Shown one piece after another: positions 1 to 54,920 of a stretch of DNA of 54,920 bases. The DNA comes from a virus. Taxonomy: Duplodnaviria; Caudoviricetes. The first letter of the stretch is position 1, and the number at the start of each line of letters is the position of its first letter. The DNA lies in IMG/VR virus record IMGVR_UViG_3300025410_000024, positions 1 through 54,920 of that record, one strand, 5' to 3'. Below the pieces are notes generated by a model. That model was not told where the DNA came from and ran no database searches. It was given only the letters and a program-made list of their open reading frames with translations. A program made the translations under genes and the position numbers.

Positions 1-298
1 GCTGTAGCGTACTGCGAATTGAACAACTGTAACATACCCCGCTGTACGGTCTACACAGCATTGTATGTGCTAAAGGACCGTAGGGATGAGGAGAGAATAC
101 TGTGAAGATATGGTGAAGATACGGTGGACCATTTGACTATAGCCTCTCATCCCCACGATGAGGTCAACTGTTGTTACGCTAAAAAACCACAGAAAACTGC
201 CCCAAAATATCCCAAAATGGCGTCAAATCTCGATGTTTTCCTCCTGATTCATTGTGGTTTCTGCCACAATTAGGCCATTTTTCCACCGTGGAGCCAAC

Positions 299-327
299 TT
301 GACAGGACTGTGGATTCACAGTATAAT
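299..327 (+). promoter_or_regulatory. sigma70 consensus promoter for the tRNA
   Basis: TTGACA 299-304, 17-nt spacer, TATAAT 322-327; palindrome ACTGTG-GATT-CACAGT (307-322) lies in the spacer. Confidence 0.9.
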
Positions 328-350
328 AAGTATTAGAAGCAAGTATAAGT

Positions 351-427
351 GCGCTTGTAGCTCAGTTGGTTAGAGCAGAGGACTCATAATCCTTTGGTCG
401 CGGGTTCGAGTCCCTCCGAGCGCACCA
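351..427 (+). tRNA. tRNA with CAT anticodon, most like tRNA-Ile2 (lysidine type); Met possible
   Basis: Cloverleaf: acceptor GCGCTTG/CGAGCGC, D-arm GCTC/GAGC, anticodon arm GAGGA-CTCATAA-TCCTT, TTCGAGT T-loop, encoded CCA. Confidence 0.93.
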
Positions 428-674
428 TATATACTGTAGACCAGTATATACACTATGTACAAACCGCAAGCAGTATGATATAGACTGTATAGTACAGTGG
501 TAGTCCGATCGCTAGGCACTGTATGATGGACAGATGAAGGTAGGATCATAGATCCCCTGCTAGTACAGCTGAACCAGAGACCGTATTCTTTCGGCGGTTA
601 AGTCTAGACTATAAAAAGTCAGGAACAATCTGGGCGGGACAGGGTCAGGACACTTGCTTAGGCTCTGTACTATG

Positions 675-713
675 AAAGCACTACTTTTCTTAGGGAATGT
701 AGTGCTTTTGTTT
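675..713 (+). terminator. rho-independent terminator
   Basis: AAAGCACTAC...GTAGTGCTTT stem followed by TGTTT. Confidence 0.7.
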
Positions 714-714
714 G

Positions 715-732
715 ACTGTGGATTCATACAGT
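715..732. promoter_or_regulatory. LexA(SOS)-box-like palindrome
   Basis: ACTGT-GGATTCAT-ACAGT matches CTGT-N8-ACAG. Confidence 0.4.
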
Positions 733-903
733 AATACTAGAGTAGTATAGTACTTTAGTACTGTTGCGTAGGAGCAACGGTGAAAGTGCCAGGGGTGTGG
801 CGTTTTATACACATATGAGTTGGAGGGTCATTGTGAAAAATGGTTGTCCAAACTGTAGAATGTTGTATAATTATGGCTTACACACTAAAAAGGAGCTAGC
901 ACT

Positions 904-1161
904 ATGTTTAAACTCACCGATGCACAAAGCCAGCAAATTAACAACAGCGCATACACACACGACTACGAAGCAGAAGCTGTTGCCATATACGAAAGTACGG
1001 GCAACGACGGCATAGATGTGTTTACCGAGCGTTTTGAGCAGGAAACTGATATCGCACAACGAGCAGACTCGGAAGACATTGGCGGGCTTATCGTGTACTA
1101 CAAAGGCCAGCAGTTACTAGCGTTTTACGACTACGAGCGTTTCGTCGGTACTGTATTCTAA
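904..1161 (+). CDS. small acidic early protein
   Basis: Own promoter (844-871) and AAGGAG SD. Confidence 0.85.
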   Translation: MFKLTDAQSQQINNSAYTHDYEAEAVAIYESTGNDGIDVFTERFEQETDIAQRADSEDIGGLIVYYKGQQLLAFYDYERFVGTVF

Positions 1162-1239
1162 ATAGTTGACTAAAAGGGCGGGTCATTGACAGCCGGCCCG
1201 TTTTGTTGTATAATATGGGTACACAGGGGAGGAAGCACT

Positions 1240-1569
1240 ATGAGCACCGCACGTAAGAAACGTTCAGATCGTACACATATCATCTATGAGCTCGTTGTGA
1301 ATGGGCTTAACTACATCGGAGTCACTGCCAAGACTGAAAGTACTGTACTTAAAAGTGTTCGTGTTCGTGCTAATAAACACTTTTATCGCGCAAAAACCGA
1401 AGGCAAGGCTTGGCTATTGTGCGAAGCATTGAGAGAGCTTAATAGCAAAGAAGAAATTGAAATACGTGTACACGAGCTTGTTAGAGGCAAAGCGGCAGCT
1501 CATCGTCGTGAAGTTGAAATACGTAGAGCTATTAACCCTGCGCTGAATACGGATATTAGGGGTGACTAG
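1240..1569 (+). CDS. GIY-YIG-like nuclease domain protein
   Basis: IIYEL...NYIGVT, downstream R, E and PALN; start corrected to ATG 1240 after GGAGG. Confidence 0.65.
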   Translation: MSTARKKRSDRTHIIYELVVNGLNYIGVTAKTESTVLKSVRVRANKHFYRAKTEGKAWLLCEALRELNSKEEIEIRVHELVRGKAAAHRREVEIRRAINPALNTDIRGD

Positions 1570-1621
1570 TTGACAGCGTGAGTGTTTTCGGTTATAATAC
1601 ATACACTAAAAAGGAGCAAAG

Positions 1622-1792
1622 ATGTTTTACAGCAACAAAGAATACAATTTCCAGGTACAAGAGCTCGTAGATCAGGGAATGAGCCTAACAGAAGCAGGCG
1701 CTATAGTAGAACAGCGTATGGCTCAGGACGAGGTAGAGTACAACGAATGGGTTGTAGAGCAGTTCAACCAAACACAAAAGGAGATGGCATAA
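1622..1792 (+). CDS. 56-aa acidic early protein MFYSNKEY... (not in ORF track)
   Basis: Promoter 1570-1598, AAGGAG SD, TAATG coupling to next gene. Confidence 0.8.
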   Translation: MFYSNKEYNFQVQELVDQGMSLTEAGAIVEQRMAQDEVEYNEWVVEQFNQTQKEMA

Positions 1793-2169
1793 TGCGCAAA
1801 GAATACGATGAACTTGCCACTTACGAGCGTGATGGTTATACTATTATCGTGGATCGGACCTGGGAGGATGTGAGTCCCAGGGATCTGTTTGATGATTCAG
1901 TTATGGATGTTGAAGAGATTTGCCGTAAGATCGACAACTACACACTGGACTGGTTTATGCTTCGTGTACGTGTACTAGTGGATGAACACGAGCTGGCCAG
2001 AGAATATGTAGGTGGGTTCTTGTACGAAGATGCCCGTGAGGTACTACGAGATGGTACAGCAGAGGAAATGATTGCTGAAGCTATGATCACAGCAAAAAGA
2101 GAGGTCTATCGTATGTATAAGAAGTTCCAAGAACTCAGCTTTGCTGTTGATCGTGAGGGTGTTGTTTAA
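1792..2169 (+). CDS. hypothetical early protein MRKEYDEL...
   Basis: AAGGAG SD, TAATG overlap; start corrected from 1582. Confidence 0.85.
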   Translation: MRKEYDELATYERDGYTIIVDRTWEDVSPRDLFDDSVMDVEEICRKIDNYTLDWFMLRVRVLVDEHELAREYVGGFLYEDAREVLRDGTAEEMIAEAMITAKREVYRMYKKFQELSFAVDREGVV

Positions 2170-2259
2170 TCACAACAAATACCCTTACTCAGTGTAGGGG
2201 TATTGACAACCCTCCATTTTAGCGTTATAATACACACATACACTAAAAAGGAGCGCACT

Positions 2260-2529
2260 ATGTTTTTAAGTAACACACCCGCAAAAGCAAAATTAACTTT
2301 TAACAAAAAACTAAAAGTCTACAAGCTCGTTGTCGCGTTTAATGTACATAAACGCTTAGTTAAAAATAAATGGGGCGAGGAAGTATATAAATTTGCTTTC
2401 CCTGTACAAAAACAATGCGCTTATGTTAGCGGGGACATTAACGCAGAAGCTCTCTCAGAGGAGTTAACTAAATTACTACCTCGCGTACAAGAAGTGTTGC
2501 GTACAGACAACATTACATTAGTAGAGTAA
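2260..2529 (+). CDS. hypothetical early protein
   Basis: ATG after AAGGAG; the track's TTG start is the -35 box. Confidence 0.8.
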   Translation: MFLSNTPAKAKLTFNKKLKVYKLVVAFNVHKRLVKNKWGEEVYKFAFPVQKQCAYVSGDINAEALSEELTKLLPRVQEVLRTDNITLVE

Positions 2530-2604
2530 AGTGTAAGGGCTTTGCTAGACAGCAGAGCCTTTATGCGTTATAATACAGTTATACTAACACAAAAGAGGAA
2601 CACT

Positions 2605-2781
2605 ATGTCAAAACATCATTTAGTAGTATTTGCAAATTTTGCTAGAGACACAGGCATGACGCTTGTAGAGACTGTAAAATACATAGGGGACAACTACGAC
2701 GAGCTCGATGAGGAGCTTGTACAAGCATACGACGACACTTACATGGAACTTATGCAGTTTTGTAACACACAAAACGCATAA
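2605..2781 (+). CDS. small acidic early protein (likely paralog of 11552..11722)
   Basis: Promoter 2546-2574, GAGG SD. Confidence 0.8.
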   Translation: MSKHHLVVFANFARDTGMTLVETVKYIGDNYDELDEELVQAYDDTYMELMQFCNTQNA

Positions 2782-2870
2782 CCCTAGACCCGCAAGGGTC
2801 TTTATAGCAAAGGGTTGACAATTGGACAGTCCCTCGCTATAATACACACATACACTAAAAAGGAGCCTCT

Positions 2871-3194
2871 ATGTTAACAGTTAAAGATATTGTAAAAGAA
2901 GACGACTGCACAACTACACACTACACTTGCAATGAGGAAGTAACACTTGCTGGAGACAGTATTTGGGACTGTACACTTACTGGAGTAACAGTAACAGACA
3001 TTGTAGTACACGAGTACGATGACTACAAAGAGATGGGTGTATACTATACAGTAGACGGCGAGGAAGTAGACGAAAGTTGGCGTATGTACACAGACAGCGG
3101 AATGGAAAAAGCAGTTAGCACACTACTAGGCTATAGAGTACACTTTACAGAGCAGGGAATGCAAAACAACGGTAGAGCGAGTATGGAGGCGTAA
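2871..3194 (+). CDS. acidic hypothetical early protein
   Basis: Promoter cassette and SD. Confidence 0.85.
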   Translation: MLTVKDIVKEDDCTTTHYTCNEEVTLAGDSIWDCTLTGVTVTDIVVHEYDDYKEMGVYYTVDGEEVDESWRMYTDSGMEKAVSTLLGYRVHFTEQGMQNNGRASMEA

Positions 3195-3276
3195 CAGCAA
3201 CACACAATAGCCCGCCTATTGTGCGGGTTATTATTTTATGTTATAATACACACATACACTAAAAAGGAAAAGCAAA

Positions 3277-3456
3277 ATGACACTACAAGAATTTGAAGAC
3301 AAAATGAACACATACGAGCTCGACGATGCTTATGCAGAGTACATTATGGAACACACTAGCATTGGCAATGACCATATGCTTATTGCCGCAATGGAGCGTG
3401 GCGACTTCTTTGAGGACTTTATGGACACGATGGTAACAGAGGATATTAATGCTTAA
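3277..3456 (+). CDS. 59-aa highly acidic protein MTLQEFED... (not in ORF track)
   Basis: Promoter 3219-3247, AAGGA SD, open frame to TAA 3454-3456. Confidence 0.8.
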   Translation: MTLQEFEDKMNTYELDDAYAEYIMEHTSIGNDHMLIAAMERGDFFEDFMDTMVTEDINA

Positions 3457-3664
3457 CGTTTTGAAATGGGCAGGCACTGCCTTTACTATAGGCGGTGCAC
3501 TTGCTACTAGTTTAGGGATTGATCCTGTTAACATAGTACTGTTTAATTTAGGAACAATTTGTTGGTTGTGGGCAAGTATTAAAATGAAAGACCGACCATT
3601 GTTTGTGGTTAATGTTGCCCTCTTGCTCATTTATGTTTTTGGTGCTATAATACGTTTACTTTAA
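3449..3664 (+). CDS. small membrane protein (about 3 hydrophobic segments)
   Basis: Hydrophobic 71 aa, GAGG SD. Confidence 0.75.
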   Translation: MLNVLKWAGTAFTIGGALATSLGIDPVNIVLFNLGTICWLWASIKMKDRPLFVVNVALLLIYVFGAIIRLL

Positions 3665-3678
3665 CAAAGGAGATAGTT

Positions 3679-3882
3679 ATGTCAGGAATCTACGACACAG
3701 TACAGAACCCAATCCCCTACAGTGGCTTATTCACAGAGCCTACACTGGAAGAGATAAACGCACTGATCGAATCTATGCCACAGACACACAGGCGTAATGC
3801 TTACTTGGTAATGATGTATACACTGAATCGTTGCCACAGACTTGTAGAAGACAATATTTTAAGCAAAGAAATATTTGCTTAA
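3679..3882 (+). CDS. hypothetical protein
   Basis: AAGGAG SD. Confidence 0.8.
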   Translation: MSGIYDTVQNPIPYSGLFTEPTLEEINALIESMPQTHRRNAYLVMMYTLNRCHRLVEDNILSKEIFA

Positions 3883-3944
3883 AATGGTTGACAAGGGAGC
3901 AATCTCTTGTTATAATACATACTTAAACAACAAAGGAGCGCACT

Positions 3945-4181
3945 ATGTTTTCATATAGTTACAGAACATCCCGTCCAGTTACTAGCAAATTGTTGGATAA
4001 CTTAGAAGAAGGCCTATACGATAAAGATCGTATGATCGCAGACTTGCTGGGCTGGATGAGCGAGCGAGATGTAGCAGAGTTTGCTCGTGCCAATGATTAC
4101 ATCGTAGCACAGGACGAAGACGAGTATGATGGTCAGCCTGATGAAGCCCAAGAGTGGGAGTCCTTTGACCCAGATTGCTAA
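3945..4181 (+). CDS. hypothetical protein with acidic tail
   Basis: Promoter cassette and SD. Confidence 0.85.
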   Translation: MFSYSYRTSRPVTSKLLDNLEEGLYDKDRMIADLLGWMSERDVAEFARANDYIVAQDEDEYDGQPDEAQEWESFDPDC

Positions 4182-4250
4182 TAACCCTAGAGGTTGACAG
4201 GGATTGCGGTCCCTGTTATAATACATACTTAAACAACAAAGGAGCACACT

Positions 4251-4577
4251 ATGGATATTGAAACACTTCGCAGAGCAATTTTTAATGGTAACTGGTCCAA
4301 TGATGATCTTAACAGTATGGCGGATGCACTCAAGTGGGCCCGAGCAGACTTGACCAAGAGAACAAAGAGAACGTTGACTCTAGGCGACACCGTTAACTTC
4401 ACGTCTAGCAGAACCGGACGCAATGTCACCGGAATGGTTGTGAAGATCGCACAGAAGTATGTCACAGTCCGCACCATAGAGGGCTTGTGGAAAGTGCCAG
4501 CCAATATGCTCGAAAAGATTGAAGAGCCCAGTCCAATGGACGACTTCAACTATGTTGGAAGCAGACATCACTATTAA
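4251..4577 (+). CDS. hypothetical protein, SH3/KOW-like C-terminal pattern
   Basis: LGDTVNF...GMVVKI...VTV...WKVP; promoter cassette. Confidence 0.8.
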   Translation: MDIETLRRAIFNGNWSNDDLNSMADALKWARADLTKRTKRTLTLGDTVNFTSSRTGRNVTGMVVKIAQKYVTVRTIEGLWKVPANMLEKIEEPSPMDDFNYVGSRHHY

Positions 4578-4645
4578 CCCTACAGGTTGACAGGGCTTTG
4601 GGGCCCTGTTATAATACACTTACACAGACACAAAAGGAGCACACT

Positions 4646-4903
4646 ATGACATCAGCATTGACAGCGTATGTAGATCGTAAGAATGCTTTCGCAGACATTT
4701 TCGGACAACGGCAGTTGAGCCTACAGAGTGCCGAAGATAGGCAAAAGATTGCCAGTAGCATTGACGCAGACTTGAGCCCAGAGAACTTGACTTGCGATGG
4801 CGAACTGCCCCGCGCACAGGTTCAAGCTCGCTATAAGGCTCTGCGTGCGGCGGCCAGCCAACTACAAGCATTGGACCCATCAGTTAGTTTTTACGAATAT
4901 TAA
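4646..4903 (+). CDS. hypothetical phage protein (LSPENLTCDGE)
   Basis: Start corrected to ATG after AAGGAG. Confidence 0.8.
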   Translation: MTSALTAYVDRKNAFADIFGQRQLSLQSAEDRQKIASSIDADLSPENLTCDGELPRAQVQARYKALRAAASQLQALDPSVSFYEY

Positions 4904-4914
4904 GGAGCAGACAA

Positions 4915-5133
4915 ATGGACGAAAAGGTTTATGAGCATGAGGTTATCACAACTGTACGAATTACAGTTCGTAGCCTAGATCCTATGCTGAACAAAGAGCG
5001 GTTCTTGGAGGACTACAACTATCTAACAGACTTCAGTGTCTTGTTAGGAGGCGAGGACTATCCTCGTGTGGTACAGACTTTTGTTATCAGCGATGAGATT
5101 GAATACATCGATCGGGAGATTCAAGATGCATGA
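4915..5133 (+). CDS. hypothetical protein
   Basis: TAAGGAG SD. Confidence 0.8.
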   Translation: MDEKVYEHEVITTVRITVRSLDPMLNKERFLEDYNYLTDFSVLLGGEDYPRVVQTFVISDEIEYIDREIQDA

Positions 5134-5269
5134 TCTAATTGAACTAGCACTAAACCAGATAGTGCGAGATGTTGAAAATTGGGACTTGACTGCCATTGAA
5201 GAGCTTTTGAGATTTGTACCCGAAGAAAATTTGATTGCTTACTTACCTGAGGAGATTAGAAATGCCTAA
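5126..5269 (+). CDS. 47-aa hypothetical protein MHDLIELAL...
   Basis: GGGAG SD, overlaps upstream stop. Confidence 0.7.
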   Translation: MHDLIELALNQIVRDVENWDLTAIEELLRFVPEENLIAYLPEEIRNA

Positions 5270-5837
5270 CTGGTGCAACAACACACTCGAGATTACACAC
5301 AGTGATCCTGCCATGATTGAACGTGCTAGGTCAGCCTTTGCTGACGGCAGACTGTTGGATGAGTTCCACCCAGTGCCCAATGACCTGAAGATCGTGGCAG
5401 GCCGTGTGGGCGCCGACGATGATCAAGCACAGAAGGATCTTGTGGCACAGGAACAGGCCAACCGAGCCAAATACGGTTATGCCAATTGGTATGACTGGTG
5501 TGTCAACGAATGGGGCACCAAGTGGGACGTTGGTGGCAACGGCTACGAAGCACAAGATATACCTAATGGGTTAATCATGACCTTCGACAGTGCCTGGGCT
5601 CCGCCCGTCCGTGCTATGGAACAACTTGTAGATTTAGGCTTTGATGTTCGTTTGATGTATTACGAACCCGGCATGGCCTTTTGCGGTGTATGGGAAAACA
5701 ACGATGACGACTACTATGAAATTGGTGGTATGAGTTCGAGTGCTATTGCGGCTATGTTGCCTGCAGAATTAGACGAAGCATTTGGTATCAGCGAGCAGGT
5801 TGCTGAGTATGAAGCGGAGGAGGCCCAAGATGAGTGA
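5262..5837 (+). CDS. YubB/DUF1281-like ferredoxin-fold protein
   Basis: MPNWCNN, WYDWCVNEWGTKWD, FDSAWAPP, YYEPG motifs. Confidence 0.8.
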   Translation: MPNWCNNTLEITHSDPAMIERARSAFADGRLLDEFHPVPNDLKIVAGRVGADDDQAQKDLVAQEQANRAKYGYANWYDWCVNEWGTKWDVGGNGYEAQDIPNGLIMTFDSAWAPPVRAMEQLVDLGFDVRLMYYEPGMAFCGVWENNDDDYYEIGGMSSSAIAAMLPAELDEAFGISEQVAEYEAEEAQDE

Positions 5838-5903
5838 TGCTATTCAATGGATGGTTGACCAATTGACGAAATGATTGTATAATACATTTTTAGGAGGACA
5901 CAA

Positions 5904-6116
5904 ATGGCTACAGTAAAAAATTGGGACACAGACGAAGAGGTAGTAGTTCGAGTCGGCGACTGGGTCGGCTTTAAGTGCGATGTCGAGCAAAGCGGGGAAA
6001 TTATTCGCATCGAGGGCAATAGACTGTACTTGAGATCTGGTGTTATGGGCTTCCAGGGCGGGTATATTGGGGGACAAACGGAAACAGTTGAGAGAGCTGA
6101 CGACTGTTGGATTTAA
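5904..6116 (+). CDS. small beta-rich (SH3-like) hypothetical protein
   Basis: AGGAGG SD, promoter 5855. Confidence 0.8.
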   Translation: MATVKNWDTDEEVVVRVGDWVGFKCDVEQSGEIIRIEGNRLYLRSGVMGFQGGYIGGQTETVERADDCWI

Positions 6117-6195
6117 ACAACAAAGACCCTGCAGGTTGACAGGGTATTGTTTCGGTTGTATAATTAAGGCTTACACACACTAAAAGGAGCAGGAT

Positions 6196-6441
6196 ATGGG
6201 AATGTGGACCACCGATAACCAGGACACTATGAGCGTTGTACTCAAAGCATTCAGCGATGCGTCCCGACGCAACTATGACAGCCACGCATTTGAAGCAGGT
6301 TACTTGCAGAGTGTTATTGTTTCAATCTTACCTGACTTGCCCAAACGCAAGCAGAATAGTTTGATCAACGAAATGATCAAAGCCGCTCAAAAGCAAGAGA
6401 AAGAAGTACTTGATAAAATACTTGACGGCGTTAAGGTTTGA
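6196..6441 (+). CDS. hypothetical protein
   Basis: Promoter cassette and SD. Confidence 0.8.
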   Translation: MGMWTTDNQDTMSVVLKAFSDASRRNYDSHAFEAGYLQSVIVSILPDLPKRKQNSLINEMIKAAQKQEKEVLDKILDGVKV

Positions 6442-6480
6442 AGTTATAATTTAATTTTACACACACACTAGGAGCACACA

Positions 6481-6966
6481 ATGGGAACACGAAGCAGAAT
6501 CGGCGTAATGCACGGAGATGTCGTTAAATCAGTTTACTGTCATTGGGACGGTTATCTTGAATACAACGGCGAGCTCTTGCAAAAACACTACAACTCAGCC
6601 AAAGCCAACGAACTTGTATCGCTCGGCGACTTGAGCTCACTGCGCCCTGAGATCGGCGAGGAGCATGCCTTTAGTCACTTTGACACAGATATATCCAGCG
6701 ATGAATACGAGAAACAGTTTGGCGAGATGTGTACCTTTTACGGACGCGATAGAAAAGAAAGCAACACAGAATTCAAAACAGACACAACATTCGAAGCATT
6801 CTTTGATCGTTGCGTAGGTTGTTGCGCAGAATGGTACTACGTAATGAATGACGGTGTTTGGTATTGCGGTAACACATATGAAAGCGACTCACGCTTTTAC
6901 AAGAAGCTAGTTCCATTATCAGAAGCATTGGCCGAAGTGCCTGATATAATGGGAGTGCAGGTGTGA
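6481..6966 (+). CDS. phage protein with YCHWDGY motif
   Basis: MGTRSRIG...YCHWDGY...YGRDR pattern; AGGAG SD. Confidence 0.85.
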   Translation: MGTRSRIGVMHGDVVKSVYCHWDGYLEYNGELLQKHYNSAKANELVSLGDLSSLRPEIGEEHAFSHFDTDISSDEYEKQFGEMCTFYGRDRKESNTEFKTDTTFEAFFDRCVGCCAEWYYVMNDGVWYCGNTYESDSRFYKKLVPLSEALAEVPDIMGVQV

Positions 6967-7136
6967 CAGGTTATGCAAGCAAGAGGGCGGCGACCCTCTC
7001 CCGTATACCAACTGATGAGTTAAAACAACAATTGGTATCACTAACAGAAAGTCCTAGTCGTAGTACTTTCGATGAGGTTTGGATCAGTTTACTTGAACAA
7101 GAAATTTTTAAAAGGAAAGACAATGAGCAAGATTAA
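6963..7136 (+). CDS. 57-aa hypothetical protein, GTG start (not in ORF track)
   Basis: GGAG SD, GTGA overlap, fills the gap exactly. Confidence 0.6.
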   Translation: MTGYASKRAATLSRIPTDELKQQLVSLTESPSRSTFDEVWISLLEQEIFKRKDNEQD

Positions 7137-7305
7137 AGATTTGGCATATGATATTGAACAATTGTACATCGAAGGTTATAGTCCTAAGAGTATTGCTTTG
7201 CAACTGGACTGTCCTTTGGAATTGATTTATGATTGGTTAGAGTCTAACAATGTTGCAGAAAACTCACAGGAGGAATTAAGCCCATTCGAAACAATCAATT
7301 CTTAA
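7123..7305 (+). CDS. small helix-turn-helix protein
   Basis: LYIEGYSPKSIALQLDCPLELIYDWL; start corrected to MSKIKD. Confidence 0.65.
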   Translation: MSKIKDLAYDIEQLYIEGYSPKSIALQLDCPLELIYDWLESNNVAENSQEELSPFETINS

Positions 7306-7403
7306 TTCAAAAAATGGTTGACAACTAACCCAAATAGTTGTATAATTAATGTATGTTCAAAATAAAGAACATATTTTTACACACACAGAAAAGGAAATTT
7401 AAA

Positions 7404-7814
7404 ATGTCTACAAAGTTATTTAAATGCGCAGGTGTTAGCAAACGTAATGGTGCTTTCAAAGCTCGTTTCGCAAGTGATATGACTCGTGTTAAGGTTCTTG
7501 CCAAAACTGGAAGTTCCGATATTGATCTCATTGAGTTGAAAGAGCCAATGACCAAGGAAGATGCTATTGCGTATCTATTGAAGATTAATTTCGATAATGG
7601 TAACGCTTTGATTCGCACTGCGCTTGAAGAAGGTCTTGAGAAGAGATTGCCATCTGCCAAAGCACCTAAGGCTACAAAGTCTAAGCCTAGCCTAGATGCG
7701 ATTGCGGCTCGTGGTAAGGTTGCAAAGTCAAAAGCAAAGTCTACTGCGGTCACACAGCCAGCAGACACTGAGTTGGATGACAAGCCATTTGGCTTTGAGA
7801 AAGAGGCAGTTTAA
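7404..7814 (+). CDS. basic protein with Lys/Ala-rich tail, possibly DNA-binding
   Basis: AAGGA SD; KAPKATKSK...KSKAKS tail. Confidence 0.75.
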   Translation: MSTKLFKCAGVSKRNGAFKARFASDMTRVKVLAKTGSSDIDLIELKEPMTKEDAIAYLLKINFDNGNALIRTALEEGLEKRLPSAKAPKATKSKPSLDAIAARGKVAKSKAKSTAVTQPADTELDDKPFGFEKEAV

Positions 7815-7918
7815 TCTACGCTATAAGAACTGTTCCTGGATACTTCCGGTTTAACCGCACTAGGTCCTGAACAGTTCTTATATACCGTACTGCGGGGTAT
7901 TGGTCAGAAGGAGCGTTT

Positions 7919-8137
7919 ATGAGCAGATTGGCATACATTGGTAGACCTTGGGTTGCATTTGATCCAACAGTGAAGAATCATAGGCAGTGGTTTGCGGAGT
8001 TCCAAAAGTTTGGGACCTGGGGTAAGTGTCCTGTCCGATTTATTGTGGCAGATGATCACGGTGATTTGATCACTATGATTCAACGTAGGTTAATTGAATA
8101 CTACGTAAACAAAGAATTTGGTAAAATTAAAGGTTGA
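7919..8137 (+). CDS. hypothetical protein
   Basis: AAGGAG SD. Confidence 0.8.
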   Translation: MSRLAYIGRPWVAFDPTVKNHRQWFAEFQKFGTWGKCPVRFIVADDHGDLITMIQRRLIEYYVNKEFGKIKG

Positions 8138-8203
8138 TCTTGTTGTATTAATACTGTAATATTAATCATAACTGCAAAGCAGTCTTTAATTAAGGAAAAC
8201 AAA

Positions 8204-8479
8204 ATGATTATCAAAAAATTGAACAAAGAAACTAAAGCATACAGACTATTCAAAGCTCTCCAAGCAGGCGAGCGCATTACACCAGCAATGGCACAACACA
8301 AGTTCGGTATTAAGAACCTGAGTGCCGAAGTTAGCCGTGTACGTCAATTTGGTTTTGCTGTTTATCGTAAGACACGTAAAGCAGGCAATGGCGTTGAGGT
8401 TGTTGAGTACGTAATGGGTACACCATCACGCGAGATCGTTGCCGCTGGTTACAAGGCTTTGGCTCTTGGCCTAGTTTAA
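8204..8479 (+). CDS. winged-HTH putative transcriptional regulator
   Basis: ALQAGERITPAMAQHKFGIKNLSAEVSRVRQFGFAVY followed by a beta-wing. Confidence 0.7.
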   Translation: MIIKKLNKETKAYRLFKALQAGERITPAMAQHKFGIKNLSAEVSRVRQFGFAVYRKTRKAGNGVEVVEYVMGTPSREIVAAGYKALALGLV

Positions 8480-8593
8480 GAGTCGCTCCAAGTCTTAGGG
8501 CGGGGTAGTGTCCCCCTAAGCCATAGACGTTTCGCTCCCGTCTATGATGTTAGTGTGGAAAGCCTCTATCTTCGGATAGGGGTTTTTCTTTTT
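8477..8593 (+). ncRNA. candidate 3'-UTR small RNA with two UCGCUCC motifs and a terminator
   Basis: Hairpins 8494-8520 and 8522-8546 (loop TTTCGCTCC); TCGCTCC also at 8483-8489. Confidence 0.45.
8559..8593 (+). terminator. rho-independent terminator
   Basis: GCCTCTATC-TTCG-GATAGGGGT then TTTTCTTTTT. Confidence 0.9.
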
Positions 8594-8657
8594 AACCCTA
8601 CGATTGACAGGGTTATTCATTTTTGTTATAATATAGTCATACACACAGAGGATCTCA

Positions 8658-9059
8658 ATGGAACACTACATAGAAGCAACTCCTAAAACAAAAAGATATA
8701 TCGAATCACTCTTGCCTTCGATGCTTTCCCAACTAGGGTTGACTCGCAGTCGTAAGCTCTTACACATCAAGGTAGACCGAGAAGCGGATCACCCAGGCAC
8801 CTGTATTCCTTTCCTAGGAATGAACACTATGCTGATCGTGTTACAGCCAAACAAAGACCTAGCCCAGTTTGGAGTCACTCTAGCACACGAATTGACCCAT
8901 GTGGCCCAGTTCGCCAAAGGTATTCTACAATGCACACCTAAGGGAAAACGCTGGAAAGGTAAGTTCTACGGAAACAAAACCAAGTATCTAAATCAACCCT
9001 GGGAGATACAGGCCTTTGCTCAACAGGAAATTGTATTCCGTAGGGCAATAGAAGAATAA
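8658..9059 (+). CDS. putative zinc metallopeptidase (HExxH)
   Basis: TLAHELTHVAQF...QPWEIQA. Confidence 0.8.
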   Translation: MEHYIEATPKTKRYIESLLPSMLSQLGLTRSRKLLHIKVDREADHPGTCIPFLGMNTMLIVLQPNKDLAQFGVTLAHELTHVAQFAKGILQCTPKGKRWKGKFYGNKTKYLNQPWEIQAFAQQEIVFRRAIEE

Positions 9060-9125
9060 CCCTACAGGTTGACAGATTATTCCAAACGCGTTATAATACA
9101 CACATACACTAAAAAGGAGCAGACA

Positions 9126-9437
9126 ATGAAACTACACATTCAAACTCAAGTCTACGAAAACTACGGCGCACACGACTGGGATGGTGTGGGATCTTGCCCA
9201 CAGTATTGGAAAGCCAAAGGCGGTAACGATTACTTTGTTCCTAAGGTAAAGAATGCGGAAGAAGCTACTGCCGCAATCATGTGCCTGCGTGAAAAAATTG
9301 AAGAGAGTAACGAATACTTTAGAGAAAACATCATTGGATGGGATCTTGTTGATAATAAGTTTCGCACAGAATTTGAACAAAGCCAACTGGAACACGAAGG
9401 CCAAATCCGCTTCCCAGCAAAGGTATTAACCTGGTAA
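9126..9437 (+). CDS. hypothetical phage protein (ENYGAHDWDG...PQYWKAKGG)
   Basis: Start corrected to ATG after AAGGAG. Confidence 0.85.
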   Translation: MKLHIQTQVYENYGAHDWDGVGSCPQYWKAKGGNDYFVPKVKNAEEATAAIMCLREKIEESNEYFRENIIGWDLVDNKFRTEFEQSQLEHEGQIRFPAKVLTW

Positions 9438-9503
9438 CCCAGTGGTTGACAGGGTTATTGGTTTGAGGTTATAATACACACATACACTAAGGAGGAGCCT
9501 AAG

Positions 9504-9833
9504 ATGCATACAGTAGAACTAGATACTAAAGAAGCCCCAAACAAATGGTGGGCACTACAAGATCGCAGAATGCGGAACATTGCCAACGCGAGCCTGTATT
9601 CAGATAAACAGAAGGTTCGTGCAGAGCGCATGAAGTTGGCATTAGAAATGTTATACACAGGCAAAATCTACGATATCGCATTTGGCAAGCGTAGTATCAG
9701 CGTTAAACTACAAAGTGGCGGTAATATCCGCAATCGTAAGGAATTGAGCTTATTAGAAGCAGACTGGAGTGCCGAAGGCATATACAAAAAAGCCACAGAG
9801 CAGGGCGTACAGTATCATATCCCTAGAGCTTGA
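9504..9833 (+). CDS. hypothetical protein
   Basis: AAGGAGGAG SD, promoter. Confidence 0.8.
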   Translation: MHTVELDTKEAPNKWWALQDRRMRNIANASLYSDKQKVRAERMKLALEMLYTGKIYDIAFGKRSISVKLQSGGNIRNRKELSLLEADWSAEGIYKKATEQGVQYHIPRA

Positions 9834-9886
9834 CGGGTTATTGAATTGAGAGTATAATACACACATACACTAAAAAGGAGCACACT

Positions 9887-10264
9887 ATGTCAGATAAACT
9901 CAAAGACATTGACAGCAACCGACTAGGCGACTACCTAGAGGATTACTGTAACGAGGATTTGAACAAGCGTCTACATAAGTTCATGGTTCTAGATGACCCT
10001 GCTAACATAGAGAACATACTGGAAAAGGCGGACTTTGAAGACATTACTAACGAAGATATCCTAGTAGGTATTACAGTGGCAGAAGCTACCTTAGTCCAAG
10101 TTAACAAGGTGCTCAAAGCACAGGGCATAGACTTCCATTTCCGCCGTTTTGACTCTGTAGATTACGATGCCTATATGCTGGTTCATAACAAAGAAAACCT
10201 TAAGGCTACGGCAGAACGAGTGCGCGGTACACGACGCCATTATGGCCCGACCTCACCGTTCTAA
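9887..10264 (+). CDS. hypothetical protein
   Basis: Promoter cassette and SD. Confidence 0.8.
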   Translation: MSDKLKDIDSNRLGDYLEDYCNEDLNKRLHKFMVLDDPANIENILEKADFEDITNEDILVGITVAEATLVQVNKVLKAQGIDFHFRRFDSVDYDAYMLVHNKENLKATAERVRGTRRHYGPTSPF

Positions 10265-10333
10265 AGACCCTAAAGGTTGACAGGTTATTCAAAAGGCGTT
10301 ATAATACATACATCGCAACAAGGAGCACACACT

Positions 10334-10546
10334 ATGGGATACCGCGTACTAGACACCGTAGACTATATGAGAAACAAGTATGGTCCACGCAAGGGACTTG
10401 AAGGTCCCTTCAACTTCTCCGGTCGTGTCCTGTACTATGATCCCAAGGAAGGTTCCTACTATGATCCGACCACTGACTTCTATGTCAGCAGGGACGAAAT
10501 GGACTTCCTCAACAACGAATTGATGCGTAAATTGGAGCGAGCATGA
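10334..10546 (+). CDS. hypothetical protein (YYDP repeats)
   Basis: Start corrected; YYDPKEGSYYDPTTD. Confidence 0.8.
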   Translation: MGYRVLDTVDYMRNKYGPRKGLEGPFNFSGRVLYYDPKEGSYYDPTTDFYVSRDEMDFLNNELMRKLERA

Positions 10547-10728
10547 AACGGATTGACCCTAGCCTAAACCCACTAGAGGTTATGATTATTGCGGAACTAC
10601 TGGCAACGGATAATATAGAGCATTACACTATGCGACCTGGCAACGATTGCGTCTGGGTATCATATAGTCAATTGGAAACCTACTGGATATTTAGAGAAGG
10701 TAAATTGGTTGACATTCAGATTGATTAA
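10543..10728 (+). CDS. hypothetical protein
   Basis: ATGA overlap, GGAG SD. Confidence 0.75.
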   Translation: MKRIDPSLNPLEVMIIAELLATDNIEHYTMRPGNDCVWVSYSQLETYWIFREGKLVDIQID

Positions 10729-10764
10729 CAGTATAATACACATATACACAAGCAGGAGTCTACA

Positions 10765-11010
10765 ATGAGAGAGAAATTAACGGTAGAAAAACTAATAGAA
10801 ATCTTAACCAAGGTAGAGGATAAAACCCTACTTGTAAGGATGTCTATGAATAATGAATACGACGCATCTGTGTCAGCGGATATGGTAGATGTTGTAGACT
10901 ACGGATCCGGTCCTAGGCTCTACATCAGCGACACATTGCCTTGGAAAAGAGTTGACGACACCACCTACGATGAGAATGGAAATATCGTTGACTTATCAGA
11001 TACAATCTAA
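10765..11010 (+). CDS. hypothetical protein
   Basis: AGGAG SD, promoter 10709. Confidence 0.8.
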   Translation: MREKLTVEKLIEILTKVEDKTLLVRMSMNNEYDASVSADMVDVVDYGSGPRLYISDTLPWKRVDDTTYDENGNIVDLSDTI

Positions 11011-11019
11011 GGAACAGAT

Positions 11020-11187
11020 ATGGAAGACGCTGTAGAATTACATTGCACCTATGATGAAACAGAATTGCTGTGGCACGTTTGGTTCCCTCATCCGTTGGGT
11101 GGAATGAATGTACTAGAGTCATTTGACAACGAGGATGATGCTCGCAGATTTTGGCAGGAACAAATCGACAGTGCCGATGAGGTATAG
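11020..11187 (+). CDS. 55-aa acidic protein MEDAVELH... (not in ORF track)
   Basis: TAAGGA SD, open frame. Confidence 0.7.
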   Translation: MEDAVELHCTYDETELLWHVWFPHPLGGMNVLESFDNEDDARRFWQEQIDSADEV

Positions 11188-11188
11188 T

Positions 11189-11296
11189 ATGAACGGAATT
11201 AAATTATTTTTGACAATATTAGGATTATTCATAGGAGCTATCTTGCTACTATTGGCAGGGTGGTATTTGGAACAATTGGTTAGGGAATGGCTATGA
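11189..11296 (+). CDS. 35-aa single-TM peptide (not in ORF track)
   Basis: GAGGT SD; LFLTILGLFIGAILLLLAGWYL; ATGA coupling to next gene. Confidence 0.65.
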   Translation: MNGIKLFLTILGLFIGAILLLLAGWYLEQLVREWL

Positions 11297-11514
11297 ACAA
11301 ATGGGATAACGATAATTTAGTATGGATGCTGACCTGCTCGGAGTCAGAGTTTTCAGAGTGGTGCAATCAGGCCTCCAATGACGATATTGCCTATGCCCTA
11401 GAGTTAATGGGTGCTAGAAAAGCAACCCTAGCCCTGTACGAAGCTGAGTTGATGGACGATGTTGCGAATTTACAACAGGCCAAAGAAGTACTTGATCGTT
11501 TTAGGTTGAAGTAG
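11293..11514 (+). CDS. hypothetical protein
   Basis: ATGA overlap; start MNKWDND. Confidence 0.75.
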   Translation: MNKWDNDNLVWMLTCSESEFSEWCNQASNDDIAYALELMGARKATLALYEAELMDDVANLQQAKEVLDRFRLK

Positions 11515-11551
11515 TATAATACACACATACACAAACAAACAGGAGCACACT

Positions 11552-11722
11552 ATGATTACCCAAGCACTAGAAACAGTTACAGCAATCAGCCAAGTATTAC
11601 AGATGCCTATGTTAGAGACTTTGCTGTACATTAGAGAGCACACAGAAGAATTCAGTCTCACAGAGTTGCGCGATTACTACATCGTGATGGCAGACTTTGA
11701 ACGCCTGTTGACACCTGCTTAA
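11552..11722 (+). CDS. 56-aa protein MITQALET... (not in ORF track; likely paralog of 2605..2781)
   Basis: Promoter 11492-11520, AGGAG SD. Confidence 0.8.
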   Translation: MITQALETVTAISQVLQMPMLETLLYIREHTEEFSLTELRDYYIVMADFERLLTPA

Positions 11723-11763
11723 TTTCGCAGTATAATACATTTACTTTAACAAAGGAGCAGACT

Positions 11764-11856
11764 ATGTTAGTAGAAGCATTTATGTTATCTTTTCCATTAT
11801 GGTTCATTTTGCTGGCAATGCTAATGGCAATTGTAGCGGTTGACGGAATGAAATAA
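11764..11856 (+). CDS. 30-aa single-TM peptide with its own promoter (not in ORF track)
   Basis: Promoter 11708-11736, AAGGAG SD; MLVEAFMLSFPLWFILLAMLMAIVAVDGMK. Confidence 0.7.
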   Translation: MLVEAFMLSFPLWFILLAMLMAIVAVDGMK

Positions 11857-11898
11857 ATCGGTTATAATAACCACATGTTAAGCAAAAAGGAGTTGAAT

Positions 11899-12048
11899 AT
11901 GTCAAACGCAAATAACGTCAGCAAATTTATTGTTTGGGTAGGCGGCGTAGCTGATTATGAAGGCGATGATTTAAATCAGGCCAAAGCAGTCTATAAAGAG
12001 TGGATTTCACAAAACTACGATGATGTCATTTTGGAAGTAGTGGCATAA
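11899..12048 (+). CDS. 49-aa protein MSNANNVSKFIVWVGG... (not in ORF track)
   Basis: Promoter 11840-11868, AAGGAG SD. Confidence 0.75.
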   Translation: MSNANNVSKFIVWVGGVADYEGDDLNQAKAVYKEWISQNYDDVILEVVA

Positions 12049-12142
12049 TCACACTTGTTGCTAAAAAACAACACTTTTCGGTTGCCCAAAAACACAAAAT
12101 CGGTTATAATACATACATCAACAACGCATTAAGGAGCACACT

Positions 12143-12502
12143 ATGTTCGCACTAGCAACCAAGGAAGCATTCAATTTAACAGCAGTACAAGACGCGCTCA
12201 ACGAAGCAGGCATTCAAGCTCGCACAGCGGCCAAAGACTTCTACAGCAAACACGGTGATCGTGATGCTTGTGGCTTTGCTTGGGTCAACGTGTACGGCGT
12301 ACGTTCAAACTCAAAGCTGGGCAAGGCCTTACAGGCCGCAGGCTTCCGCAAAGACTACACAGGTGCCTTGTGCTTGTGGAACCCCAGCCAAATGGGCACA
12401 CAAAGCATCTCAATCCTGGAAGCGGGTGCTGTGGCCTACGCAGATGTGATCAAACAGCGCCTAGGACTTGAGCAGGTCTACGCAGGATCAAGATTAGATT
12501 AA
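12143..12502 (+). CDS. hypothetical phage protein (CGFAWV motif)
   Basis: DACGFAWV...SRLD; TAAGGAG SD. Confidence 0.85.
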   Translation: MFALATKEAFNLTAVQDALNEAGIQARTAAKDFYSKHGDRDACGFAWVNVYGVRSNSKLGKALQAAGFRKDYTGALCLWNPSQMGTQSISILEAGAVAYADVIKQRLGLEQVYAGSRLD

Positions 12503-12518
12503 GGGCGGTAGTTGTGTT

Positions 12519-12557
12519 TACCAGGCAGGAGCGCCGTAAGTCCTGGTATTTTTTTTT
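12519..12557 (+). terminator. putative terminator
   Basis: TACCAGG/CCTGGTA stem followed by a T9 run. Confidence 0.6.
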
Positions 12558-12567
12558 GGAGTCGACA

Positions 12568-12807
12568 ATGATGTCAATGAAAATGAGAGCTTTTTGTGAT
12601 GCTATAGTATATACCGTGGCTTTGATCCTGGCCGCTGTGGCTATTAAGGCGGCAGGTGATTGGTTAGAGGCCAATGCCACTATAGAAGAACTACACACCT
12701 TTTGTAACCTGTGCCTGATAGGATTTGCTGTATATATGTTTTACACATTCCGATTGAGCCAACTGGAAACCCGGGAAACATTGAAGAAGTTTTCGGATAA
12801 ACTGTAA
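12568..12807 (+). CDS. small 2-TM membrane protein
   Basis: GGAG SD before ATG 12568; two hydrophobic segments. Confidence 0.65.
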   Translation: MMSMKMRAFCDAIVYTVALILAAVAIKAAGDWLEANATIEELHTFCNLCLIGFAVYMFYTFRLSQLETRETLKKFSDKL

Positions 12808-12872
12808 TTGACTGCTACAGTGAATCACAGTATAATACACACTTGTTAAATAAATTATCAAAGGAACCAACA

Positions 12873-13739
12873 ATGGCAAAAGCAAATACTCGTCCCGGCA
12901 AGACAGCAGAGATCTTAGAGTTCGACACAGATGCTATCCGTGCACGAGAAAAAGAAGTCGCCAAGGAATCAGATGATTCAATCATCGAGCGTCTACGTGA
13001 GCGTTTTCAAATCTTAACGGATATGACACGAGCAGTCAAGCAAGGAGACATTCGTGCTATGATTGTCAGTGGCCCACCCGGAGTTGGTAAATCCTTTGGT
13101 GTTGAAGCAGTACTAGAAAAGGATGGTTTATTTGACAGTCTCGCAGAGCGCAAGCCCAAGTATGAAATCGTCAAAGGTGCGATGAGCAGTATCGGTCTTT
13201 ATGCCAAGTTATACGAGTACAGCCAATCAGGCAATGTAGTGGTGTTTGATGACTGTGACAGTATCCTTATGGAGGACTTATCATTAAACATCCTTAAGGG
13301 TGCCTTAGACTCCAGCAACAGACGCTTCATCAGCTGGAACACAGACAGTCGTATCCTACGCTCAGAGGGCATTCCAGATCGCTTTGAGTTCTGTGCAGGT
13401 GCTATCTTTATCACCAACATCAAGTTCGAGCACGTACGATCAAAGAAGCTCAGAGATCACTTAGACGCCCTGGAAAGCCGTTGCCACTACATTGATCTAC
13501 AGATGGACACAACCAGAGAGAAGCTACTCCGCATCAAGCAGATTGTAGGAGACGGTATGTTGGACAAGTACGAGTTCCACGACGCTGTCAAAGCAGAGAT
13601 TGTAGAGTTTGTAGAAAGCAATGCCGATCATTTACGTGAGTTGAGTCTGCGTATGGTCCTGAAGATTGCAGATTTGAAAAAGAGCTTTCCCAACAACTAC
13701 CAGTCTATGGCACGTACTACTTGTTTCCGTAGGGCCTAA
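12873..13739 (+). CDS. AAA+ family ATPase
   Basis: Walker A GPPGVGKS, Walker B VVFDDCD, sensor ITN, ALESR arginine finger. Confidence 0.9.
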   Translation: MAKANTRPGKTAEILEFDTDAIRAREKEVAKESDDSIIERLRERFQILTDMTRAVKQGDIRAMIVSGPPGVGKSFGVEAVLEKDGLFDSLAERKPKYEIVKGAMSSIGLYAKLYEYSQSGNVVVFDDCDSILMEDLSLNILKGALDSSNRRFISWNTDSRILRSEGIPDRFEFCAGAIFITNIKFEHVRSKKLRDHLDALESRCHYIDLQMDTTREKLLRIKQIVGDGMLDKYEFHDAVKAEIVEFVESNADHLRELSLRMVLKIADLKKSFPNNYQSMARTTCFRRA

Positions 13740-13742
13740 TAT

Positions 13743-13985
13743 ATGACAATGCGAAACCTACAGCGTACGATTATCATAGTGCTTATTTGTGCTGTGCTGT
13801 ACTTACTAGGAGCGGAGATCAATGCCCAGTTTTGGGCAATCTCCAGCATACTAGCACTAACAATATGCCTAGAGTTCCTAGCATACACATCAGGAATGGC
13901 TGATGGTATTGAAGCATATATGCGTATGTCCTTGGAACAACGAACCCGTTTAGAACAATTACTCAAAGAAGACGACTTAAAATGA
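13743..13985 (+). CDS. 2-TM membrane protein
   Basis: Two hydrophobic helices. Confidence 0.7.
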   Translation: MTMRNLQRTIIIVLICAVLYLLGAEINAQFWAISSILALTICLEFLAYTSGMADGIEAYMRMSLEQRTRLEQLLKEDDLK

Positions 13986-14236
13986 TCACAACTAAACAGG
14001 CCTATAGTCCAGTATGTACATACCTAGGAAATGCAGTCAGACTAGAATGCCAATGTAATAAACCCAGCATAGAGAACAAGAGCTACTGTGAAGAACACGT
14101 TTGGACAGTATATCAAAAGAACAGTATGCTAGGACGACGTGTCAAGGACACTCGTGTAGCCAACAGCGTACACCTTTGGGAAAGCCTGTTTAATGAAGCT
14201 GTAGAAGAACTTATCGCAGAAGGAGAAATAGTATGA
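13982..14236 (+). CDS. Cys/His protein resembling the GcrA C-terminal domain
   Basis: CTY...C...SYCEEH..VYQ spacing; ATGA overlap. Confidence 0.5.
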   Translation: MITTKQAYSPVCTYLGNAVRLECQCNKPSIENKSYCEEHVWTVYQKNSMLGRRVKDTRVANSVHLWESLFNEAVEELIAEGEIV

Positions 14237-14427
14237 AAGACCTAGCAGTTATCCTAATATTCCTGGGTGCTTTTGCCCTAATAGTATTTGCACCCTTTGC
14301 TACTGTATGGGCGTTGAACACGCTGTTCAGTGGACTAGGATTGAATATTCCTTATACATTCGAAACATGGTGTGCTGTATTGATCCTAGGAACGTTCCTG
14401 CGAGCCAATGTAAACATCAAGAAATGA
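14233..14427 (+). CDS. small membrane protein
   Basis: AAGGAG SD, hydrophobic. Confidence 0.75.
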   Translation: MKDLAVILIFLGAFALIVFAPFATVWALNTLFSGLGLNIPYTFETWCAVLILGTFLRANVNIKK

Positions 14428-14674
14428 TGCTCCGGTGTACCTGGTCTGCTGTCTAAGGTGGGGTGGGTTGGGTACATTTTTACAAGTGTTGTTTTTGCGC
14501 AACAAATGCAATGCCAAACTTTTCAAAAATTTTTCTAAAAATTTTTCCAAAAACCACCTTAAAAAACTTCGACTTAGATTAAAACGGCCTGGGGTCTATA
14601 TTTCCAGACCTTGAAATTTTTGCGTCGCAAATTTTTGCCCTATATATAGACCTCGGGCTAACTGTGCTAACTAT

Positions 14675-14953
14675 ATGTATATAACCCCTTTACACAATAT
14701 ACGCACACACTCAATGGACTTACTACACACTCTTGTTCCACGTTTTTTCAGTATTCTATTAAGTTGGATAGACACTGGAAATCTTCGTAACCGCTTATAT
14801 ACGCTAGAACAACGTGTAGAAATACTGGAGACTGCTCTCAGCGACATAGAGCGTATAAACAGTAAAAATGCTCGTGATCCACTTGTACAGGGCATAGTTG
14901 ATCGTGTAAACAGGGTAGAAAAAGCTTCTGAAGATTTAAAATCTGGGGTTTAA
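14675..14953 (+). CDS. possible small coiled-coil protein
   Basis: LEQRVEILETALSDIERI heptads; no clear SD. Confidence 0.45.
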   Translation: MYITPLHNIRTHSMDLLHTLVPRFFSILLSWIDTGNLRNRLYTLEQRVEILETALSDIERINSKNARDPLVQGIVDRVNRVEKASEDLKSGV

Positions 14954-15222
14954 AAATTTTGCGCAGTAAATTTTTGACTGTGTATATAGAGGTTTATGCC
15001 CGGTCATACATTGATCTATACGCTAGTACTAGATCATCTAGACTGTATATGTACTGTATTTCTACTGTGTGTTATACTGTGAATATATAGTATAAAGAGT
15101 ATATAAGAGTTAGACCCACTCCGATAAAAAGGGTTTACCGATTTTTTTGCGCTTCGCGCTTCGCGTTCTTGGGCCTAATCTAACCCAATCTGAGCTAGGA
15201 CTACACGCTAATAAATAAGTGT

Positions 15223-16326
15223 ATGACATTACCATCTTATCCCAGTTCTCTAAGTTTAAACCAGATTGAGCAGGAATTTACCTGCAATGGATCATACTGT
15301 AGCCTGTGTAACCCAAAATCATTGAGCGAATTTTACGCTTCTCCCTGTGGGAGAGTTGTCAGCGGTACAATTGGTTATCCCAATGGTGTAGCTACTCCTA
15401 TACCCAGTTCGGGTGCTTTGAGCATCGATAACTTCCACGGGGCCAAGGCAGCCTGTATGCTTGTACTTAACAGCACACAATCTTGGACTGTGCCCGCGGG
15501 CGCTAGTTGTATAACTGTACTACTAGCCGGGGGAGGAGGGGGTGGGGGCTCTACTGTAGGTCATGGTGGTGATGGTGGCGGGGGTGGGGGCGCCGGCGGA
15601 ATAGTTGCCACAACACTATCAGTTAATCCCGGAGATACTTACTGTGTTGTGGTTGGTGGTGGGGGTGCCGGGGGCAGTGCTACTACATTAGGAGATTGGG
15701 GTAGTAATGGTGGATATACCTGTTTTTGCGGACCGGGTGGAAGTTGGCTTGCAGGAGGCGGCGGCGGAGGGGGTGGCTCACACTACGGCGGTTATGGCTA
15801 TAATTATTCTGGAAGAAACGGAGCCAGTGGTGGAGGAGCCAGTGCGTACTTTGGCAATACTTATAATTGGACTCCGGGGGCAGCCACCTATGGGATACAA
15901 GGTAACCGAGGCGGTTGTCAATGCGACAACGGCACAAATGGATCAGGTGGCGCAGTGTGTACTCCTGGAGGAGACTACGGGCAAGGCACCGGAGGACAAG
16001 GACTTCATTTTTATTCAGTGTCCGCTCCTGGATGCTATTGTGTTGGTGGGGGTGGGGGCGCCGGCGGAGGATTCACCGATAGTCCTAGCGGATTTACTCC
16101 CTCTAGTATATTCGGACAAGGCAAGCCAGGTGGACAAGGATACGGAGCCGCTGGCGGAGATGGGGCCGCGGCCACCGGAGGAAACGCACTACCTGGAGCA
16201 GATGCTGTGGTTAATCGAGGAGGTGGAGGTGGAGGCGGAGGTGGACACTTTTATGATACCAACGACGGAGCCGGAGGCGGGCAAGGTGGCTCGGGTGTAG
16301 TAGTAATTGCACTAGGTCGACCCTAA
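15223..16326 (+). CDS. glycine-rich, Cys-enriched virion/fibre-like protein
   Basis: Repeated GGGGGG/GAGG tracts, C-terminal GGSGVVVI; TAAATA late promoter 15212-15217. Confidence 0.8.
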   Translation: MTLPSYPSSLSLNQIEQEFTCNGSYCSLCNPKSLSEFYASPCGRVVSGTIGYPNGVATPIPSSGALSIDNFHGAKAACMLVLNSTQSWTVPAGASCITVLLAGGGGGGGSTVGHGGDGGGGGGAGGIVATTLSVNPGDTYCVVVGGGGAGGSATTLGDWGSNGGYTCFCGPGGSWLAGGGGGGGGSHYGGYGYNYSGRNGASGGGASAYFGNTYNWTPGAATYGIQGNRGGCQCDNGTNGSGGAVCTPGGDYGQGTGGQGLHFYSVSAPGCYCVGGGGGAGGGFTDSPSGFTPSSIFGQGKPGGQGYGAAGGDGAAATGGNALPGADAVVNRGGGGGGGGGHFYDTNDGAGGGQGGSGVVVIALGRP

Positions 16327-16337
16327 GGATTAAAATT

Positions 16338-16784
16338 ATGGCACATTATGCTAAAATAGAAAAAGGTATAGTACAAACAGTTATTGTTGCAGATGCTGAC
16401 AATATTGCTGGAGCCGACGGTACTTGGATTCAGGTCAGCTACAATACTCGCGGTGGAATACATTATGGTCCTGATGGACAGCCTGATGGCGGAGTTGCAT
16501 TGCGTAAAAATTATCCCGGAATAGGTTGGTGCTATGATTCTGTGCTAGATTGTTTTTATCCACCAAGGCCTTTTCCTAGTTGGACATTGGATACTGACAC
16601 CGCTATGTGGAATCCTCCCATACCTAGGCCCACGGAACTACCCCCACAACCTTCGGGTTCTCAAAGAATAATAGACTGGAGATGGTTTGAACCTGAACTA
16701 ACCTGGGTCCCTGCAGATCAAATCTTTTCAAAGATTTCTGAGTTCCGAACTTCAAAACTAACTATTCCAACCACACAACTATAA
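16338..16784 (+). CDS. fibre-associated protein, possible assembly chaperone
   Basis: MAHYAKI...WIQVSYN...LRKNYPGIG...FYPPRPFPSW pattern following a Gly-rich gene. Confidence 0.65.
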   Translation: MAHYAKIEKGIVQTVIVADADNIAGADGTWIQVSYNTRGGIHYGPDGQPDGGVALRKNYPGIGWCYDSVLDCFYPPRPFPSWTLDTDTAMWNPPIPRPTELPPQPSGSQRIIDWRWFEPELTWVPADQIFSKISEFRTSKLTIPTTQL

Positions 16785-16799
16785 AAAAGGACAATAACA

Positions 16800-17192
16800 A
16801 TGGCAGATCCACAAGTACAAATTGGCTCAGTATCTAACATATATTCAAGACAAACTTTGTTTGTAAATGCAGGGGACAGTGAAACTCAAACATACACATT
16901 TGATAATCTAACCTTGTTGGCCACAGGACAGGTATCTGTGACTGTAAACGGTACTACCACAAATTTTACAGCACCTCATATGATTTATATACAGGCCAAT
17001 AAAACTCATCAGATCACTGCATTGGTAGATAATACATTGGCTTTTTCTGTTCACGTGCTTAGAGATTACACTGACGCAGTTTTAGATCCTTCAATGATTC
17101 CTCAAGGAATTAGCCCACTGGTGTTAAGTCAACCTATACTGTCGCAATTGCCAAATATAAGTTGGTTTGTTAATCCACCACCATCTGTGTGA
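16800..17192 (+). CDS. cupin-fold protein, apparently lacking metal ligands
   Basis: AGD...FDNLTLLATGQVSV...FTAPHMIYIQANKTHQI. Confidence 0.6.
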   Translation: MADPQVQIGSVSNIYSRQTLFVNAGDSETQTYTFDNLTLLATGQVSVTVNGTTTNFTAPHMIYIQANKTHQITALVDNTLAFSVHVLRDYTDAVLDPSMIPQGISPLVLSQPILSQLPNISWFVNPPPSV

Positions 17193-17697
17193 ATTTGATT
17201 TTTTCAAACAGGTCTGTTAGTGTCTGGAGTGCCTGGTTGTAGTCTTTGCTGACCTTGACTGCTATTCCTTTGGCTCGGGTCCATTCTTCACAGTTGCTAG
17301 TACGGTCATCTACTAGTATATCTCCTTGATCACAGTGTACGTGTTTATCGTCTGAATAAGGGCCAAAGCGTACACGAATATCTGGGTAATAGTCGTGAAT
17401 CCACAGTATTTTATCGTGGAAAACATCAGGCATATCGTTGTTACGCGGGATAGCAGTTAATATATACAATTTCCAATTTAGTTCATCACGGAATCGTCGA
17501 GCTAGATCTATCATAGCATCTGCCTGAGGCATCTTGGGCAGGTTCCTATAAAAATTAGGATGGCTCTTTAACTTACTCCAACTAGCATTGTCCCAACGTT
17601 CTTGTTGCGGATGTGTTTTTTCTTTTTTTATTATTTCGCGGGCGCGAGTATCAAAGTCAGCTACTACGCCGTCCATATCTATATAAATTGTTGGCAT
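17170..17697 (-). CDS. HAD-family 5'(3')-deoxyribonucleotidase
   Basis: IYIDMDGVVADF, ILTA, ILVDD; start corrected to MPTIY. Confidence 0.85.
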   Translation of the reverse strand: MPTIYIDMDGVVADFDTRAREIIKKEKTHPQQERWDNASWSKLKSHPNFYRNLPKMPQADAMIDLARRFRDELNWKLYILTAIPRNNDMPDVFHDKILWIHDYYPDIRVRFGPYSDDKHVHCDQGDILVDDRTSNCEEWTRAKGIAVKVSKDYNQALQTLTDLFEKIKFTQMVVD

Positions 17698-17704
17698 TGA
17701 ATTC

Positions 17705-18397
17705 CTATATACTAAGTTCTTGATCGTGTAATTTATCAATTAGTGTTAGAATACCAGCTAGTGTGTCATCATTGCGAAGGCTTTTATAAACTAAATTCGG
17801 AATACTAAATTCTCCTGCTTTTGTACTGTGCAATCCTTGCTTCCTGTACATACGCAGTATTTTTACAGCCTTGCGACAAATTATTAAATTTCCTGTTTTA
17901 ATGGCCTGTGCCAGAATCTTTTTCCAAACACTGACCATATGCTCTAGTTCTTTTTGATCGTACTCGGGAATAGCCGAACTGGGTTTTTTAATCCAACGTT
18001 CTTGTAATATGCTGTAGGTACTACTTACAGCAGGTTCATTAGAATTTTCAATATACAATTCTACAGGAATACCGTGCACAGATATATTGTAGTCTTTTTT
18101 ATACAGTAATCTTTTAGTATCAAACAATTCATCAACTTCTCTATCACATTGAACAGAACCGTAATCTGCTATGATATGCAGATCAAGATCACTTTTATTT
18201 GTGTAGGTATAGTTAGCGTTCCCGCCACTTACTACAATATCAACAACCTGTACAGGAACATCAACAAACGTTATAAAATCTTCGGCAATGCGTAATAAAG
18301 CTCCGCGCACAGAACTTTTCAATCTTTCTCCGTCCCAGAGCTCGGGGTTAAGTACTTTATTATGGCCAATGGGTTTTTCGAATTCACGTATTTGCAT
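17705..18397 (-). CDS. pol-beta-superfamily nucleotidyltransferase-like protein
   Basis: SGGNANY...SDLDLH...VELY; late promoter 18405-18410. Confidence 0.7.
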   Translation of the reverse strand: MQIREFEKPIGHNKVLNPELWDGERLKSSVRGALLRIAEDFITFVDVPVQVVDIVVSGGNANYTYTNKSDLDLHIIADYGSVQCDREVDELFDTKRLLYKKDYNISVHGIPVELYIENSNEPAVSSTYSILQERWIKKPSSAIPEYDQKELEHMVSVWKKILAQAIKTGNLIICRKAVKILRMYRKQGLHSTKAGEFSIPNLVYKSLRNDDTLAGILTLIDKLHDQELSI

Positions 18398-18428
18398 GAT
18401 CAAATATTTATCGGATTAAATATGTTAT

Positions 18429-18989
18429 ATGAACAAGAAAAAGTACACAGGACATCTATTAGTTTCAAATCCTCTTAACCCTAGAGATGAATTAGAACAA
18501 AGCGTGATTTTAATAGTTACGCATACTGATCAACTAGGAATAGGATTACAAATAAATAACCCTCAAGAAGATCTAGATCTTGGAAAAATAAGCACAGGTA
18601 TGGGGCTTCCATTTTATTCAAAAGATCCTGTATATTACGGTGGTAATATGAATCAAAATAAAATTCACGTTATACACAGTCTAGATTGGCGCAGTCTTAG
18701 TACTGTACAGTTAACCAAAGATATTGGAATTACCAACGATATATCTATATTGAGTGCAATTAGTCAAGGTGAAGGCCCTGAGTTTTACAAAGCCTGTTCA
18801 GGATATTGGTTATGGGAAGAAGGTCGATTAGACATTCAACTAGATCCTAGAAATCATCTAGAGCACGAGCCACATAAATGGGAAATTGCTCCAGCGAATA
18901 TAAACAATGTATTCAAAATACATCCAGATGAACTTTGGGAAAGAAGCATTGAAGCTTCTGCCCGTTATCATACCAGCACCTGGCTTTAA
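18429..18989 (+). CDS. YqgE/AlgH (DUF179) family protein
   Basis: GHLLVS...SVILIVTH...GLQINNP...YYGG...GYWLW..G.L. Confidence 0.8.
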   Translation: MNKKKYTGHLLVSNPLNPRDELEQSVILIVTHTDQLGIGLQINNPQEDLDLGKISTGMGLPFYSKDPVYYGGNMNQNKIHVIHSLDWRSLSTVQLTKDIGITNDISILSAISQGEGPEFYKACSGYWLWEEGRLDIQLDPRNHLEHEPHKWEIAPANINNVFKIHPDELWERSIEASARYHTSTWL

Positions 18990-20449
18990 TCTTTTTCTGG
19001 ATTAATCTTTGTCAGCAAACTACGGATCAATGGAGCCGATCCTGAAGATTTACTTGCAATCTTGTTCACACTTACTCCCTGAGTTGGATCTACAATAACT
19101 CCATCATCATCTACAGATTCTGTGGTAGTTGATACTACGCTTGTTCTTTTAAATCCAGCATATGTATTACTGGTAGGAGTTGTTCTTCCGCCACCTTGAC
19201 TAAAACTAGTGCTATCTTCTCCATCTTCAGGATCTGTAATACGTAGTGTATCTACATTAAAATCTAATTCTACTTTTTGTCCAACACCACTACTAGAACG
19301 TGTTTTCATAAACTGAATTTGATAACGTCCACGTTCTTTCATGGCCCTGCTAGTAAAGATACCAATTACATTATCAGCAGTCATAATCTTCGATAACCCA
19401 CCCGAAATATGACTGTGATCAAATTCAATTTCTTCAACAGCACTACGATTCAATTGACTGGCCGTAACTGTAATACATTGTGTTTCCATAGCCAAATTAC
19501 GAATCTCTTCTGATACATATTTGTCTTTTACAAACAGATCACTAGGACTAACCTTCACACTTAAAGGCATCATCAAATCGAGGTAATCTATTAACAAAAC
19601 GTCTGGTTTTACGCCTTTTTTGACCTGATATTCCTTCAAATAGGCTCGAATATCGTTACAATTTTTACCTGAAGGCATATACTTCACTTGTAGATTTCCT
19701 GACTTTTTTCCAATCATTTTAACCTTAAGTTCTACATCCTCAATATTCTTAAAAATCTCACGAGTACCTATACCTGTGGTCATACTATCAAGACGCATAC
19801 TAACTAAACCCTCGCTCAACTCAAATGTTAGATATAATACGTTTAATCCTTGTAATGCCCAGTTAACTCCTAGATTAGCCAAGAACAAACTCTTACCACC
19901 ACCTGAGCCTGCACAAAAGATATTCAATTCTCCACGGTTAAATCCACCATACAGTTTCTTATCAATGCTAGGCCATCCTGTGCTAATTTGTCCATTTCCA
20001 TCTTTGAGCTTAGTAAGCCTTGCCTTAGGGTCTTCAAAATAATCTGTACCCATATCTTTGTTCAAACTAATTTGAATAGCATCTTTGATTAGTTTCTCTA
20101 CAGGGCCATAATCTCCTGATTCTAATAAATCACTGCTTTTAATAATTGCACGTTCGAGTCCTTTGTGTCTACTAAAATTTTCAAACTCATCCATTAACCA
20201 AGTATAGTTTTCTTTTGGTAATGATACTGTATTAAAGTTACTATGTACTGATGCATTAACGATTGCAGGCTCTGGCATCACTTTATATTCGTCAACATAT
20301 TTTGTAATGAACTCTGCAGAGTCTTGTAATTTTTGATCAAAGTTTAATGGATCAAAAATATTTTGACATCTTATAAATGTTTCTGCATCACTGAGAAACA
20401 TTTCAAGATATAATTTCTGCATATCATAATCATAATTTGGTTTATTCAT
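18986..20449 (-). CDS. DnaB-like replicative helicase (T4 gp41-like)
   Basis: AGSGGGKS, LLIDYLDL, TASQLNR, KTRSS. Confidence 0.95.
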   Translation of the reverse strand: MNKPNYDYDMQKLYLEMFLSDAETFIRCQNIFDPLNFDQKLQDSAEFITKYVDEYKVMPEPAIVNASVHSNFNTVSLPKENYTWLMDEFENFSRHKGLERAIIKSSDLLESGDYGPVEKLIKDAIQISLNKDMGTDYFEDPKARLTKLKDGNGQISTGWPSIDKKLYGGFNRGELNIFCAGSGGGKSLFLANLGVNWALQGLNVLYLTFELSEGLVSMRLDSMTTGIGTREIFKNIEDVELKVKMIGKKSGNLQVKYMPSGKNCNDIRAYLKEYQVKKGVKPDVLLIDYLDLMMPLSVKVSPSDLFVKDKYVSEEIRNLAMETQCITVTASQLNRSAVEEIEFDHSHISGGLSKIMTADNVIGIFTSRAMKERGRYQIQFMKTRSSSGVGQKVELDFNVDTLRITDPEDGEDSTSFSQGGGRTTPTSNTYAGFKRTSVVSTTTESVDDDGVIVDPTQGVSVNKIASKSSGSAPLIRSLLTKINPEKD

Positions 20450-21449
20450 TGCTCATTCCTTCTAATTTTTTCTTGAGTAGATTTATTTTTATCTCTCCCG
20501 ATACCTTGTAATGCAGAATTGTGGTTAATACATATAGGCGCCCATATTTTTTCATTGCATCAGAAACATCTTTAACATCATCGCCCCAAGGTGGTAAACT
20601 AGCCGACCAATTATTAGCAATCGCGGCTTTGAGTAATTTAGCTCCGGGTTTGTCTCTATCTGGTACTACAATAACTTCTCTACCTAATGCGTTCAATCTT
20701 GTAATCTGAGTTTCATTTGGTTCATTATGCATAATTGCACATCCGTCTACTGCTATTGCGTCAAACTGCCCTTCAACTACAATAACATATTTTCTATCAA
20801 CAGTTTGACGATCAATATTGAATACATATCCAGGTTGTGCATCTGTAAGATACTTTGGTTTACCATCTGTGATTTTTCGACCAGTGTATCCAACTATTTT
20901 ACCTTCGTTGTAAAAAGGAATCAATATTCTATCTATATATCCTGGAGAAGGACTCCAAAAGAAATTATCCTTTATAGGATCAAATCCTCTATCTAATATA
21001 TATTGATATATGTCAACTAGTTTAGATGCATACTCTTCTGGTAAATCCGAATTAGCCCATTCTGTTAAAGTTAATGTACCGTCTGGCAATGCTACTTCTT
21101 TAAGTTCAAACGTTAATGTTTTTTTGACAACAGGTTGATCATCTTTGATCTTTAGTGCTACTAAATTTAATTTACCAATGTCGGATTCATTAACTCCGAT
21201 CCATTTGAATAAATTTTTGGTATTTTTACTTAATAATTTTCCTGGACTCCACCCTGCCTTGAATCCACAATTAAAACAATGATATTGGAAACTACCATCG
21301 TGCCCTGTTAATACTCCACCGCGCTTTCGAGTATCTTTTGCCTCTCCATTATTATGACAACAGACTGCATCGAAGCTAATCCATCCGCTAGGAGTTGCTT
21401 TTCGTTTCGCCGGCAGTAACACCATTAGAGTTGTCTGTATCTCGTTCAT
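20442..21449 (-). CDS. DNA primase (T4 gp61-like)
   Basis: Zn finger (CC...HCFNC); TOPRIM VEGQFDA, PDRD, KD. Confidence 0.93.
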   Translation of the reverse strand: MNEIQTTLMVLLPAKRKATPSGWISFDAVCCHNNGEAKDTRKRGGVLTGHDGSFQYHCFNCGFKAGWSPGKLLSKNTKNLFKWIGVNESDIGKLNLVALKIKDDQPVVKKTLTFELKEVALPDGTLTLTEWANSDLPEEYASKLVDIYQYILDRGFDPIKDNFFWSPSPGYIDRILIPFYNEGKIVGYTGRKITDGKPKYLTDAQPGYVFNIDRQTVDRKYVIVVEGQFDAIAVDGCAIMHNEPNETQITRLNALGREVIVVPDRDKPGAKLLKAAIANNWSASLPPWGDDVKDVSDAMKKYGRLYVLTTILHYKVSGEIKINLLKKKLEGMSNE

Positions 21450-22266
21450 TCTTTATTATAGCATAATCTGCACGTCTTGTCAATGTACTTGGATCCACAG
21501 CAACATAGTTTTTGCCTTGCAGGTCTTCAACATCATATTCAAAATATGGATAGAACATATAATTTTCAATTCTACAAGTAGGTGGATTATTAAAAATATT
21601 ATGTACATTCCACCCCCAAGCAGGAATACCTCCCCACTTCTTATCGAATATATCTTGTCCGTGTTCTAGATAATGCTGTCTAGGTCCTGGCCCTAAAAAC
21701 GGTCTTCTTGCAACTGCTACAGTTGGATTCCAAACTCTCCAATGATGAAAATCATTGATTGAACTTTTATCTCTGTTATATAACCAAGCTCGCAGTAAGA
21801 AGTCACCTTCGTAGTTACCTAAGGTACACATCCTTTCATCGTATAATCCTATTTTACGAATTGCTTCTGGTAATACACTGATAAAACAATCACCCCAGCT
21901 ACATTGATACAATGTATATTTTTTATGTATGTCATCTAAAAGATGTTTCCAATCTTTTTCCCAAAGACAGTCATCTTGCACTAATATAATTTGATCACAT
22001 AAGGGATTTAATAGATTTCCAAAACCAAGAACTAGTGCTTGATTCCAATCTCTTGCAGGAGTACCACAACCCCAGTTTGCTCTTAACGTTTGATGATGTA
22101 CCTTAACTCGATCTTTGAATTCATCATTTAAACTAAAAATTCTTGAATGATTATTGATGACATTGACTTCGATTTCTCTAGGGTCAACATAACTATCAAA
22201 AAGACTTTTTAGATTATTATTAAGATCGTCAGGTTTAGCATAAGTTAAAATGAAGATTTTTATCAT
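21388..22266 (-). CDS. GT-A (family 2-like) glycosyltransferase
   Basis: IFILTY...VINN...WNQAL...ILVQDD...IGLYDE...EGDFLLR. Confidence 0.75.
   Translation of the reverse strand: MIKIFILTYAKPDDLNNNLKSLFDSYVDPREIEVNVINNHSRIFSLNDEFKDRVKVHHQTLRANWGCGTPARDWNQALVLGFGNLLNPLCDQIILVQDDCLWEKDWKHLLDDIHKKYTLYQCSWGDCFISVLPEAIRKIGLYDERMCTLGNYEGDFLLRAWLYNRDKSSINDFHHWRVWNPTVAVARRPFLGPGPRQHYLEHGQDIFDKKWGGIPAWGWNVHNIFNNPPTCRIENYMFYPYFEYDVEDLQGKNYVAVDPSTLTRRADYAIIKNERDTDNSNGVTAGETKSNS
21455..21483 (-). promoter_or_regulatory. sigma70 promoter for primase, inside the upstream gene
   Basis: Minus strand TTGACA-N17-TATAAT, 5 nt before the ATG. Confidence 0.8.
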
Positions 22267-22275
22267 TCATATATT

Positions 22276-23394
22276 TTAACTTCTATACAATACTTTGTCA
22301 AATGATCCGTAGTACGTTGGATCGTCATTGTTGCCAGATGCAGGAGCAGTTCCTGGAATATACATTACTCGAATGTAGGTAAACAAGCCATTGAAATTTA
22401 TATAATCAATACCATTGAACCTGTTATAATTTAAAGTTGCTACGGTTGCATACTTTCCAAAGTCTGATGCATTATTTGATAAAGTTGCTTGAATGTATAC
22501 AGTTCCAATATAGTTGGTCATATACATTGCTAATGTATGTAATGCTGTGTTACTTTTAAATTCTGGATAAGCATAAAACGGACCACTTTTATGTTCGTAC
22601 AAATATGTATCTTGATTATAACTTTTTAAGAAGCTAACTATTTCTTGACTAGGTTTTAATCGAGGATATACTTCTTCAGTAAGATGCACGGTTCCTGAAA
22701 TTCCGTAATATGTATTTGCATAAGCAGGCAAATATGTATTATCATTTGGATCTTGATATACTACACTATATGTATATTCTCCGCGCTCGAGATTAACAGT
22801 ATCACTTTCTGTGAATGTAAGTTCACCTAATCCTTTTAATCCTATTGTGTTGATTACAACTCCTGTACTTGTAGATACAGGTTTTAATGTATAATTGTTC
22901 AAAGTAACAATATTAGTGATGGGTGAAAAAACAGTAGATGTTGTTATTGAAGATGTAGTAACTGTGGTAACAATTGTAGCAATTGATCCTGTACCTATAC
23001 TTAAGATAGTGGAGTTGGCAGCAATACCATATCCAAAGACCGCTTGGCCTACTGATATATTAGAAACATCGTCGAACGTTAGCACCTGGCTAATACTACC
23101 TTGATTAGCATTAACATTTAAGTATATAGAATCATCTAATACTGTAAGTTCTTTTTGTAACACTAACTCTTGACTTGTATTATCAAACATATTGAATACA
23201 AAAGTTTGTGTATTGCTAATTGGTAATAATTTTTGATCACTGTTTTTAAACTGGATCCTTATCTTGTTTTTAATACCTTTTTGTATTTTTAAATCTCGTT
23301 GGTACATAACTCGGTTAATCCCTAAAACAGTTTCGTCCAAATCTAATATCACGTCGAGTGTATTTGGATATAAATAGATTGGTAAATTTTGCAT
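22276..23394 (-). CDS. putative virion structural protein
   Basis: Beta-rich with Thr-rich insert; late promoter 23400-23405. Confidence 0.6.
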   Translation of the reverse strand: MQNLPIYLYPNTLDVILDLDETVLGINRVMYQRDLKIQKGIKNKIRIQFKNSDQKLLPISNTQTFVFNMFDNTSQELVLQKELTVLDDSIYLNVNANQGSISQVLTFDDVSNISVGQAVFGYGIAANSTILSIGTGSIATIVTTVTTSSITTSTVFSPITNIVTLNNYTLKPVSTSTGVVINTIGLKGLGELTFTESDTVNLERGEYTYSVVYQDPNDNTYLPAYANTYYGISGTVHLTEEVYPRLKPSQEIVSFLKSYNQDTYLYEHKSGPFYAYPEFKSNTALHTLAMYMTNYIGTVYIQATLSNNASDFGKYATVATLNYNRFNGIDYINFNGLFTYIRVMYIPGTAPASGNNDDPTYYGSFDKVLYRS

Positions 23395-23414
23395 TATAAT
23401 ATTTATCTATAAAG

Positions 23415-23798
23415 ATGTCCGTTAACAGTAGTTTTCAAAATAATTATCCGTTTGTTTCGTGTATTAAATCCAACGACATTGAGTATGTTGGAATTATCAT
23501 TAATTTTGACAACTACATAGCAAGTATATACGATATTTCTGTTATTAAAACAGACGACGAAAAACGTGTATTCTTAGAACTAGGTGAGATATGGTGGTGG
23601 GAATCAAATCGTAAAATACCAATAAACATATTTCTTAAAAAAGAAATGCAGTTTTTTAGATATTCTATAAAAACATTCAACAGCAAAGATGTTGAGCTTA
23701 TTTTTGGACCAAGTGTTAATTTAAGCGAAATAGCTGAAAAACGCATAAAACGCAAATCAATTCAGTTGGTCAGAACTCCTAAGAATCCTCGTAGCTGA
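23415..23798 (+). CDS. hypothetical protein (WWWESNR)
   Basis: ORF fills the gap; TATAAATA upstream near 23369. Confidence 0.75.
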   Translation: MSVNSSFQNNYPFVSCIKSNDIEYVGIIINFDNYIASIYDISVIKTDDEKRVFLELGEIWWWESNRKIPINIFLKKEMQFFRYSIKTFNSKDVELIFGPSVNLSEIAEKRIKRKSIQLVRTPKNPRS

Positions 23799-24348
23799 TA
23801 CCTTCGCAGATAAGATTCATCTGAACCACAATTGCCATCGCATATGCAATTGCGTGAGCTTTCTTAAAGTAATAATCTTCGTTGTCTGGTTTTATCCAAA
23901 CTTCGTTTATTACCGTACTCCAATCTTTTCCAATTAAGGAACGTTTTGCAGGACGTATCATTGCTAATACCGCCGCAAGTTGTTCCACAGTTCGTGGCTT
24001 CATTTCTCGTAAAATTGATCCGTAACCATTTACGTGAAACAACAAATTTGTAAAGTCATCTTGTTCTAATAAGTCCCATAGTGGTTCTTGCGACATCAAT
24101 TGTAATAAATGTTCTTCGTTTTTAATACCTTGATAGATGGTAACGTTAAGAAAATCTATCTTGAAGTATCCTCTATCTTCAGCAGATTTATAATCAATAC
24201 TTGCTAATCCTGTTAATGGATTAACTGGAATTTTGTGGCAGTAAGCACCTGTATTATGTTTTTTGATTCCGTCAATGGTTGCAGGAACGTGTTCAATTAC
24301 ATTAAGTAATTTGTTTCTGTCAGCAAAATCAATATCAATATCCGGCAT
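23779..24348 (-). CDS. miniature DnaE (family C polymerase) catalytic-core-like protein
   Basis: PDIDIDF, KIDFL, AMIRP, YFKKAHAIAYA in 189 aa. Confidence 0.85.
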   Translation of the reverse strand: MPDIDIDFADRNKLLNVIEHVPATIDGIKKHNTGAYCHKIPVNPLTGLASIDYKSAEDRGYFKIDFLNVTIYQGIKNEEHLLQLMSQEPLWDLLEQDDFTNLLFHVNGYGSILREMKPRTVEQLAAVLAMIRPAKRSLIGKDWSTVINEVWIKPDNEDYYFKKAHAIAYAMAIVVQMNLICEGISYEDS

Positions 24349-25108
24349 TTTTTATTTCGTTGTATGTTGGTGCATAATTACCGCGATGCTGAACTGTGAT
24401 GCCTGCGGCTATGTTAGCAAATATTATAGCTTTTTCTATATCTTTTGTATATAGGTATTGGACAGTTAAGGCAGCTAAAAATGTATCTCCTGCTCCGCAT
24501 ACATCAGTGACTTCGACTTTTTTGGTTGAATAAAGTGTGCCATTATACATTGCACCATCTCCACCTTTTGTAACAATTAACCTATTAGGCAAACTGGTAG
24601 CAGTACGATATTCTAAATCATTAATTTTAACGTAGGCGTTGTCAAATCTTTTAAGATCTGTTTTCTTTGTATCTATAAACACAGGACATTTAGAATTTTG
24701 AATAATATGTTTGATGTGTTCATAACTTAAAAAACCTTTGTTGTAATCTGAAATTATAATGGCGTTATAGGAATCAATAGGAAATGTAGTTTGCTCATTC
24801 CAAGATGCAATAGATGGTTCGTTATCTACTCTTAATAAATGTTGGCCTGATCGTTGATCTATATATCTAGTTTTTGTAATATTTTCAGTATTAGTAATAA
24901 AATTTGCATTAATATTTAAATTTATAAGATTAAGATTGACATTTGCGGCCATTCCTAACACATCATAACTGTTGACAATTTTAATAACAGGAACAGGAGC
25001 CTCTGGACTTAATCTATCCACAGTTCCTATTTTATATTCATCAGTACAACTATCCCCGATTAATAATACGTTGAATGATATCTGTTGTTGAATGTCCCGT
25101 ATGCTCAT
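24335..25108 (-). CDS. hldA: heptose-7-phosphate kinase (HldE/RfaE domain I)
   Basis: IGD...RLSPEAPVPV...GMAANV...SDYNKG...DVCGAGDTF. Confidence 0.88.
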   Translation of the reverse strand: MSIRDIQQQISFNVLLIGDSCTDEYKIGTVDRLSPEAPVPVIKIVNSYDVLGMAANVNLNLINLNINANFITNTENITKTRYIDQRSGQHLLRVDNEPSIASWNEQTTFPIDSYNAIIISDYNKGFLSYEHIKHIIQNSKCPVFIDTKKTDLKRFDNAYVKINDLEYRTATSLPNRLIVTKGGDGAMYNGTLYSTKKVEVTDVCGAGDTFLAALTVQYLYTKDIEKAIIFANIAAGITVQHRGNYAPTYNEIKNAGY

Positions 25109-25445
25109 AAAATTTTATCTCTTTACAATATTGTGAACCTATAATAGGCTTGTTTCTATAATCAGCACCTTTGACCATAATGTCTGGTTCATATGATTTT
25201 ATAAGGTCAATTAATTCTTCATCATTGCCAAAAAAATAAACTGTGTCTACAAATTTTAAACTTTCTAATATATAACTTCTATCATATTGATCATTGATTG
25301 GTCTATAGATTCCTTTAAGTTCTTTTACTCTACTATCAGTATCTATTGCTACCAACAAATGGTCCCCAAGACTTTTTGCATACTGCAACATCTGTAGGTG
25401 TCCTCTATGCAATAGATCAAATGTACCATTTACAAAAATTTTCAT
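25050..25445 (-). CDS. hldC: heptose-1-phosphate nucleotidyltransferase (HldE domain II)
   Basis: NGTFDLLHRGH...KG..RPI...VKGADY...STT. Confidence 0.85.
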   Translation of the reverse strand: MKIFVNGTFDLLHRGHLQMLQYAKSLGDHLLVAIDTDSRVKELKGIYRPINDQYDRSYILESLKFVDTVYFFGNDEELIDLIKSYEPDIMVKGADYRNKPIIGSQYCKEIKFYEHTGHSTTDIIQRIINRG

Positions 25446-26236
25446 TCGTAATATTTTTTTAATTCTGTTAAATCTGCACAGGTGTATTTTTGATATTGAT
25501 CTTTAATATTAACGGGCATCGGAACATATTCTATATCTGCTGGATATTTTTTAATTATTTCTTTGGCTACTTGTAAAAATGATTTAGGATCTCCTGTGCC
25601 AACATTCCAGATACTTGATTGATCAACATTTAAAAATTTCAAATGTACATCAACTACTGTACGAACAGGAACAAAATCTCTTAGATATAAATTGCTACCT
25701 TCAAATAATTTAATTTTTCCAGTTGTTTGAGCCTGATACTGAAATTTATAATATGGGCTTGCTTGGTCGCCTTTATGCTCTTCTCCTTCTGGTCCATACA
25801 CATTAAAATATCTAAATCCTTGAATATGTCTATTAATAGACTTTGCATATTCTTTGCGTGTTTGAACAAATCTTTCAAACATATATTTGCTCCACGCATA
25901 TGGACTTTTAGGATCTACAGGAGCATCTTCTCTGAAACTACTTGTTAACCCATAAACACTGGCACTACTTGAATATTGAAAATTTACACCATTACTTAAT
26001 GCACTATCTAATAAATTACAACTAAAATCATAATTTTGACGCATTACTTTATCAACATCTTTTTCTGTTGTACTACTAATTGCACCAATATGAATGACCC
26101 AATCGAGTCCAACTGTGGATAGATTATTGTCAGAATCTCCCCACTCGTATGTGGTTATATTATGTCCATCTGATTGTAAAGCTCTATATAGATGTCCTCC
26201 TATAAATCCTTTATGACCAGTTAACAAAATTTTCAT
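25442..26236 (-). CDS. hldD: ADP-L-glycero-D-manno-heptose 6-epimerase
   Basis: TGHKGFIG, GAISSTTE, SSASVYG, YAWSK, RYFNVYG, YQKYTCAD. Confidence 0.85.
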   Translation of the reverse strand: MKILLTGHKGFIGGHLYRALQSDGHNITTYEWGDSDNNLSTVGLDWVIHIGAISSTTEKDVDKVMRQNYDFSCNLLDSALSNGVNFQYSSSASVYGLTSSFREDAPVDPKSPYAWSKYMFERFVQTRKEYAKSINRHIQGFRYFNVYGPEGEEHKGDQASPYYKFQYQAQTTGKIKLFEGSNLYLRDFVPVRTVVDVHLKFLNVDQSSIWNVGTGDPKSFLQVAKEIIKKYPADIEYVPMPVNIKDQYQKYTCADLTELKKYYE

Positions 26237-26592
26237 TTTTGACTATCGCCTTTCATCACACGATAATTATCTTCAACACTGTCAGGAGTGCTAACTTCGA
26301 TAATTGTACCTTCTTCGATGCAAATTATTTGATGAGGTAATAATGGAGGATTATGCCATACATCGCCGGCATTTAAATCTTGTTCATACTGACTAGCGTT
26401 GGCAGTATTGATACAGATAACTTTAAATTTGCCCGAAAGTACATACCAACTCTCGTCTTTCTCTGAATGAAAATGCATACTGAATCTTGCACCTTCGTTG
26501 AACCGCAATAGTTTACCGCAGTATTTGTCATTGGTAGCCCAGATTAATTCTGATCCCCATCCTTTTTCTACATATCCTGATAACTTAGTCAT
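26233..26592 (-). CDS. cupin (mannose-6-phosphate isomerase-like)
   Basis: KGWG.E...SMHFH..KDESW...PH...EVST. Confidence 0.8.
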   Translation of the reverse strand: MTKLSGYVEKGWGSELIWATNDKYCGKLLRFNEGARFSMHFHSEKDESWYVLSGKFKVICINTANASQYEQDLNAGDVWHNPPLLPHQIICIEEGTIIEVSTPDSVEDNYRVMKGDSQK

Positions 26593-26601
26593 AATATCCT
26601 T

Positions 26602-27306
26602 TTACTTGATTTCTACTTCTCGAATAATTTCTTTTACCAATGCAACGTCTGCAGGTACTTCTTTAAATCGTTTCATCCAGAAAGGAACATCAAATGCCGG
26701 AGCAATCATATCTAATTGCTCGTCGCTCATTTTATTAATCATTGATTGTCCCATAGTACTGTTTAATATAACCCAGGGACTGACACGACCATTTAAAATA
26801 TCGTGCACGGCTTTATTTAAACTAACATAGTTGAAGTAATGATTAAATTCTGCGTTGTGATCATCTGCCCATTCCATCATTGTCTGAATACTACGCTGTA
26901 CTGCTGACTCAACTGGTTCTTGTTTAATCATATCATATAGATATGTTTCATATAACTCATCTCTACACCAGTGATCTAATTTTACTCCGCTCTTAATCAC
27001 AAACTCAACAAATTTTTCTGGATACAACGGATTAACATTATTAAGAAAACTACCAAATTTTACAAAGGCATTATAGTAAGCAGTATCACAAAATTCTTTG
27101 TATGTCTTAGGCTTCTTATGGCCACTTAGATACCAAAATCTATTAAAGGCCATAAATCCTGCCTGGACACGTTTTTCGTTTTCTTGTAACGCTCTTCTTT
27201 TCTTTTCACACATATGAGCAACAAGAGTTTTTTCGTGCATAAAACTCTTACCGCAATGTAAACATTGATTAGGTTGTTCCACTAGTGTTATCACTGGTTT
27301 ATCCAA
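26602..27306 (-). CDS. protein with N-terminal C2HC zinc finger
   Basis: CLHCGKSF...HMC. Confidence 0.75.
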   Translation of the reverse strand: MDKPVITLVEQPNQCLHCGKSFMHEKTLVAHMCEKKRRALQENEKRVQAGFMAFNRFWYLSGHKKPKTYKEFCDTAYYNAFVKFGSFLNNVNPLYPEKFVEFVIKSGVKLDHWCRDELYETYLYDMIKQEPVESAVQRSIQTMMEWADDHNAEFNHYFNYVSLNKAVHDILNGRVSPWVILNSTMGQSMINKMSDEQLDMIAPAFDVPFWMKRFKEVPADVALVKEIIREVEIK

Positions 27307-27464
27307 TCTTTTCCGTAGTTTTCTACTATCCTTAATGTATGTTCGGAGAATAATTTTGTTTCAACTAAAATATTATTTTCATATAATTCGATAAGATATT
27401 TTCCGCCATCGCCTTTGACAATAGCAAGTTTATTATCTTTTACAAATTGAGCTAATTCATTCAT
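27291..27464 (-). CDS. small hypothetical protein MNELAQF...
   Basis: AAGGA SD; fills gap. Confidence 0.55.
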   Translation of the reverse strand: MNELAQFVKDNKLAIVKGDGGKYLIELYENNILVETKLFSEHTLRIVENYGKDWINQ

Positions 27465-27921
27465 ATTCTTTCCTTTGTTTTTTATCAAAGCCCATTTTGT
27501 CAAATAGTTCGTCTCTATCTTTTTTATCCATCATTGCTGCCAACATTTTAATTTCATCCATCTTCATAGCAGGATAAAGTTCACATAATAATTTTTCAAT
27601 CTTGTTGGCTTTTTCTTTTTTTCCTGCGGCAAGATATGGGTGGAACGTTGATATTCCTGCTCCTGTGGCCGCAAATAATTTCCATAACAATGCTTTATGA
27701 TTTTTACTTAATTCCCAGTGATTCTTATTAACACATTCGTTGGTCATTTCTAAAAACCATTCTTGGATATCTCTATCCCCTTGAACGTTAGATGTGTACC
27801 TCATTAGAATATATGGACTAAACGCTTTCTTTTCTTCGTCGGTGAGATTATCATAAAAACTATAATTTTTATGATCCACTGCATTTAATTCTCGTTTAAT
27901 ATCAAGTTTTGCTGTTGCCAT
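27457..27921 (-). CDS. possible clamp-loader small subunit (gp62-like)
   Basis: FSPYILMRY.S...EMTN pattern and size; weak. Confidence 0.45.
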   Translation of the reverse strand: MATAKLDIKRELNAVDHKNYSFYDNLTDEEKKAFSPYILMRYTSNVQGDRDIQEWFLEMTNECVNKNHWELSKNHKALLWKLFAATGAGISTFHPYLAAGKKEKANKIEKLLCELYPAMKMDEIKMLAAMMDKKDRDELFDKMGFDKKQRKEYE

Positions 27922-28165
27922 GTTTGTCTTCGTATTCTTTACTGAGCTTATATATTATTATACACTGATCCAACGCCTTTTGTATAGACTCATTGGTCTC
28001 AGAAGCAATTAACACATCATTCCATAATTCTCTGGTAGCTTGTTTTTTAATTTTGTTTAGATCTAACCCGATTATTATTCTATTAAGACTACCTGGTTCT
28101 CGAGCGTATATATGTGCGCCATCATTTTCATAGATATAAGAAATGTTAGGGTTAAGTTGTCCCAT
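27902..28165 (-). CDS. hypothetical protein (paralog of 28471..28674)
   Basis: LW...TN...AL...IIYKLSKE. Confidence 0.75.
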   Translation of the reverse strand: MGQLNPNISYIYENDGAHIYAREPGSLNRIIIGLDLNKIKKQATRELWNDVLIASETNESIQKALDQCIIIYKLSKEYEDKHGNSKT

Positions 28166-28469
28166 CTTCGTGATCCTTAGTTGGTGGTAGACCGTTGCTA
28201 TGTTTATCTGTAGTCTTTTCTACATCCTGAAATAAACGTTTTTCTTGTACAGTAAGTTTATCCTTGTGTGTTTTACGAGGATTTCCGCAAAGATAACAAT
28301 CCGGATTTCCGCAATCCATTGCGTGATGTTTAACTAATCTATGCGGCTCTTTGATATTTTGTTGATCAAAATGATTATTAGACTTAGCAATTTTTACTTG
28401 CTTGTTTATGGCATTTGTATCTTTATGTCTACGGGTAGAGTTTTTAATTTTATCGTCTTCGGTACTCAT
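28152..28469 (-). CDS. basic Cys/His protein
   Basis: HHAMDCGNPDCYLCGNPRK. Confidence 0.75.
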   Translation of the reverse strand: MSTEDDKIKNSTRRHKDTNAINKQVKIAKSNNHFDQQNIKEPHRLVKHHAMDCGNPDCYLCGNPRKTHKDKLTVQEKRLFQDVEKTTDKHSNGLPPTKDHEDGTT

Positions 28470-28470
28470 A

Positions 28471-28674
28471 TTATTCCTTGCTAAGGTGATATATTATTTT
28501 AGCACGTTCTAGTGCTTCGTGTAAAGCAGGATTGGTTCGAGCGGCGCGACGTATCTCTCCCCATAATTTATCTTCCATTATATGTTCTTGTAATGAACGT
28601 CCATTGGGAGTTCTACTATCATACTCAGGATTTCCTGGCAATTTGATATTTTCGGTAAAATTAATTGTAGCCAT
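28471..28674 (-). CDS. hypothetical protein
   Basis: Start MATINF; ends IIYHLSKE. Confidence 0.7.
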   Translation of the reverse strand: MATINFTENIKLPGNPEYDSRTPNGRSLQEHIMEDKLWGEIRRAARTNPALHEALERAKIIYHLSKE

Positions 28675-28675
28675 T

Positions 28676-29179
28676 TTACCAACATTTTGTATAGTCGACA
28701 ATTTCACTTTGACGACTTACTTCTTTAACAAAATATGCACAGGTAGGTTTAGGTCCAGGATGTAACGGAGTACATAATAGTTGACCTGGTCGCATTTTTG
28801 GAAAATACCATTTAACATCTTGATAAACATCGATGATATCTATATCTAAAAATTCAGGTCTAAATCCACTTAATGGATTAAAACAAAAAGTTTTAAATCC
28901 TCGATCATTTAGACTTGTCAAAGGAAGTACTTCCATATCAGGACCTTCTGGATCACCGACAATTGTACACCAATCAAGAGGCATTGTTAATTCGTATGTA
29001 CCTATTCTTAGAACCACAGCAGGTCCTGTAAAACTTTCTAAAAATATCAAAGGAACAAAAAAGTGATCAGGATTTTGGTTATCACTGTTATCTAACACAG
29101 CAAATCTTAAATCTTCAGTTATTTCATCTGGCAATTCATTAAGACTAAATGTCTTATCTTCTAACGTTAAAATTTGCAT
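28676..29179 (-). CDS. hypothetical protein, possibly a degenerate Hint fold
   Basis: TAATG-coupled to the helicase gene; beta pattern (see findings). Confidence 0.7.
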   Translation of the reverse strand: MQILTLEDKTFSLNELPDEITEDLRFAVLDNSDNQNPDHFFVPLIFLESFTGPAVVLRIGTYELTMPLDWCTIVGDPEGPDMEVLPLTSLNDRGFKTFCFNPLSGFRPEFLDIDIIDVYQDVKWYFPKMRPGQLLCTPLHPGPKPTCAYFVKEVSRQSEIVDYTKCW

Positions 29180-30639
29180 TATATATATTTTACCTTTTCG
29201 ATTGTGAATGGATACTTCGCTTCTTTATAAAACTTCTTCCTCTCTGTAAGATGCCTCTTTGCATATTTCGTAGACGCGGTGAGGTCCCAGATTTGTACAA
29301 AGTCTTTGTCCTCTGCTTTTCTAATGCCCCGCCCAATGCTTTGTATAACTCGTGTAAAGCTCTTTCCGGATTCCAACATAACCAAATTAAAAATGCGAGG
29401 GATATTAATACCCACAGCGGCCACACCGTAAGTCGCCACAATAATCTTATTATCCACAATTTTAATTTCATCGTATTCTTCTTTCCTATCTTTGGTTTTG
29501 ACCTTGCCTGAAATAAACACACTGTCGTTTAACTTTTCTTTTAGGAACTCACCGCTTTCGATTCTATCAACTAATACCAATGTATTTCCACTTTCTGCAA
29601 TAGTATTGATCAGTGTAGACAAGTATAACATACGATCCTTGTCAGTTACAAGATATTTTAATTCCTCTGCGTAACTTCCAAACTCTTTCCATTCAGCAGT
29701 TTGTATAATATTAACGTGGCAATTACTTAAAATTCCTTTTTCTTGTAATTCGTGCGCTTTTACACGATGAACAACTTCTCCCAAACTTGCTCTAAGACTT
29801 TGAAATTCGTGATCAGCTTTAGGTACAGTTCCTGTTAATCCCCAACGTATAGGAGTATTTGCTAAATTTTTAGTTAATAGATTTTTTAATACATCTGCCT
29901 TGGCCATATGTACTTCATCGACCATTACACAATTTACACCATCTAATAATTCTGCTAATGTTAATAGTTCTTCATCACTAATTTCTTTGGATTTTTTATC
30001 TAATATATTCAAACTTTGCCAGGTACAAATTGTATGAGTTTTATCAAGATTTTTTCTGTCACCATAGTATACACCTACATCTAACCCGCAATTAATAAAA
30101 TCCTCTTCGGTTTGTTCCACTAGACTCTTGTTAGGAACTATGGTTACAGTTCGACCATATTTTTCACAGATTTTTGCCAAAGTTGCAGTAGTAATTGTCT
30201 TACCAAACCCTGTGGCAATTTCTTGAATGCATTGAGGATTTTCTAAAAATTTATTAATCACCTCTACCTGATCGTCTCTAAGACGAATTGATTCACCAGC
30301 ATATCTATGTCCTTCTGGCCAAGTTTTTTCTCCCCAGAAATCTTCAGAAATTGTATCAAATTGTAAACTAGTTGGATTTCTTAGATCTTCAAATTCTATG
30401 TAATAATTTCTTTCCTCTAGATATTCTAACACCTGAGGTAACATAGAAAGGTATGTAGTTCCACCAATTCCAAAGAAACTCACAGTTCCGTCCCATCGAC
30501 CTAATTTATAAGCAGGTCTATACCTAGCTGTAGGATCTTCATATTTGAATTTCTTGACCAAGGATTTGCGAGTGTCAAGATCTAAATTTTCAATCTTAAC
30601 ATTAACTTCGTCTTTGATTATAAGTTTTGCAGTAGCCAA
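29179..30639 (-). CDS. uvsW: UvsW-like SF2 helicase
   Basis: ATGFGKT, DEVH, GLTGT, QSIGRGIR. Confidence 0.9.
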   Translation of the reverse strand: MATAKLIIKDEVNVKIENLDLDTRKSLVKKFKYEDPTARYRPAYKLGRWDGTVSFFGIGGTTYLSMLPQVLEYLEERNYYIEFEDLRNPTSLQFDTISEDFWGEKTWPEGHRYAGESIRLRDDQVEVINKFLENPQCIQEIATGFGKTITTATLAKICEKYGRTVTIVPNKSLVEQTEEDFINCGLDVGVYYGDRKNLDKTHTICTWQSLNILDKKSKEISDEELLTLAELLDGVNCVMVDEVHMAKADVLKNLLTKNLANTPIRWGLTGTVPKADHEFQSLRASLGEVVHRVKAHELQEKGILSNCHVNIIQTAEWKEFGSYAEELKYLVTDKDRMLYLSTLINTIAESGNTLVLVDRIESGEFLKEKLNDSVFISGKVKTKDRKEEYDEIKIVDNKIIVATYGVAAVGINIPRIFNLVMLESGKSFTRVIQSIGRGIRKAEDKDFVQIWDLTASTKYAKRHLTERKKFYKEAKYPFTIEKVKYI

Positions 30640-31811
30640 TTAAATTCCTTGTTTTCTATTTTTTCTGAAAAATATATTACATTTTGGTGATTTGCTATAT
30701 AATTTTTAATGGTATAATGGACATTATTAACTCCAAAATTAATCACAGTATTAAATTTTAATTTTGATTTTAATAACGGTTTTGGAATCTTACTGCTTAT
30801 AAAAACAACTTCAGTATTATTAGTTATAGGAGAATTCAAATTATTTTCTTTAACAAAATCATTGAATTTTTTACCATTTTCTGAAGGTAATCTAAACATA
30901 ACACTCATTTTGTCATTGTCGATTCCTGCATTTTTTAAAAAACCAACAGCCTGTTCTAATTTTTGTAATTCAGTGCCACCTGGTATAATTATTATACAAG
31001 GTCTTAGAAATTTAATAAAATCTGATAGCTCAGAAATAGGGTAAATTTCTGAATTTATATACATTTTTTCATTGGGTGATGATTTTAAAAAAGATCGAAC
31101 CAATGGATTAACTTTTTCACTATCGATGTGCGCAGATACATTTTCGTCCCAGGTAAAAATTCCATATTTTCTTGCTTCGAATACTGCCTCTAATATATCT
31201 GTACTTTGTAATTCTGGAATATTTTCAGAAATATTGATGTATTTTAATTTTTTATTATCAATTACTAACATAGGAATATAATTCTCTATGTTCGTTAAAA
31301 TTTTAGAAATGTTATTGGAATATCTAGATAACTCTTCATCGAGTTGAAAATTTTCAGTCTTGGCAAAATGTGTTAAGAACAATAAATTGTTTTCAGTTAA
31401 TGAAAAAATCCAGGCTTTTTTGTCTCTATCCCAAGAAAAATGATCTAATGATTTTTTATTTCCTTTAATAATTTTAATGTAGTCTTCATTAAACGGAAAT
31501 TCGACTTTTACAATTTTATTGTATACAGCATTCGATATGATCGACATTCTTTTAATACTAGATATCGAACGTAAAGGCAGTTTATATATAGGATTATCTA
31601 AGAAATTATCAATATTGGTGTTGAAATTTGTGGTCAATAAGTTTTTGTATCTTCGTAGAATTATTAGGGCGTAGTTTCCCTGTTTTTCAGTGAATCCTTT
31701 ACCTTGCAATATTTGATTAGAAAAACTTGATACTAGATTTTTATCATTTGTATTAAGAATTTTATCTAATATGTAAGATAATTTTATAATTAAATCTTCT
31801 ACTGTTGACAT
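30618..31811 (-). CDS. large hypothetical protein
   Basis: 397-aa ORF with upstream minus-strand TTGAAG-N17-TATAAT (31819-31847). Confidence 0.8.
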   Translation of the reverse strand: MSTVEDLIIKLSYILDKILNTNDKNLVSSFSNQILQGKGFTEKQGNYALIILRRYKNLLTTNFNTNIDNFLDNPIYKLPLRSISSIKRMSIISNAVYNKIVKVEFPFNEDYIKIIKGNKKSLDHFSWDRDKKAWIFSLTENNLLFLTHFAKTENFQLDEELSRYSNNISKILTNIENYIPMLVIDNKKLKYINISENIPELQSTDILEAVFEARKYGIFTWDENVSAHIDSEKVNPLVRSFLKSSPNEKMYINSEIYPISELSDFIKFLRPCIIIIPGGTELQKLEQAVGFLKNAGIDNDKMSVMFRLPSENGKKFNDFVKENNLNSPITNNTEVVFISSKIPKPLLKSKLKFNTVINFGVNNVHYTIKNYIANHQNVIYFSEKIENKEFNWLLQNL

Positions 31812-31827
31812 AAGTTATATTATACAT

Positions 31828-32283
31828 TCAAAGTGTAATATCTTCAAGCCCTGCGGCTCTTAATTTAATAATATTGCTTAATTGCCATTGTTTAATATCC
31901 AGGCCTTTAATTATACCTAGCCATTGATTGCGGAGCATAGCAAATTCATTGATAATTTTTTCCATATCGACAACATCTGCTTCACCTTCGACATATTTTT
32001 CACAATCTCTACTACTCAACGCACGTTGATAGTTTTCTAGATATTTTCTGAAGGCTTTGGATTTAACACGCCGAAGCTCGATATTCAAATATTCAAGAAC
32101 TGCTTCGATCTCCTGTAATTGATTAAATCGTTGTTCAACAATGCCAGGCAAGGCCGCTGAAGATTTCTCTACGTTTCCGTAAATTTTTACTTCTTTGCGG
32201 GCCTCTTCTAGCTCGTTGTAAAAGTGATCTAAACAATTTGGAAGATGTGCTATGTCTTTACTGACTTTAGCATACCAACTCAT
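31828..32283 (-). CDS. uvsY: UvsY-like recombination mediator
   Basis: Helical, KYVEGE...WQLSNIIKLRAAG; next to uvsX. Confidence 0.75.
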   Translation of the reverse strand: MSWYAKVSKDIAHLPNCLDHFYNELEEARKEVKIYGNVEKSSAALPGIVEQRFNQLQEIEAVLEYLNIELRRVKSKAFRKYLENYQRALSSRDCEKYVEGEADVVDMEKIINEFAMLRNQWLGIIKGLDIKQWQLSNIIKLRAAGLEDITL

Positions 32284-32540
32284 TAATAGTCCTCGTCGGC
32301 TTCGTCAAAATCCCAATTATCTTCTTCGTCCTCATCGCTTTCATCGCGATTTTCATCAAGAACAAGATTAATTGCAGTATCTAAACTAGCATCATACCCG
32401 GTTAATCCTTCAAGTGTGGTTAACTCAATATCTTTACTAAGTAAAAAATCTACATAATGACTTGCGGCTGTGTCTTTTGCTTTTTCTGAGATATATTCTT
32501 TAAATAGATCCCAAGTTTCGATAATTAGATCTTCTTCCAT
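32283..32540 (-). CDS. small acidic protein
   Basis: GAGG SD, TAATG coupling. Confidence 0.75.
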   Translation of the reverse strand: MEEDLIIETWDLFKEYISEKAKDTAASHYVDFLLSKDIELTTLEGLTGYDASLDTAINLVLDENRDESDEDEEDNWDFDEADEDY

Positions 32541-32542
32541 TA

Positions 32543-33598
32543 TTATTCCTCAATTTCCTCAAGAGTTGATACGCTAGGAGTAAATGCAGATTCGTCCCAT
32601 TCAGACATAATAACCATTAGTTTGTCTTCTGTCCAATTTTTACGGAATTCTGCAGATATTTCGCCTGTCTTCTTACTTATATATTGTAACTTATTTCCGC
32701 TCTTTGTCAAGACGCCCATTTTCTCAAATAAATCAACTAACCCAGAAGTAGGAGCCATACCTGTTGAATAAGGAATTTTAACCTGTACTGTTTCAAACGG
32801 TTTAGCATACCGAGTTTTCATAACTTTACAGGCACTACGAATACCTAATACATCACTGACTTTATTGCCGTCTTCGTCTTCTTTTAGTTTGAGTTTTTTC
32901 ATTGCAACAACAATACTAGATGCATAGACAAATCCTTGTCCACCGCTAATTTTATCGTCTGGATCAAACATATCTTGTGAAGCGTAAGTATGATTTGTAC
33001 AAACCATACCGACATTGTAACTACCAAACATATTAACACAGTTGCGAACAAGTGCTGTAAGTGCTTTAGGTTTACGACCCATATCACCTTTCAAATCACC
33101 TGCTTCGAACTGATTAATATCAGTAGGAGTAAGTAACATACCCAATGAATCTATAACAAATAACACCTTAGGGCGATCAGTTGGATCCATTGTTTTGTAC
33201 TCTGACATAAATTCGTGAATAGTTTTAGCTACATCATCGATCATTGCCATATTAAGTTTTAGAAGTTTATCATCGGCTGTATCTACTCCTAAATCTTTTA
33301 ACCACTTTTCATCGAGTGCATTTTCGGAATCAATTAAGATTGTAAAAATACCTTGCTCTTGAGCGTGTTTAATAATATTACCAGAACAGATATAACTTTT
33401 ACCTGCTCCGGATTCACCTGCAAAAACTGTTACCTTACCAAGAGGAACTCCCCTAAAGAAGTCCCCTGATATAAGATAGTTTAGTGCATAGTTGCCAGTT
33501 GAGATCCAATCAGTTGGATCATTGAATCCAATTCCTAAGCCATCAATACTTTTAGTGATAGACTTACGGAACTTTGAAATATCAAAGCTCTTTGTCAT
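32543..33598 (-). CDS. uvsX: RecA-like recombinase
   Basis: AGESGAGKS, IDSENA, VIDSLG, TNHTY, SGG. Confidence 0.95.
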   Translation of the reverse strand: MTKSFDISKFRKSITKSIDGLGIGFNDPTDWISTGNYALNYLISGDFFRGVPLGKVTVFAGESGAGKSYICSGNIIKHAQEQGIFTILIDSENALDEKWLKDLGVDTADDKLLKLNMAMIDDVAKTIHEFMSEYKTMDPTDRPKVLFVIDSLGMLLTPTDINQFEAGDLKGDMGRKPKALTALVRNCVNMFGSYNVGMVCTNHTYASQDMFDPDDKISGGQGFVYASSIVVAMKKLKLKEDEDGNKVSDVLGIRSACKVMKTRYAKPFETVQVKIPYSTGMAPTSGLVDLFEKMGVLTKSGNKLQYISKKTGEISAEFRKNWTEDKLMVIMSEWDESAFTPSVSTLEEIEE

Positions 33599-33609
33599 AG
33601 TCTATCTCC

Positions 33610-34611
33610 TTAGTTTGATTGACGTTTACGAATCATTGCAATAATGTCTGCGGCACGACTTGAAGCATCGCCACCAGCTGATGCAGGTGCAGATGTTGTT
33701 GGTGTCAGCTCAGCATCAAATGGTGCAACTTCATCTTCATCTACTGTTGTTGGAGCAGGTGCAGATGCTTTAGCAGGTGCAGGTGCTGGTGTGTTTGTAG
33801 TCGAACCTGTTGCTTGTCCACTACCGCCCATTCCTGCTGGTTTGAAATATTGTCCCCAACGGTCCATATCAAATGCTTCGCCATCTACTGATGCTTCGAA
33901 CATTTCTTTCATAACCTTGAGTTCTACTTCGCCTGGTTTCTTTGGCAAAAAGTCTGATAAATTAAACAAACCATATTGCTCAATTGCGGCTTTTTCTGCA
34001 TCACTTAGTGCACGTTCACGACGAGCCCAGGTTGATGTAGAATAATCAGCATATCCACCTTTAGATGTTTTTGCAATCTTGAAATCTAAACCACGCAAAT
34101 AGTCTGTTGGCAATTCTTCAATCTCACTATCCATTAGTGCATTTTTAACAATGTTAAAAATTTGACTACCAATGATAAATCTACGAATTGGATTTGCTGG
34201 AGTTTGGTCTTCTTGTAATTTTCCATCAACTACAAAGCCTTGGAACAAATAAGATTTTTTCTTCCAGTATTTACGACCCATATCTTCTAAAGATTTATCC
34301 TTAAACCAAGGACGTACTTCTGTTAAGATTGGACAAGTCTCTCCCCACATTTCCATACAAGGAACTTGTACAAATGATGGTTTGCTGTTTGTATCACCTT
34401 TGATTCCGGCGAATGGTAACTTAATTAAGTTACGTTCTTGCCAAAAGAAAGTGTTGTTTGTGTTACCATCTGGTAAGAATCTAACTGTAGTTGTTGATCC
34501 TTCTGGAGCATTCCAGTGAGGGTAAATTGCGTTGTCTCCACCGCCCGTGCTACCGGTGTTTTGTTGAGATGATGCTTGAAGTTTTGCGCGAATTTCTGCT
34601 AAAGTTGCCAT
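33610..34611 (-). CDS. single-stranded DNA-binding protein (gp32-like)
   Basis: VRFLPD...CPI...YADY..S; acidic/Ala-Pro tail; next to uvsX. Confidence 0.88.
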   Translation of the reverse strand: MATLAEIRAKLQASSQQNTGSTGGGDNAIYPHWNAPEGSTTTVRFLPDGNTNNTFFWQERNLIKLPFAGIKGDTNSKPSFVQVPCMEMWGETCPILTEVRPWFKDKSLEDMGRKYWKKKSYLFQGFVVDGKLQEDQTPANPIRRFIIGSQIFNIVKNALMDSEIEELPTDYLRGLDFKIAKTSKGGYADYSTSTWARRERALSDAEKAAIEQYGLFNLSDFLPKKPGEVELKVMKEMFEASVDGEAFDMDRWGQYFKPAGMGGSGQATGSTTNTPAPAPAKASAPAPTTVDEDEVAPFDAELTPTTSAPASAGGDASSRAADIIAMIRKRQSN

Positions 34612-34674
34612 AATGTTTTTCCTTAATAAATGTAATTTTATGTGCCATTCCTTTAAAGCCCACTGACTAAAAAG

Positions 34675-34707
34675 AAAAAGTGCATATAGTTAACTATACG
34701 CACTTTT
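34675..34707. terminator. bidirectional terminator-like hairpin
   Basis: AAAAGTGC-ATATAG-TTAA-CTATAC-GCACTTTT. Confidence 0.7.
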
Positions 34708-34745
34708 ATTTATTATTACAACCTAAAAGGTGTTTATAATATGGG

Positions 34746-37181
34746 TTATTTTGCCAAACCTGCTAATTTTAAAATATCTTCTTTTGGGTCCATTGCTTGT
34801 TTCATACCTTGTTTTGCTAAATGTTTGGCCATATTTTTATCTTTGATTGTATTTCCAAATTCATCTTTATGTGGGCCTGTATGTGTTGTATAAGGGGGAT
34901 TAAATGGAGGTGTTTCTTTTTTATCAGTTTTTTCTGAGTCTTGTTCACCTATGCCTTCTACTTTGGTTTTAATATTGCCTACTAATTCTTTTAAACGTGC
35001 TAGTCCATCTGTATGATCTACTGGACTAATTTGACCGTGACGTTGTTGCCATTCATTGGTAAGTTTTTCCATAAATGCTTCGGCCATTTTAGCAGCCTGC
35101 TCGCCTGCATCTTCTCCAAACTTTTCTGCAATAGCTTTTTTAACATCTAATGCAATACCTTCTTCTCCACGGAATGGGCCTACATTTGGGTTATCTCTAT
35201 TGTAAAAACTTTTAACAATTTTTGCTACTTCTTTGATCATTGCTTTTGGATCTGCATCTTCCATTGTGCCTACAGCATAACCATTCATACCTATATCATT
35301 ATTTTCAAATGCTGGCATAATTCCGTGAACTGTAGCAACACCCGATCCTCCTTGACCAGTAGGAGTTGTTTCCGTAGTCGGTTGTTCCTCTGGCGCACCG
35401 ACTTCTTGCGAAGCAGGTTCGGTTTCACTCATTCCTAATGCTACTGCTAATTCTGGATAATCTTCATTGGCCCAAATTTTAAAAACTTCAAGTGCATCAG
35501 TTGTAGAATCAACATTTGCCATATCTTTTAATTTTGTTTCTAAATCAGTGTCATCTAATCCAAATTCTTGAAAGAATTGAATAGCAGTTTGTCCGTCGAG
35601 ACCTAACTCTAATTCAGGGCCGCCTGATGTGCCTTGTGGTAATTGTAGTATTGCTTGTTTTAATTCTTCAATTTGATCGTTGGTTAATTTGCCTTGTTCT
35701 ACTGATTCGGCCCAAGATTCAAATGCATCTAGTTCATTCTCTTTAACTGATTCATCTGTTTCGGTATGACCGTGTATTAAACAATGTTCTTCACCTAACT
35801 CGTCACAAGTACACTCTGAACTTTCGCCTACATAAGTATCTAAATCAACCTTGTTTGCCTCGCTCATAATTTTATGCAACAGTGGGAAATATGCTGCCAA
35901 TTCTTCTTGGAAATTTGTTTGTGTAAATTTTTGTTTATATTCTTCCATAGCAACAGCATCTAGTTCAATGCTGTCGGTGACTGGTTCTTGAAATTCCGAC
36001 ATCCATTTTTCATAATGATGACGTTTACCTAATGCCTCAATTTGCGCCTTTAGTTCGTTAAGGCGGCCTATGGCTCGCTCTGTAATTCCTGTTGCATCAT
36101 CGTGCAAGGTGGCTTTGTGTATTTTTCTTTGAAATTCTTGTAATTGTGCGATTTGTTCGCTCATTTTAATAATTGCTTTGCCTGCTGGATCATGTGGAAT
36201 GCCACCGTGATCTACGTGTTGTGCCATGGCGAATGCACCAGCTGGGTGAATGAAAGGATATTTAAATCTTTCCCCATCGTGATTCTGAATAAAGATTGCC
36301 TTGATGTTTTTCTTTTGACTACGAGCACCTGGATACATTTCATCTACTGCTCGAGCATGACGAACAATAACTTCTGTTTGTCCTTTTACTGCACGGCTAG
36401 TTTTCTTTGTGCTTTTTTGATTCCAACGGCTTTCTCCTAGATGTTGCTGTGTCCTGCTTTTTAGCATCGATAATAATTTTTCAGCAACCTCTTCAGGATA
36501 ATCTTCGTATGCGCTACCTAAATCATATTGTAATTTATCAAATTCCTTTTGGATATAGCGACCAACAGGATGTGTTATAGAATCCCCGGCATCTACTATT
36601 TTCAAAATAGTATCACTATTAAATTCTGGGCTGTTTACTACTTTACCAACTTTTTGCATCAAGGCATTGTTATCAACACTAGGACTCATTCTTGATATCA
36701 AACGATCACGTGGAGTGTTTGTTAATTCGCGTCCAGCGTTTTCTGATACGCCTTTTTTGATTTTTTTAGTTTCGTTCATATTCATAGTAGGTTCTTCCTT
36801 GGGGCCTTGCGTAGTAGCAAGATGTTGAAAATCGTTTTTGTCAAGATTTGTTTTAGCAATGTCTCTAGTATCAAATCTCAGTAATCTTCGCATAGCAAAA
36901 AATCTCATTTCTTTTAAGAAACTGTACCACTCTTTTTTAGCAGGGTCATCTTGATTTTCTGTAATGCCTTGGCTATAGTAAACCTTTAGGCTACCTAGAT
37001 CGTTTAGGCTAATGCTAACACGGCCTAGATTGTTGCCTTCTAAGACAAAGTCAAAATCAAAGAAACGAGCCTCTGCGGGATCAATGGTAACTGCACCTGT
37101 TTCGTCGCCCATTTCTAAATTTGAGAAACGTGAGCGGACTTTGTCAAACAGGTCTTGGGAAATAATTTGAATAGGTTTCAT
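34746..37181 (-). CDS. large acidic putative head protein, possibly protease-processed
   Basis: 811 aa, late promoter 37187-37192, many hydrophobic-x-E sites. Confidence 0.7.
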   Translation of the reverse strand: MKPIQIISQDLFDKVRSRFSNLEMGDETGAVTIDPAEARFFDFDFVLEGNNLGRVSISLNDLGSLKVYYSQGITENQDDPAKKEWYSFLKEMRFFAMRRLLRFDTRDIAKTNLDKNDFQHLATTQGPKEEPTMNMNETKKIKKGVSENAGRELTNTPRDRLISRMSPSVDNNALMQKVGKVVNSPEFNSDTILKIVDAGDSITHPVGRYIQKEFDKLQYDLGSAYEDYPEEVAEKLLSMLKSRTQQHLGESRWNQKSTKKTSRAVKGQTEVIVRHARAVDEMYPGARSQKKNIKAIFIQNHDGERFKYPFIHPAGAFAMAQHVDHGGIPHDPAGKAIIKMSEQIAQLQEFQRKIHKATLHDDATGITERAIGRLNELKAQIEALGKRHHYEKWMSEFQEPVTDSIELDAVAMEEYKQKFTQTNFQEELAAYFPLLHKIMSEANKVDLDTYVGESSECTCDELGEEHCLIHGHTETDESVKENELDAFESWAESVEQGKLTNDQIEELKQAILQLPQGTSGGPELELGLDGQTAIQFFQEFGLDDTDLETKLKDMANVDSTTDALEVFKIWANEDYPELAVALGMSETEPASQEVGAPEEQPTTETTPTGQGGSGVATVHGIMPAFENNDIGMNGYAVGTMEDADPKAMIKEVAKIVKSFYNRDNPNVGPFRGEEGIALDVKKAIAEKFGEDAGEQAAKMAEAFMEKLTNEWQQRHGQISPVDHTDGLARLKELVGNIKTKVEGIGEQDSEKTDKKETPPFNPPYTTHTGPHKDEFGNTIKDKNMAKHLAKQGMKQAMDPKEDILKLAGLAK

Positions 37182-37194
37182 ACGCTTATTTATA

Positions 37195-38781
37195 TTAAAA
37201 TGTGTTTATATAAATGGGCAAAGGCATTATCCACTCATCCTCTACTTCTTCCCGCATTTTATCGTAAATTGCAGGATCCCATTCTTGTAATATAATTGCC
37301 ATACGTAGGGCAAGTAAAATACTACTAACTAGGTCATCGTGTGTTCCTGTTTTACCTGAAAAACTTATGCCTTTGGCAACAAAAGTTTTAAGTTCACTGA
37401 TCAGAGACTTTGAATTTAACTTCATTCTGTTGCTTTCGATAAGGTGTTTTAGTTTAGCACAGATAGAGATTTTACTGGTATGTGTTGTATTAAACCCTTT
37501 TCTAAATCTGCGGACGTGACCTTTCTTTATTGGTTCACTTAAAAATAATCCACGAATACTTTCCTCACCTATTTCATTGATAGTAACAAGTGCCGCTTCT
37601 CCTACAGTATTATTTTCAACAGAGTAATATAAACTTGCCTGCGATCCTTTGTCAGCACACTCTTTGTCAATAAAATTACAAATATCTCTTAGTATTCTAA
37701 CCTGCCCCTGTATCGGGGTAGTATTATGATGCCACTCTGCAACTTGTTCAAAAGATGGTAATTCTAATACCTGTATGGCCGCAGGATCTCCACCGGTGCC
37801 TAAACTAGGATCTAGTGCTACGATATATGTACGCTTGGGATCTATTTTTTTATACCAACGACATTGACCCATTTTCATAATAGGTTCTTTGCCTTCTAAG
37901 TCTGCTAATTTTATAGCACTTATAAGTGTTTCATCAAATACCAAGAATTCACAATCGTGTTCTCGACGGAAACGTTCTTCTCCAATACGACTACGTTCAA
38001 CTTCAGCCCAAGCTTCGTCTCGTTCAGGATGTTCACTCCAATGAGCCTTGAATGGAAAAAATCCATTTTTTCCTGTAAGTGTGCTGTTTCCGAATTCATC
38101 TGTACGCTTATTTGCTTCGTGCCATATTTGTGCAAATTGATCCTCGTCACTGTTAGGAGTGCTTGTAATAATTGCTTTACCACCAGTAGCAAGTGTAGGT
38201 GAAATTGAAGTCCAGAATTCACTGGCTACATTAGGCGGAACAAACGCAAACTCATCTGCGTATAGTAATGATAGTGACATACCACGACCTGTTGTTTCAG
38301 TTGTTGTCTGTGCTACAATACGACTACCATTTTCAAACTCTATACTTTGTTTGTTATAACTTGTACAACCTGCACGAATATGATCTGGACACATTTCGTA
38401 GGCATAACGAATACGTGCCATAATTTCCTGTGCGCCAGTATATTTGTGTGCGGCAATTAATATTGTACTATCTGGTATGAACATCGCAAACCATAATAGA
38501 TAACCTGATGCAGTAGTGGTCTTACCTGTTTGTCTAGGTAACAAATTTATATTAAATCTATGTTGGTGATAGCTGTCAATTAATCTACGCTGATATTCAA
38601 ATGCTTCGTATTTTAACTTACCTTTAACAGGATGTTGAATAAAGAAAAAATTGTCTAAAAAATGATGCGGACCATTAACAGGGTCCATACATTTACCCAG
38701 GTCAATAATATCTTGTTCAGTAAACTTTTGTGTACTGTGCGGACTTTTAACTAACTTACCGTCTAAATTTTTTGATCCCAT
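37195..38781 (-). CDS. terminase large subunit (gp17-like)
   Basis: PRQTGKT, LLYADEFAF, TSTPN, ALDPS.G.GGD, HDDLV. Confidence 0.96.
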   Translation of the reverse strand: MGSKNLDGKLVKSPHSTQKFTEQDIIDLGKCMDPVNGPHHFLDNFFFIQHPVKGKLKYEAFEYQRRLIDSYHQHRFNINLLPRQTGKTTTASGYLLWFAMFIPDSTILIAAHKYTGAQEIMARIRYAYEMCPDHIRAGCTSYNKQSIEFENGSRIVAQTTTETTGRGMSLSLLYADEFAFVPPNVASEFWTSISPTLATGGKAIITSTPNSDEDQFAQIWHEANKRTDEFGNSTLTGKNGFFPFKAHWSEHPERDEAWAEVERSRIGEERFRREHDCEFLVFDETLISAIKLADLEGKEPIMKMGQCRWYKKIDPKRTYIVALDPSLGTGGDPAAIQVLELPSFEQVAEWHHNTTPIQGQVRILRDICNFIDKECADKGSQASLYYSVENNTVGEAALVTINEIGEESIRGLFLSEPIKKGHVRRFRKGFNTTHTSKISICAKLKHLIESNRMKLNSKSLISELKTFVAKGISFSGKTGTHDDLVSSILLALRMAIILQEWDPAIYDKMREEVEDEWIMPLPIYINTF

Positions 38782-38795
38782 AATATTATTTAATG

Positions 38796-38823
38796 AAAAA
38801 AATAGCCTCCGAAGAGGCTATTT
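38796..38823 (-). terminator. rho-independent terminator
   Basis: Minus strand AAATAGCCTC-TTCG-GAGGCTATTTTTTT. Confidence 0.9.
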
Positions 38824-38844
38824 GGATTGTATTTGTTTTAACAA

Positions 38845-39699
38845 TTACATCTGAGGAGCAACATAACCGTGTGCGTTTTCCAAATCATACCAGGCACACA
38901 TCTTACCTTGACACATTGCTACAATTACAGGAGATCCTCGATCATCAATAGCATCTACTTGCAAACTTTTTTTCTTAAGAAAGTTTACAAAACTTTGTGT
39001 AGCCTTGTCATCATTGTCAGTGTAACGACCTTTGAAATTTGGTTCATTTCCGTTAACAAATTGTTCATAGTCTTGATCACCTCTAACACTATGCCATTCG
39101 TCACTGCCTGGAGAATTTATATGTGGAACACTTTCTGCAATGAATTTTTGATATTCGGCCATTAATGATTCATATGTAGCAGTAGGTTGTGTACCAATAC
39201 GTTTTTCACCATTACTTGTTTCACCTGCGCCACCTTGATTTTCGTGATTAGCAAATTCTTCAGCATCGAACGCATTTGCACTATTAGGATCAGCAGGAGT
39301 ATTATCCCAACTTTCGTCAGTTTCTTCCTCATCACCTTCTTCGTCATCCATATGAAGTTTATCAATTACTCCACGCATAACTTCGCCATCACTAGAAGAA
39401 GGACCAACTGATGCAACAGGTTCAGCTGTTAATGTCATTGGTTCAGGTTCAATACCTAAGTGCTCTGGCTCTACTTTCTGTAGCCCAGCAAGACTCATGA
39501 TATCTTTAAGCATACCGCTTAGTTCTTCACCGCTACCTGCTGTCATATTGATACTAGCAGGAGTGTGTGATTGTCCTGGCATTATACCCATTGGCCCACA
39601 TTCAGCTATATCTGAGCTTTCAGCAATAACTGCAGGTTCTGTAGTTAAACTATTTGAATCTAGTTCTGCAAGGCGTTTTAATACATCGATCATTTGCAT
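38845..39699 (-). CDS. acidic putative head/internal protein
   Basis: IAE sites; YQKFIAE followed by a distinct C-terminal module. Confidence 0.7.
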   Translation of the reverse strand: MQMIDVLKRLAELDSNSLTTEPAVIAESSDIAECGPMGIMPGQSHTPASINMTAGSGEELSGMLKDIMSLAGLQKVEPEHLGIEPEPMTLTAEPVASVGPSSSDGEVMRGVIDKLHMDDEEGDEEETDESWDNTPADPNSANAFDAEEFANHENQGGAGETSNGEKRIGTQPTATYESLMAEYQKFIAESVPHINSPGSDEWHSVRGDQDYEQFVNGNEPNFKGRYTDNDDKATQSFVNFLKKKSLQVDAIDDRGSPVIVAMCQGKMCAWYDLENAHGYVAPQM

Positions 39700-39703
39700 A
39701 ATA

Positions 39704-40333
39704 TTAATTTCCGTTAAGTGCTTTTACAACATAAGTTCCTTGATCTTTAGCGATAGGGCTAGTTGTATTCTGTGGAAAATCATTTGATGTTTTTCCTGGG
39801 TTTTTCATAATGTCATCTGGCGTAGGAGTAGGGATTTGTTCTCCCATTTCTTTACGTTGTAATTTCAAAATGTCATTTAATTCTTTTACAAATCCAGAAT
39901 TGTATTTGTCACCATAGTAATCTTCAAATTGTGGATTGCCAGCTTCTTTATAATCTGGATCATCTAATAAAGCACCTTCACGTTTTTCTGTAGGTGTTTG
40001 ATATTCTTCGCTTGGCTCGCCTGGACGACGAACCACTAGTTTTTGTTTACTAACACCTAATTCTGTGCTTAGGTATTCAGTTAGTTCTTGCTGTGTTGTA
40101 GGATAATCTAACGTAACTTCGTAGATGCTCACTTCGCAATTTCTAACCTGTGGAAAATCCAAAGGTAATGCTTGGATAGGAGTAGTAGCAGACTTTTTAA
40201 AACTGTTTAAGACATAACGTCCTAACAATGTTTTTAAAGAATCTTCTTGCTCGGTAGTAAAATCTCCGGCGATTTTAACGCGGAAAGGATACTGTTTTTT
40301 TGACTCGGATAGGTATTCTTTGAAGTTTTTCAT
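39704..40333 (-). CDS. putative head-associated protein
   Basis: N-terminal MKNFKEYLSE resembles the T4 capsid-targeting peptide. Confidence 0.65.
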   Translation of the reverse strand: MKNFKEYLSESKKQYPFRVKIAGDFTTEQEDSLKTLLGRYVLNSFKKSATTPIQALPLDFPQVRNCEVSIYEVTLDYPTTQQELTEYLSTELGVSKQKLVVRRPGEPSEEYQTPTEKREGALLDDPDYKEAGNPQFEDYYGDKYNSGFVKELNDILKLQRKEMGEQIPTPTPDDIMKNPGKTSNDFPQNTTSPIAKDQGTYVVKALNGN

Positions 40334-40339
40334 AGTAAG

Positions 40340-40816
40340 TTATTTATTCATATTTTTAATTTTTTCTAGAATGGAGTTACGGTCTGTAATAATAAACCCT
40401 TGTCCTTCTACAGTATTTCCGTCTCCGCCTTCCCCGTGCTTTTTATCAATAGCTAGCTTTTTTAGTTGTAAATCAACCATTTTTAGCTTTTTGTCAATTT
40501 TATTGGTTTTTGCTTGAATAGCGGCATTCATCATTTGCGCGGCTACTTCAAACATTCTAACACCGTGCCTAGGATCAACATTCATGCCTAAATCATATAG
40601 TGCATCGTAGGCTTCTTCTGCTTTCTTAGATAACGCATCTAACTCAGCATCGGCCATATCTCCTAGTCCTTGCACCCTAGGAAGTGCGGCAGCAATTTTG
40701 TCAAATTCTTCTAATTTATCTTGTAGATTTATTACAGGAACAGGAGTAGCTGTAGGAGGAATTACCAGCTCCTCATCAGGTGTTAGATCAAATAATTCTT
40801 CTAATTTTTTAGTCAT
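40340..40816 (-). CDS. terminase small subunit-like (gp16-like)
   Basis: Helical, PR...FEVA...; near terL. Confidence 0.55.
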   Translation of the reverse strand: MTKKLEELFDLTPDEELVIPPTATPVPVINLQDKLEEFDKIAAALPRVQGLGDMADAELDALSKKAEEAYDALYDLGMNVDPRHGVRMFEVAAQMMNAAIQAKTNKIDKKLKMVDLQLKKLAIDKKHGEGGDGNTVEGQGFIITDRNSILEKIKNMNK

Positions 40817-40824
40817 AATTGTAC

Positions 40825-41262
40825 TTATTTCTTTTTAGATCCTTGATGGAAAATATCCGATTCATTAATGACTCTAAATTTAATTCCTTGTTGTCTACAC
40901 CACGCACCTGCGGCTTCCCACTTTGCTATATTTTTTACATACTGTGCTTGATTGTATGAACTTTTTCCAACTTTTTCTACCATCATTTGATTGGCTGGTT
41001 TTATTTCTATTAGTTCAACGTGTTTTTTTAATTTTTTGTCAACGTATGTAATTAAAAAATCTGGAATGTATACTGTACTCTTTCCTGTTAACGGATCTCG
41101 ATATGGGATTTTAACACACTCACTGGCCCATTGTTGTACGCTGGGATTATTATCGCAAAAGCTCATAAATGTAAATTCCCAACTACTTCTATAAACAGGA
41201 TCTTTTGATCCTAGATATTTTTCAGGATTTTTTATTTTATAAATCCCTTGACTAAATTTCAT
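40825..41262 (-). CDS. head completion nuclease (gp4-like, TnsA fold)
   Basis: YRSSWE...WASE...IPY...YIPDF...IEIKP...KW.AA. Confidence 0.9.
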   Translation of the reverse strand: MKFSQGIYKIKNPEKYLGSKDPVYRSSWEFTFMSFCDNNPSVQQWASECVKIPYRDPLTGKSTVYIPDFLITYVDKKLKKHVELIEIKPANQMMVEKVGKSSYNQAQYVKNIAKWEAAGAWCRQQGIKFRVINESDIFHQGSKKK

Positions 41263-41633
41263 AACAATATATTTCTACCAATTTCTGGATTTGTTGCAAA
41301 CGGTGGTGCATATCCTAGTAGGCTTGTTTTAAATCTATTGTAGTTTATAATTTCTGCAACCAACGCACTAATTTCAACACTGTTTAATCCTTGCAATGTA
41401 TCCATAATTTGCAAAGGATTATAATTATCTTTTTGGGCCTGTTTTATTATGATGATAGCAACTGCCTCTGCCGAATTACTGTCAAACCCTCTAGAAGTAA
41501 AAAATCCTTTAATGGCATCGAGCACATTAGAATTAATTTCTAAAGGTGTTGAATACAATGTGTTAATAGCTTGTACAGTCAATGAATCACCGTTAATTGT
41601 GGTCGATGGTAAGTTTGTATACTGATTACTCAT
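41259..41633 (-). CDS. hypothetical structural-region protein
   Basis: ORF within tail operon. Confidence 0.75.
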   Translation of the reverse strand: MSNQYTNLPSTTINGDSLTVQAINTLYSTPLEINSNVLDAIKGFFTSRGFDSNSAEAVAIIIIKQAQKDNYNPLQIMDTLQGLNSVEISALVAEIINYNRFKTSLLGYAPPFATNPEIGRNILL

Positions 41634-41635
41634 TA

Positions 41636-42769
41636 TTATTTCTTTGTTGTTATATTAGATAGTAATGCGTTAGTGGTTCCGTCAGTGCTACGATTTGAAT
41701 ATATAGTAATTCCATTATTTCCAACACCGCCTGTGTTAGATACATTAGATGGCTGTGATAGTCCAGCGGCAATAGATCCTGCTAGTATACCCGATGCAAT
41801 GCTATATCCTTCTTTGGCAACACTAGACTTGTTAAGATTTCCAGCATTCTGTACCAATGTTTTTGCCTGTAATGCAACACCTAGATAATCTAATGGATTG
41901 CTTGCTGTTGCTAATAATCCATTTTCTCCAAATATTGTATTAGCCCCGTCAATTACTCCGCCTGGTCCAAAAAGATTTCCACTTCCGCCTATTCCAATTG
42001 GGCTAGGTGTAGTATCATAATATACCGGAGCGAATCCAACAGGACTTTTACCTCGAACAATCTTTCCTTTTTTATATACCACAGTCTCGTATGCTGTTTG
42101 CATTTTATTTGTTAATGTTCTACTATCTTCTTGGGAAACTGTATCGTGCGTCCATTCTGTAATCATAGGATTAACAAGAGTAATTTGCGTGAAATCTGCA
42201 ACACCGTGCCCTTTGTGCATAACGTAGATATCAATGCTATCAAAGAATGGAATAGATTGAAAATTATCTAAACCATATGCATAATTGTACTGCTTATATT
42301 TTGTATCTCCAAATTCTGTTACTTTTGATTTACCAGAGATAGAACCATACACGCTGTCCATATAATAATATTGATAATAATTTTGCCAGAGATCATTTGT
42401 TATATCACTATTATCATCATGAAACTCTATACTAACAGGACTATAAGTTAATTTTGTTTGTACAACAGTTTTTCTATTATACTGATTTAGTGTTTCTGTT
42501 CCTGTACTAAATTTAGGAAGCTCTATTCTTTTAACTAATAATCCAACATCTTTCCTTCCTTTTTCTAGCCAACTTTTATCAATTACTGCGGATGGATTGA
42601 TATTAAAATTAACAAAGTATAGAAAATTAACCTTAGGTGTTCGTGCATAATTATTACGAACATAAAGTCTGTCGGCGTGTTGGTAGTCTTTCATACTGGC
42701 ATTGCCGCCAGAATCGCCAAGTATTCCACTTGCCGCACTACCTAAAAAATTTGTGAATGCATTACTCAT
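41636..42769 (-). CDS. tail-tube-fold baseplate protein (gp54/gp48-like)
   Basis: VKRIELPKF...NQYNRK...YSPVSIEFHDD; adjacent to tube gene. Confidence 0.7.
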   Translation of the reverse strand: MSNAFTNFLGSAASGILGDSGGNASMKDYQHADRLYVRNNYARTPKVNFLYFVNFNINPSAVIDKSWLEKGRKDVGLLVKRIELPKFSTGTETLNQYNRKTVVQTKLTYSPVSIEFHDDNSDITNDLWQNYYQYYYMDSVYGSISGKSKVTEFGDTKYKQYNYAYGLDNFQSIPFFDSIDIYVMHKGHGVADFTQITLVNPMITEWTHDTVSQEDSRTLTNKMQTAYETVVYKKGKIVRGKSPVGFAPVYYDTTPSPIGIGGSGNLFGPGGVIDGANTIFGENGLLATASNPLDYLGVALQAKTLVQNAGNLNKSSVAKEGYSIASGILAGSIAAGLSQPSNVSNTGGVGNNGITIYSNRSTDGTTNALLSNITTKK

Positions 42770-42786
42770 AATAATATTTAGCCAAT

Positions 42787-42814
42787 AAAAAAGCCTGGGG
42801 TTTAAGCCAGGCTT
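42787..42814 (-). terminator. terminator after tail tube gene
   Basis: Minus strand AAGCCTGG...CCAGGCTTTTTT. Confidence 0.85.
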
Positions 42815-42830
42815 AGTAGAGCGTAATTGT

Positions 42831-43466
42831 TTAACCGCCGATAGCTAATGTACGTACTGTACGACCAACTGTTTCGCCGATTCCAACTGCATTTCCTGAA
42901 GAATCCACTTGTAGTGCATTGTCGTAACAGATTGATAGAGAAATGTCCATTGGATCTGTTGCGTTACTATAATCACCACCTTGGTATGTTGCTTGTTTAA
43001 TCCAACATCCGTGATATTCAAACGCTTCTAATACAACTGGCTCATACGCTCCGTTGCCCCCGTCTAATATTTCAACACGCATTAGGAACTTATAATCAAT
43101 ACCAGATGCGGCACCTGACTGCTCAAAGAAGTCAAATTGTTTCTGCATCTGTTCACCAACTTTACGTGTTACTGCATTAGTCACATCATCACGTAATGTA
43201 AGTGTTGCATCTGTAAAACTATGTTTTCCTGCAAGTTTTACTGTACTATTGTAAACAGCTAACTTGATTTCATCAAAACTAATTACAGGACGAGTTACGT
43301 TCATAACCTGTTTAGTAAGTTCTGTTGCAGGTGTACCAGCTATGCCAAATCCGTCTAAGGTAACGCGGAAACGATATCTTAGTTTTGGCATCAACAAACC
43401 TTGAGTATTAGAACTCTGATCTGTCGAAAGCGGTACTGTAAATCTACTTAAATTTGAAATTGGCAT
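42831..43466 (-). CDS. tail tube protein (gp19-like)
   Basis: RFRV...RP...KLAGK...TLRDD...GCW...YD; follows sheath. Confidence 0.88.
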   Translation of the reverse strand: MPISNLSRFTVPLSTDQSSNTQGLLMPKLRYRFRVTLDGFGIAGTPATELTKQVMNVTRPVISFDEIKLAVYNSTVKLAGKHSFTDATLTLRDDVTNAVTRKVGEQMQKQFDFFEQSGAASGIDYKFLMRVEILDGGNGAYEPVVLEAFEYHGCWIKQATYQGGDYSNATDPMDISLSICYDNALQVDSSGNAVGIGETVGRTVRTLAIGG

Positions 43467-43491
43467 TTAAATGCTCCTTGTTCTTTATTTA

Positions 43492-46400
43492 TTAGGCGTT
43501 AGTTCCAGGAAAACCAGCACCTAAGTTTCCACTTGCAATAGCACCGGTGTTAAGTATACGCAATGGAATATAAATGAATTCAACTGCTTTAACTGGTTCA
43601 ATAGCAATGTCTAACCATAGCTCTGAACGGTCTATTCTAGCTGGAGTATTATTACTTGTATCACATACAACAATAAAGTCGTAAAGAGCTCGTTGACCTA
43701 CTAATTCAATCAATAGGCTTTCGGCAGCGGCTTTAATTTCTCTACGTGTTTGTGCGTCATTTGGTTCAAACAAGAATGGTTTAGATAATATACCTAACTG
43801 TCTACGTAAGTACGCAATTAAACGTGCAACATTAATACGATCTAATGCAGATGCTCCATTAGAACGAGTGTATTGACCAAAGTTAACAATGCCAACTCCA
43901 GGAATTGTAGCAATAGGATTAATTTCTACGCTGTGTAAAGTATCTCTCAATCCTTCATAAATTGCTGTAGTTTTAAATGATCCTGTGCTATCAATATAAC
44001 CTACCGAAGTTGCATTATCAACAGTACCACGACGTGTACCAGCTGGAGCAAACCATTGATATGATTTAGCATCACTGTTTACAATTGTGCGTAGCATCAT
44101 ATGACTTGGAGGAACAACAATGTTATTTCCTTTGTTGTCAGTTGTATAACCACTTGGGTAGAACATAGACATATAATTGTCATAAGTTACTGCACCATCT
44201 TCACCGTTATCAAGCGCATTGGCAGTATTCTTACCCCAGTTGTACAATGTTGTTGCAGTTGGTGCTAATCTAAACGGAGTATCACCTACAACAAATGCTG
44301 TTTGACCTCTGTCTGTATTCAAAGCAACCATATTAGCAATGGTTTCCGTGTAACCAGGTGTTGCTATTAGATTATAAACTAATGTATCAGTATCACGGAT
44401 ATCTGTATTGGTATCAATTGTTGCTTTCATACGAGATACAATATAACCACGTTGTGCTAAACGACCAAATGTACCAACATTGTTATTATCATTAGGACTT
44501 ACTGTTACCCAACGATCTGTATTATAACCAGACATTGGATCATTTTCATACATAATATTTTCGCCATTATTAGCAAGAATATTGATATAACCTGCTACAT
44601 ATTTCTTAATGTTAAATCCAGAGCGACGTAAATTCCATAAGCGTGTACCTCTTGGATACAATGCTGGATCAACAACATCTGGGTCTACATAATTGCTAAC
44701 CAATAGATCAGCAATAGGAGTTACTGTTTCCATACTGTCTGCGCCTGCTGAGCTCCAACGAGCATCTGCAAATACCCATCCTGTAGGACTTGTATGATCT
44801 TCAACATCTTGTAGATCCCAGGTTAATGTAGAACCATTCCATATGTAAACATCTTTACCATAACGATCTATATCAGCTGTACTAACCCAAATATCGCCAT
44901 CCATTAAGTCTGTGCCATCACTTTGTGTCATAGGTGCAGTTGCACCAACAATAGGACCATTAGGATCTGTGTCAGGGAAAGCATTTAAATACCCAGTCCA
45001 TTGTGAACCATTGTGATACATAATGTCTACACTGCTTAAATTTGTATCATACCATAATGTATCATTGGCTGGTAATGTATATGGAGTTGTTGGCAATGCT
45101 TCGTACACTAATGGTTTCCAGTTTGTAGCAATAAACCCGTAACCATCTGATGCAGGTGCATTGTATAAGTTTGCTGTACCAGTCTTAGAAGACATATCGT
45201 AAGCAGTAAATCCTGCACTACTTAAAGGAGTGTTATCAAAGTCTGTAATTTCAATATCACCACCTAATGCGTGTGTTAATGTTACACGATTAGTTACTGC
45301 ATTAAATGAAGCAGTTACATTGATTAAACCCGATGTATTAACAGCCTGGGCCAACAATTGACCAACATAAGTTGATGTTGTACCTTGCCAGCTAATTGAC
45401 ATAGAGTCACTCCAGCTAGATGATTCGGCTAGTGTTTCTCTAATTGTAAATGAAGTTGTACCAGATGTATAGTTTGTAGAAGCCGCACTTGTAATTGTTG
45501 TAGGACTTGTTGCATTTCTGCGCCATACACGGAATTCTGCAACAGGAGTATCTTCGTTGATACCATAATGATCAGGATCTGTTTCTACAAAAATAGTACC
45601 TGTAGCAATGTTTTTACCACCACCTACTGAATCTAATTTTGATATAGCTTGTACTGTACTATTATATAAAGGAGCACTTACTGTTCCCCAGGTCTGTGTA
45701 GAACCATTATAATATTTTACAACCCAGTTCGAACCGTAACCGGGACTTGTTGTTTTGATCCAAACACTACCAGTTGTTGCTGTAGTTCCAGCAGATGTAA
45801 AATCTGGATATTGTGTGTGAGGAGAAACAACTACTTGTTTACCACCGTCAAATGTTTGACCAACTTCGGTCCAAGCGTTTGAAGATGCAGTTGTTTTATA
45901 CCATACTGCATTTGGATAGTTAGTGAAGTTATCTGAAGTAACAACTACAGCATAATCGCCTTGCTGACCAAATGAGTCAACTGGCACACCATCCATTAAC
46001 TCTGTAGCAGAATTGCTATCATCGATAATTAATGGAGTCTTAACTGTAAATGTATTTGTTCCGCTATTCCATTCGTTAATACCGAATAAACTAGATTTTG
46101 TATCTATCCAATAAGTACCAGACATAGGTGCCCCAGTTGGAACACTTGTGCTTCCTTTTAATGAACCTAGATCAACATCTGCACGAACTACATATGCACT
46201 CGAGCTTGCACCTAGCAAACTATAAGCGGCTTGTAAACCGTACTCGTTTAGTTCATTACCATGAAGTGGATTACCATTTGTATCGGTATAAAATAACGGT
46301 GTACCGAATGTATCGGTTAAGTCTCTCTGACTTGTTATTAACCAAACTTTTCCAGTATTGGCAGCAATCGTTCCTTGTGCTGTTCCTGTACCAGAAGCAT

Positions 46401-46518
46401 TTTCTTTATCTTGTGCTGTTGCAACGAATATAATCGGTGTACTTGATGGTGCGGCTGGAGTATAAAAACTCTCGTCGATAACGCTTACTTGTACGCCTGG
46501 TGAACCTAATGTGGCCAT
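43492..46518 (-). CDS. contractile tail sheath protein (gp18-like), enlarged
   Basis: SPGVQV..IDES, WFAPAG.RRG, INPI, DRINVARL, FEPND, EFIYI. Confidence 0.95.
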   Translation of the reverse strand: MATLGSPGVQVSVIDESFYTPAAPSSTPIIFVATAQDKENASGTGTAQGTIAANTGKVWLITSQRDLTDTFGTPLFYTDTNGNPLHGNELNEYGLQAAYSLLGASSSAYVVRADVDLGSLKGSTSVPTGAPMSGTYWIDTKSSLFGINEWNSGTNTFTVKTPLIIDDSNSATELMDGVPVDSFGQQGDYAVVVTSDNFTNYPNAVWYKTTASSNAWTEVGQTFDGGKQVVVSPHTQYPDFTSAGTTATTGSVWIKTTSPGYGSNWVVKYYNGSTQTWGTVSAPLYNSTVQAISKLDSVGGGKNIATGTIFVETDPDHYGINEDTPVAEFRVWRRNATSPTTITSAASTNYTSGTTSFTIRETLAESSSWSDSMSISWQGTTSTYVGQLLAQAVNTSGLINVTASFNAVTNRVTLTHALGGDIEITDFDNTPLSSAGFTAYDMSSKTGTANLYNAPASDGYGFIATNWKPLVYEALPTTPYTLPANDTLWYDTNLSSVDIMYHNGSQWTGYLNAFPDTDPNGPIVGATAPMTQSDGTDLMDGDIWVSTADIDRYGKDVYIWNGSTLTWDLQDVEDHTSPTGWVFADARWSSAGADSMETVTPIADLLVSNYVDPDVVDPALYPRGTRLWNLRRSGFNIKKYVAGYINILANNGENIMYENDPMSGYNTDRWVTVSPNDNNNVGTFGRLAQRGYIVSRMKATIDTNTDIRDTDTLVYNLIATPGYTETIANMVALNTDRGQTAFVVGDTPFRLAPTATTLYNWGKNTANALDNGEDGAVTYDNYMSMFYPSGYTTDNKGNNIVVPPSHMMLRTIVNSDAKSYQWFAPAGTRRGTVDNATSVGYIDSTGSFKTTAIYEGLRDTLHSVEINPIATIPGVGIVNFGQYTRSNGASALDRINVARLIAYLRRQLGILSKPFLFEPNDAQTRREIKAAAESLLIELVGQRALYDFIVVCDTSNNTPARIDRSELWLDIAIEPVKAVEFIYIPLRILNTGAIASGNLGAGFPGTNA

Positions 46519-46615
46519 TTGTCAATCTCCTTAGTGGATTACTTGTTTTATTTAGCCCGCATTATAAAAAATGCAGGTATTAAATACATATGAAAAGGGC
46601 ATAAAAAGGGCAGTA

Positions 46616-46951
46616 ATGAGAAAATTATGTAAAAAATGTGGTGAAAATCCAGTAGCAATCAATTATCATAAAGAAGGTCGTGCATTCTATAGATCAATGT
46701 GCGATCACTGTGCTCGCGGTTATAAAGAGAAAAGGCCACTTTGGGCACTTTCTGGATATAAGAAAAAATCTATATGTGATAGATGTGGATTTAAATCACC
46801 ACATCCTGAATCATTCAATGTATTTCACGTAGACGGAGAACTTACAAATTGTAAATTTACAAATCTAAAGACTGTATGCGCAAACTGTCAGAGAGTGCTA
46901 CATAAAGAGGGGGTTCGTTGGAAGCAAGGGGATCTTGTACCTGACTTTTAA
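46616..46951 (+). CDS. zinc-binding HNH-like protein
   Basis: Four CxxC pairs; HVDG..N...NL..VCANC. Confidence 0.75.
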   Translation: MRKLCKKCGENPVAINYHKEGRAFYRSMCDHCARGYKEKRPLWALSGYKKKSICDRCGFKSPHPESFNVFHVDGELTNCKFTNLKTVCANCQRVLHKEGVRWKQGDLVPDF

Positions 46952-47576
46952 TCATCGTTTGTAGTTGATCATATAGATCTTGTATAGATCCGTTATTATC
47001 TAATATATAATCAAATTTAGTGCCGACCCAACTTGTTTCACTTGCGTGTATTTTAAGTCTTTCTAATTTTTCTTTGCTAAGTGCCCAAGAAGTATTACCA
47101 TCTGGCCCTCTATTAACACTGACTGCGGCATCATACCATCTGGGTTCTGGACCGCGTACTACACGAATAACAATACCTCCGGCATCTTTGATTGATTTAA
47201 TCTCATTAGGAAAGCGGCAATCGCTGATAACAATATCGTCTTTTGAATTGCGGAGTTTATTTTCTAATGCGGCAATCCAAATATCATTGTGAAATGACTT
47301 GCGACATACTTCGGTGCCCCAGTATTGTAGAACCCATCGTGGTGTTAAATTGGGCATACCTAAACGCTCTGCCCACCAAGGATCTACTTGTTCTCGCCAT
47401 TCTCGGGCTTGTTTTGTCCTACCTTCGAGCAGATCTCTATCCCATCCAAACACCTGAGCAACAGCATCTTTTAAACTATTGGCAAAACTTTCTCTGCGAA
47501 ATTGATGAAAATTGCAAAGATAATCTGCTACTGTATCTTTACCTGAACTGATAAACCCGCATATTCCTACAATCAT
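46857..47576 (-). CDS. deoxynucleoside monophosphate kinase (gp1-like)
   Basis: GFISSGKDT, SFA..LK, TPR..LQ..GTE, DCRFPNE, HASE. Confidence 0.92.
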   Translation of the reverse strand: MIVGICGFISSGKDTVADYLCNFHQFRRESFANSLKDAVAQVFGWDRDLLEGRTKQAREWREQVDPWWAERLGMPNLTPRWVLQYWGTEVCRKSFHNDIWIAALENKLRNSKDDIVISDCRFPNEIKSIKDAGGIVIRVVRGPEPRWYDAAVSVNRGPDGNTSWALSKEKLERLKIHASETSWVGTKFDYILDNNGSIQDLYDQLQTMIKSQVQDPLASNEPPLYVALSDSLRIQSLDL

Positions 47577-47633
47577 AGTATCCCCTTGTGATACTATAAT
47601 TTATTACATTTTTATTATGATGTCAAGATTTGT

Positions 47634-48392
47634 TTAGCCAATTACAAACGTTAACGGAGTTCCGCCATCTTTGTAATTAATTAGATCTTGTTCTAGTATA
47701 TCAATATCGGCTTTTCCTTCTGCTTTGAGGGAAGCGCCGTTTAATTGTGTGCCGCCTTGTGGGCTAGCAATTGTGGCAAATTTCTCACGAGCCTCGCCTA
47801 ACATTATTTTACAGGTTGCCAAAGTATAATCACGTAACCATTGGCTAGCATATGGATCTTGTAATAGATTAAAGTCTGGACGATAATTATACATCCATAA
47901 TAATACTTCTTCAGAAGAGCGAGGACGTTGCATAATAGTCAATAATTTTGTAGTTTTATTAAATGTAAAATTAATATCACTACCAAACATTTTACCAACC
48001 TGCTTTTGATAACTAGCAAAAGCATAATATGTTGCTAACCCGCCCATATTTGTACTTGTTAACAAATAAGTATTAGAGTATGCAAGATTGAAAGGTTCAA
48101 ATAAACTTCCACCATCACCGCCGCCGGTACGTGAACCAATACTACGACGGAAAATTTGTCTAACTTCAGTGACTTCATTAGGTAGTAGGTAGTCATTTGT
48201 ATCTACTTCTATTGTTAGAAATCCAAAACTTTCTTCAGATGCATTACTACTTCTTTGTCTAAACTTATTTAAAGCACGGTCAATGGCGGTAGTATAGTGG
48301 ATAGGATCCAACTCAATATCAATCATACCGCTACCTAACATAGCTTGTACATAATCAATAACTTTTTGGCGTTCGTTTTCTGTATCAGTCAT
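47634..48392 (-). CDS. neck protein (gp13-like)
   Basis: LG...IDIEL...WLRDY.LA..K..LG..R.KF...GG..LNG. Confidence 0.85.
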   Translation of the reverse strand: MTDTENERQKVIDYVQAMLGSGMIDIELDPIHYTTAIDRALNKFRQRSSNASEESFGFLTIEVDTNDYLLPNEVTEVRQIFRRSIGSRTGGGDGGSLFEPFNLAYSNTYLLTSTNMGGLATYYAFASYQKQVGKMFGSDINFTFNKTTKLLTIMQRPRSSEEVLLWMYNYRPDFNLLQDPYASQWLRDYTLATCKIMLGEAREKFATIASPQGGTQLNGASLKAEGKADIDILEQDLINYKDGGTPLTFVIG

Positions 48393-48397
48393 ATGAA

Positions 48398-48414
48398 TAT
48401 TTAGCTTATAAATA
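48398..48414. promoter_or_regulatory. back-to-back late promoters
   Basis: TATTTA-GCT-TATAAATA: TAAATA on both strands, 5 and 7 nt from divergent ATGs. Confidence 0.75.
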
Positions 48415-48421
48415 CAATACT

Positions 48422-49162
48422 ATGCAGGACTCTTTTACCTTCTTACAAAACAAATATACCAAATGGTATTTTAATATTATTACTTCTGCTAAACTCAGAT
48501 CGATAGAATCTTACGGAGAAACACATCACATAATTCCTAAAAGTTTAGGTGGTAGTAATTCTAAAGAAAATCTTATATTTTTAAGTGCTAGAGAACATTT
48601 TATTTGTCACTGGTTACTTACTAAAATGGTAGAAAATGTTAAACACAAATACCAAATGTGGAATGCTTTTAGTTGTATGTTATACAGAGAAAATGATAAT
48701 CAAGAAAGATATAAAGTTAATTCTAAAATTTTTGAAAATATAAAAAAAGAAGGTTCTAAAATTAAAAGCATTAAATTTAGTGGAAAAAATAATCCTAGAT
48801 ATGGTATCAGGGGAGAAGCTCATCCGTCATACGGAAAAGAATGGACTATCGAGCACCGTAAAAATGCTAGCGAAGCGCATAAGGGATATATTAGAAGTTT
48901 AAAATCGAGACAAAAACAATCTGAAAAAACCCGAGGAAAAAAACAATCAATTGAGCATATACAAAATCGATCTGGAGTAAATCATCCTGGGTACGGAAAA
49001 GAATTATCAATAGATCGTAAAGAAAAAATAAGACAAGGTGTTTTAAATATGCCATTACATACTTGTGAGCATTGTGGTAAAACTACTACCAAAGGTAATT
49101 ATAAAAGATGGCACAACGATAACTGTAAGGTTATTAAAGGAGAATTAAAATTCCTCGATTAA
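48422..49162 (+). mobile_element. free-standing HNH homing endonuclease with NUMOD3-like repeats
   Basis: ETHHIIPKSLGGSN..ENL..LSAREHFICH.LL; HPSYGK/HPGYGK repeats; C-terminal CEHC..RWH..NC. Confidence 0.88.
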
Positions 49163-50370
49163 GTTTATACAAACCAGAAAAAAGTGCGGATTTTAAGTTC
49201 TTAGATCGCGTGATCAACGAACAATTTCAGGTTGGAGGTACAGATGTATTTGTACACAAATACCTAAGTCCTGTAGATCCATTAGATGGAGAAAGTACAC
49301 CTAGCACTCCAGTTAATACTAATGCTACTCCTGAATTAGGAATACAAGACGTTATTTTTATGGAAAATAGAGATCGTCACTATGCACCAGATGTATATAT
49401 AATTCGTGGCATTTATACAATGCAAGATTTAGATTTTAATCTAAGTCAATTTGGCTTATTTTTAAGCAATGATAATATATTAATTACTTTTCACCTTAGA
49501 GACAGTGTTGATAATATAGGTCGAAAATTAATGCCAGGGGATGTTATTGAACTTCCCCATTTAAAAGATGAATATGCGCTTGACAATAGTTTGGTTGCGT
49601 TAAAGAGATTTTATGTAATACAAGATGTTAGTCGTCCTGCTTCGGGGTTTAGCTCAACTTGGTATCCTCATTTACTTCGTGCTAAGTGTGTTCCGTTAGT
49701 TGATAGTCAGGAGTTCAGTGAAATTCTTGGGTCAGATGCAGGAGCCGGAGATGGTAGTACATTACGAGATCTATTAAGTACATATCAACAAAGTATCGAT
49801 ATCAATAATCAGATTATAGAACAAGCAGATGCTGATGTACCTAATAGTGGATTTAATACCACAAATTTATATGTTATTCCAACTACTACTAGTACAGGAC
49901 TTGTGAATGTTGCAGATTCTAGTGCGGCAGGAAGTACTACAGCATTGGGCGATGCAAGTATAGAACAAGCAATGTTGGATGCTAGTGTTGTATTACAAAC
50001 ACCTAACCAAGATTATTATGTTGGGTATCTTAGTGGAAATGGTTCACCGCCAAACGGTGCTCCATTTAGTTCTGGTATAAGTTTTCCATCTACTGCTGTT
50101 ACTGGGCAATTCTATTTGCGTACAGATTATTTGCCTAACAGATTATTCAGATATGACGGAAGGTTTTGGGTTAAATTTGAAGACAATGTTAGAATGACGT
50201 TGAATAACTTTGGAAGTCAAGATACCACAGGAGCATTTGCTGGCCAGCCTGTACGTCAAACACTTAAAACTGGATTTATTAATAATACAACAACTGCTAA
50301 TATTGATGGTCAGGTTGTAGTAGAGAGACAAGCACTGAGCAAAGCACTAAAAGCAAAGGCGGATAATTAA
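49150..50370 (+). CDS. neck protein (gp14-like), probable ATT start
   Basis: Frame open from ATT 49150 (IPRLSLYKPEK...) with GGAG 7 nt upstream; FMENRDR.Y, SQFGLF, GDVIELPHL. Confidence 0.75.
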   Translation: MPRLSLYKPEKSADFKFLDRVINEQFQVGGTDVFVHKYLSPVDPLDGESTPSTPVNTNATPELGIQDVIFMENRDRHYAPDVYIIRGIYTMQDLDFNLSQFGLFLSNDNILITFHLRDSVDNIGRKLMPGDVIELPHLKDEYALDNSLVALKRFYVIQDVSRPASGFSSTWYPHLLRAKCVPLVDSQEFSEILGSDAGAGDGSTLRDLLSTYQQSIDINNQIIEQADADVPNSGFNTTNLYVIPTTTSTGLVNVADSSAAGSTTALGDASIEQAMLDASVVLQTPNQDYYVGYLSGNGSPPNGAPFSSGISFPSTAVTGQFYLRTDYLPNRLFRYDGRFWVKFEDNVRMTLNNFGSQDTTGAFAGQPVRQTLKTGFINNTTTANIDGQVVVERQALSKALKAKADN

Positions 50371-50371
50371 A

Positions 50372-51799
50372 ATGGATTTTTTCTATGATGGGCAGGTAAG
50401 ACGCTATCTTACACAATTTATGCGTATTATGAGTAACTTTAGTTATCAAGATGCTAAAGGTACTCTTACTCGTGTGCCAGTTCGTTACGGAGATATGAGC
50501 AGACAAGTGGGTAGTCTATTGAAAAAGAACAGTGAGAATACTATTCCATCTGCTCCTTTTATTTCTTGTTATATTAAAGATTTACAATTTGATCAGGCTA
50601 GAGTACAAGACCCTACATTTGTTAGTACAATAAGTGTGCGAGAAAGGGCATTTGACTCAACAACTGGGCAATATCTTAATCAGCAAGGATCTAACTACAC
50701 GGTAGAAAAATTAATGCCTACTCCGTATCTAGCAACATTTAATGCAGATATATGGACTACTAATACTGAACAAAAATTACAGTTATGGGAACAAATTGCT
50801 GTACTGTTTAATCCCAGTTTAGAATTGCAAACTACTGACAATTATATTGACTGGACCAGTATCAGTGTATTAACACTAAAGGCTCAAAATTGGAGTAGTC
50901 GAAGTGTTCCGCAAGGAATGGAGCAAGATATAGATGTGCTAACAATGTCATTTGATTCTCACGTTTGGATAACTCCTCCTGCTAAAGTAAAACAATTGGG
51001 TATTATTACAAAAATTATTGCCAGTGCGGCGGCAGTCGCACAAGGAACCATTGCCAGCGACTTTTCTAATCCTGATGCTGTTATAACAACACAAAGCATA
51101 GATGTAGTTACCACAGATGTCTTTAATACCACAGTAACTCCAGGCGACTTTGACTTATTAGTATTGAATAATGTTGCCACACTTATATCAGAAAACACAC
51201 AAGGTGATATTATTGATATATCAGTTCCAGGAATTCAAAGTAGTTGGTTACGTTTATTAGATTTATATCCCGGGCAGTTCCGTGCAGGATTAAGTCAACT
51301 AAGATTAACAAAACCAGATGGCAATGAAATTGTAGCATACATCACATTGGATCCTACAGATGAACGACGTATGCTATTAAACATAGATGCAGATACAGTA
51401 CCATCAAATACAATTATATCTAGCACATATAATCCAACAGGTAGAGGATCAGTTGATGCTATTGTAAATCCAGAAACATTTAATCCTAAAAATAATGTAG
51501 CGGGTACTAGATATCTTATATTAGAAGATTTAAACATTAACCCTGAATACGGAAATCAAGGTTATGATGGCCCTAATGCTTGGAAAAATAATGATAATAC
51601 CGACCCACAAGCGTATGCAAATGATATTATAGAGTGGAACGGTAGTGCTTGGATTGTTATATTCAGTTCTGCATTAGTAAGTGCATTGACTTATATAACT
51701 AATTCATACACAGGAGTTCAATACAAATGGGATGGAACCAGTTGGTCTAAGAGCTTCGAAGGTGTTTACGATAAGGCAGCATGGAGACTCATTCTTTAA
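50372..51799 (+). CDS. tail terminator/sheath stabiliser (gp15-like) with C-terminal extension
   Basis: FFYD.Q.RRY..QF...VPVRYG...PTPY...EQI..LFNP. Confidence 0.82.
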   Translation: MDFFYDGQVRRYLTQFMRIMSNFSYQDAKGTLTRVPVRYGDMSRQVGSLLKKNSENTIPSAPFISCYIKDLQFDQARVQDPTFVSTISVRERAFDSTTGQYLNQQGSNYTVEKLMPTPYLATFNADIWTTNTEQKLQLWEQIAVLFNPSLELQTTDNYIDWTSISVLTLKAQNWSSRSVPQGMEQDIDVLTMSFDSHVWITPPAKVKQLGIITKIIASAAAVAQGTIASDFSNPDAVITTQSIDVVTTDVFNTTVTPGDFDLLVLNNVATLISENTQGDIIDISVPGIQSSWLRLLDLYPGQFRAGLSQLRLTKPDGNEIVAYITLDPTDERRMLLNIDADTVPSNTIISSTYNPTGRGSVDAIVNPETFNPKNNVAGTRYLILEDLNINPEYGNQGYDGPNAWKNNDNTDPQAYANDIIEWNGSAWIVIFSSALVSALTYITNSYTGVQYKWDGTSWSKSFEGVYDKAAWRLIL

Positions 51800-52224
51800 A
51801 TCAAATAATATGTAGCGGAGGATTATTTCTTTCGAGAAATACAAAAAGATTTTTACTATTGCTAAGAGCGCAAGGTAAAACTGCAAATACCTGGGGATTA
51901 GTTGGCGGAAAAAAAGAGCCTGCAGATTTAACACCATTTGATGCATTAAATAGAGAAATTGCAGAAGAAGTAGGAGTTATTCCTAAAATAAGAAAAGCTG
52001 TTCCGCTAGAGCTTTTTACATCAAACGATCAACATTTTCAATACCACACATATGTTCTTATAATTGATCGTGAGTTTATTCCTACACTCAACGACGAACA
52101 TTCCGGCTATGCTTGGGTAGAACTAAACAATTGGCCTAAACCACTACACAGAGGCCTAAAAAATACCCTTAATGGCAAAACCATTAAGGGCAAATTACAA
52201 ACTATACTAGATGTAATAGATTAA
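51781..52224 (+). CDS. Nudix hydrolase
   Basis: GGKKE...ALNREIAEEVG Nudix box. Confidence 0.9.
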   Translation: METHSLNQIICSGGLFLSRNTKRFLLLLRAQGKTANTWGLVGGKKEPADLTPFDALNREIAEEVGVIPKIRKAVPLELFTSNDQHFQYHTYVLIIDREFIPTLNDEHSGYAWVELNNWPKPLHRGLKNTLNGKTIKGKLQTILDVID

Positions 52225-52464
52225 TTATTGAACCGTTGCATCTGCGGATTCTTGCTGTGCTTGCTCTAATTGTTGCAATTGACTAGCAGTTTGGAATCTA
52301 ATTGGATTTAAAAAATCAACAACTTCAGCATAGCTGTGTGTTTTTGCAATCTCAAACAATGCATTTACCTGTCCTAGTGTTAATTGCAATGTAATAATGA
52401 TTGGTTGAACATCAGCTTGTTCTACTGTATCTTCTGTTGTATCATCAATTTGATCGTCTGACAT
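52225..52464 (-). CDS. small acidic protein
   Basis: AGGAG SD, late promoter 52497-52502. Confidence 0.7.
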   Translation of the reverse strand: MSDDQIDDTTEDTVEQADVQPIIITLQLTLGQVNALFEIAKTHSYAEVVDFLNPIRFQTASQLQQLEQAQQESADATVQ

Positions 52465-52534
52465 AAATTCTCCTGTTAAAATAAACTTGTCATTGTTATT
52501 TATAACCTAAAAAATGGATTATTAAAATATTGAG

Positions 52535-53089
52535 TTATTCTTTGTACCAGAACCATACATTACTTTCTGTAAATTGTACTGGTGTTGTTATATTATTTAA
52601 TTCTCTAAAATGTTTAACCGCAGTTTTAACAGAAAATAAATTCCAGTCGTGACCTGCAAAAATACCACCTTGGCGAACTTTTGGCCAATAATTAGTTACA
52701 TCTTCATAGGCGTTATCATAACTATGGTCACCGTCAATAAAAATATAATCCAATGATAAATCTTTGATTTTCTTAGATGCCTGTGTTGCAGACATTTCTA
52801 ATATTTCAACACGATGTCTATGTGGTCGTAATAATTCTATTGCTTGAGCTTTCCAGGATTGAGTTAATTCTGTGCCGACCATACCCCACCAATCCATATA
52901 AGGTGCCCAGGCATCAATAGCATATACCTTTTTAATTTTATCGGATAAATCTAAAAAATATCTTAGAGTAAACGCTTTGCATACACCTAATTCGCACCCT
53001 ATAAGATCTGTTCCTAAATCATCTATATAGGGTAACAATCCTGCGGCTGATACTACTTCTAACGGAACAACACTGGTGTTATTTGCCAT
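52535..53089 (-). CDS. class I SAM-dependent methyltransferase (Methyltransf_24-like)
   Basis: ELGV...AIDAW...YIFIDGDHSY...GGIFAGHD. Confidence 0.88.
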   Translation of the reverse strand: MANNTSVVPLEVVSAAGLLPYIDDLGTDLIGCELGVCKAFTLRYFLDLSDKIKKVYAIDAWAPYMDWWGMVGTELTQSWKAQAIELLRPHRHRVEILEMSATQASKKIKDLSLDYIFIDGDHSYDNAYEDVTNYWPKVRQGGIFAGHDWNLFSVKTAVKHFRELNNITTPVQFTESNVWFWYKE

Positions 53090-54034
53090 TTATAATTGTC
53101 TTTTAGGTAATAATGCAGGATTTATTCCTGTTGGTTTAGCAATAGCAGGAGTAGATAGAGTCTGCTGTCTCTGTTGAATAGGTTTTTGCGAAGCAATCGG
53201 TCTTGGGTATACCCAATTTAATGTACGTTTTATTTGATTAAAGTCGTCTGCAAGCCAAAAAGAAGTAGGCCCATATTGTTGCCATATATCTGGAGGTAAA
53301 ATAGATTGTCTTGACATATATTCAATTTTACGTCTTACTGTGTGTAATCCTTTTATTTTTGCCTGTGAATCAAATTCGTCGTAGCTATCTTCGACATTAT
53401 CGAAATCGTGTTCATACCATTCTTCCTCTAAGAAATCATAAATTTGTTTCATAGTACCTAATGGATCTTTAACCAATGTATCATATTCAACATATAATAA
53501 TTTACGTTTTTCATTACAGAACATACTGTGTTTTACATTAGTCAACGGCCCCGAAACATATCCAGCTAAATTAGGTACATTGCCCATAAGAATATTACTA
53601 CGTTCATATACATTATTAGTATCTTGATGATGATATAGAGGTTTAATTGTAAATGGATTTTTGTCTTGTAATTGCTCAAAAGAATCTAAAATCCAAGGTA
53701 TTTCTCTAAGGCATACAATCATTTTAAAATCTGGGAATATGTCATTTAATAATGCAGTATCACTTGACCATCCTCGACTTGTGTTAAAACAAACCTCATT
53801 TCCGTCTTTGTAGAAATTATCAAACAATCCTTTAATTAATTGTTTTCTTTTTTCAATTGGTACAGCAGCCTCCATTCCTACTGCTGTACTAGTTTCTTTA
53901 ATAATGCTATGTACATACCCTTGCAATGGATCACTGATGTTAGCCGTAAACTTAGGATTTTGTTTTAGGATTGCACTTAATAAAGTTGAACCTGATCTTG
54001 GCAATCCTGATATAAAATGATATTTTTTAAACAT
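53090..54034 (-). CDS. PAPS-dependent sulfotransferase family protein
   Basis: SGLPRSGSTLL, CLR....LDS, VEYDTLV.DP...IYDFL. Confidence 0.88.
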   Translation of the reverse strand: MFKKYHFISGLPRSGSTLLSAILKQNPKFTANISDPLQGYVHSIIKETSTAVGMEAAVPIEKRKQLIKGLFDNFYKDGNEVCFNTSRGWSSDTALLNDIFPDFKMIVCLREIPWILDSFEQLQDKNPFTIKPLYHHQDTNNVYERSNILMGNVPNLAGYVSGPLTNVKHSMFCNEKRKLLYVEYDTLVKDPLGTMKQIYDFLEEEWYEHDFDNVEDSYDEFDSQAKIKGLHTVRRKIEYMSRQSILPPDIWQQYGPTSFWLADDFNQIKRTLNWVYPRPIASQKPIQQRQQTLSTPAIAKPTGINPALLPKRQL

Positions 54035-54920
54035 TATTGTTATTTTTAGTAATTAATTTTTTGATATCTGCAAGATACAAATACTTAATGTCACTGTTAA
54101 ACAAAGTCATAATAGCATCGATTACTGTTTCTACCAATGGTTGACCACCTAAATTAAAACTGGTATTAAACACTACAGGAACTCCTGTTTTTGCATAAAA
54201 TGACGAAATCAATTCATAATATCCTGCATTTTCGTCTGCATTAACAGTTTGTACACGACAAGTATTGTCTACGTGTGTAACTGCTGGTATTTGATCAATT
54301 TTATCTGGCCTTACATCGACAGCATACATCATAAATGGACTTGAATCCATTCCTGCCATATCAAACCATTCATTAGCGTGTTCTTCAAGCACACTACCTG
54401 CAAATGGGCGGAACCATTCACGTTTTTTAACAGAATTAACAAATTCTTTTCCGTCGGGTCTACGTGGATCAAATAAAATACTACGATTTCCTAATGCACG
54501 AGGACCTCCCTCTGCACAACCTTGGAATAATGCAACAATATTTCCTTGATCGAGTAAATCTGCAATTGCATCGGCAGTTGTATCTTCGATAGAAATATTG
54601 ACATTATTTTGTTGAATTATATCAAGTTGAGAATAATCAGGTGGTGCTCCTAAATATACACTTGTTAATTTAGAAGGTTCTGTATTTCCTGAATAATTAA
54701 ACCAGGCATAACGAGCAAGACCAATTGCAGTTCCGCCGTCGTGTGCTATAGGATCAATATAAAACTTAAGATCTGGAAAATGTTTAACAAATTTGTAGTT
54801 TGCAACACAGTTTAATCCGTATCCACCTGAGATTACAATATTTGTTTCTCCAGTAAGATCTACAGCTTTCTGAATTAAATTATACATTTGTTCTTCAGTT
54901 TCTTTCTGAATCTTATAAGC
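54027..54920 (-). CDS. carbamoyltransferase (NodU/CmcH/TobZ family), 5' end beyond window
   Basis: SGGYGLNCVAN, DGGTAIG, EGGPRALGNRSIL, KKREWFRPFA, NTSFN; frame open to window edge. Confidence 0.92.
   Translation of the reverse strand, partial: AYKIQKETEEQMYNLIQKAVDLTGETNIVISGGYGLNCVANYKFVKHFPDLKFYIDPIAHDGGTAIGLARYAWFNYSGNTEPSKLTSVYLGAPPDYSQLDIIQQNNVNISIEDTTADAIADLLDQGNIVALFQGCAEGGPRALGNRSILFDPRRPDGKEFVNSVKKREWFRPFAGSVLEEHANEWFDMAGMDSSPFMMYAVDVRPDKIDQIPAVTHVDNTCRVQTVNADENAGYYELISSFYAKTGVPVVFNTSFNLGGQPLVETVIDAIMTLFNSDIKYLYLADIKKLITKNNNNV

Follow-up and report, generated by a model that had tools for sequence, protein, structure and literature searches.

Directly downstream of a gene for a wHTH protein, in the early region of a large uncultured phage, a short run of hairpins precedes a terminator, and the question raised by this locus is whether the RNA simply ends a transcript or acts on the phage's own early messages. 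A reading made from the sequence alone had favored the latter, proposing that the loops expose an anti-Shine-Dalgarno (anti-SD) word, GCUCC, complementary to the early ribosome binding sites (RBS), and that the regulator and its 3′ UTR RNA together shut off early translation and leave leaderless late mRNAs unaffected. The window, by which we mean the whole stretch of DNA analyzed, comprises 54.9 kb of an IMG/VR virus record, the completeness of which CheckV puts at 15%; relatives reach 353-355 kb. It encodes a 1008-amino acid tail sheath, a large terminase and a DnaB-like helicase, on the basis of which the source phage, which is uncultured, of freshwater origin and lytic-type, is classified as a jumbo myovirus. 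Going by the terminase, its closest cultured relative is the Pseudomonas phage PA5oct (55.8% identity), and all of the homologous loci derive from freshwater, as far as run labels tell. The early block occupies positions 1-13 kb on the + strand; beyond it, the window is mostly given over to genes for structure and replication, located on the - strand. A DNA search of positions 7800-9200 against 50,697 phage records returned no match, and in a tblastn search of phage records with the wHTH protein the sole match was to Pelagibacter phage HTVC008M (36% identity). None of the 22 sequencing runs listed by a search with the region was an RNA run, a result that is neutral on expression.

The wHTH transcript and its 3′ element

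The wHTH gene (8204-8479, + strand) codes for a product of 91 amino acids, which matches PF14090 (HTH_39; e-value: 5.2e-6) and phrog_4973 (e-value: 2.7e-14), and carries the element as its 3′ UTR. The gene probably has its own weaker promoter, to judge from a putative sigma-70 sequence for the wHTH-plus-element transcript, TTGATC-17-TAATAT (8134-8162, + strand), which scores under the promoter-scan threshold and has a -35/-10-like counterpart at the matching place in relatives, for example TTGATT-17-TATAAT in locus L058. A small 5′ hairpin, AACUG-N-CAGU (8170-8183, + strand), is predicted by folding before the RBS, which reads AAGGAAA and not GGAGC; the hairpin and an AAGGAAA-type RBS precede the gene in 26/26 loci inspected, with GGAGC in 0/26. 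The complete upstream unit (8134-8203), comprising the weak -35/-10 pair, the hairpin and the RBS, is kept in 25 relatives, and its -35/-10 pair overlaps the stop codon of the previous gene. Further upstream, between genes one and two of the operon whose 3′ end is formed by the element, there is a long near-perfect hairpin (7818-7883; region z -3.1) with a 13-bp outer stem, AUAAGAACUGUUC/GAACAGUUCUUAU, which could represent an RNase III-type processing site. The next gene after the element (8658-9059) encodes a protein of 133 amino acids that contains an HExxH motif and matches, below threshold, the metallopeptidase families DUF6782 and Peptidase_M78/IrrE-like; its leader contains neither GGAGC nor ACACUA.

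The element itself (8480-8596) folds into two hairpins followed by a UUCG terminator, in agreement with the tandem hairpins described in the sequence-only reading. Four motif copies are exposed in it, namely two of UCGCUCC (the B motif) and two of (G/U)UAGUGU (the A motif). The two UCGCUCC copies that had been reported are both present on the + strand. The first of these (8483-8489) is single-stranded, lies four bases past the stop codon, has an opening energy of 0.6 kcal/mol and holds its position in 13 distinct relatives. The second (8532-8538; opening energy 0.0 kcal/mol) is situated at the 3′ edge of the loop, UUUCGCUCC, of hairpin 2 (8522-8546, + strand), and the perfect 8-bp stem attributed to this hairpin, CATAGACG/CGTCTATG, was recovered in the fold. 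The A motif is a second exposed word that the earlier reading had missed. One copy, GGUAGUGU (8504-8511), is located in the loop of hairpin 1 (8494-8520, + strand; opening energy 1.3 kcal/mol), and the other, GUUAGUGU (8549-8556, + strand; opening energy 2.2 kcal/mol), is single-stranded between hairpin 2 and the terminator. The intrinsic terminator (8557-8596, + strand), identified by both the fold and a terminator scan, consists of a 14-pair stem, a UUCG loop and a U-run; it starts 78 nt past the wHTH stop and is shared with the upstream coding gene.

The four motif copies are readily opened, at 0.0-2.2 kcal/mol, compared with 6.4-12.2 kcal/mol for the stem segments. The 120-nt RNA as a whole forms three hairpins at -44.7 kcal/mol (z -4.3), and 0/200 shuffles were equally stable. 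Within the window alone, the TCGCTCC heptamer is seen four times where 1.97 would be expected, a difference that is not significant (4 reached by 11/100 shuffles), and the significance of the motifs is drawn from the relatives.

Conservation of the loop words among relatives

Retrieval with the wHTH protein yielded 96 homologous loci, comprising the window, 15 viral loci and 80 metagenomic loci, the latter being the best 80 of 413 that were confirmed by tblastn. An element of this kind is present in about 30 of the 96. Both the GCUCC and UAGUG words occur in 22/96 3′ UTRs (AB class), while two GCUCC copies and no UAGUG are found in 7/96 (BB class). GCUCC only is present in two more loci, of which L059 terminates at the contig end and L107 has the word in a different hairpin. 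The GCUCC of L095 was left out of the element count as a chance match, being located ~130 nt past the stop and beyond the terminator. The remaining 3′ UTRs harbor a plain terminator or other hairpins.

The A hairpin is represented by 23 distinct versions, in all of which GTAGTG is invariant. Its stem cells are paired in 82% of cases, against 58% in shuffles, and both sides of the stem have changed in 8/9 pairs. The covariation score is 0.60 versus 0.19, with 0/500 shuffles reaching 0.60 and slid controls remaining at or below 0.26. Twelve distinct versions of the B hairpin were found, with at least nine different stems and with GCUCC flush with the 3′ arm, at the 3′ edge of the loop. Contigs of four public DNA runs, compared over positions 8150-8700, add two further B-hairpin stems and a 6-nt deletion in hairpin 1. 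RNAalifold predicted 0 pairs for the 12 B hairpins because their loop lengths differ and their 5′ arms are out of register; single folds do show these hairpins.

The placement of both words in hairpins is concentrated behind the wHTH gene. Within 150 nt past the wHTH stop, a stem of 5 bp or more encloses GTAGTG in 23/25 distinct contexts, compared to 30/418 (7%) elsewhere in these loci. Similarly, CGCTCC is found in loops in 12/25 distinct contexts within the same distance versus 10/166 (6%) elsewhere, the other 13/25 being the conserved single-stranded site past the stop codon. The second A motif, AUGUUAGUG, is kept in L006/L021, L003/L018, L033, L034, L036, L037, L043 and L045, and some elements, in L018 and L042, contain three to four A hairpins with differing stems. 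Conserved flanks, AAGUCC and GGCA, are furthermore observed in hairpin 1. Conservation of the loop motif had been set beforehand as a test on which the anti-SD proposal could fail, and the outcome was favorable, with CGCUCC kept in loops and in single strand as the stems change. Judged by sequence comparison, the element is a real, conserved and structured RNA element of a new type.

A covariance model, R1, retained three pairs only. It matched one copy in each of the genomes G001, G003 and G005 and none in G002, while in G004 two places were matched, the A hairpin of the wHTH element and a second copy. In the window, R1 matched the known site only, and a paralogous second copy is absent from the 54.9 kb. 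Second copies of a half-module can be observed behind an unrelated gene at L018:14808-14900 and L020:6430-6550, where the layout consists of UUGCUCC, a long hairpin with a GGUAGUG loop, and a terminator.

A more distant group of loci (L050, L052, L053, L057, L074, L076, L078, L079, L081, L085, L091, L094, L096, L105, L108 and L110) carries, within the first 60 nt past the wHTH stop, the sequence (A/C)UCGCUG, a hairpin whose stem covaries and whose loop resembles AUUCA(A/C)AC, and then ACAC. The UCGCUG element of this group has no obvious leader complementarity, and the next gene often starts 5-7 nt past its -10 box, giving it a leaderless appearance. In L048, L049 and L077, UAGUGUUA pairs in cis with UAACACUA within the first 45 nt past the wHTH stop, with the A word and a leader-like word forming the stem of a single hairpin.

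Early leaders and their relation to the element

The early block contains 22 sigma-70 promoters of the form TTGACA-17/18-TATAAT, 16 of them perfect and six with one mismatch, all located within positions 299-12836 on the + strand (12.5 kb). One of the 22, at 299-327, drives a tRNA-Met gene (351-427). A near-identical leader of ~25 nt stands behind each early promoter, and the unit resembles a reused cassette. The leader pattern is ACACUA-(A)n-GGAGC-ACACU-AUG, in near-copies of ACACACAUACACUAAAAAGGAGCNNACUAUG, and ACACUA precedes the SD near the 5′ end of the leader and recurs, as ACACUAUG, where it spans the start codon. The statement that GCUCC is the exact complement of the GGAGC in most early RBSs holds for 13/22 leaders behind TTGAC-N17/18-TATAAT promoters on the + strand. 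These include, from the leader scan, the example of a proposed target ACACACAUACACUAAAAAGGAGCAGACA-AUG (9098-9128, + strand) and 12 others on the same strand, in which GGAGC starts at 1613, 2250, 2862, 3935, 4241, 4636, 6186, 6471, 9494, 9877, 10322 and 11754. Over the whole window 70 GGAGC words were found against 44.7 expected, a number reached in 0/100 shuffles. The leaders are also unstructured, as had been claimed, with a mean MFE of -1.9 kcal/mol versus -5.7 kcal/mol for random 40-mers of the same region.

The B motif (YGCUCC) complements the SD word GGAGC(R), while the A motif (UAGUGU) complements ACACUA, such that the loops UAGUGU and CGCUCC match two sites around the RBS of the proposed targets, ACACUA and GGAGC(G). 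Among the window leaders, GGAGC is the third most frequent 5-mer and ACACTA the sixth most frequent 6-mer. In the nine element-bearing genomes tabulated, GGAGC ranks 1-6 among leader 5-mers, and ACACTA ranks 1-12 among leader 6-mers in 8/9, the exception being L058 with rank 41. The antisense of a full leader would read A-B-A, and the elements read B-A, A-B-A or B-A-B-A, always with A last before the terminator. A search of the sense strand for GCTCC followed by TAGTG within 40 nt gave 11 matches, eight of them in elements and three by chance elsewhere, while the antisense-strand matches to this pattern are the leaders themselves.

The complementary stretches are only 5-7 nt each, and the duplex between a motif and a typical leader amounts to -7.6 to -10.8 kcal/mol per site. 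When the whole element was paired with the 22 leaders in RNAduplex, which takes no account of folding within each RNA and tolerates large internal loops, the mean of -17.4 kcal/mol was not significant, being matched or bettered by 48/300 shuffled elements and by 33/300 random-target sets.

The joint variation of element and leaders can be followed on a tree of the wHTH protein, the resolution of which is limited by its 86 columns. The BB clade is nested in the AB clade, beside the L034/L035/L045 group, and its hairpin 1 is homologous, with the same flanks and CGCUCC instead of GUAGUG. ACACUA upstream of the SD is present in 0/25 BB leaders and, genome-wide, in 0/18 leaders of the complete BB genome G001, versus 8/9 leaders of L045 in the sister AB group. 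The sister of the AB/BB clade is G002, a genome of 99% completeness. No element is found in it genome-wide, the best model hit (E 0.066) lying inside a coding region, and its leaders use AAGGAAC, with GGAGC in 2/47 and ACACUA in 2/47. These two comparisons, BB versus L045 and G002 versus the AB clade, form the strong contrasts that link the A loop to ACACUA. Two weaker contrasts are provided by L068 against L069 and L084 (ACACUA in 5/11 versus 2/11 leaders) and by L067 against L064 and L055 (1/4 versus 0/5). In neither of these weaker contrasts does GGAGC follow the element (8/11 versus 9/11 and 3/4 versus 4/5, respectively). GGAGC leaders also occur in loci without an element after the wHTH gene, namely L082 (4/4), L084 (5/5), L069 (4/6) and L055 (3/3), and among GGAGN..ATG sites GGAGC accounts for 48/104 in element-free loci versus 158/296 in clade A. 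The complete BB genome G001 has GGAGC in only 4/18 SD-bearing leaders, and in L058, where the A loop is present, ACACUA is found in only 2/13 leaders. Taking the BB/L045, G002, L068 and L067 contrasts together with the GGAGC exceptions, the association between element and leaders, as read from these sequence counts, is good for the A word and weak for the B word, and involves few independent events.

The late region was surveyed through its 41 ORFs of at least 110 amino acids outside the early block. In 16 of these, an SD is lacking and a TAAATA-like AT motif is located 2-17 nt ahead of the start; an SD-like word is present in ten and GGAGC in one. Examples of SD-less late or structural starts in the window (17000-54900) are those at 23394(-), 42769(-), 38781(-), 48392(-) and 48422(+). 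The TAAATA/ATAAATA-like motif of the late ORFs ends 3-8 nt before the ATG; it resembles the late promoter of phage T4, TATAAATA, and is placed as for leaderless mRNAs. It is plausible from these starts that the late mRNAs are leaderless, and the SD-less late ORFs would fit late messages that are blind to an anti-SD RNA.

Candidate functions and known systems

We judge the chances to be about even that the element is a 3′-UTR-borne modular antisense RNA which represses the phage's own early 5′ leaders. Starting from the observed exposure, conservation and complementarity of the motifs, we infer pairing in trans, with repression and its timing as the proposed consequences. The structured, terminator-ended RNA would build up from an early transcript, either as a cleaved fragment or as part of the intact wHTH mRNA. 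A half-module, consisting of a single-stranded word and the neighboring loop word, would clamp a single leader at two sites, with the hairpin arm spanning the 0-5-nt spacer of the leader, and the RNA would in this way clamp the SD plus one or both ACACUA sites. The SD and start codon would be hidden from 30S subunits, initiation would be blocked and decay possibly triggered. The early class would be silenced progressively, while the late genes, many of which are SD-less, would escape, as would the wHTH gene because its RBS is of the AAGGAAA type (26/26 loci) and not GGAGC.

A broader proposal is more tentative, and we place its chances somewhat below even. The shared 5′ address ACACUA - GGAGC - ACACUAUG may mark the early mRNAs, and a multi-loop RNA may read this address at two to three points, silence the whole early class and time the switch to SD-less, possibly leaderless, late messages. 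Loop swaps would then accompany leader changes, with reader and address co-evolving. The original idea of a regulator coupled to an anti-SD RNA is upheld in part: the loops are conserved, another leader word has its complement in another conserved motif, and in two sister contrasts the motifs vary together with the leaders. On the other side, GGAGC is also present in relatives that lack the element, and the duplex-energy test was null. If the proposal is correct, large lytic phages would have a new layer of developmental control, in which an RNA shuts off translation of the whole early class, and the uniformity of the early leaders in this phage group would be explained. The leader tag and the multi-loop RNA would furthermore provide a compact programmable pair for synthetic regulation.

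It appears rather unlikely that the conserved loops are instead binding sites for a phage or host RNA-binding protein, with a role in 3′-end protection, autoregulation of the wHTH operon or as an RNP scaffold, and that the complementarity to the leaders is incidental. Such a protein would account for conservation in excess of what pairing needs, in that the C before GCUCC is conserved, yet mismatched to the commonest leader GGAGCA, and that the flanks AAGUCC and GGCA are retained. It would also accommodate the occurrence of GGAGC leaders without the element, and the distant group, which keeps UCGCUG and a covarying hairpin without GCUCC and thereby gives a hint that something besides anti-SD pairing constrains the site. 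However, it leaves unexplained that two unrelated loop words complement two of the commonest leader words, that these words stand in antisense order, and that the A loop was lost together with the ACACUA leaders. There is moreover no candidate protein, and the other two proteins of the operon gave 0 Pfam family matches.

An action in cis, whereby the element tunes termination or read-through to the next gene or pairs with the GGAGCG SD (7910-7915) of the gene that precedes it in the operon, is improbable. CGCUCC is a perfect 6-nt complement of this GGAGCG, and the element is immediately followed by a strong terminator, with another consensus promoter 50-120 nt further on. However, that promoter serves the next gene on its own, both in the window and in relatives, no partner for the A motif is present in the operon's own leader, and a second copy of the element is found behind an unrelated gene. 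We consider it quite improbable that the structure comprises only a terminator with stabilizing hairpins, the loop sequences of which are functionless and inherited by descent. The plain terminator of relatives outside the AB and BB groups and the non-significant heptamer count in the window alone would suit this explanation, but the loops are invariant over 23 and 12 distinct hairpins while the stems have turned over, and L018 and L042 have three to four A hairpins with different stems. Neutral descent is disfavored because it would not spare only the loops. Lastly, it is scarcely credible that TCGCTCC and GTAGTGT are operator half-sites recognized in DNA by the wHTH protein, for although they are direct repeats adjoining a gene for a DNA-binding fold, the covarying inverted repeats around fixed centers indicate RNA hairpins, the motifs are absent at promoters and TCGCTCC occurs only four times in 54.9 kb.

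The antisense RNA that we prefer as an explanation belongs to no known RNA family. At gathering score, Rfam identified tRNA only in the whole window. With E up to 10, positions 8100-8700 gave sub-threshold chance hits only, including rnk_pseudo (26 bits; gathering 55) and Yfr10 (19.7; gathering 43), and none to an AbcR-type family or to the C4 family, which we take to be that of the c4 antisense RNA.

AbcR1/2 and RsaE are chromosomal sRNAs which control metabolic regulons by means of loop-exposed C/U-rich anti-SD words. The element resembles them in its repeated short CU-rich words, placed in loops or single strands before a terminator and complementary to SD regions, and where AbcR-type RNAs are characterized by at least two exposed CU-rich anti-SD words, it has UCGCUCC twice (0.6 and 0.0 kcal/mol). 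In contrast to AbcR and RsaE, it is phage-borne and combines the SD word in a fixed order with a second, non-SD word, UAGUGU. The analogy to AbcR that had been suggested earlier is therefore one of functional likeness, with no match to any Rfam family. The 3′-UTR-derived sRNAs of enterobacteria, such as CpxQ, SroC and DapZ, likewise share a terminator with a coding gene and have their seed in an unpaired stretch before it. In the present case the sRNA, and the processing or internal promoter from which it would arise, are putative, and the proposed targets are the phage's own leaders.

For PA5oct, two abundant ncRNAs are described (PMC7318152). Both were folded and inspected, and the phage was dropped as an analogue; its first 26 kb hold only one consensus promoter, and no leader or loop design like the present one. 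To our knowledge, phage RNAs that regulate the temporal program of their own phage act on single operons of temperate phages only (c4, sar and OOP). A literature search, covering titles and abstracts, returned no phage RNA directed against a whole class of early leaders or SD sequences.

Among known systems, the c4 RNA of phages P1 and P7 comes closest, being a phage-encoded, structured RNA whose short loops pair with separate mRNA sites around the RBS and block translation (PMC12197685, PMC8198154). The likeness resides in loop words which are complementary to two sites around an RBS. The c4 RNA differs in that it is released by processing and acts, in temperate-phage immunity, on a single operon (icd/ant) located downstream on its own transcript, whereas the targets proposed here are dozens of early leaders dispersed, by their sequence, over 1-12 kb.

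In the proposed biological role, the nearest analogues are RegB and RegA of T4, which bring about a class-wide inactivation of early mRNAs at their initiation regions. RegB cleaves early mRNAs at the GGAG of their Shine-Dalgarno sequences, and late transcripts resist it (PMC3014915). These T4 effectors are proteins, whereas the effector proposed for the present phage would be a base-pairing RNA.

Follow-up and report, generated by a model that had tools for sequence, protein, structure and literature searches.

Late promoter boxes placed at start codons suggest leaderless late messages in an uncultured giant T4-like phage

Late-type boxes at start codons in the window

The window analysed here is a 54.9-kb stretch of DNA, a fragment comprising about 15% of the genome of an uncultured giant T4-like phage, from which a full genome of at least 300 kb is estimated. 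This jumbo phage is related to Pseudomonas phage PA5oct, and a megablast search of positions 34700–48500 against cultured phages returned no match. Many genes in the window start directly behind the hexamer TAAATA, and a site is called "fused" in the following when a TAAATA box ends 5–7 nt before an ATG. The original prediction had listed ten such sites (TAAATA-N5-7-ATG) by position, and all ten are there. Box and ATG are separated by 5 nt in front of the genes for a 367-aa glycine-rich protein (PF21722; ATG at 15223, site at 15212–15225, plus strand), a 372-aa virion structural protein (ATG at 23394, site at 23392–23405, minus strand), an 811-aa protein (g37181; 37179–37192, minus strand), the large terminase TerL (ATG at 38781, site at 38779–38792, minus strand), a 377-aa tube-like protein (ATG at 42769, site at 42767–42780, minus strand) and the head-tail adaptor, or neck, protein (ATG at 48392, site at 48390–48403, minus strand). 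The spacer measures 6 nt before the gene for a 186-aa AlgH-like (DUF179) protein (ATG at 18429, site at 18417–18431, plus strand), and 7 nt before those for a 230-aa protein (phrog_36119; ATG at 18397, site at 18395–18410, minus strand), a 209-aa protein (g40333; 40331–40346, minus strand) and an HNH/NUMOD3 homing endonuclease (ATG at 48422, site at 48409–48424, plus strand).

Two pairs of these genes are divergent. The 31-bp intergenic region between the genes at 18397 and 18429 consists of two back-to-back boxes, as does the 29-bp region between the neck and endonuclease genes. At nine of the ten fused sites the ATG is the earliest possible start of the open reading frame (ORF), the exception being 18397, where a TTG lies two codons upstream of the ATG and within the spacer. 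The fused class has no Shine-Dalgarno (SD) sequence, its spacers of 5–7 nt being A/T-rich and free in sequence.

Other late genes, sheath and tube among them, would be served by the same box placed 19–32 nt upstream and combined with AAGGAG. For the genes starting at 46518, 43466 and 52464, a more distant box together with AGGAG had been predicted correctly: the tail sheath gene (1008 aa) has TAAATA-N30-ATG with AAGGAG (46516–46554, minus strand), the tail tube gene TAAATA-N19-ATG with AAGGAG (43464–43491, minus strand), and the gene for a 79-aa protein TAAATA-N32-ATG with AGGAG (52462–52502, minus strand). A further site of this kind, absent from the earlier list, belongs to a 111-aa Cys-rich ORF divergent from the sheath gene (TAAATA-N29-ATG with AAGGG; 46581–46618, plus strand). 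To call leaderless late transcripts "systematic", as had been done, is an overstatement, since only about half of the late boxes are fused: in the window 10 of the roughly 16 boxes placed as promoters, and in G001, a 221-kb relative, 24 against about 30 that have leaders.

TAAATA occurs 32 times in the window compared with 90.4 ± 9.5 times in shuffled sequences, all 100 of which contained at least 32 copies. Of the 32 boxes, ten end 5–7 nt before an ATG with which an ORF of at least 80 codons begins. Eight control hexamers of similar composition take this position in 11 of 735 occurrences, and the frame-shifted hexamer AAATAT, which overlaps the box, does so in 6 of 94. A chance explanation of the fused geometry is excluded.

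Conservation among uncultured relatives

For comparison we used 80 uncultured related loci (1.09 Mb), in which the counts are not independent of one another, the sites being homologous and one locus (L062) being part of G001. The distribution of distances from TAAATA to ATG, which had been proposed as a check, is peaked in this set, with 287 of 892 boxes at 5–7 nt and 202 of them at exactly 5 nt. The choice between the fused and the SD-led form is conserved gene by gene. The fused form is present in 75 of 77 relatives for g37181, 72 of 74 for TerL, 52 of 54 for the tube-like gene, 20 of 22 for the neck gene and 44 of 62 for g40333, and almost every relative has SD-led sheath and tube genes (long leader in 44/44 for sheath, SD in 56/58 for tube). 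Upstream of TerL, the box is invariant in all 47 distinct relatives, and the spacer measures 5 nt in 43, 4 nt in two, 6 nt in one and 7 nt in one. The length of this spacer is fixed and its sequence is free, with an entropy of 1.3–1.6 bits at positions −5 to −2 and 0.7 bits at −1. In the fused class the base at −1 is a pyrimidine in 95–100% of cases, compared with 58% of controls, and start codons (homologous sites included) are 310 ATG to 2 non-ATG, versus 359 to 35 in SD-led controls.

Start codons in the window were called from ORFs only, and the pattern might be an artefact of wrong calls, the true starts lying downstream behind ordinary ribosome-binding sites; the primase gene at 21449, described below, does have an in-frame ATG 8 codons downstream. 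Against this, coding periodicity and conserved N-terminal peptides (MKPIQIISQDL, MSNAFTNFLGG) begin at the called ATG, variation after it is highest at third codon positions, and in the cultured phage HTVC008M all 12 TAAATA-N5-ATG sites coincide with CDS starts of the deposited annotation. We give wrong start calls hardly any credence.

Insulation of the boxes from upstream transcription is evident at TerL, where an intrinsic terminator with a 10-bp stem and a T7 run (38793–38823, minus strand) ends 3 nt before the box. Its hairpin covaries among the distinct relatives, with pairing in 99% of cells and with 16 double changes versus 2.2 ± 1.3 after shuffling, a number reached by none of 500 shuffles. 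A terminator-like hairpin followed by a T run (42781–42814, minus strand) is likewise found directly upstream of the box of the tube-like gene.

These terminators bear on a second account, according to which the boxes are real late promoters and their fusion is a by-product of squeezed intergenic space, most protein being made from longer polycistronic transcripts through translational coupling or SD-independent internal initiation, and leaderless transcripts being minor. The gaps are indeed tiny: the g37181 box occupies the 13-nt gap between the TerL stop codon and the g37181 ATG, and that of g40333 overlaps the preceding gene's stop codon. Moreover, the four neighbouring late genes at 39699, 40816, 41262 and 41633 have neither box nor SD, so SD-independent internal initiation occurs in this phage anyway. 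In 17 of 62 relatives the g40333 homologue retains a leader of at least 8 nt without a strict SD (seven distinct leaders of 17–19 nt have AGGAA or a near variant), and since both leader and fused forms are found, both are viable. However, long transcripts would be stopped by the conserved, covarying terminator before the TerL box and possibly by the hairpin before the tube-like gene, and the divergent pairs have no upstream gene on the same strand from which read-through could come. Compaction alone also does not predict ATG-only starts and a pyrimidine at −1, and a genome estimated at 300 kb or more is not obviously limited in space. We regard compaction as an unlikely source of the pattern.

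Promoter class and proposed start of transcription

In an account of T4 transcription, the late box TATAAATA spans −13 to −6 with its first T at −13, and late promoters are described as using the gp55 sigma factor, the gp33 co-activator and the gp45 clamp, with no conservation at −35 (PMC2988020). As the T4 box ends at −6, transcription begins there at the sixth base downstream of it, and by the same geometry a box ending 5–7 nt before an ATG would direct the start of transcription to the A of the AUG or to a base 1–2 nt before it. We posit that TAAATA is the core of a T4-type late promoter in this phage, and that it would be read by the host RNA polymerase together with a phage gp55-like sigma factor. 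A conserved TATAAATA-like box is present about one helical turn upstream of the presumed start; of the eight positions of the T4 box, only six are conserved, and the first two are not. The boxes precede late genes, namely those for terminase, sheath, tube, tube-like, neck and virion structural proteins in the window, and baseplate wedge, fibre and holin-like genes in G001. When five large relatives, all of them fragments, were searched with protein families, the gp55 family (phrog_234) matched in four (E 1e-26 to 4e-27), and the gp45 clamp family (phrog_223) in none of these five fragments. The window itself, holding 15% of a genome, gave no gp55 match.

It is probable, in our estimate at about 0.7, that the late promoters are placed so that transcripts begin on or near the AUG, which would yield leaderless or near-leaderless late mRNAs for the ten fused genes. 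Such messages would be translated without SD contact, presumably via recognition of the 5'-terminal AUG. The core of the original prediction, a start on the AUG or no more than 2 nt from it, finds good support in the comparative evidence, and its wider interpretation only in part. The first 36 nt fold less stably in the fused class (−0.74 kcal/mol vs −2.59, p = 0.004), a difference confounded by GC content; the same GC-confounded test of the 5' end is significant in the window and in G001, and not in HTVC008M (p = 0.26).

The hexamer next to the ATG might also act in translation, as an A/U-rich enhancer or a ribosome standby site on long mRNAs. Its distance of 5–7 nt is like that of an SD, and bacteria are known to have A/U-rich enhancers to which ribosomal protein S1 binds. 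Yet the same hexamer is found 19–32 nt upstream of SD-led genes and shows a threefold depletion on both strands outside these positions, it corresponds to the late box of T4, gp55 occurs among the relatives, and a terminator directly upstream would remove the long mRNA on which such an element should work. A role in translation is, in our view, very improbable.

Comparison with known systems

The fused design is absent in PA5oct, T4, GAP32 and two cyanophages. PA5oct, the nearest cultured relative, is syntenic with the window, but its boxes are located 20–40 nt upstream and accompanied by an SD, for which reason it was rejected as a model of the fused design, and the fused pattern is not enriched (15 vs 12 in the control). 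In the sections available, the transcriptome study of PA5oct reports only sigma-70-like promoters and does not mention the term "leaderless" (PMC7318152). With T4, the phage of the window shares the A/T box core before virion genes on both strands and, in its relatives, a gp55-like gene. It differs in that only TAAATA is conserved and that about half of the boxes lie directly against a start codon. In T4, late genes are preceded by SD leaders, and the fused pattern is only weakly enriched (10 vs 5 in the control). The Rak2-like jumbo phages are related to the window phage (TerL about 43% identical) and have the same motif before structural genes. For two of them, CBB and GAP32, the accessible part of the published account gives ATAAATA as the late motif before structural genes and a gp55-like sigma factor as present, gp33 and gp45 not having been found there, and is silent on how far the motif lies from start codons (PMC5259590). 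TAAATA-N5-ATG is not enriched in GAP32 (5 vs 8 in the control).

HTVC008M, a cultured T4-like Pelagibacter phage, has the same two-mode design. Its fused genes are low-copy neck, baseplate, tail and tail-completion genes, its SD-led genes encode the major head protein, sheath, tube, portal and prohead protease, and a terminator-box-ATG module is found before gp092. It carries annotated gp55, gp45, gp33-like, RegA and bS21 genes. It differs from the phage of the window in belonging to a distant lineage (147 kb, filed under Kyanoviridae) and in having the box extended to ATAAATAGT. Together with its cultured Pelagibacter host, HTVC008M offers a direct test system.

T4 late transcription and leaderless translation are each textbook topics. 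Leaderless mRNAs are known from lambda cI, transcribed from PRM, and from Actinobacteria and Deinococcus-type genomes, where a −10 box lies a few nucleotides before the start codon; Brock in 2008 and Lomsadze in 2018 reportedly treated such mRNAs of bacteria and phages. The fused sites resemble these cases in a −10-type element 5–8 nt before the ATG, the lack of an SD and a strong preference for ATG. They differ in that the promoter would belong to a phage late sigma class and would serve a temporal class of virion genes, and in that SD-led and putatively leaderless genes occur side by side in the same operon-like clusters. In papers on AR9 and phiKZ, "leaderless" comes up only in statements that the 5' UTRs of these phages are long or that leaderless transcripts were not observed. 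In the literature on leaderless transcripts in T4-like, jumbo and cyanophages, on HTVC008M and on gp55, we found no earlier description of the fused late-promoter design, that is of a T4-type late promoter apparently joined to leaderless translation.

If transcripts do start on the AUG, a large and widespread group of uncultured aquatic phages would need no ribosome-binding site for the expression of about half of its late genes, and gene callers relying on such sites would put starts in the wrong place in their genomes. The division into bulk proteins, which are SD-led, and low-copy proteins, which would be leaderless, would then provide a simple, testable rule for the ratios of viral components.

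Protein amounts and host-type promoters

That leaderless initiation sets stoichiometry, as had been suggested, agrees with a correlation between the form of the start and protein abundance. It is a correlation only and has exceptions, since tail fibres, baseplate wedge proteins and homing endonucleases can be SD-led. The accompanying idea of an escape from SD-targeting control finds no support: RegA (phrog_242) and RegB (phrog_1323) matched in none of the five large relatives, all fragments, and HTVC008M has its annotated RegA beside the same design. Ribosomal protein bS21 (PF01165) matched in one of the five (G002) and was not found in the window, so that no link to the fused design can be claimed. 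As a tentative and rather doubtful extension, we propose that at least two deep aquatic T4-like lineages, the PA5oct-related jumbo clade and HTVC008M, might share a two-mode late code, in which promoters on the AUG give leaderless messages for low-copy or enzymatic assembly proteins and SD-led messages serve bulk structural proteins. Virion stoichiometry would then be written partly in the mode of initiation, and late changes of the ribosome (bS21 in HTVC008M and G002) might tune it further.

Start codons are joined in the same manner to a few host-type (sigma-70) promoters. TATAAT had been noted before the genes at 21449 and 31811, and both are present: the primase gene has TTGACA-17-TATAAT-N5-ATG (21447–21483, minus strand), and the gene for a 397-aa protein has TTGAAG-17-TATAAT-N7-ATG (31809–31847, minus strand). 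Two more had been missed, namely TTGACA-17-TAAAAT-N6-ATG before the gene for a 292-aa protein (ATG at 22266, site at 22264–22301, minus strand) and TTGACA-17-TATAAT-N6-ATG before that for a 153-aa early protein (ATG at 7353, site at 7318–7355, plus strand). For the gene at 31811, 10 of 26 distinct relatives have TATAAT at a distance of 5–7 nt upstream of the ATG.

Probable late promoters abutting start codons

By ORF calling and PHROG scans, the phage of the window (54,920 bases, a whole IMG/VR viral record estimated to be 15% complete) is a member of the T4 superfamily. It carries genes for a gp41-like helicase, primase, UvsX, UvsY, gp32 and the large terminase (TerL), together with virion genes for a 1008-aa tail sheath, tail tube, neck adaptor and sheath stabiliser. 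The nearest cultured phage by TerL is the Pseudomonas jumbo phage PA5oct (287 kb, 56% identity), which has the same gene order, followed by Sinorhizobium phage Phosso (48%) and Rak2-like phages (~43%).

The original prediction placed TAAATA, the core of a putative T4-type late promoter, 5-7 nt before the ATG of ten genes, and all ten of these fused boxes are present (10/10): TAAATA-N5-ATG at 15223, 23394, 37181, 38781, 42769 and 48392, TAAATA-N6-ATG at 18429, and TAAATA-N7-ATG at 18397, 40333 and 48422. The boxes claimed to lie farther upstream, with a Shine-Dalgarno (SD) leader, were also found, at 30 nt for the sheath, 19 nt for the tube and 32 nt for a 79-aa gene at 52464, each with (A)AGGAG. 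On both strands, TAAATA occurs 32 times versus 90.4 ± 9.5 expected from dinucleotide-preserving shuffles, a depletion that marks a signal shunned away from its proper sites. Ten of the 32 boxes are followed, 5-7 nt on, by an ATG that begins an ORF of 80 codons or more, compared with 11/735 for eight composition-like control hexamers; the fusion of box and ATG in the window is not due to chance.

Two host-type (sigma-70) promoters predicted at start codons were confirmed as TTGACA-17-TATAAT-5-ATG (21449) and TTGAAG-17-TATAAT-7-ATG (31811), and two further ones, at 22266 and 7353, extend the original list. As the sigma-70 -10 hexamer ends at -7, a spacer of 6 nt would place +1 on the ATG; the four spacers are 5, 6, 6 and 7 nt. 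A further 17 near-consensus sigma-70 promoters in the window lie, by contrast, 20-37 nt upstream, and their AGGAG leader is stereotyped. The primase ORF starting at 21449 (region 20442-22266, minus strand) overlaps the last 62 nt of an upstream 292-aa ORF (21388-22266), so that its promoter lies inside that coding sequence.

Conservation among uncultured relatives

An IMG/VR scan by TerL yielded 527 relatives, of which the best 80 loci (TerL 72-86% identical, 1.09 Mb in total) were used. The distribution of TAAATA-to-ATG distances, proposed at the outset as a check, is peaked: for the 892 boxes in the 80 loci, the distance is 5 nt in 202, 6 nt in 27 and 7 nt in 58, and secondary peaks around 17-22 and 30-31 nt represent tube and sheath. 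Gene by gene, over the 80 loci and G001 (a large contig of a relative, of which locus L062 is part), the fused form is kept in 72/74 cases for TerL, 75/77 for g37181, 52/54 for the tube-like gene, 20/22 for the neck gene and 44/62 for g40333, these conservation counts being taken over homologous sites and hence not independent. The sheath has a long leader in 44/44 cases, with an SD in 43, and the tube has an SD in 56/58.

Within the g40333 family, a leader of at least 8 nt without a strict SD occurs in 17 relatives. Among the distinct sequences listed for this family, the box lies at 17-19 nt, with AGGAA or a close variant after it, in seven more distant relatives, and at 8 nt in two. Since this family shows both forms, fused and leader-bearing arrangements interconvert in evolution. 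Of the 199 boxes in G001 (221 kb), 24 stand at 4-7 nt and ~30 at 13-45 nt, the latter mostly with SD-like motifs.

Occurrence in other phages

TAAATA-N5-ATG was counted across phages with the reversed pattern as a control. The ratio is 6:0 in the window and 13:5, 13:3, 13:3, 8:5 and 10:2 in five large relatives. Among comparison phages it is 15:12 in PA5oct, 10:5 in T4, 3:2 in Phosso, 7:10 in fHe-Yen9-04, 5:8 in GAP32, 5:3 in S-PM2, 3:3 in Syn9, 2:2 in KVP40 and 0:1 in RM378. Pelagibacter phage HTVC008M reaches 14:4, with 12 of the 14 matches exactly on annotated CDS starts. In PA5oct, 20-40 nt and an SD separate the boxes from the homologous sheath, tube and neck genes. Judged from these genomes, the fused design is missing from the nearest cultured relatives and present in HTVC008M, a distant cultured T4-like phage. 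Our literature search found no paper describing T4-type late promoters that abut start codons, nor is box-ATG fusion mentioned in the available portions of the papers on PA5oct, CBB and OM43 phage.

Probable transcription start at the ATG

According to a review of T4 late transcription, the 8-bp box of the late promoter is set back from the start by roughly one helical turn, and A(-13) is a variant of its first T (PMC2988020). This places the box at -13 to -6 and +1 at the sixth base past it. By this geometry, +1 would coincide with the A of the ATG when the spacer is 5 nt; with 6-7 nt, the transcript would begin 1-2 nt earlier, or still at the A if the spacing is slightly flexible. The fused boxes may be read by a gp55-like sigma factor: a gp55-family match (E ~1e-26) is present in four of five large contigs of relatives, with none within the window (a 15% fragment), and the T4 clamp family has no match in the same five relatives, all fragments. 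Phage CBB, too, is reported to have gp55 without gp33 or gp45, and its structural genes to be preceded by an ATAAATA motif (PMC5259590). The gp55-like frames of G001 and G003-G005 (loci L089-L092) span 301-321 aa compared with 185 aa in T4 gp55; their match is confined to profile positions ~10-169, and these putative sigma factors thus carry extra sequence.

Upstream of TerL, the box is present in all 47 distinct sequences (among 51 loci), with a spacer of 5 nt in 43, 4 nt in two, 6 nt in one and 7 nt in one. The spacer sequence is unconstrained; its entropy is 1.3-1.6 bits from -5 through -2 and drops to 0.7 at -1. A hairpin with seven T's ends 3 nt upstream of the box in 44/47 distinct sequences. 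Over 43 aligned sequences, 99% of its cells pair (slid controls 37-61%), and changes on both sides occur in 3/10 pairs, amounting to 16 cells versus 2.2 ± 1.3 in shuffles and matched by 0/500. A consensus scan calls this terminator too, plus a second one before the tube-like gene. The conserved terminator indicates that TerL is insulated from upstream transcription, and between it and the ATG the box is the only conserved element. The divergent pairs 18397/18429 and 48392/48422 are separated by gaps of 31 and 29 bp, each consisting of two back-to-back boxes, and therefore have no upstream same-strand gene for read-through.

Transcription start sites usually prefer a pyrimidine at -1 and a purine at +1. 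In agreement with this, a pyrimidine occupies -1 in 95% of 5-nt (n=205), 97% of 6-nt (n=30) and 100% of 7-nt cases (n=63), versus 58% of 359 SD-led starts. The start codon is ATG in 310/312 fused genes versus 359/394 SD-led controls, as would follow if translation depends on ribosomes recognising an AUG at the 5' end. The peptides immediately following fused ATGs are conserved, with most variation at third codon positions, so these ATGs are the true starts. Folding of the first 36 nt is weaker in the fused class in the window (-0.74 vs -2.59 kcal/mol, p = 0.004) and in G001 (-1.24 vs -2.35 kcal/mol, p = 0.03), partly reflecting lower G+C of the fused class; in HTVC008M the difference is not significant (-1.08 vs -1.90 kcal/mol, p = 0.26). 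We infer from these sequence features that transcripts of the fused class probably begin at the ATG or 1-2 nt before it and would be translated as leaderless or near-leaderless messages.

Protein abundance and SD-directed control

The proposal that leaderless initiation sets stoichiometry holds as a real correlation, but a loose one, with exceptions in G001 and HTVC008M. In the window, both bulk tail proteins (sheath, tube) are SD-led, and the fused genes encode terminase, neck protein, a tube-like minor protein, an AlgH-like protein, a homing endonuclease and some virion proteins. In HTVC008M, the major head protein, sheath, tube, portal, prohead protease and gp089 genes have strong SDs ahead of them; the fused class comprises the tape measure, DNA end protector, head closure, tail tube cap, a baseplate wedge subunit, a fibre-like protein, tail completion, a small regulator and some accessory genes. 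The exceptions comprise two SD-led baseplate proteins in HTVC008M and, in G001, an SD-led 1845-aa fibre, two HNH endonucleases and a holin-like gene, as well as a 1127-aa baseplate wedge protein and a 982-aa tail fibre whose leaders lack an SD motif. Leaderless initiation lowers yield in E. coli, and by analogy it may do so in the hosts of these phages.

Nothing supports the further proposal that fused genes evade an SD-directed regulator. Searches for the RegB and RegA families gave no match in the five relatives, all fragments; HTVC008M has an annotated RegA. HTVC008M encodes a phage bS21, and so does G002, one of the five large relatives (L123; G002:C1:142974-143132; PF01165, 55 bits); the other four, including the 62%-complete G001, and the window gave no match.

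Further features of the window

Small plus-strand early genes occupy positions 1-15,000 at 40-47% G+C; replication and virion genes have 29-38%. Within the early region, 1240-12873 (plus strand) lies 5-10 G+C points above the remainder of the window, and a near-identical cassette of TTGACA-17-TATAAT and a ~28-nt leader (ACACACATACACTAAAAAGGAGC...) stands there ahead of at least 12 small ORFs. This cassette also occurs at one end of G001 (216-221 kb). A tRNA-Met (CAT) at 351-427 (plus strand) is the sole Rfam/ARAGORN match in the window.

The AlgH-like protein (DUF179, E 1e-21; 186 aa, 18429-18989, plus strand) belongs to a host-type putative regulator family, here in a phage late gene behind a fused box. 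The HNH/NUMOD3 homing endonuclease gene (48422-49162, plus strand), flanked by the neck gene and the next virion gene, has a fused late box of its own; homologues with a matching N-terminus occur in 2 of 81 related sequences (80 loci and G001, many short), both with a leader and SD instead. An uncalled Cys-rich ORF of 111 aa with several CxxC motifs (46581-46951, plus strand) gave no Pfam match. It is divergent from the sheath gene, a repeated AAAAGGGCA motif accompanies the TAAATA-N29 in front of it, and at its 3' end it overlaps a dNMP kinase gene on the opposite strand. The arrangement is kept in G001 (179299, minus strand).

What the first reader, a model, noticed from the sequence alone, without database searches (positions are those of the whole stretch)
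23779..24348. 189-aa miniature family-C polymerase core
Seen in order: PDIDIDF (two catalytic Asp), KH..G, KIDFL (third Asp), P.TVEQLAAVLAMIRP, YFKKAHAIAYA. Known: DnaE is over 1000 aa with PHP, thumb, fingers and OB domains. Here the spans between motifs are deleted internally while the frame is intact, which argues against simple decay. No gp43-type polymerase is in the window. Inference: subunit of a split polymerase or a repurposed nucleotidyltransferase.
Basis: partly seen in the sequence, partly recalled or inferred. Interest (0 to 1): 0.75.

Follow-up and report, generated by a model that had tools for sequence, protein, structure and literature searches.

The report
Known split mini Pol III, C-half
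This 189-residue gene is the C-terminal half of a two-piece, stripped-down bacterial-type DNA polymerase core that a large group of jumbo phages carries beside their main polymerase; it was described by comparative genomics in 2021 and has not been tested at the bench.

Summary
It belongs to PHROG 11778 (E 3e-64). Its AlphaFold model (pLDDT 96.5) aligns over 180-188 of 189 residues to the palm/fingers core of DnaE and PolC (Z 6.1-9.4; next unrelated chain Z 3.3), spanning about 380 residues of E. coli alpha. It is under strong purifying selection (median dN/dS 0.13), and D3, D5, K63 and D65 are invariant across 84 diverse homologs.

It is not a whole enzyme. Relatives encode a separate 168-177-aa N-piece (PF07733, GVGRGS motif) 30-224 kb away, which ends where this protein begins. 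A cognate pair is modelled as one shared sheet (ipSAE 0.92, best control 0.00). The same relatives also carry a family B polymerase. The window is only about 15% of its genome, so the lack of both genes here says little.

Iyer et al. 2021 (PMC7824862) already describe this "minimal", split Pol III alpha of group 2.2 jumbo phages. My searches found no biochemical follow-up.

Added here: a strictly linked convergent 127-aa gene of unknown fold, and conserved synteny with primase and DnaB.

Interest is modest.

The parts
23779..24348 (-). Gene for the C-terminal piece of the split minimal Pol III alpha (189 aa, P0001)
   Evidence: ORF and translation. PHROG 11778 E 3e-64. Fold match to DnaE/PolC at Z 6.1-9.4. 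Median dN/dS 0.134.
24325..24345 (-). P2-F8 PDIDIDF: first beta-strand, carrying the catalytic Asp pair D3/D5 plus D7
   Evidence: D3 and D5 are invariant and D7 is at least 90% conserved in 84 diverse homologs. The motif aligns to Taq 461-MPDIDTDF and Mtb 413-MPDIDIDF. In the complex model it pairs with N-piece residues 133-134.
24148..24162 (-). K63-L67 KIDFL: strand carrying the third catalytic Asp (D65) and K63
   Evidence: K63 and D65 are invariant. They align to E. coli K553/D555.
23950..23997 (-). P118-P133 P.TVEQLAAVLAMIRP: fingers helix ending in the conserved RP
   Evidence: P118 and R132 are at least 90% conserved and P133 is invariant. The segment aligns to E. coli alpha about 620-641. 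Weak PF17657 finger hit over residues 104-135.
23839..23871 (-). Y160-A170 YFKKAHAIAYA: counterpart of the DnaE FNKSH motif
   Evidence: K162 and H165 are at least 90% conserved. K163 aligns to E. coli K758 and H165 to H760.
23415..23798 (+). Convergent 127-aa gene (phrog_11637, function unknown) whose 3' end overlaps the C-piece gene by 20 nt; a strictly linked neighbour with no demonstrated role
   Evidence: Present in 76 of 80 related loci, always on the opposite strand. Homologous neighbour in Phosso, GAP32 and PA5oct. Found in 89 phage records of the same genera.
22276..23394 (-). Virion structural protein-like gene (372 aa), part of the conserved gene order
   Evidence: phrog_14467 E 7.8e-10. 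Present in 67 of 80 loci. Same position in Phosso, Atu_ph07, GAP32 and PA5oct.
20442..21449 (-). DnaG-type DNA primase (335 aa), downstream in the same orientation
   Evidence: phrog_47 E 4.9e-37; weak PF08275 hit. Present in 64 of 80 loci.
18986..20449 (-). DnaB-like replicative helicase (487 aa)
   Evidence: PF03796 E 1.7e-16; phrog_19 E 1.6e-70.

Best explanation
The gene encodes the C-terminal half of the split 'minimal' DNA polymerase III alpha of group 2.2 (Rak2 / PA5oct / Atu_ph07-like) jumbo phages. This half carries the three metal-binding Asp (D3, D5, D65), K63, and a cut-down fingers module (the RP helix and the FKK.H motif). It lacks the first strand and helix of the Pol-beta-type nucleotidyltransferase fold, the part with the GRGS NTP-binding loop. 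That part sits at the end of a separate 168-177-aa protein encoded tens to hundreds of kb away. The two proteins most likely assemble non-covalently: the PDIDIDF strand of this piece lies beside the ...VWGVGRGS strand of the N-piece to complete the catalytic sheet. No intein is present. The assembled enzyme of about 360 aa has no PHP, thumb, clamp-binding or OB parts. I expect it to be a distributive, template-directed DNA polymerase that works beside the phage's family B polymerase, for example in short primer extension after the DnaG-type primase or in gap filling and repair. Shown here: identity, fold, selection, existence and distribution of the partner, and synteny. Modelled only: the heterodimer. 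Inferred: polymerase activity and its role. My odds: family identity about 0.95; obligate heterodimer about 0.8; DNA polymerase activity about 0.55.
For: Identity and fold. PHROG 11778 at E 3e-64. The family profile hits only Pol III alpha in the PDB, 9 of 9. AF2 model pLDDT 96.5, pTM 0.89. The Foldseek top 16 are all Pol III alpha (E from 4.9e-4), with noise from rank 17. The VIA-align top 16 are all DnaE/PolC at Z 6.1-9.4, rmsd 3.3-4.4, with 180-188 residues aligned; the next row is Z 3.3.

Selection. 276 pairs with 0<dS<1.5 out of 2993 computed give median omega 0.134 (range 0.031-0.319), and 53 of 189 positions are invariant in 78 sequences. D3, D5, K63, D65 and P133 are invariant in 84 representatives at 30-61% identity.

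Abundance. There are 423 clusters at the 50% identity level.

Partner. A PF07733 piece of 177 aa in Phosso and Atu_ph07, and of 168 aa in G001, ends in GVGRGS...EFL(N/E/R). Its family is equally large, with 7999 of 8000 scored candidates passing, all carrying PF07733. Its phage distribution matches the C-piece: Escherichia 34 and 34, Erwinia 8 and 8, Salmonella 8 and 8, Yersinia 4 and 4, Xanthomonas 4 and 4, Agrobacterium 2 and 2, Klebsiella 11 and 10. Of the 40 listed C-piece records, 18 also appear among the 60 listed (of 121) N-piece records. The two genes lie 30-224 kb apart in 8 phages and about 184 kb apart in G001.

Complex. The G001 cognate pair scores 0.92 against a best control of 0.00. 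That mark was reached by 58 of 80 solved complexes and 2 of 110 mismatched pairs. The runs agree in at least 98% of contacts and the partner pLDDT is at least 92. C-piece residues 6-8 touch N-piece residues 133-134.

Other. One natural single-chain form exists (P0213, 375 aa). The replication context is conserved: C-piece, convergent ORF, structural protein, primase and DnaB appear in that order in the window, Phosso, Atu_ph07, GAP32 and PA5oct. PolB is present in Phosso, Atu_ph07 and G001.

Literature. Passages of Iyer et al. 2021 (PMC7824862, sections 3.4.1 and 3.5, Fig. 3 legend) state the same reading.
Against: No biochemical or genetic test of any family member was found. The 2026 review PMC13282480 holds none of the search terms, and the PA5oct omics paper has no 'DNA polymerase' passage. 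The N-piece is not in this window (0 matches), nor in the 151-kb, 43%-complete relative G002; both records are fragments. The complex pass can come from the model's memory of solved DnaE chains, where these strands are neighbours within one chain. The enzyme lacks the thumb, clamp-binding and OB elements that cellular C-family polymerases use to hold primer-template, so templated synthesis is not assured. Pfam gathering scores are not reached (PF17657 14.9 vs 22; PF07733 11.7 vs 23.9). The fused form is a singleton on one 2,415-base contig.
Confidence: 0.7

Rival explanations
1. The assembled two-piece enzyme is catalytically active but is not a template-directed DNA polymerase. It would be a repurposed nucleotidyltransferase, for example one doing untemplated 3' addition, nucleic-acid end modification, or synthesis of a nucleotide signal or counter-defence molecule.
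For: The Pol-beta-type fold is shared by many non-polymerase nucleotidyltransferases (established knowledge). The thumb, clamp-binding and OB parts are missing: the protein ends at the equivalent of E. coli residue about 781, and D5 to K63 is 58 residues against 150 in E. coli. These phages already have a PolB.
Against: The retained non-palm part is the DnaE fingers module, including the RP helix and the FKK.H motif that aligns with FNKSH. All 16 top fold matches are replicative C-family polymerases, and no other nucleotidyltransferase reaches Z above 3.3. The gene sits in a conserved order with primase and DnaB in 5 of 5 lineages examined.
Confidence: 0.2
2. The 189-aa protein acts alone or without catalysis, for example as a DNA- or replisome-binding factor that has kept a polymerase-like shape.
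For: It folds confidently on its own (pLDDT 96.5). Its gene is never adjacent to the N-piece gene in the phages compared.
Against: The metal-binding Asp and K63 are invariant across 84 divergent homologs, which a non-catalytic role would not require. It lacks the GS-loop half of the fold, so it cannot be a complete nucleotidyltransferase alone. The N-piece has the same phyletic spread.
Confidence: 0.06
3. It is a decaying remnant of a captured host dnaE gene.
For: It is short, and matches to the full-length DnaE models are only weak.
Against: Median dN/dS is 0.134. Length is constant at 186-195 aa in 78 relatives. Thousands of clusters exist. It is conserved at 40-51% identity in cultured phages of many hosts. 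The fold is modelled with very high confidence.
Confidence: 0.01

Closest known systems
Split minimal DNA polymerase III alpha of group 2.2 jumbo phages, C-terminal piece (Iyer, Anantharaman, Krishnan, Burroughs, Aravind 2021, Viruses 13:63, PMC7824862; PHROG 11778)
   Same: Same family: PHROG E 3e-64. It is 40-51% identical to the Atu_ph07, Phosso, PA5oct, GAP32 and 121Q proteins. Same size, same start at the Asp strand, same separate N-piece in relatives, and same company of a PolB.
   Different: Nothing of kind. This copy comes from an uncultured phage fragment. It lies directly behind an accessory sugar-nucleotide gene cassette that most relatives lack (8-13 of 80 loci). Its partner is outside the record.
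Bacterial C-family replicative polymerases DnaE and PolC (e.g. PDB 2hnh, 3e0d, 5lew, 3f2b)
   Same: Same palm/fingers core fold (Z 8.8-9.4). Same catalytic Asp triad and K, and the RP and FNKSH-type motifs, in the same order.
   Different: About half the residues of the matching region are absent (189 against about 380). The GS-loop half of the palm is on another polypeptide. This protein has no PHP, thumb-sized insert, clamp-binding, OB or tau-binding parts. Pfam and NCBIfam cut-offs are not reached.
Cyanobacterial split DnaE joined by a split intein (recalled from the literature, not looked up here)
   Same: A C-family polymerase encoded by two distant genes.
   Different: There, intein halves splice the two products into one full-length enzyme, and the break lies far downstream of the active site (recalled). 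Here neither piece has room for an intein. The N-piece ends in EFL(N/E/R) and the C-piece starts with MPDIDIDF. The break runs through the catalytic sheet, and assembly must be non-covalent.
Bacillus subtilis DnaE and eukaryotic Pol alpha as primer-extending helpers of the main polymerase (recalled; a functional analogy only)
   Same: A second, less processive polymerase beside the main replicase. The gene is linked to a DnaG-type primase and DnaB.
   Different: No activity data exist for the phage enzyme. The analogy is an inference from synteny.

Membership tests
Split minimal Pol III alpha of group 2.2 jumbo phages, C-piece (PHROG 11778) | Sequence match to the family model over its full length | tested here: met
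   phrog_11778 at E 3e-64, protein residues 3-182 on profile positions 8-193 of 197.
Split minimal Pol III alpha of group 2.2 jumbo phages, C-piece (PHROG 11778) | Stand-alone protein of about 190 aa that begins at the catalytic Asp strand and keeps the Mg2+-binding Asp triad | tested here: met
   189 aa, starting MPDIDIDF. Relatives are 186-195 aa. D3, D5 and D65 are invariant.
Split minimal Pol III alpha of group 2.2 jumbo phages, C-piece (PHROG 11778) | A separate N-terminal NTP-binding piece encoded at a distant locus of the same genome | not testable with these tools
   The window has no match, but it is a 15%-complete fragment. The feature is met in relatives: Phosso, Atu_ph07 and G001, and in the listed isolates.
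Split minimal Pol III alpha of group 2.2 jumbo phages, C-piece (PHROG 11778) | Genome also carries a family B DNA polymerase | not testable with these tools
   No PF00136 match in the window fragment. Present in Phosso, Atu_ph07 and G001.
Split minimal Pol III alpha of group 2.2 jumbo phages, C-piece (PHROG 11778) | Host genome is a myovirus-type jumbo phage of the Rak2 / Atu_ph07 / PA5oct group | tested here: met
   The window holds tail sheath, large terminase, UvsX-like, DnaB and primase genes. The nearest isolates are all such phages. CheckV's 15% completeness for 55 kb implies a genome of several hundred kb.
C-family DNA polymerase catalytic subunit (DnaE/PolC) | Palm/fingers core fold with three catalytic Asp | tested here: met
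   (Z up to 9.4, 185 residues aligned, rmsd 3.8 to 3e0d_A). Asp triad invariant.
C-family DNA polymerase catalytic subunit (DnaE/PolC) | Complete nucleotidyltransferase palm, including the GS NTP-binding loop, in one polypeptide | tested here: not met
   The protein starts at the Asp strand. The GVGRGS segment is on a separate protein in relatives.
C-family DNA polymerase catalytic subunit (DnaE/PolC) | Curated model cut-offs (Pfam PF07733 and PF17657; NCBIfam DnaE equivalogs) | tested here: not met
   PF17657 14.9 bits against 22. PF07733 11.7 against 23.9. NF004226 20.3 against 1002.
C-family DNA polymerase catalytic subunit (DnaE/PolC) | PHP domain, thumb, clamp-binding motif and OB domain | tested here: not met
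D5 to K63 is 58 residues against 150 between D403 and K553. No other Pfam domain was found. The domain boundaries of E. coli alpha are recalled, not looked up.

The most novel reading that the evidence does not exclude
The mini Pol III may be a three-part machine rather than a two-part one. The strictly linked convergent 127-aa protein (phrog_11637) has a small beta-barrel plus helices and a conserved basic KR.KR..QL tail. It could be a nucleic-acid-binding subunit that stands in for the missing thumb or OB parts. The assembly would then act as the Pol-alpha-like first extender of DnaG-made primers before hand-off to the phage PolB.
Probability: 0.1. Interest if true: 0.7.

Novelty: already known. 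Interest (0 to 1): 0.3.

Why it matters
If the two pieces reconstitute an active polymerase, this would be the smallest known C-family polymerase core, at about 360 residues in two chains. That would make it a direct experimental handle on what the bacterial replicase needs at minimum, and on how C-family polymerases arose (ancestral minimal form or reduction). It would also show that a very abundant group of environmental jumbo phages runs a two-polymerase replisome that mixes bacterial-type and archaeo-eukaryotic-type enzymes. The idea is already in print, so the value here is confirmation, structural and selection support, and the linked-neighbour lead. It is not a discovery.

Tried and rejected
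1. Pfam, NCBIfam and single-sequence PDB searches gave only sub-threshold DnaE hits. A family profile and a fold search were needed.

2. I looked for the N-piece and PolB in the window and found none. This is uninformative for a 15%-complete record.

3. A search for longer or fused forms gave 1 hit among 836 candidates (P0271, 335 aa with a helicase-C domain, probably a gene-call fusion). The full scan added P0213 (375 aa), which is a singleton on a 2.4-kb contig, so it is only weak 'Rosetta stone' evidence.

4. An alignment meant for folding the fused form (A5) put the N-pieces onto the C-half, and I dropped it. The fused form was therefore not folded.

5. The first N-piece alignment (A2) included the two most divergent N-pieces. 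The complex was instead run with 39 closer N-pieces (A4), so cross-family depth on that chain is low.

6. Convergent 127-aa neighbour: no Pfam family, no Atlas lead, Foldseek best E 0.075, and VIA wide best Z 4.2, with many small barrels near Z 3. No fold can be assigned.

7. Cellular genomes: the alignment query had no usable conserved stretch. The single-protein scan confirmed 14 of 599 pattern stretches, all partial matches (query residues about 40-141, 26-37% identity), most on large contigs or chromosomes, and read as matches to full-length dnaE.

8. The promoter/terminator scan around the gene showed no excess (9 promoter-like sites against 11.8 expected; 0 terminators).

10. Papers' supplementary files were not opened. 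Iyer et al.'s supplement may list the family members and neighbours. Whether it already notes the convergent gene is unknown to me.

Full report
OBSERVATION. The finding's coordinates hold one ORF on the minus strand, 23779-24348, with an ATG start, 189 aa and no internal stop. The plus strand of the same span is full of stops. The start codon overlaps the end of the upstream PfkB-like gene by 14 nt, and there is no clear Shine-Dalgarno sequence.

WHAT IT IS, BY SEQUENCE. Curated models of full-length DnaE barely see it. Pfam gives only the finger domain PF17657 at 14.9 bits (cut-off 22). NCBIfam DnaE equivalogs score up to 20 bits against cut-offs of 434-1806. A single-sequence PDB search gives four Pol III alpha chains at E 0.03-0.7, with collinear small pieces. 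The phage family library places it firmly: PHROG 11778, 'DNA polymerase', at E 3e-64 over the whole length. A profile built from 84 diverse homologs (30-61% identical to the query) hits only Pol III alpha in the PDB, 9 of 9, best E 1.2e-5. It aligns K63/D65 with E. coli K553/D555, the RP motif with residues 640-641, and K163/H165 with K758/H760 of FNKSH. The N-terminal MPDIDIDF aligns with Taq 461-MPDIDTDF and M. tuberculosis 413-MPDIDIDF. The first two Asp, D3 and D5, are the invariant ones, and D7 is conserved in at least 90%. Of 85 full-length representatives checked by pattern, 79 have both Asp motifs. Two of the six exceptions keep the first two Asp but have N or E in place of the third.

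WHAT IT IS, BY STRUCTURE. AlphaFold2 with that alignment gives mean pLDDT 96.5 and pTM 0.89. In Foldseek against the PDB, ranks 1-16 are all Pol III alpha entries (E 4.9e-4 to 0.32), and unrelated noise starts at rank 17. VIA-align on Foldseek's candidates gives 16 top rows that are all DnaE or PolC. The best are Z 9.4 (3e0d_A, rmsd 3.8, 185 aligned, Taq 461-841), Z 9.3 (PolC 3f2b_A, 971-1296), Z 9.3 (5lew, 419-808) and Z 8.8 (E. coli 2hnh, 400-781). The next, unrelated chain has Z 3.3. Almost every residue of the 189 has a counterpart, spread over about 380 residues of DnaE.

IT IS NOT DECAY. From 80 IMG/VR loci (544 of 599 pattern stretches confirmed, the best 80 kept) I extracted 77 full ORFs plus the window's own. 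Three loci (L027, L033, L060) were dropped because no start of the expected form was found. Lengths are 186-195 aa. Nei-Gojobori estimates gave 276 pairs with 0<dS<1.5 out of 2993 computed (3003 possible). Median omega is 0.134, range 0.031-0.319. All pairs involving the window itself are saturated at synonymous sites. Fifty-three of 189 positions are invariant. The family is very large. In the library clustered at 50% identity, 423 representatives pass E<=0.001, 275 pass 1e-10 and 72 pass 1e-30.

IT IS HALF OF AN ENZYME. Among cultured phages, tblastn finds it in 96 records, all below 60% identity. They are all Rak2-like, PA5oct-like, Atu_ph07, Phosso, SCTP-2 and similar jumbo phages. Phosso and Atu_ph07 each hold a second, distant match to the Pol III alpha palm model PF07733, at profile positions 18-98. 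These are 177-aa proteins ending ...GVGRGS..Y.L..IG.H.VN...Y.LDF.EFL(N/E). From memory, in full-length DnaE that segment comes directly before MPDIDIDF, where the window's protein starts. The break therefore runs through the nucleotidyltransferase fold. The GS NTP-binding loop with its strand is on one protein, and the metal-binding strands are on the other. The 270-kb relative G001, whose C-piece is 76% identical to the window's, has a 168-aa N-piece of the same kind. The N-piece family is as large as the C-piece family, with 7999 of 8000 scored candidates passing, all carrying PF07733. The N-piece is found in 121 phage records. The extra records are full-length DnaE of unrelated phages, and the genus counts of the jumbo group match those of the C-piece. 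Eighteen of the 40 listed C-piece records recur among the 60 listed N-piece records. Both lists are samples, so this is a lower bound. The two genes are never neighbours: about 30-34 kb apart in 121Q, GAP32, CBB, XaC1 and Vibrio phage 2.275.O; 43 kb in PA5oct; 182 kb in Atu_ph07; 224 kb in Phosso; and about 184 kb in G001. Neither piece has room for an intein, so assembly must be non-covalent.

COMPLEX MODEL. I ran the G001 cognate pair, with 61 C-piece rows and 39 N-piece rows. It scored 0.92 against a best control of 0.00. That mark was reached by 58 of 80 solved complexes and 2 of 110 mismatched pairs. The runs agree in at least 98% of contacts and the partner's pLDDT is at least 92. The tightest contacts put C-piece residues 6-8, the Asp strand, against N-piece residues 133-134, the strand before GRGS. 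That is the arrangement expected for one sheet shared by two chains. The model supports binding but does not show it. Solved DnaE structures contain these strands side by side within one chain, so the pass may reflect that likeness. One natural single-chain version exists (P0213, 375 aa, N-piece motif followed by ADFDIDT), but it is a singleton on one 2.4-kb contig.

CONTEXT. The window is a whole IMG/VR record of 54,920 bases, linear and 15% complete by CheckV. It carries tail sheath, large terminase, UvsX-like recombinase, helicases, primase and DnaB genes. It has no N-piece and no PolB, which means little for a fragment. Phosso, Atu_ph07 and G001 all have PolB. Downstream of the C-piece the gene order is a convergent small ORF, a virion structural protein, in some phages one further ORF, a DnaG-type primase and a DnaB-like helicase. 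That order holds in the window, Phosso, Atu_ph07, GAP32 and PA5oct, so 5 of 5 lineages examined. This is the basis for placing the enzyme in the replisome, and it is an inference.

LITERATURE. I read passages, not the whole text, of Iyer et al. 2021 (PMC7824862, sections 3.4.1 and 3.5, and the Fig. 3 legend). [quoted passage not shown] They report that it accompanies a family B polymerase, and they suggest a role in synthesis of one strand or in repair, as well as an ancestral-minimal origin. Attai et al. 2018 (PMC6102473, passages) annotate Atu_ph07 gp316 as Pol III alpha. Weinheimer and Aylward 2022 (PMC9123017, one passage) found PF07733 to mark one marine jumbo-phage cluster. Three full-text searches found no paper reporting a biochemical or genetic test. 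The 2026 review PMC13282480 has none of the terms searched, and the PA5oct omics paper has no 'DNA polymerase' passage.

MECHANISM AND RIVALS. Best reading: this is the C-half of an obligate two-chain mini polymerase, a distributive helper of PolB. A repurposed, non-templating nucleotidyltransferase remains possible because the thumb, clamp-binding and OB parts are absent. However, the part kept beyond the palm is the DnaE fingers module with its conserved motifs, and no other nucleotidyltransferase resembles the model. A stand-alone or non-catalytic role fits poorly with the invariant Asp triad. Decay is excluded.

WHAT IS ADDED HERE. First, structural, selection and complex-model support for the published inference. 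Second, the exact break point. Third, a strictly linked partner gene: the convergent 127-aa ORF at 23415-23798 (phrog_11637). It is present in 76 of 80 related loci, always tail-to-tail, and in 69 of 76 within about 30 nt of the C-piece gene's end. It is 45-50% identical in PA5oct and Phosso, and recognisable in GAP32. It occurs in 89 phage records of the same genera. Its model (pLDDT 81) shows a small beta-barrel plus helices and a disordered basic tail, with no confident fold match. Tail-to-tail genes are not co-transcribed, and both may simply be core genes of the clade, so a functional link is only a lead.

VERDICT. The kind is already known from comparative genomics and is annotated as such in PHROGs and by JGI. 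It remains biochemically untested.

Noticed in passing
window 23415-23798 (+): A 127-aa gene of unknown function (phrog_11637) converges on the C-piece gene, with a 20-nt 3' overlap. The pairing is conserved in 76 of 80 related loci and in Phosso, Atu_ph07, GAP32 and PA5oct. The gene occurs in 89 phage records of the same genera. It has invariant WWWESNR and KR.KR..QL motifs, and a small-barrel-plus-helices model with no confident fold match.
   Followed up: partly
window 24335-26592 (-): A sugar-nucleotide cassette lies directly upstream of the C-piece. It comprises a PfkB-type kinase (257 aa), a cytidylyltransferase-like protein matching the PHROG named heptose 7-phosphate kinase/heptose 1-phosphate adenylyltransferase (131 aa), an NAD-dependent epimerase (264 aa) and a cupin (119 aa). 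It looks like an ADP-heptose-type pathway. The first three of these genes are found in only 8-13 of 80 related loci, so the cassette is an accessory insertion.
   Followed up: partly
window 1-18000 versus 18000-54920: Composition and strand switch. The first ~18 kb has 40-47% G+C with mostly plus-strand ORFs. The rest has 29-38% G+C with mostly minus-strand genes.
   Followed up: no
L094 (G001) 899-2004; L009, L010, L011, L012: The N-piece gene has its own conserved company. A GroES-like co-chaperonin follows closely (directly in G001, after one small ORF in Phosso and Atu_ph07), a MazG-like pyrophosphatase is nearby, and in Atu_ph07 a clamp loader lies a few genes away.
   Followed up: no
protein P0213 (375 aa, one 2,415-base contig): A single-chain version of the mini polymerase: an N-piece joined to a C-piece by a linker of about 12 residues. 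It is the only such form seen among 423 representatives.
   Followed up: partly
protein P0223 (233 aa): The first ~107 residues of a C-piece continue into an unrelated C-terminal part containing an RHQLR...GD..Y stretch that recalls pseudouridine synthases (from memory). It may be a real fusion or an assembly chimera.
   Followed up: no
protein P0113 (189 aa, 73% identical to the window's protein): One source labels this protein as coming from a metagenome bin named Synechococcaceae. That is either a hint about the host or a phage contig mis-binned into a cyanobacterial genome.
   Followed up: no
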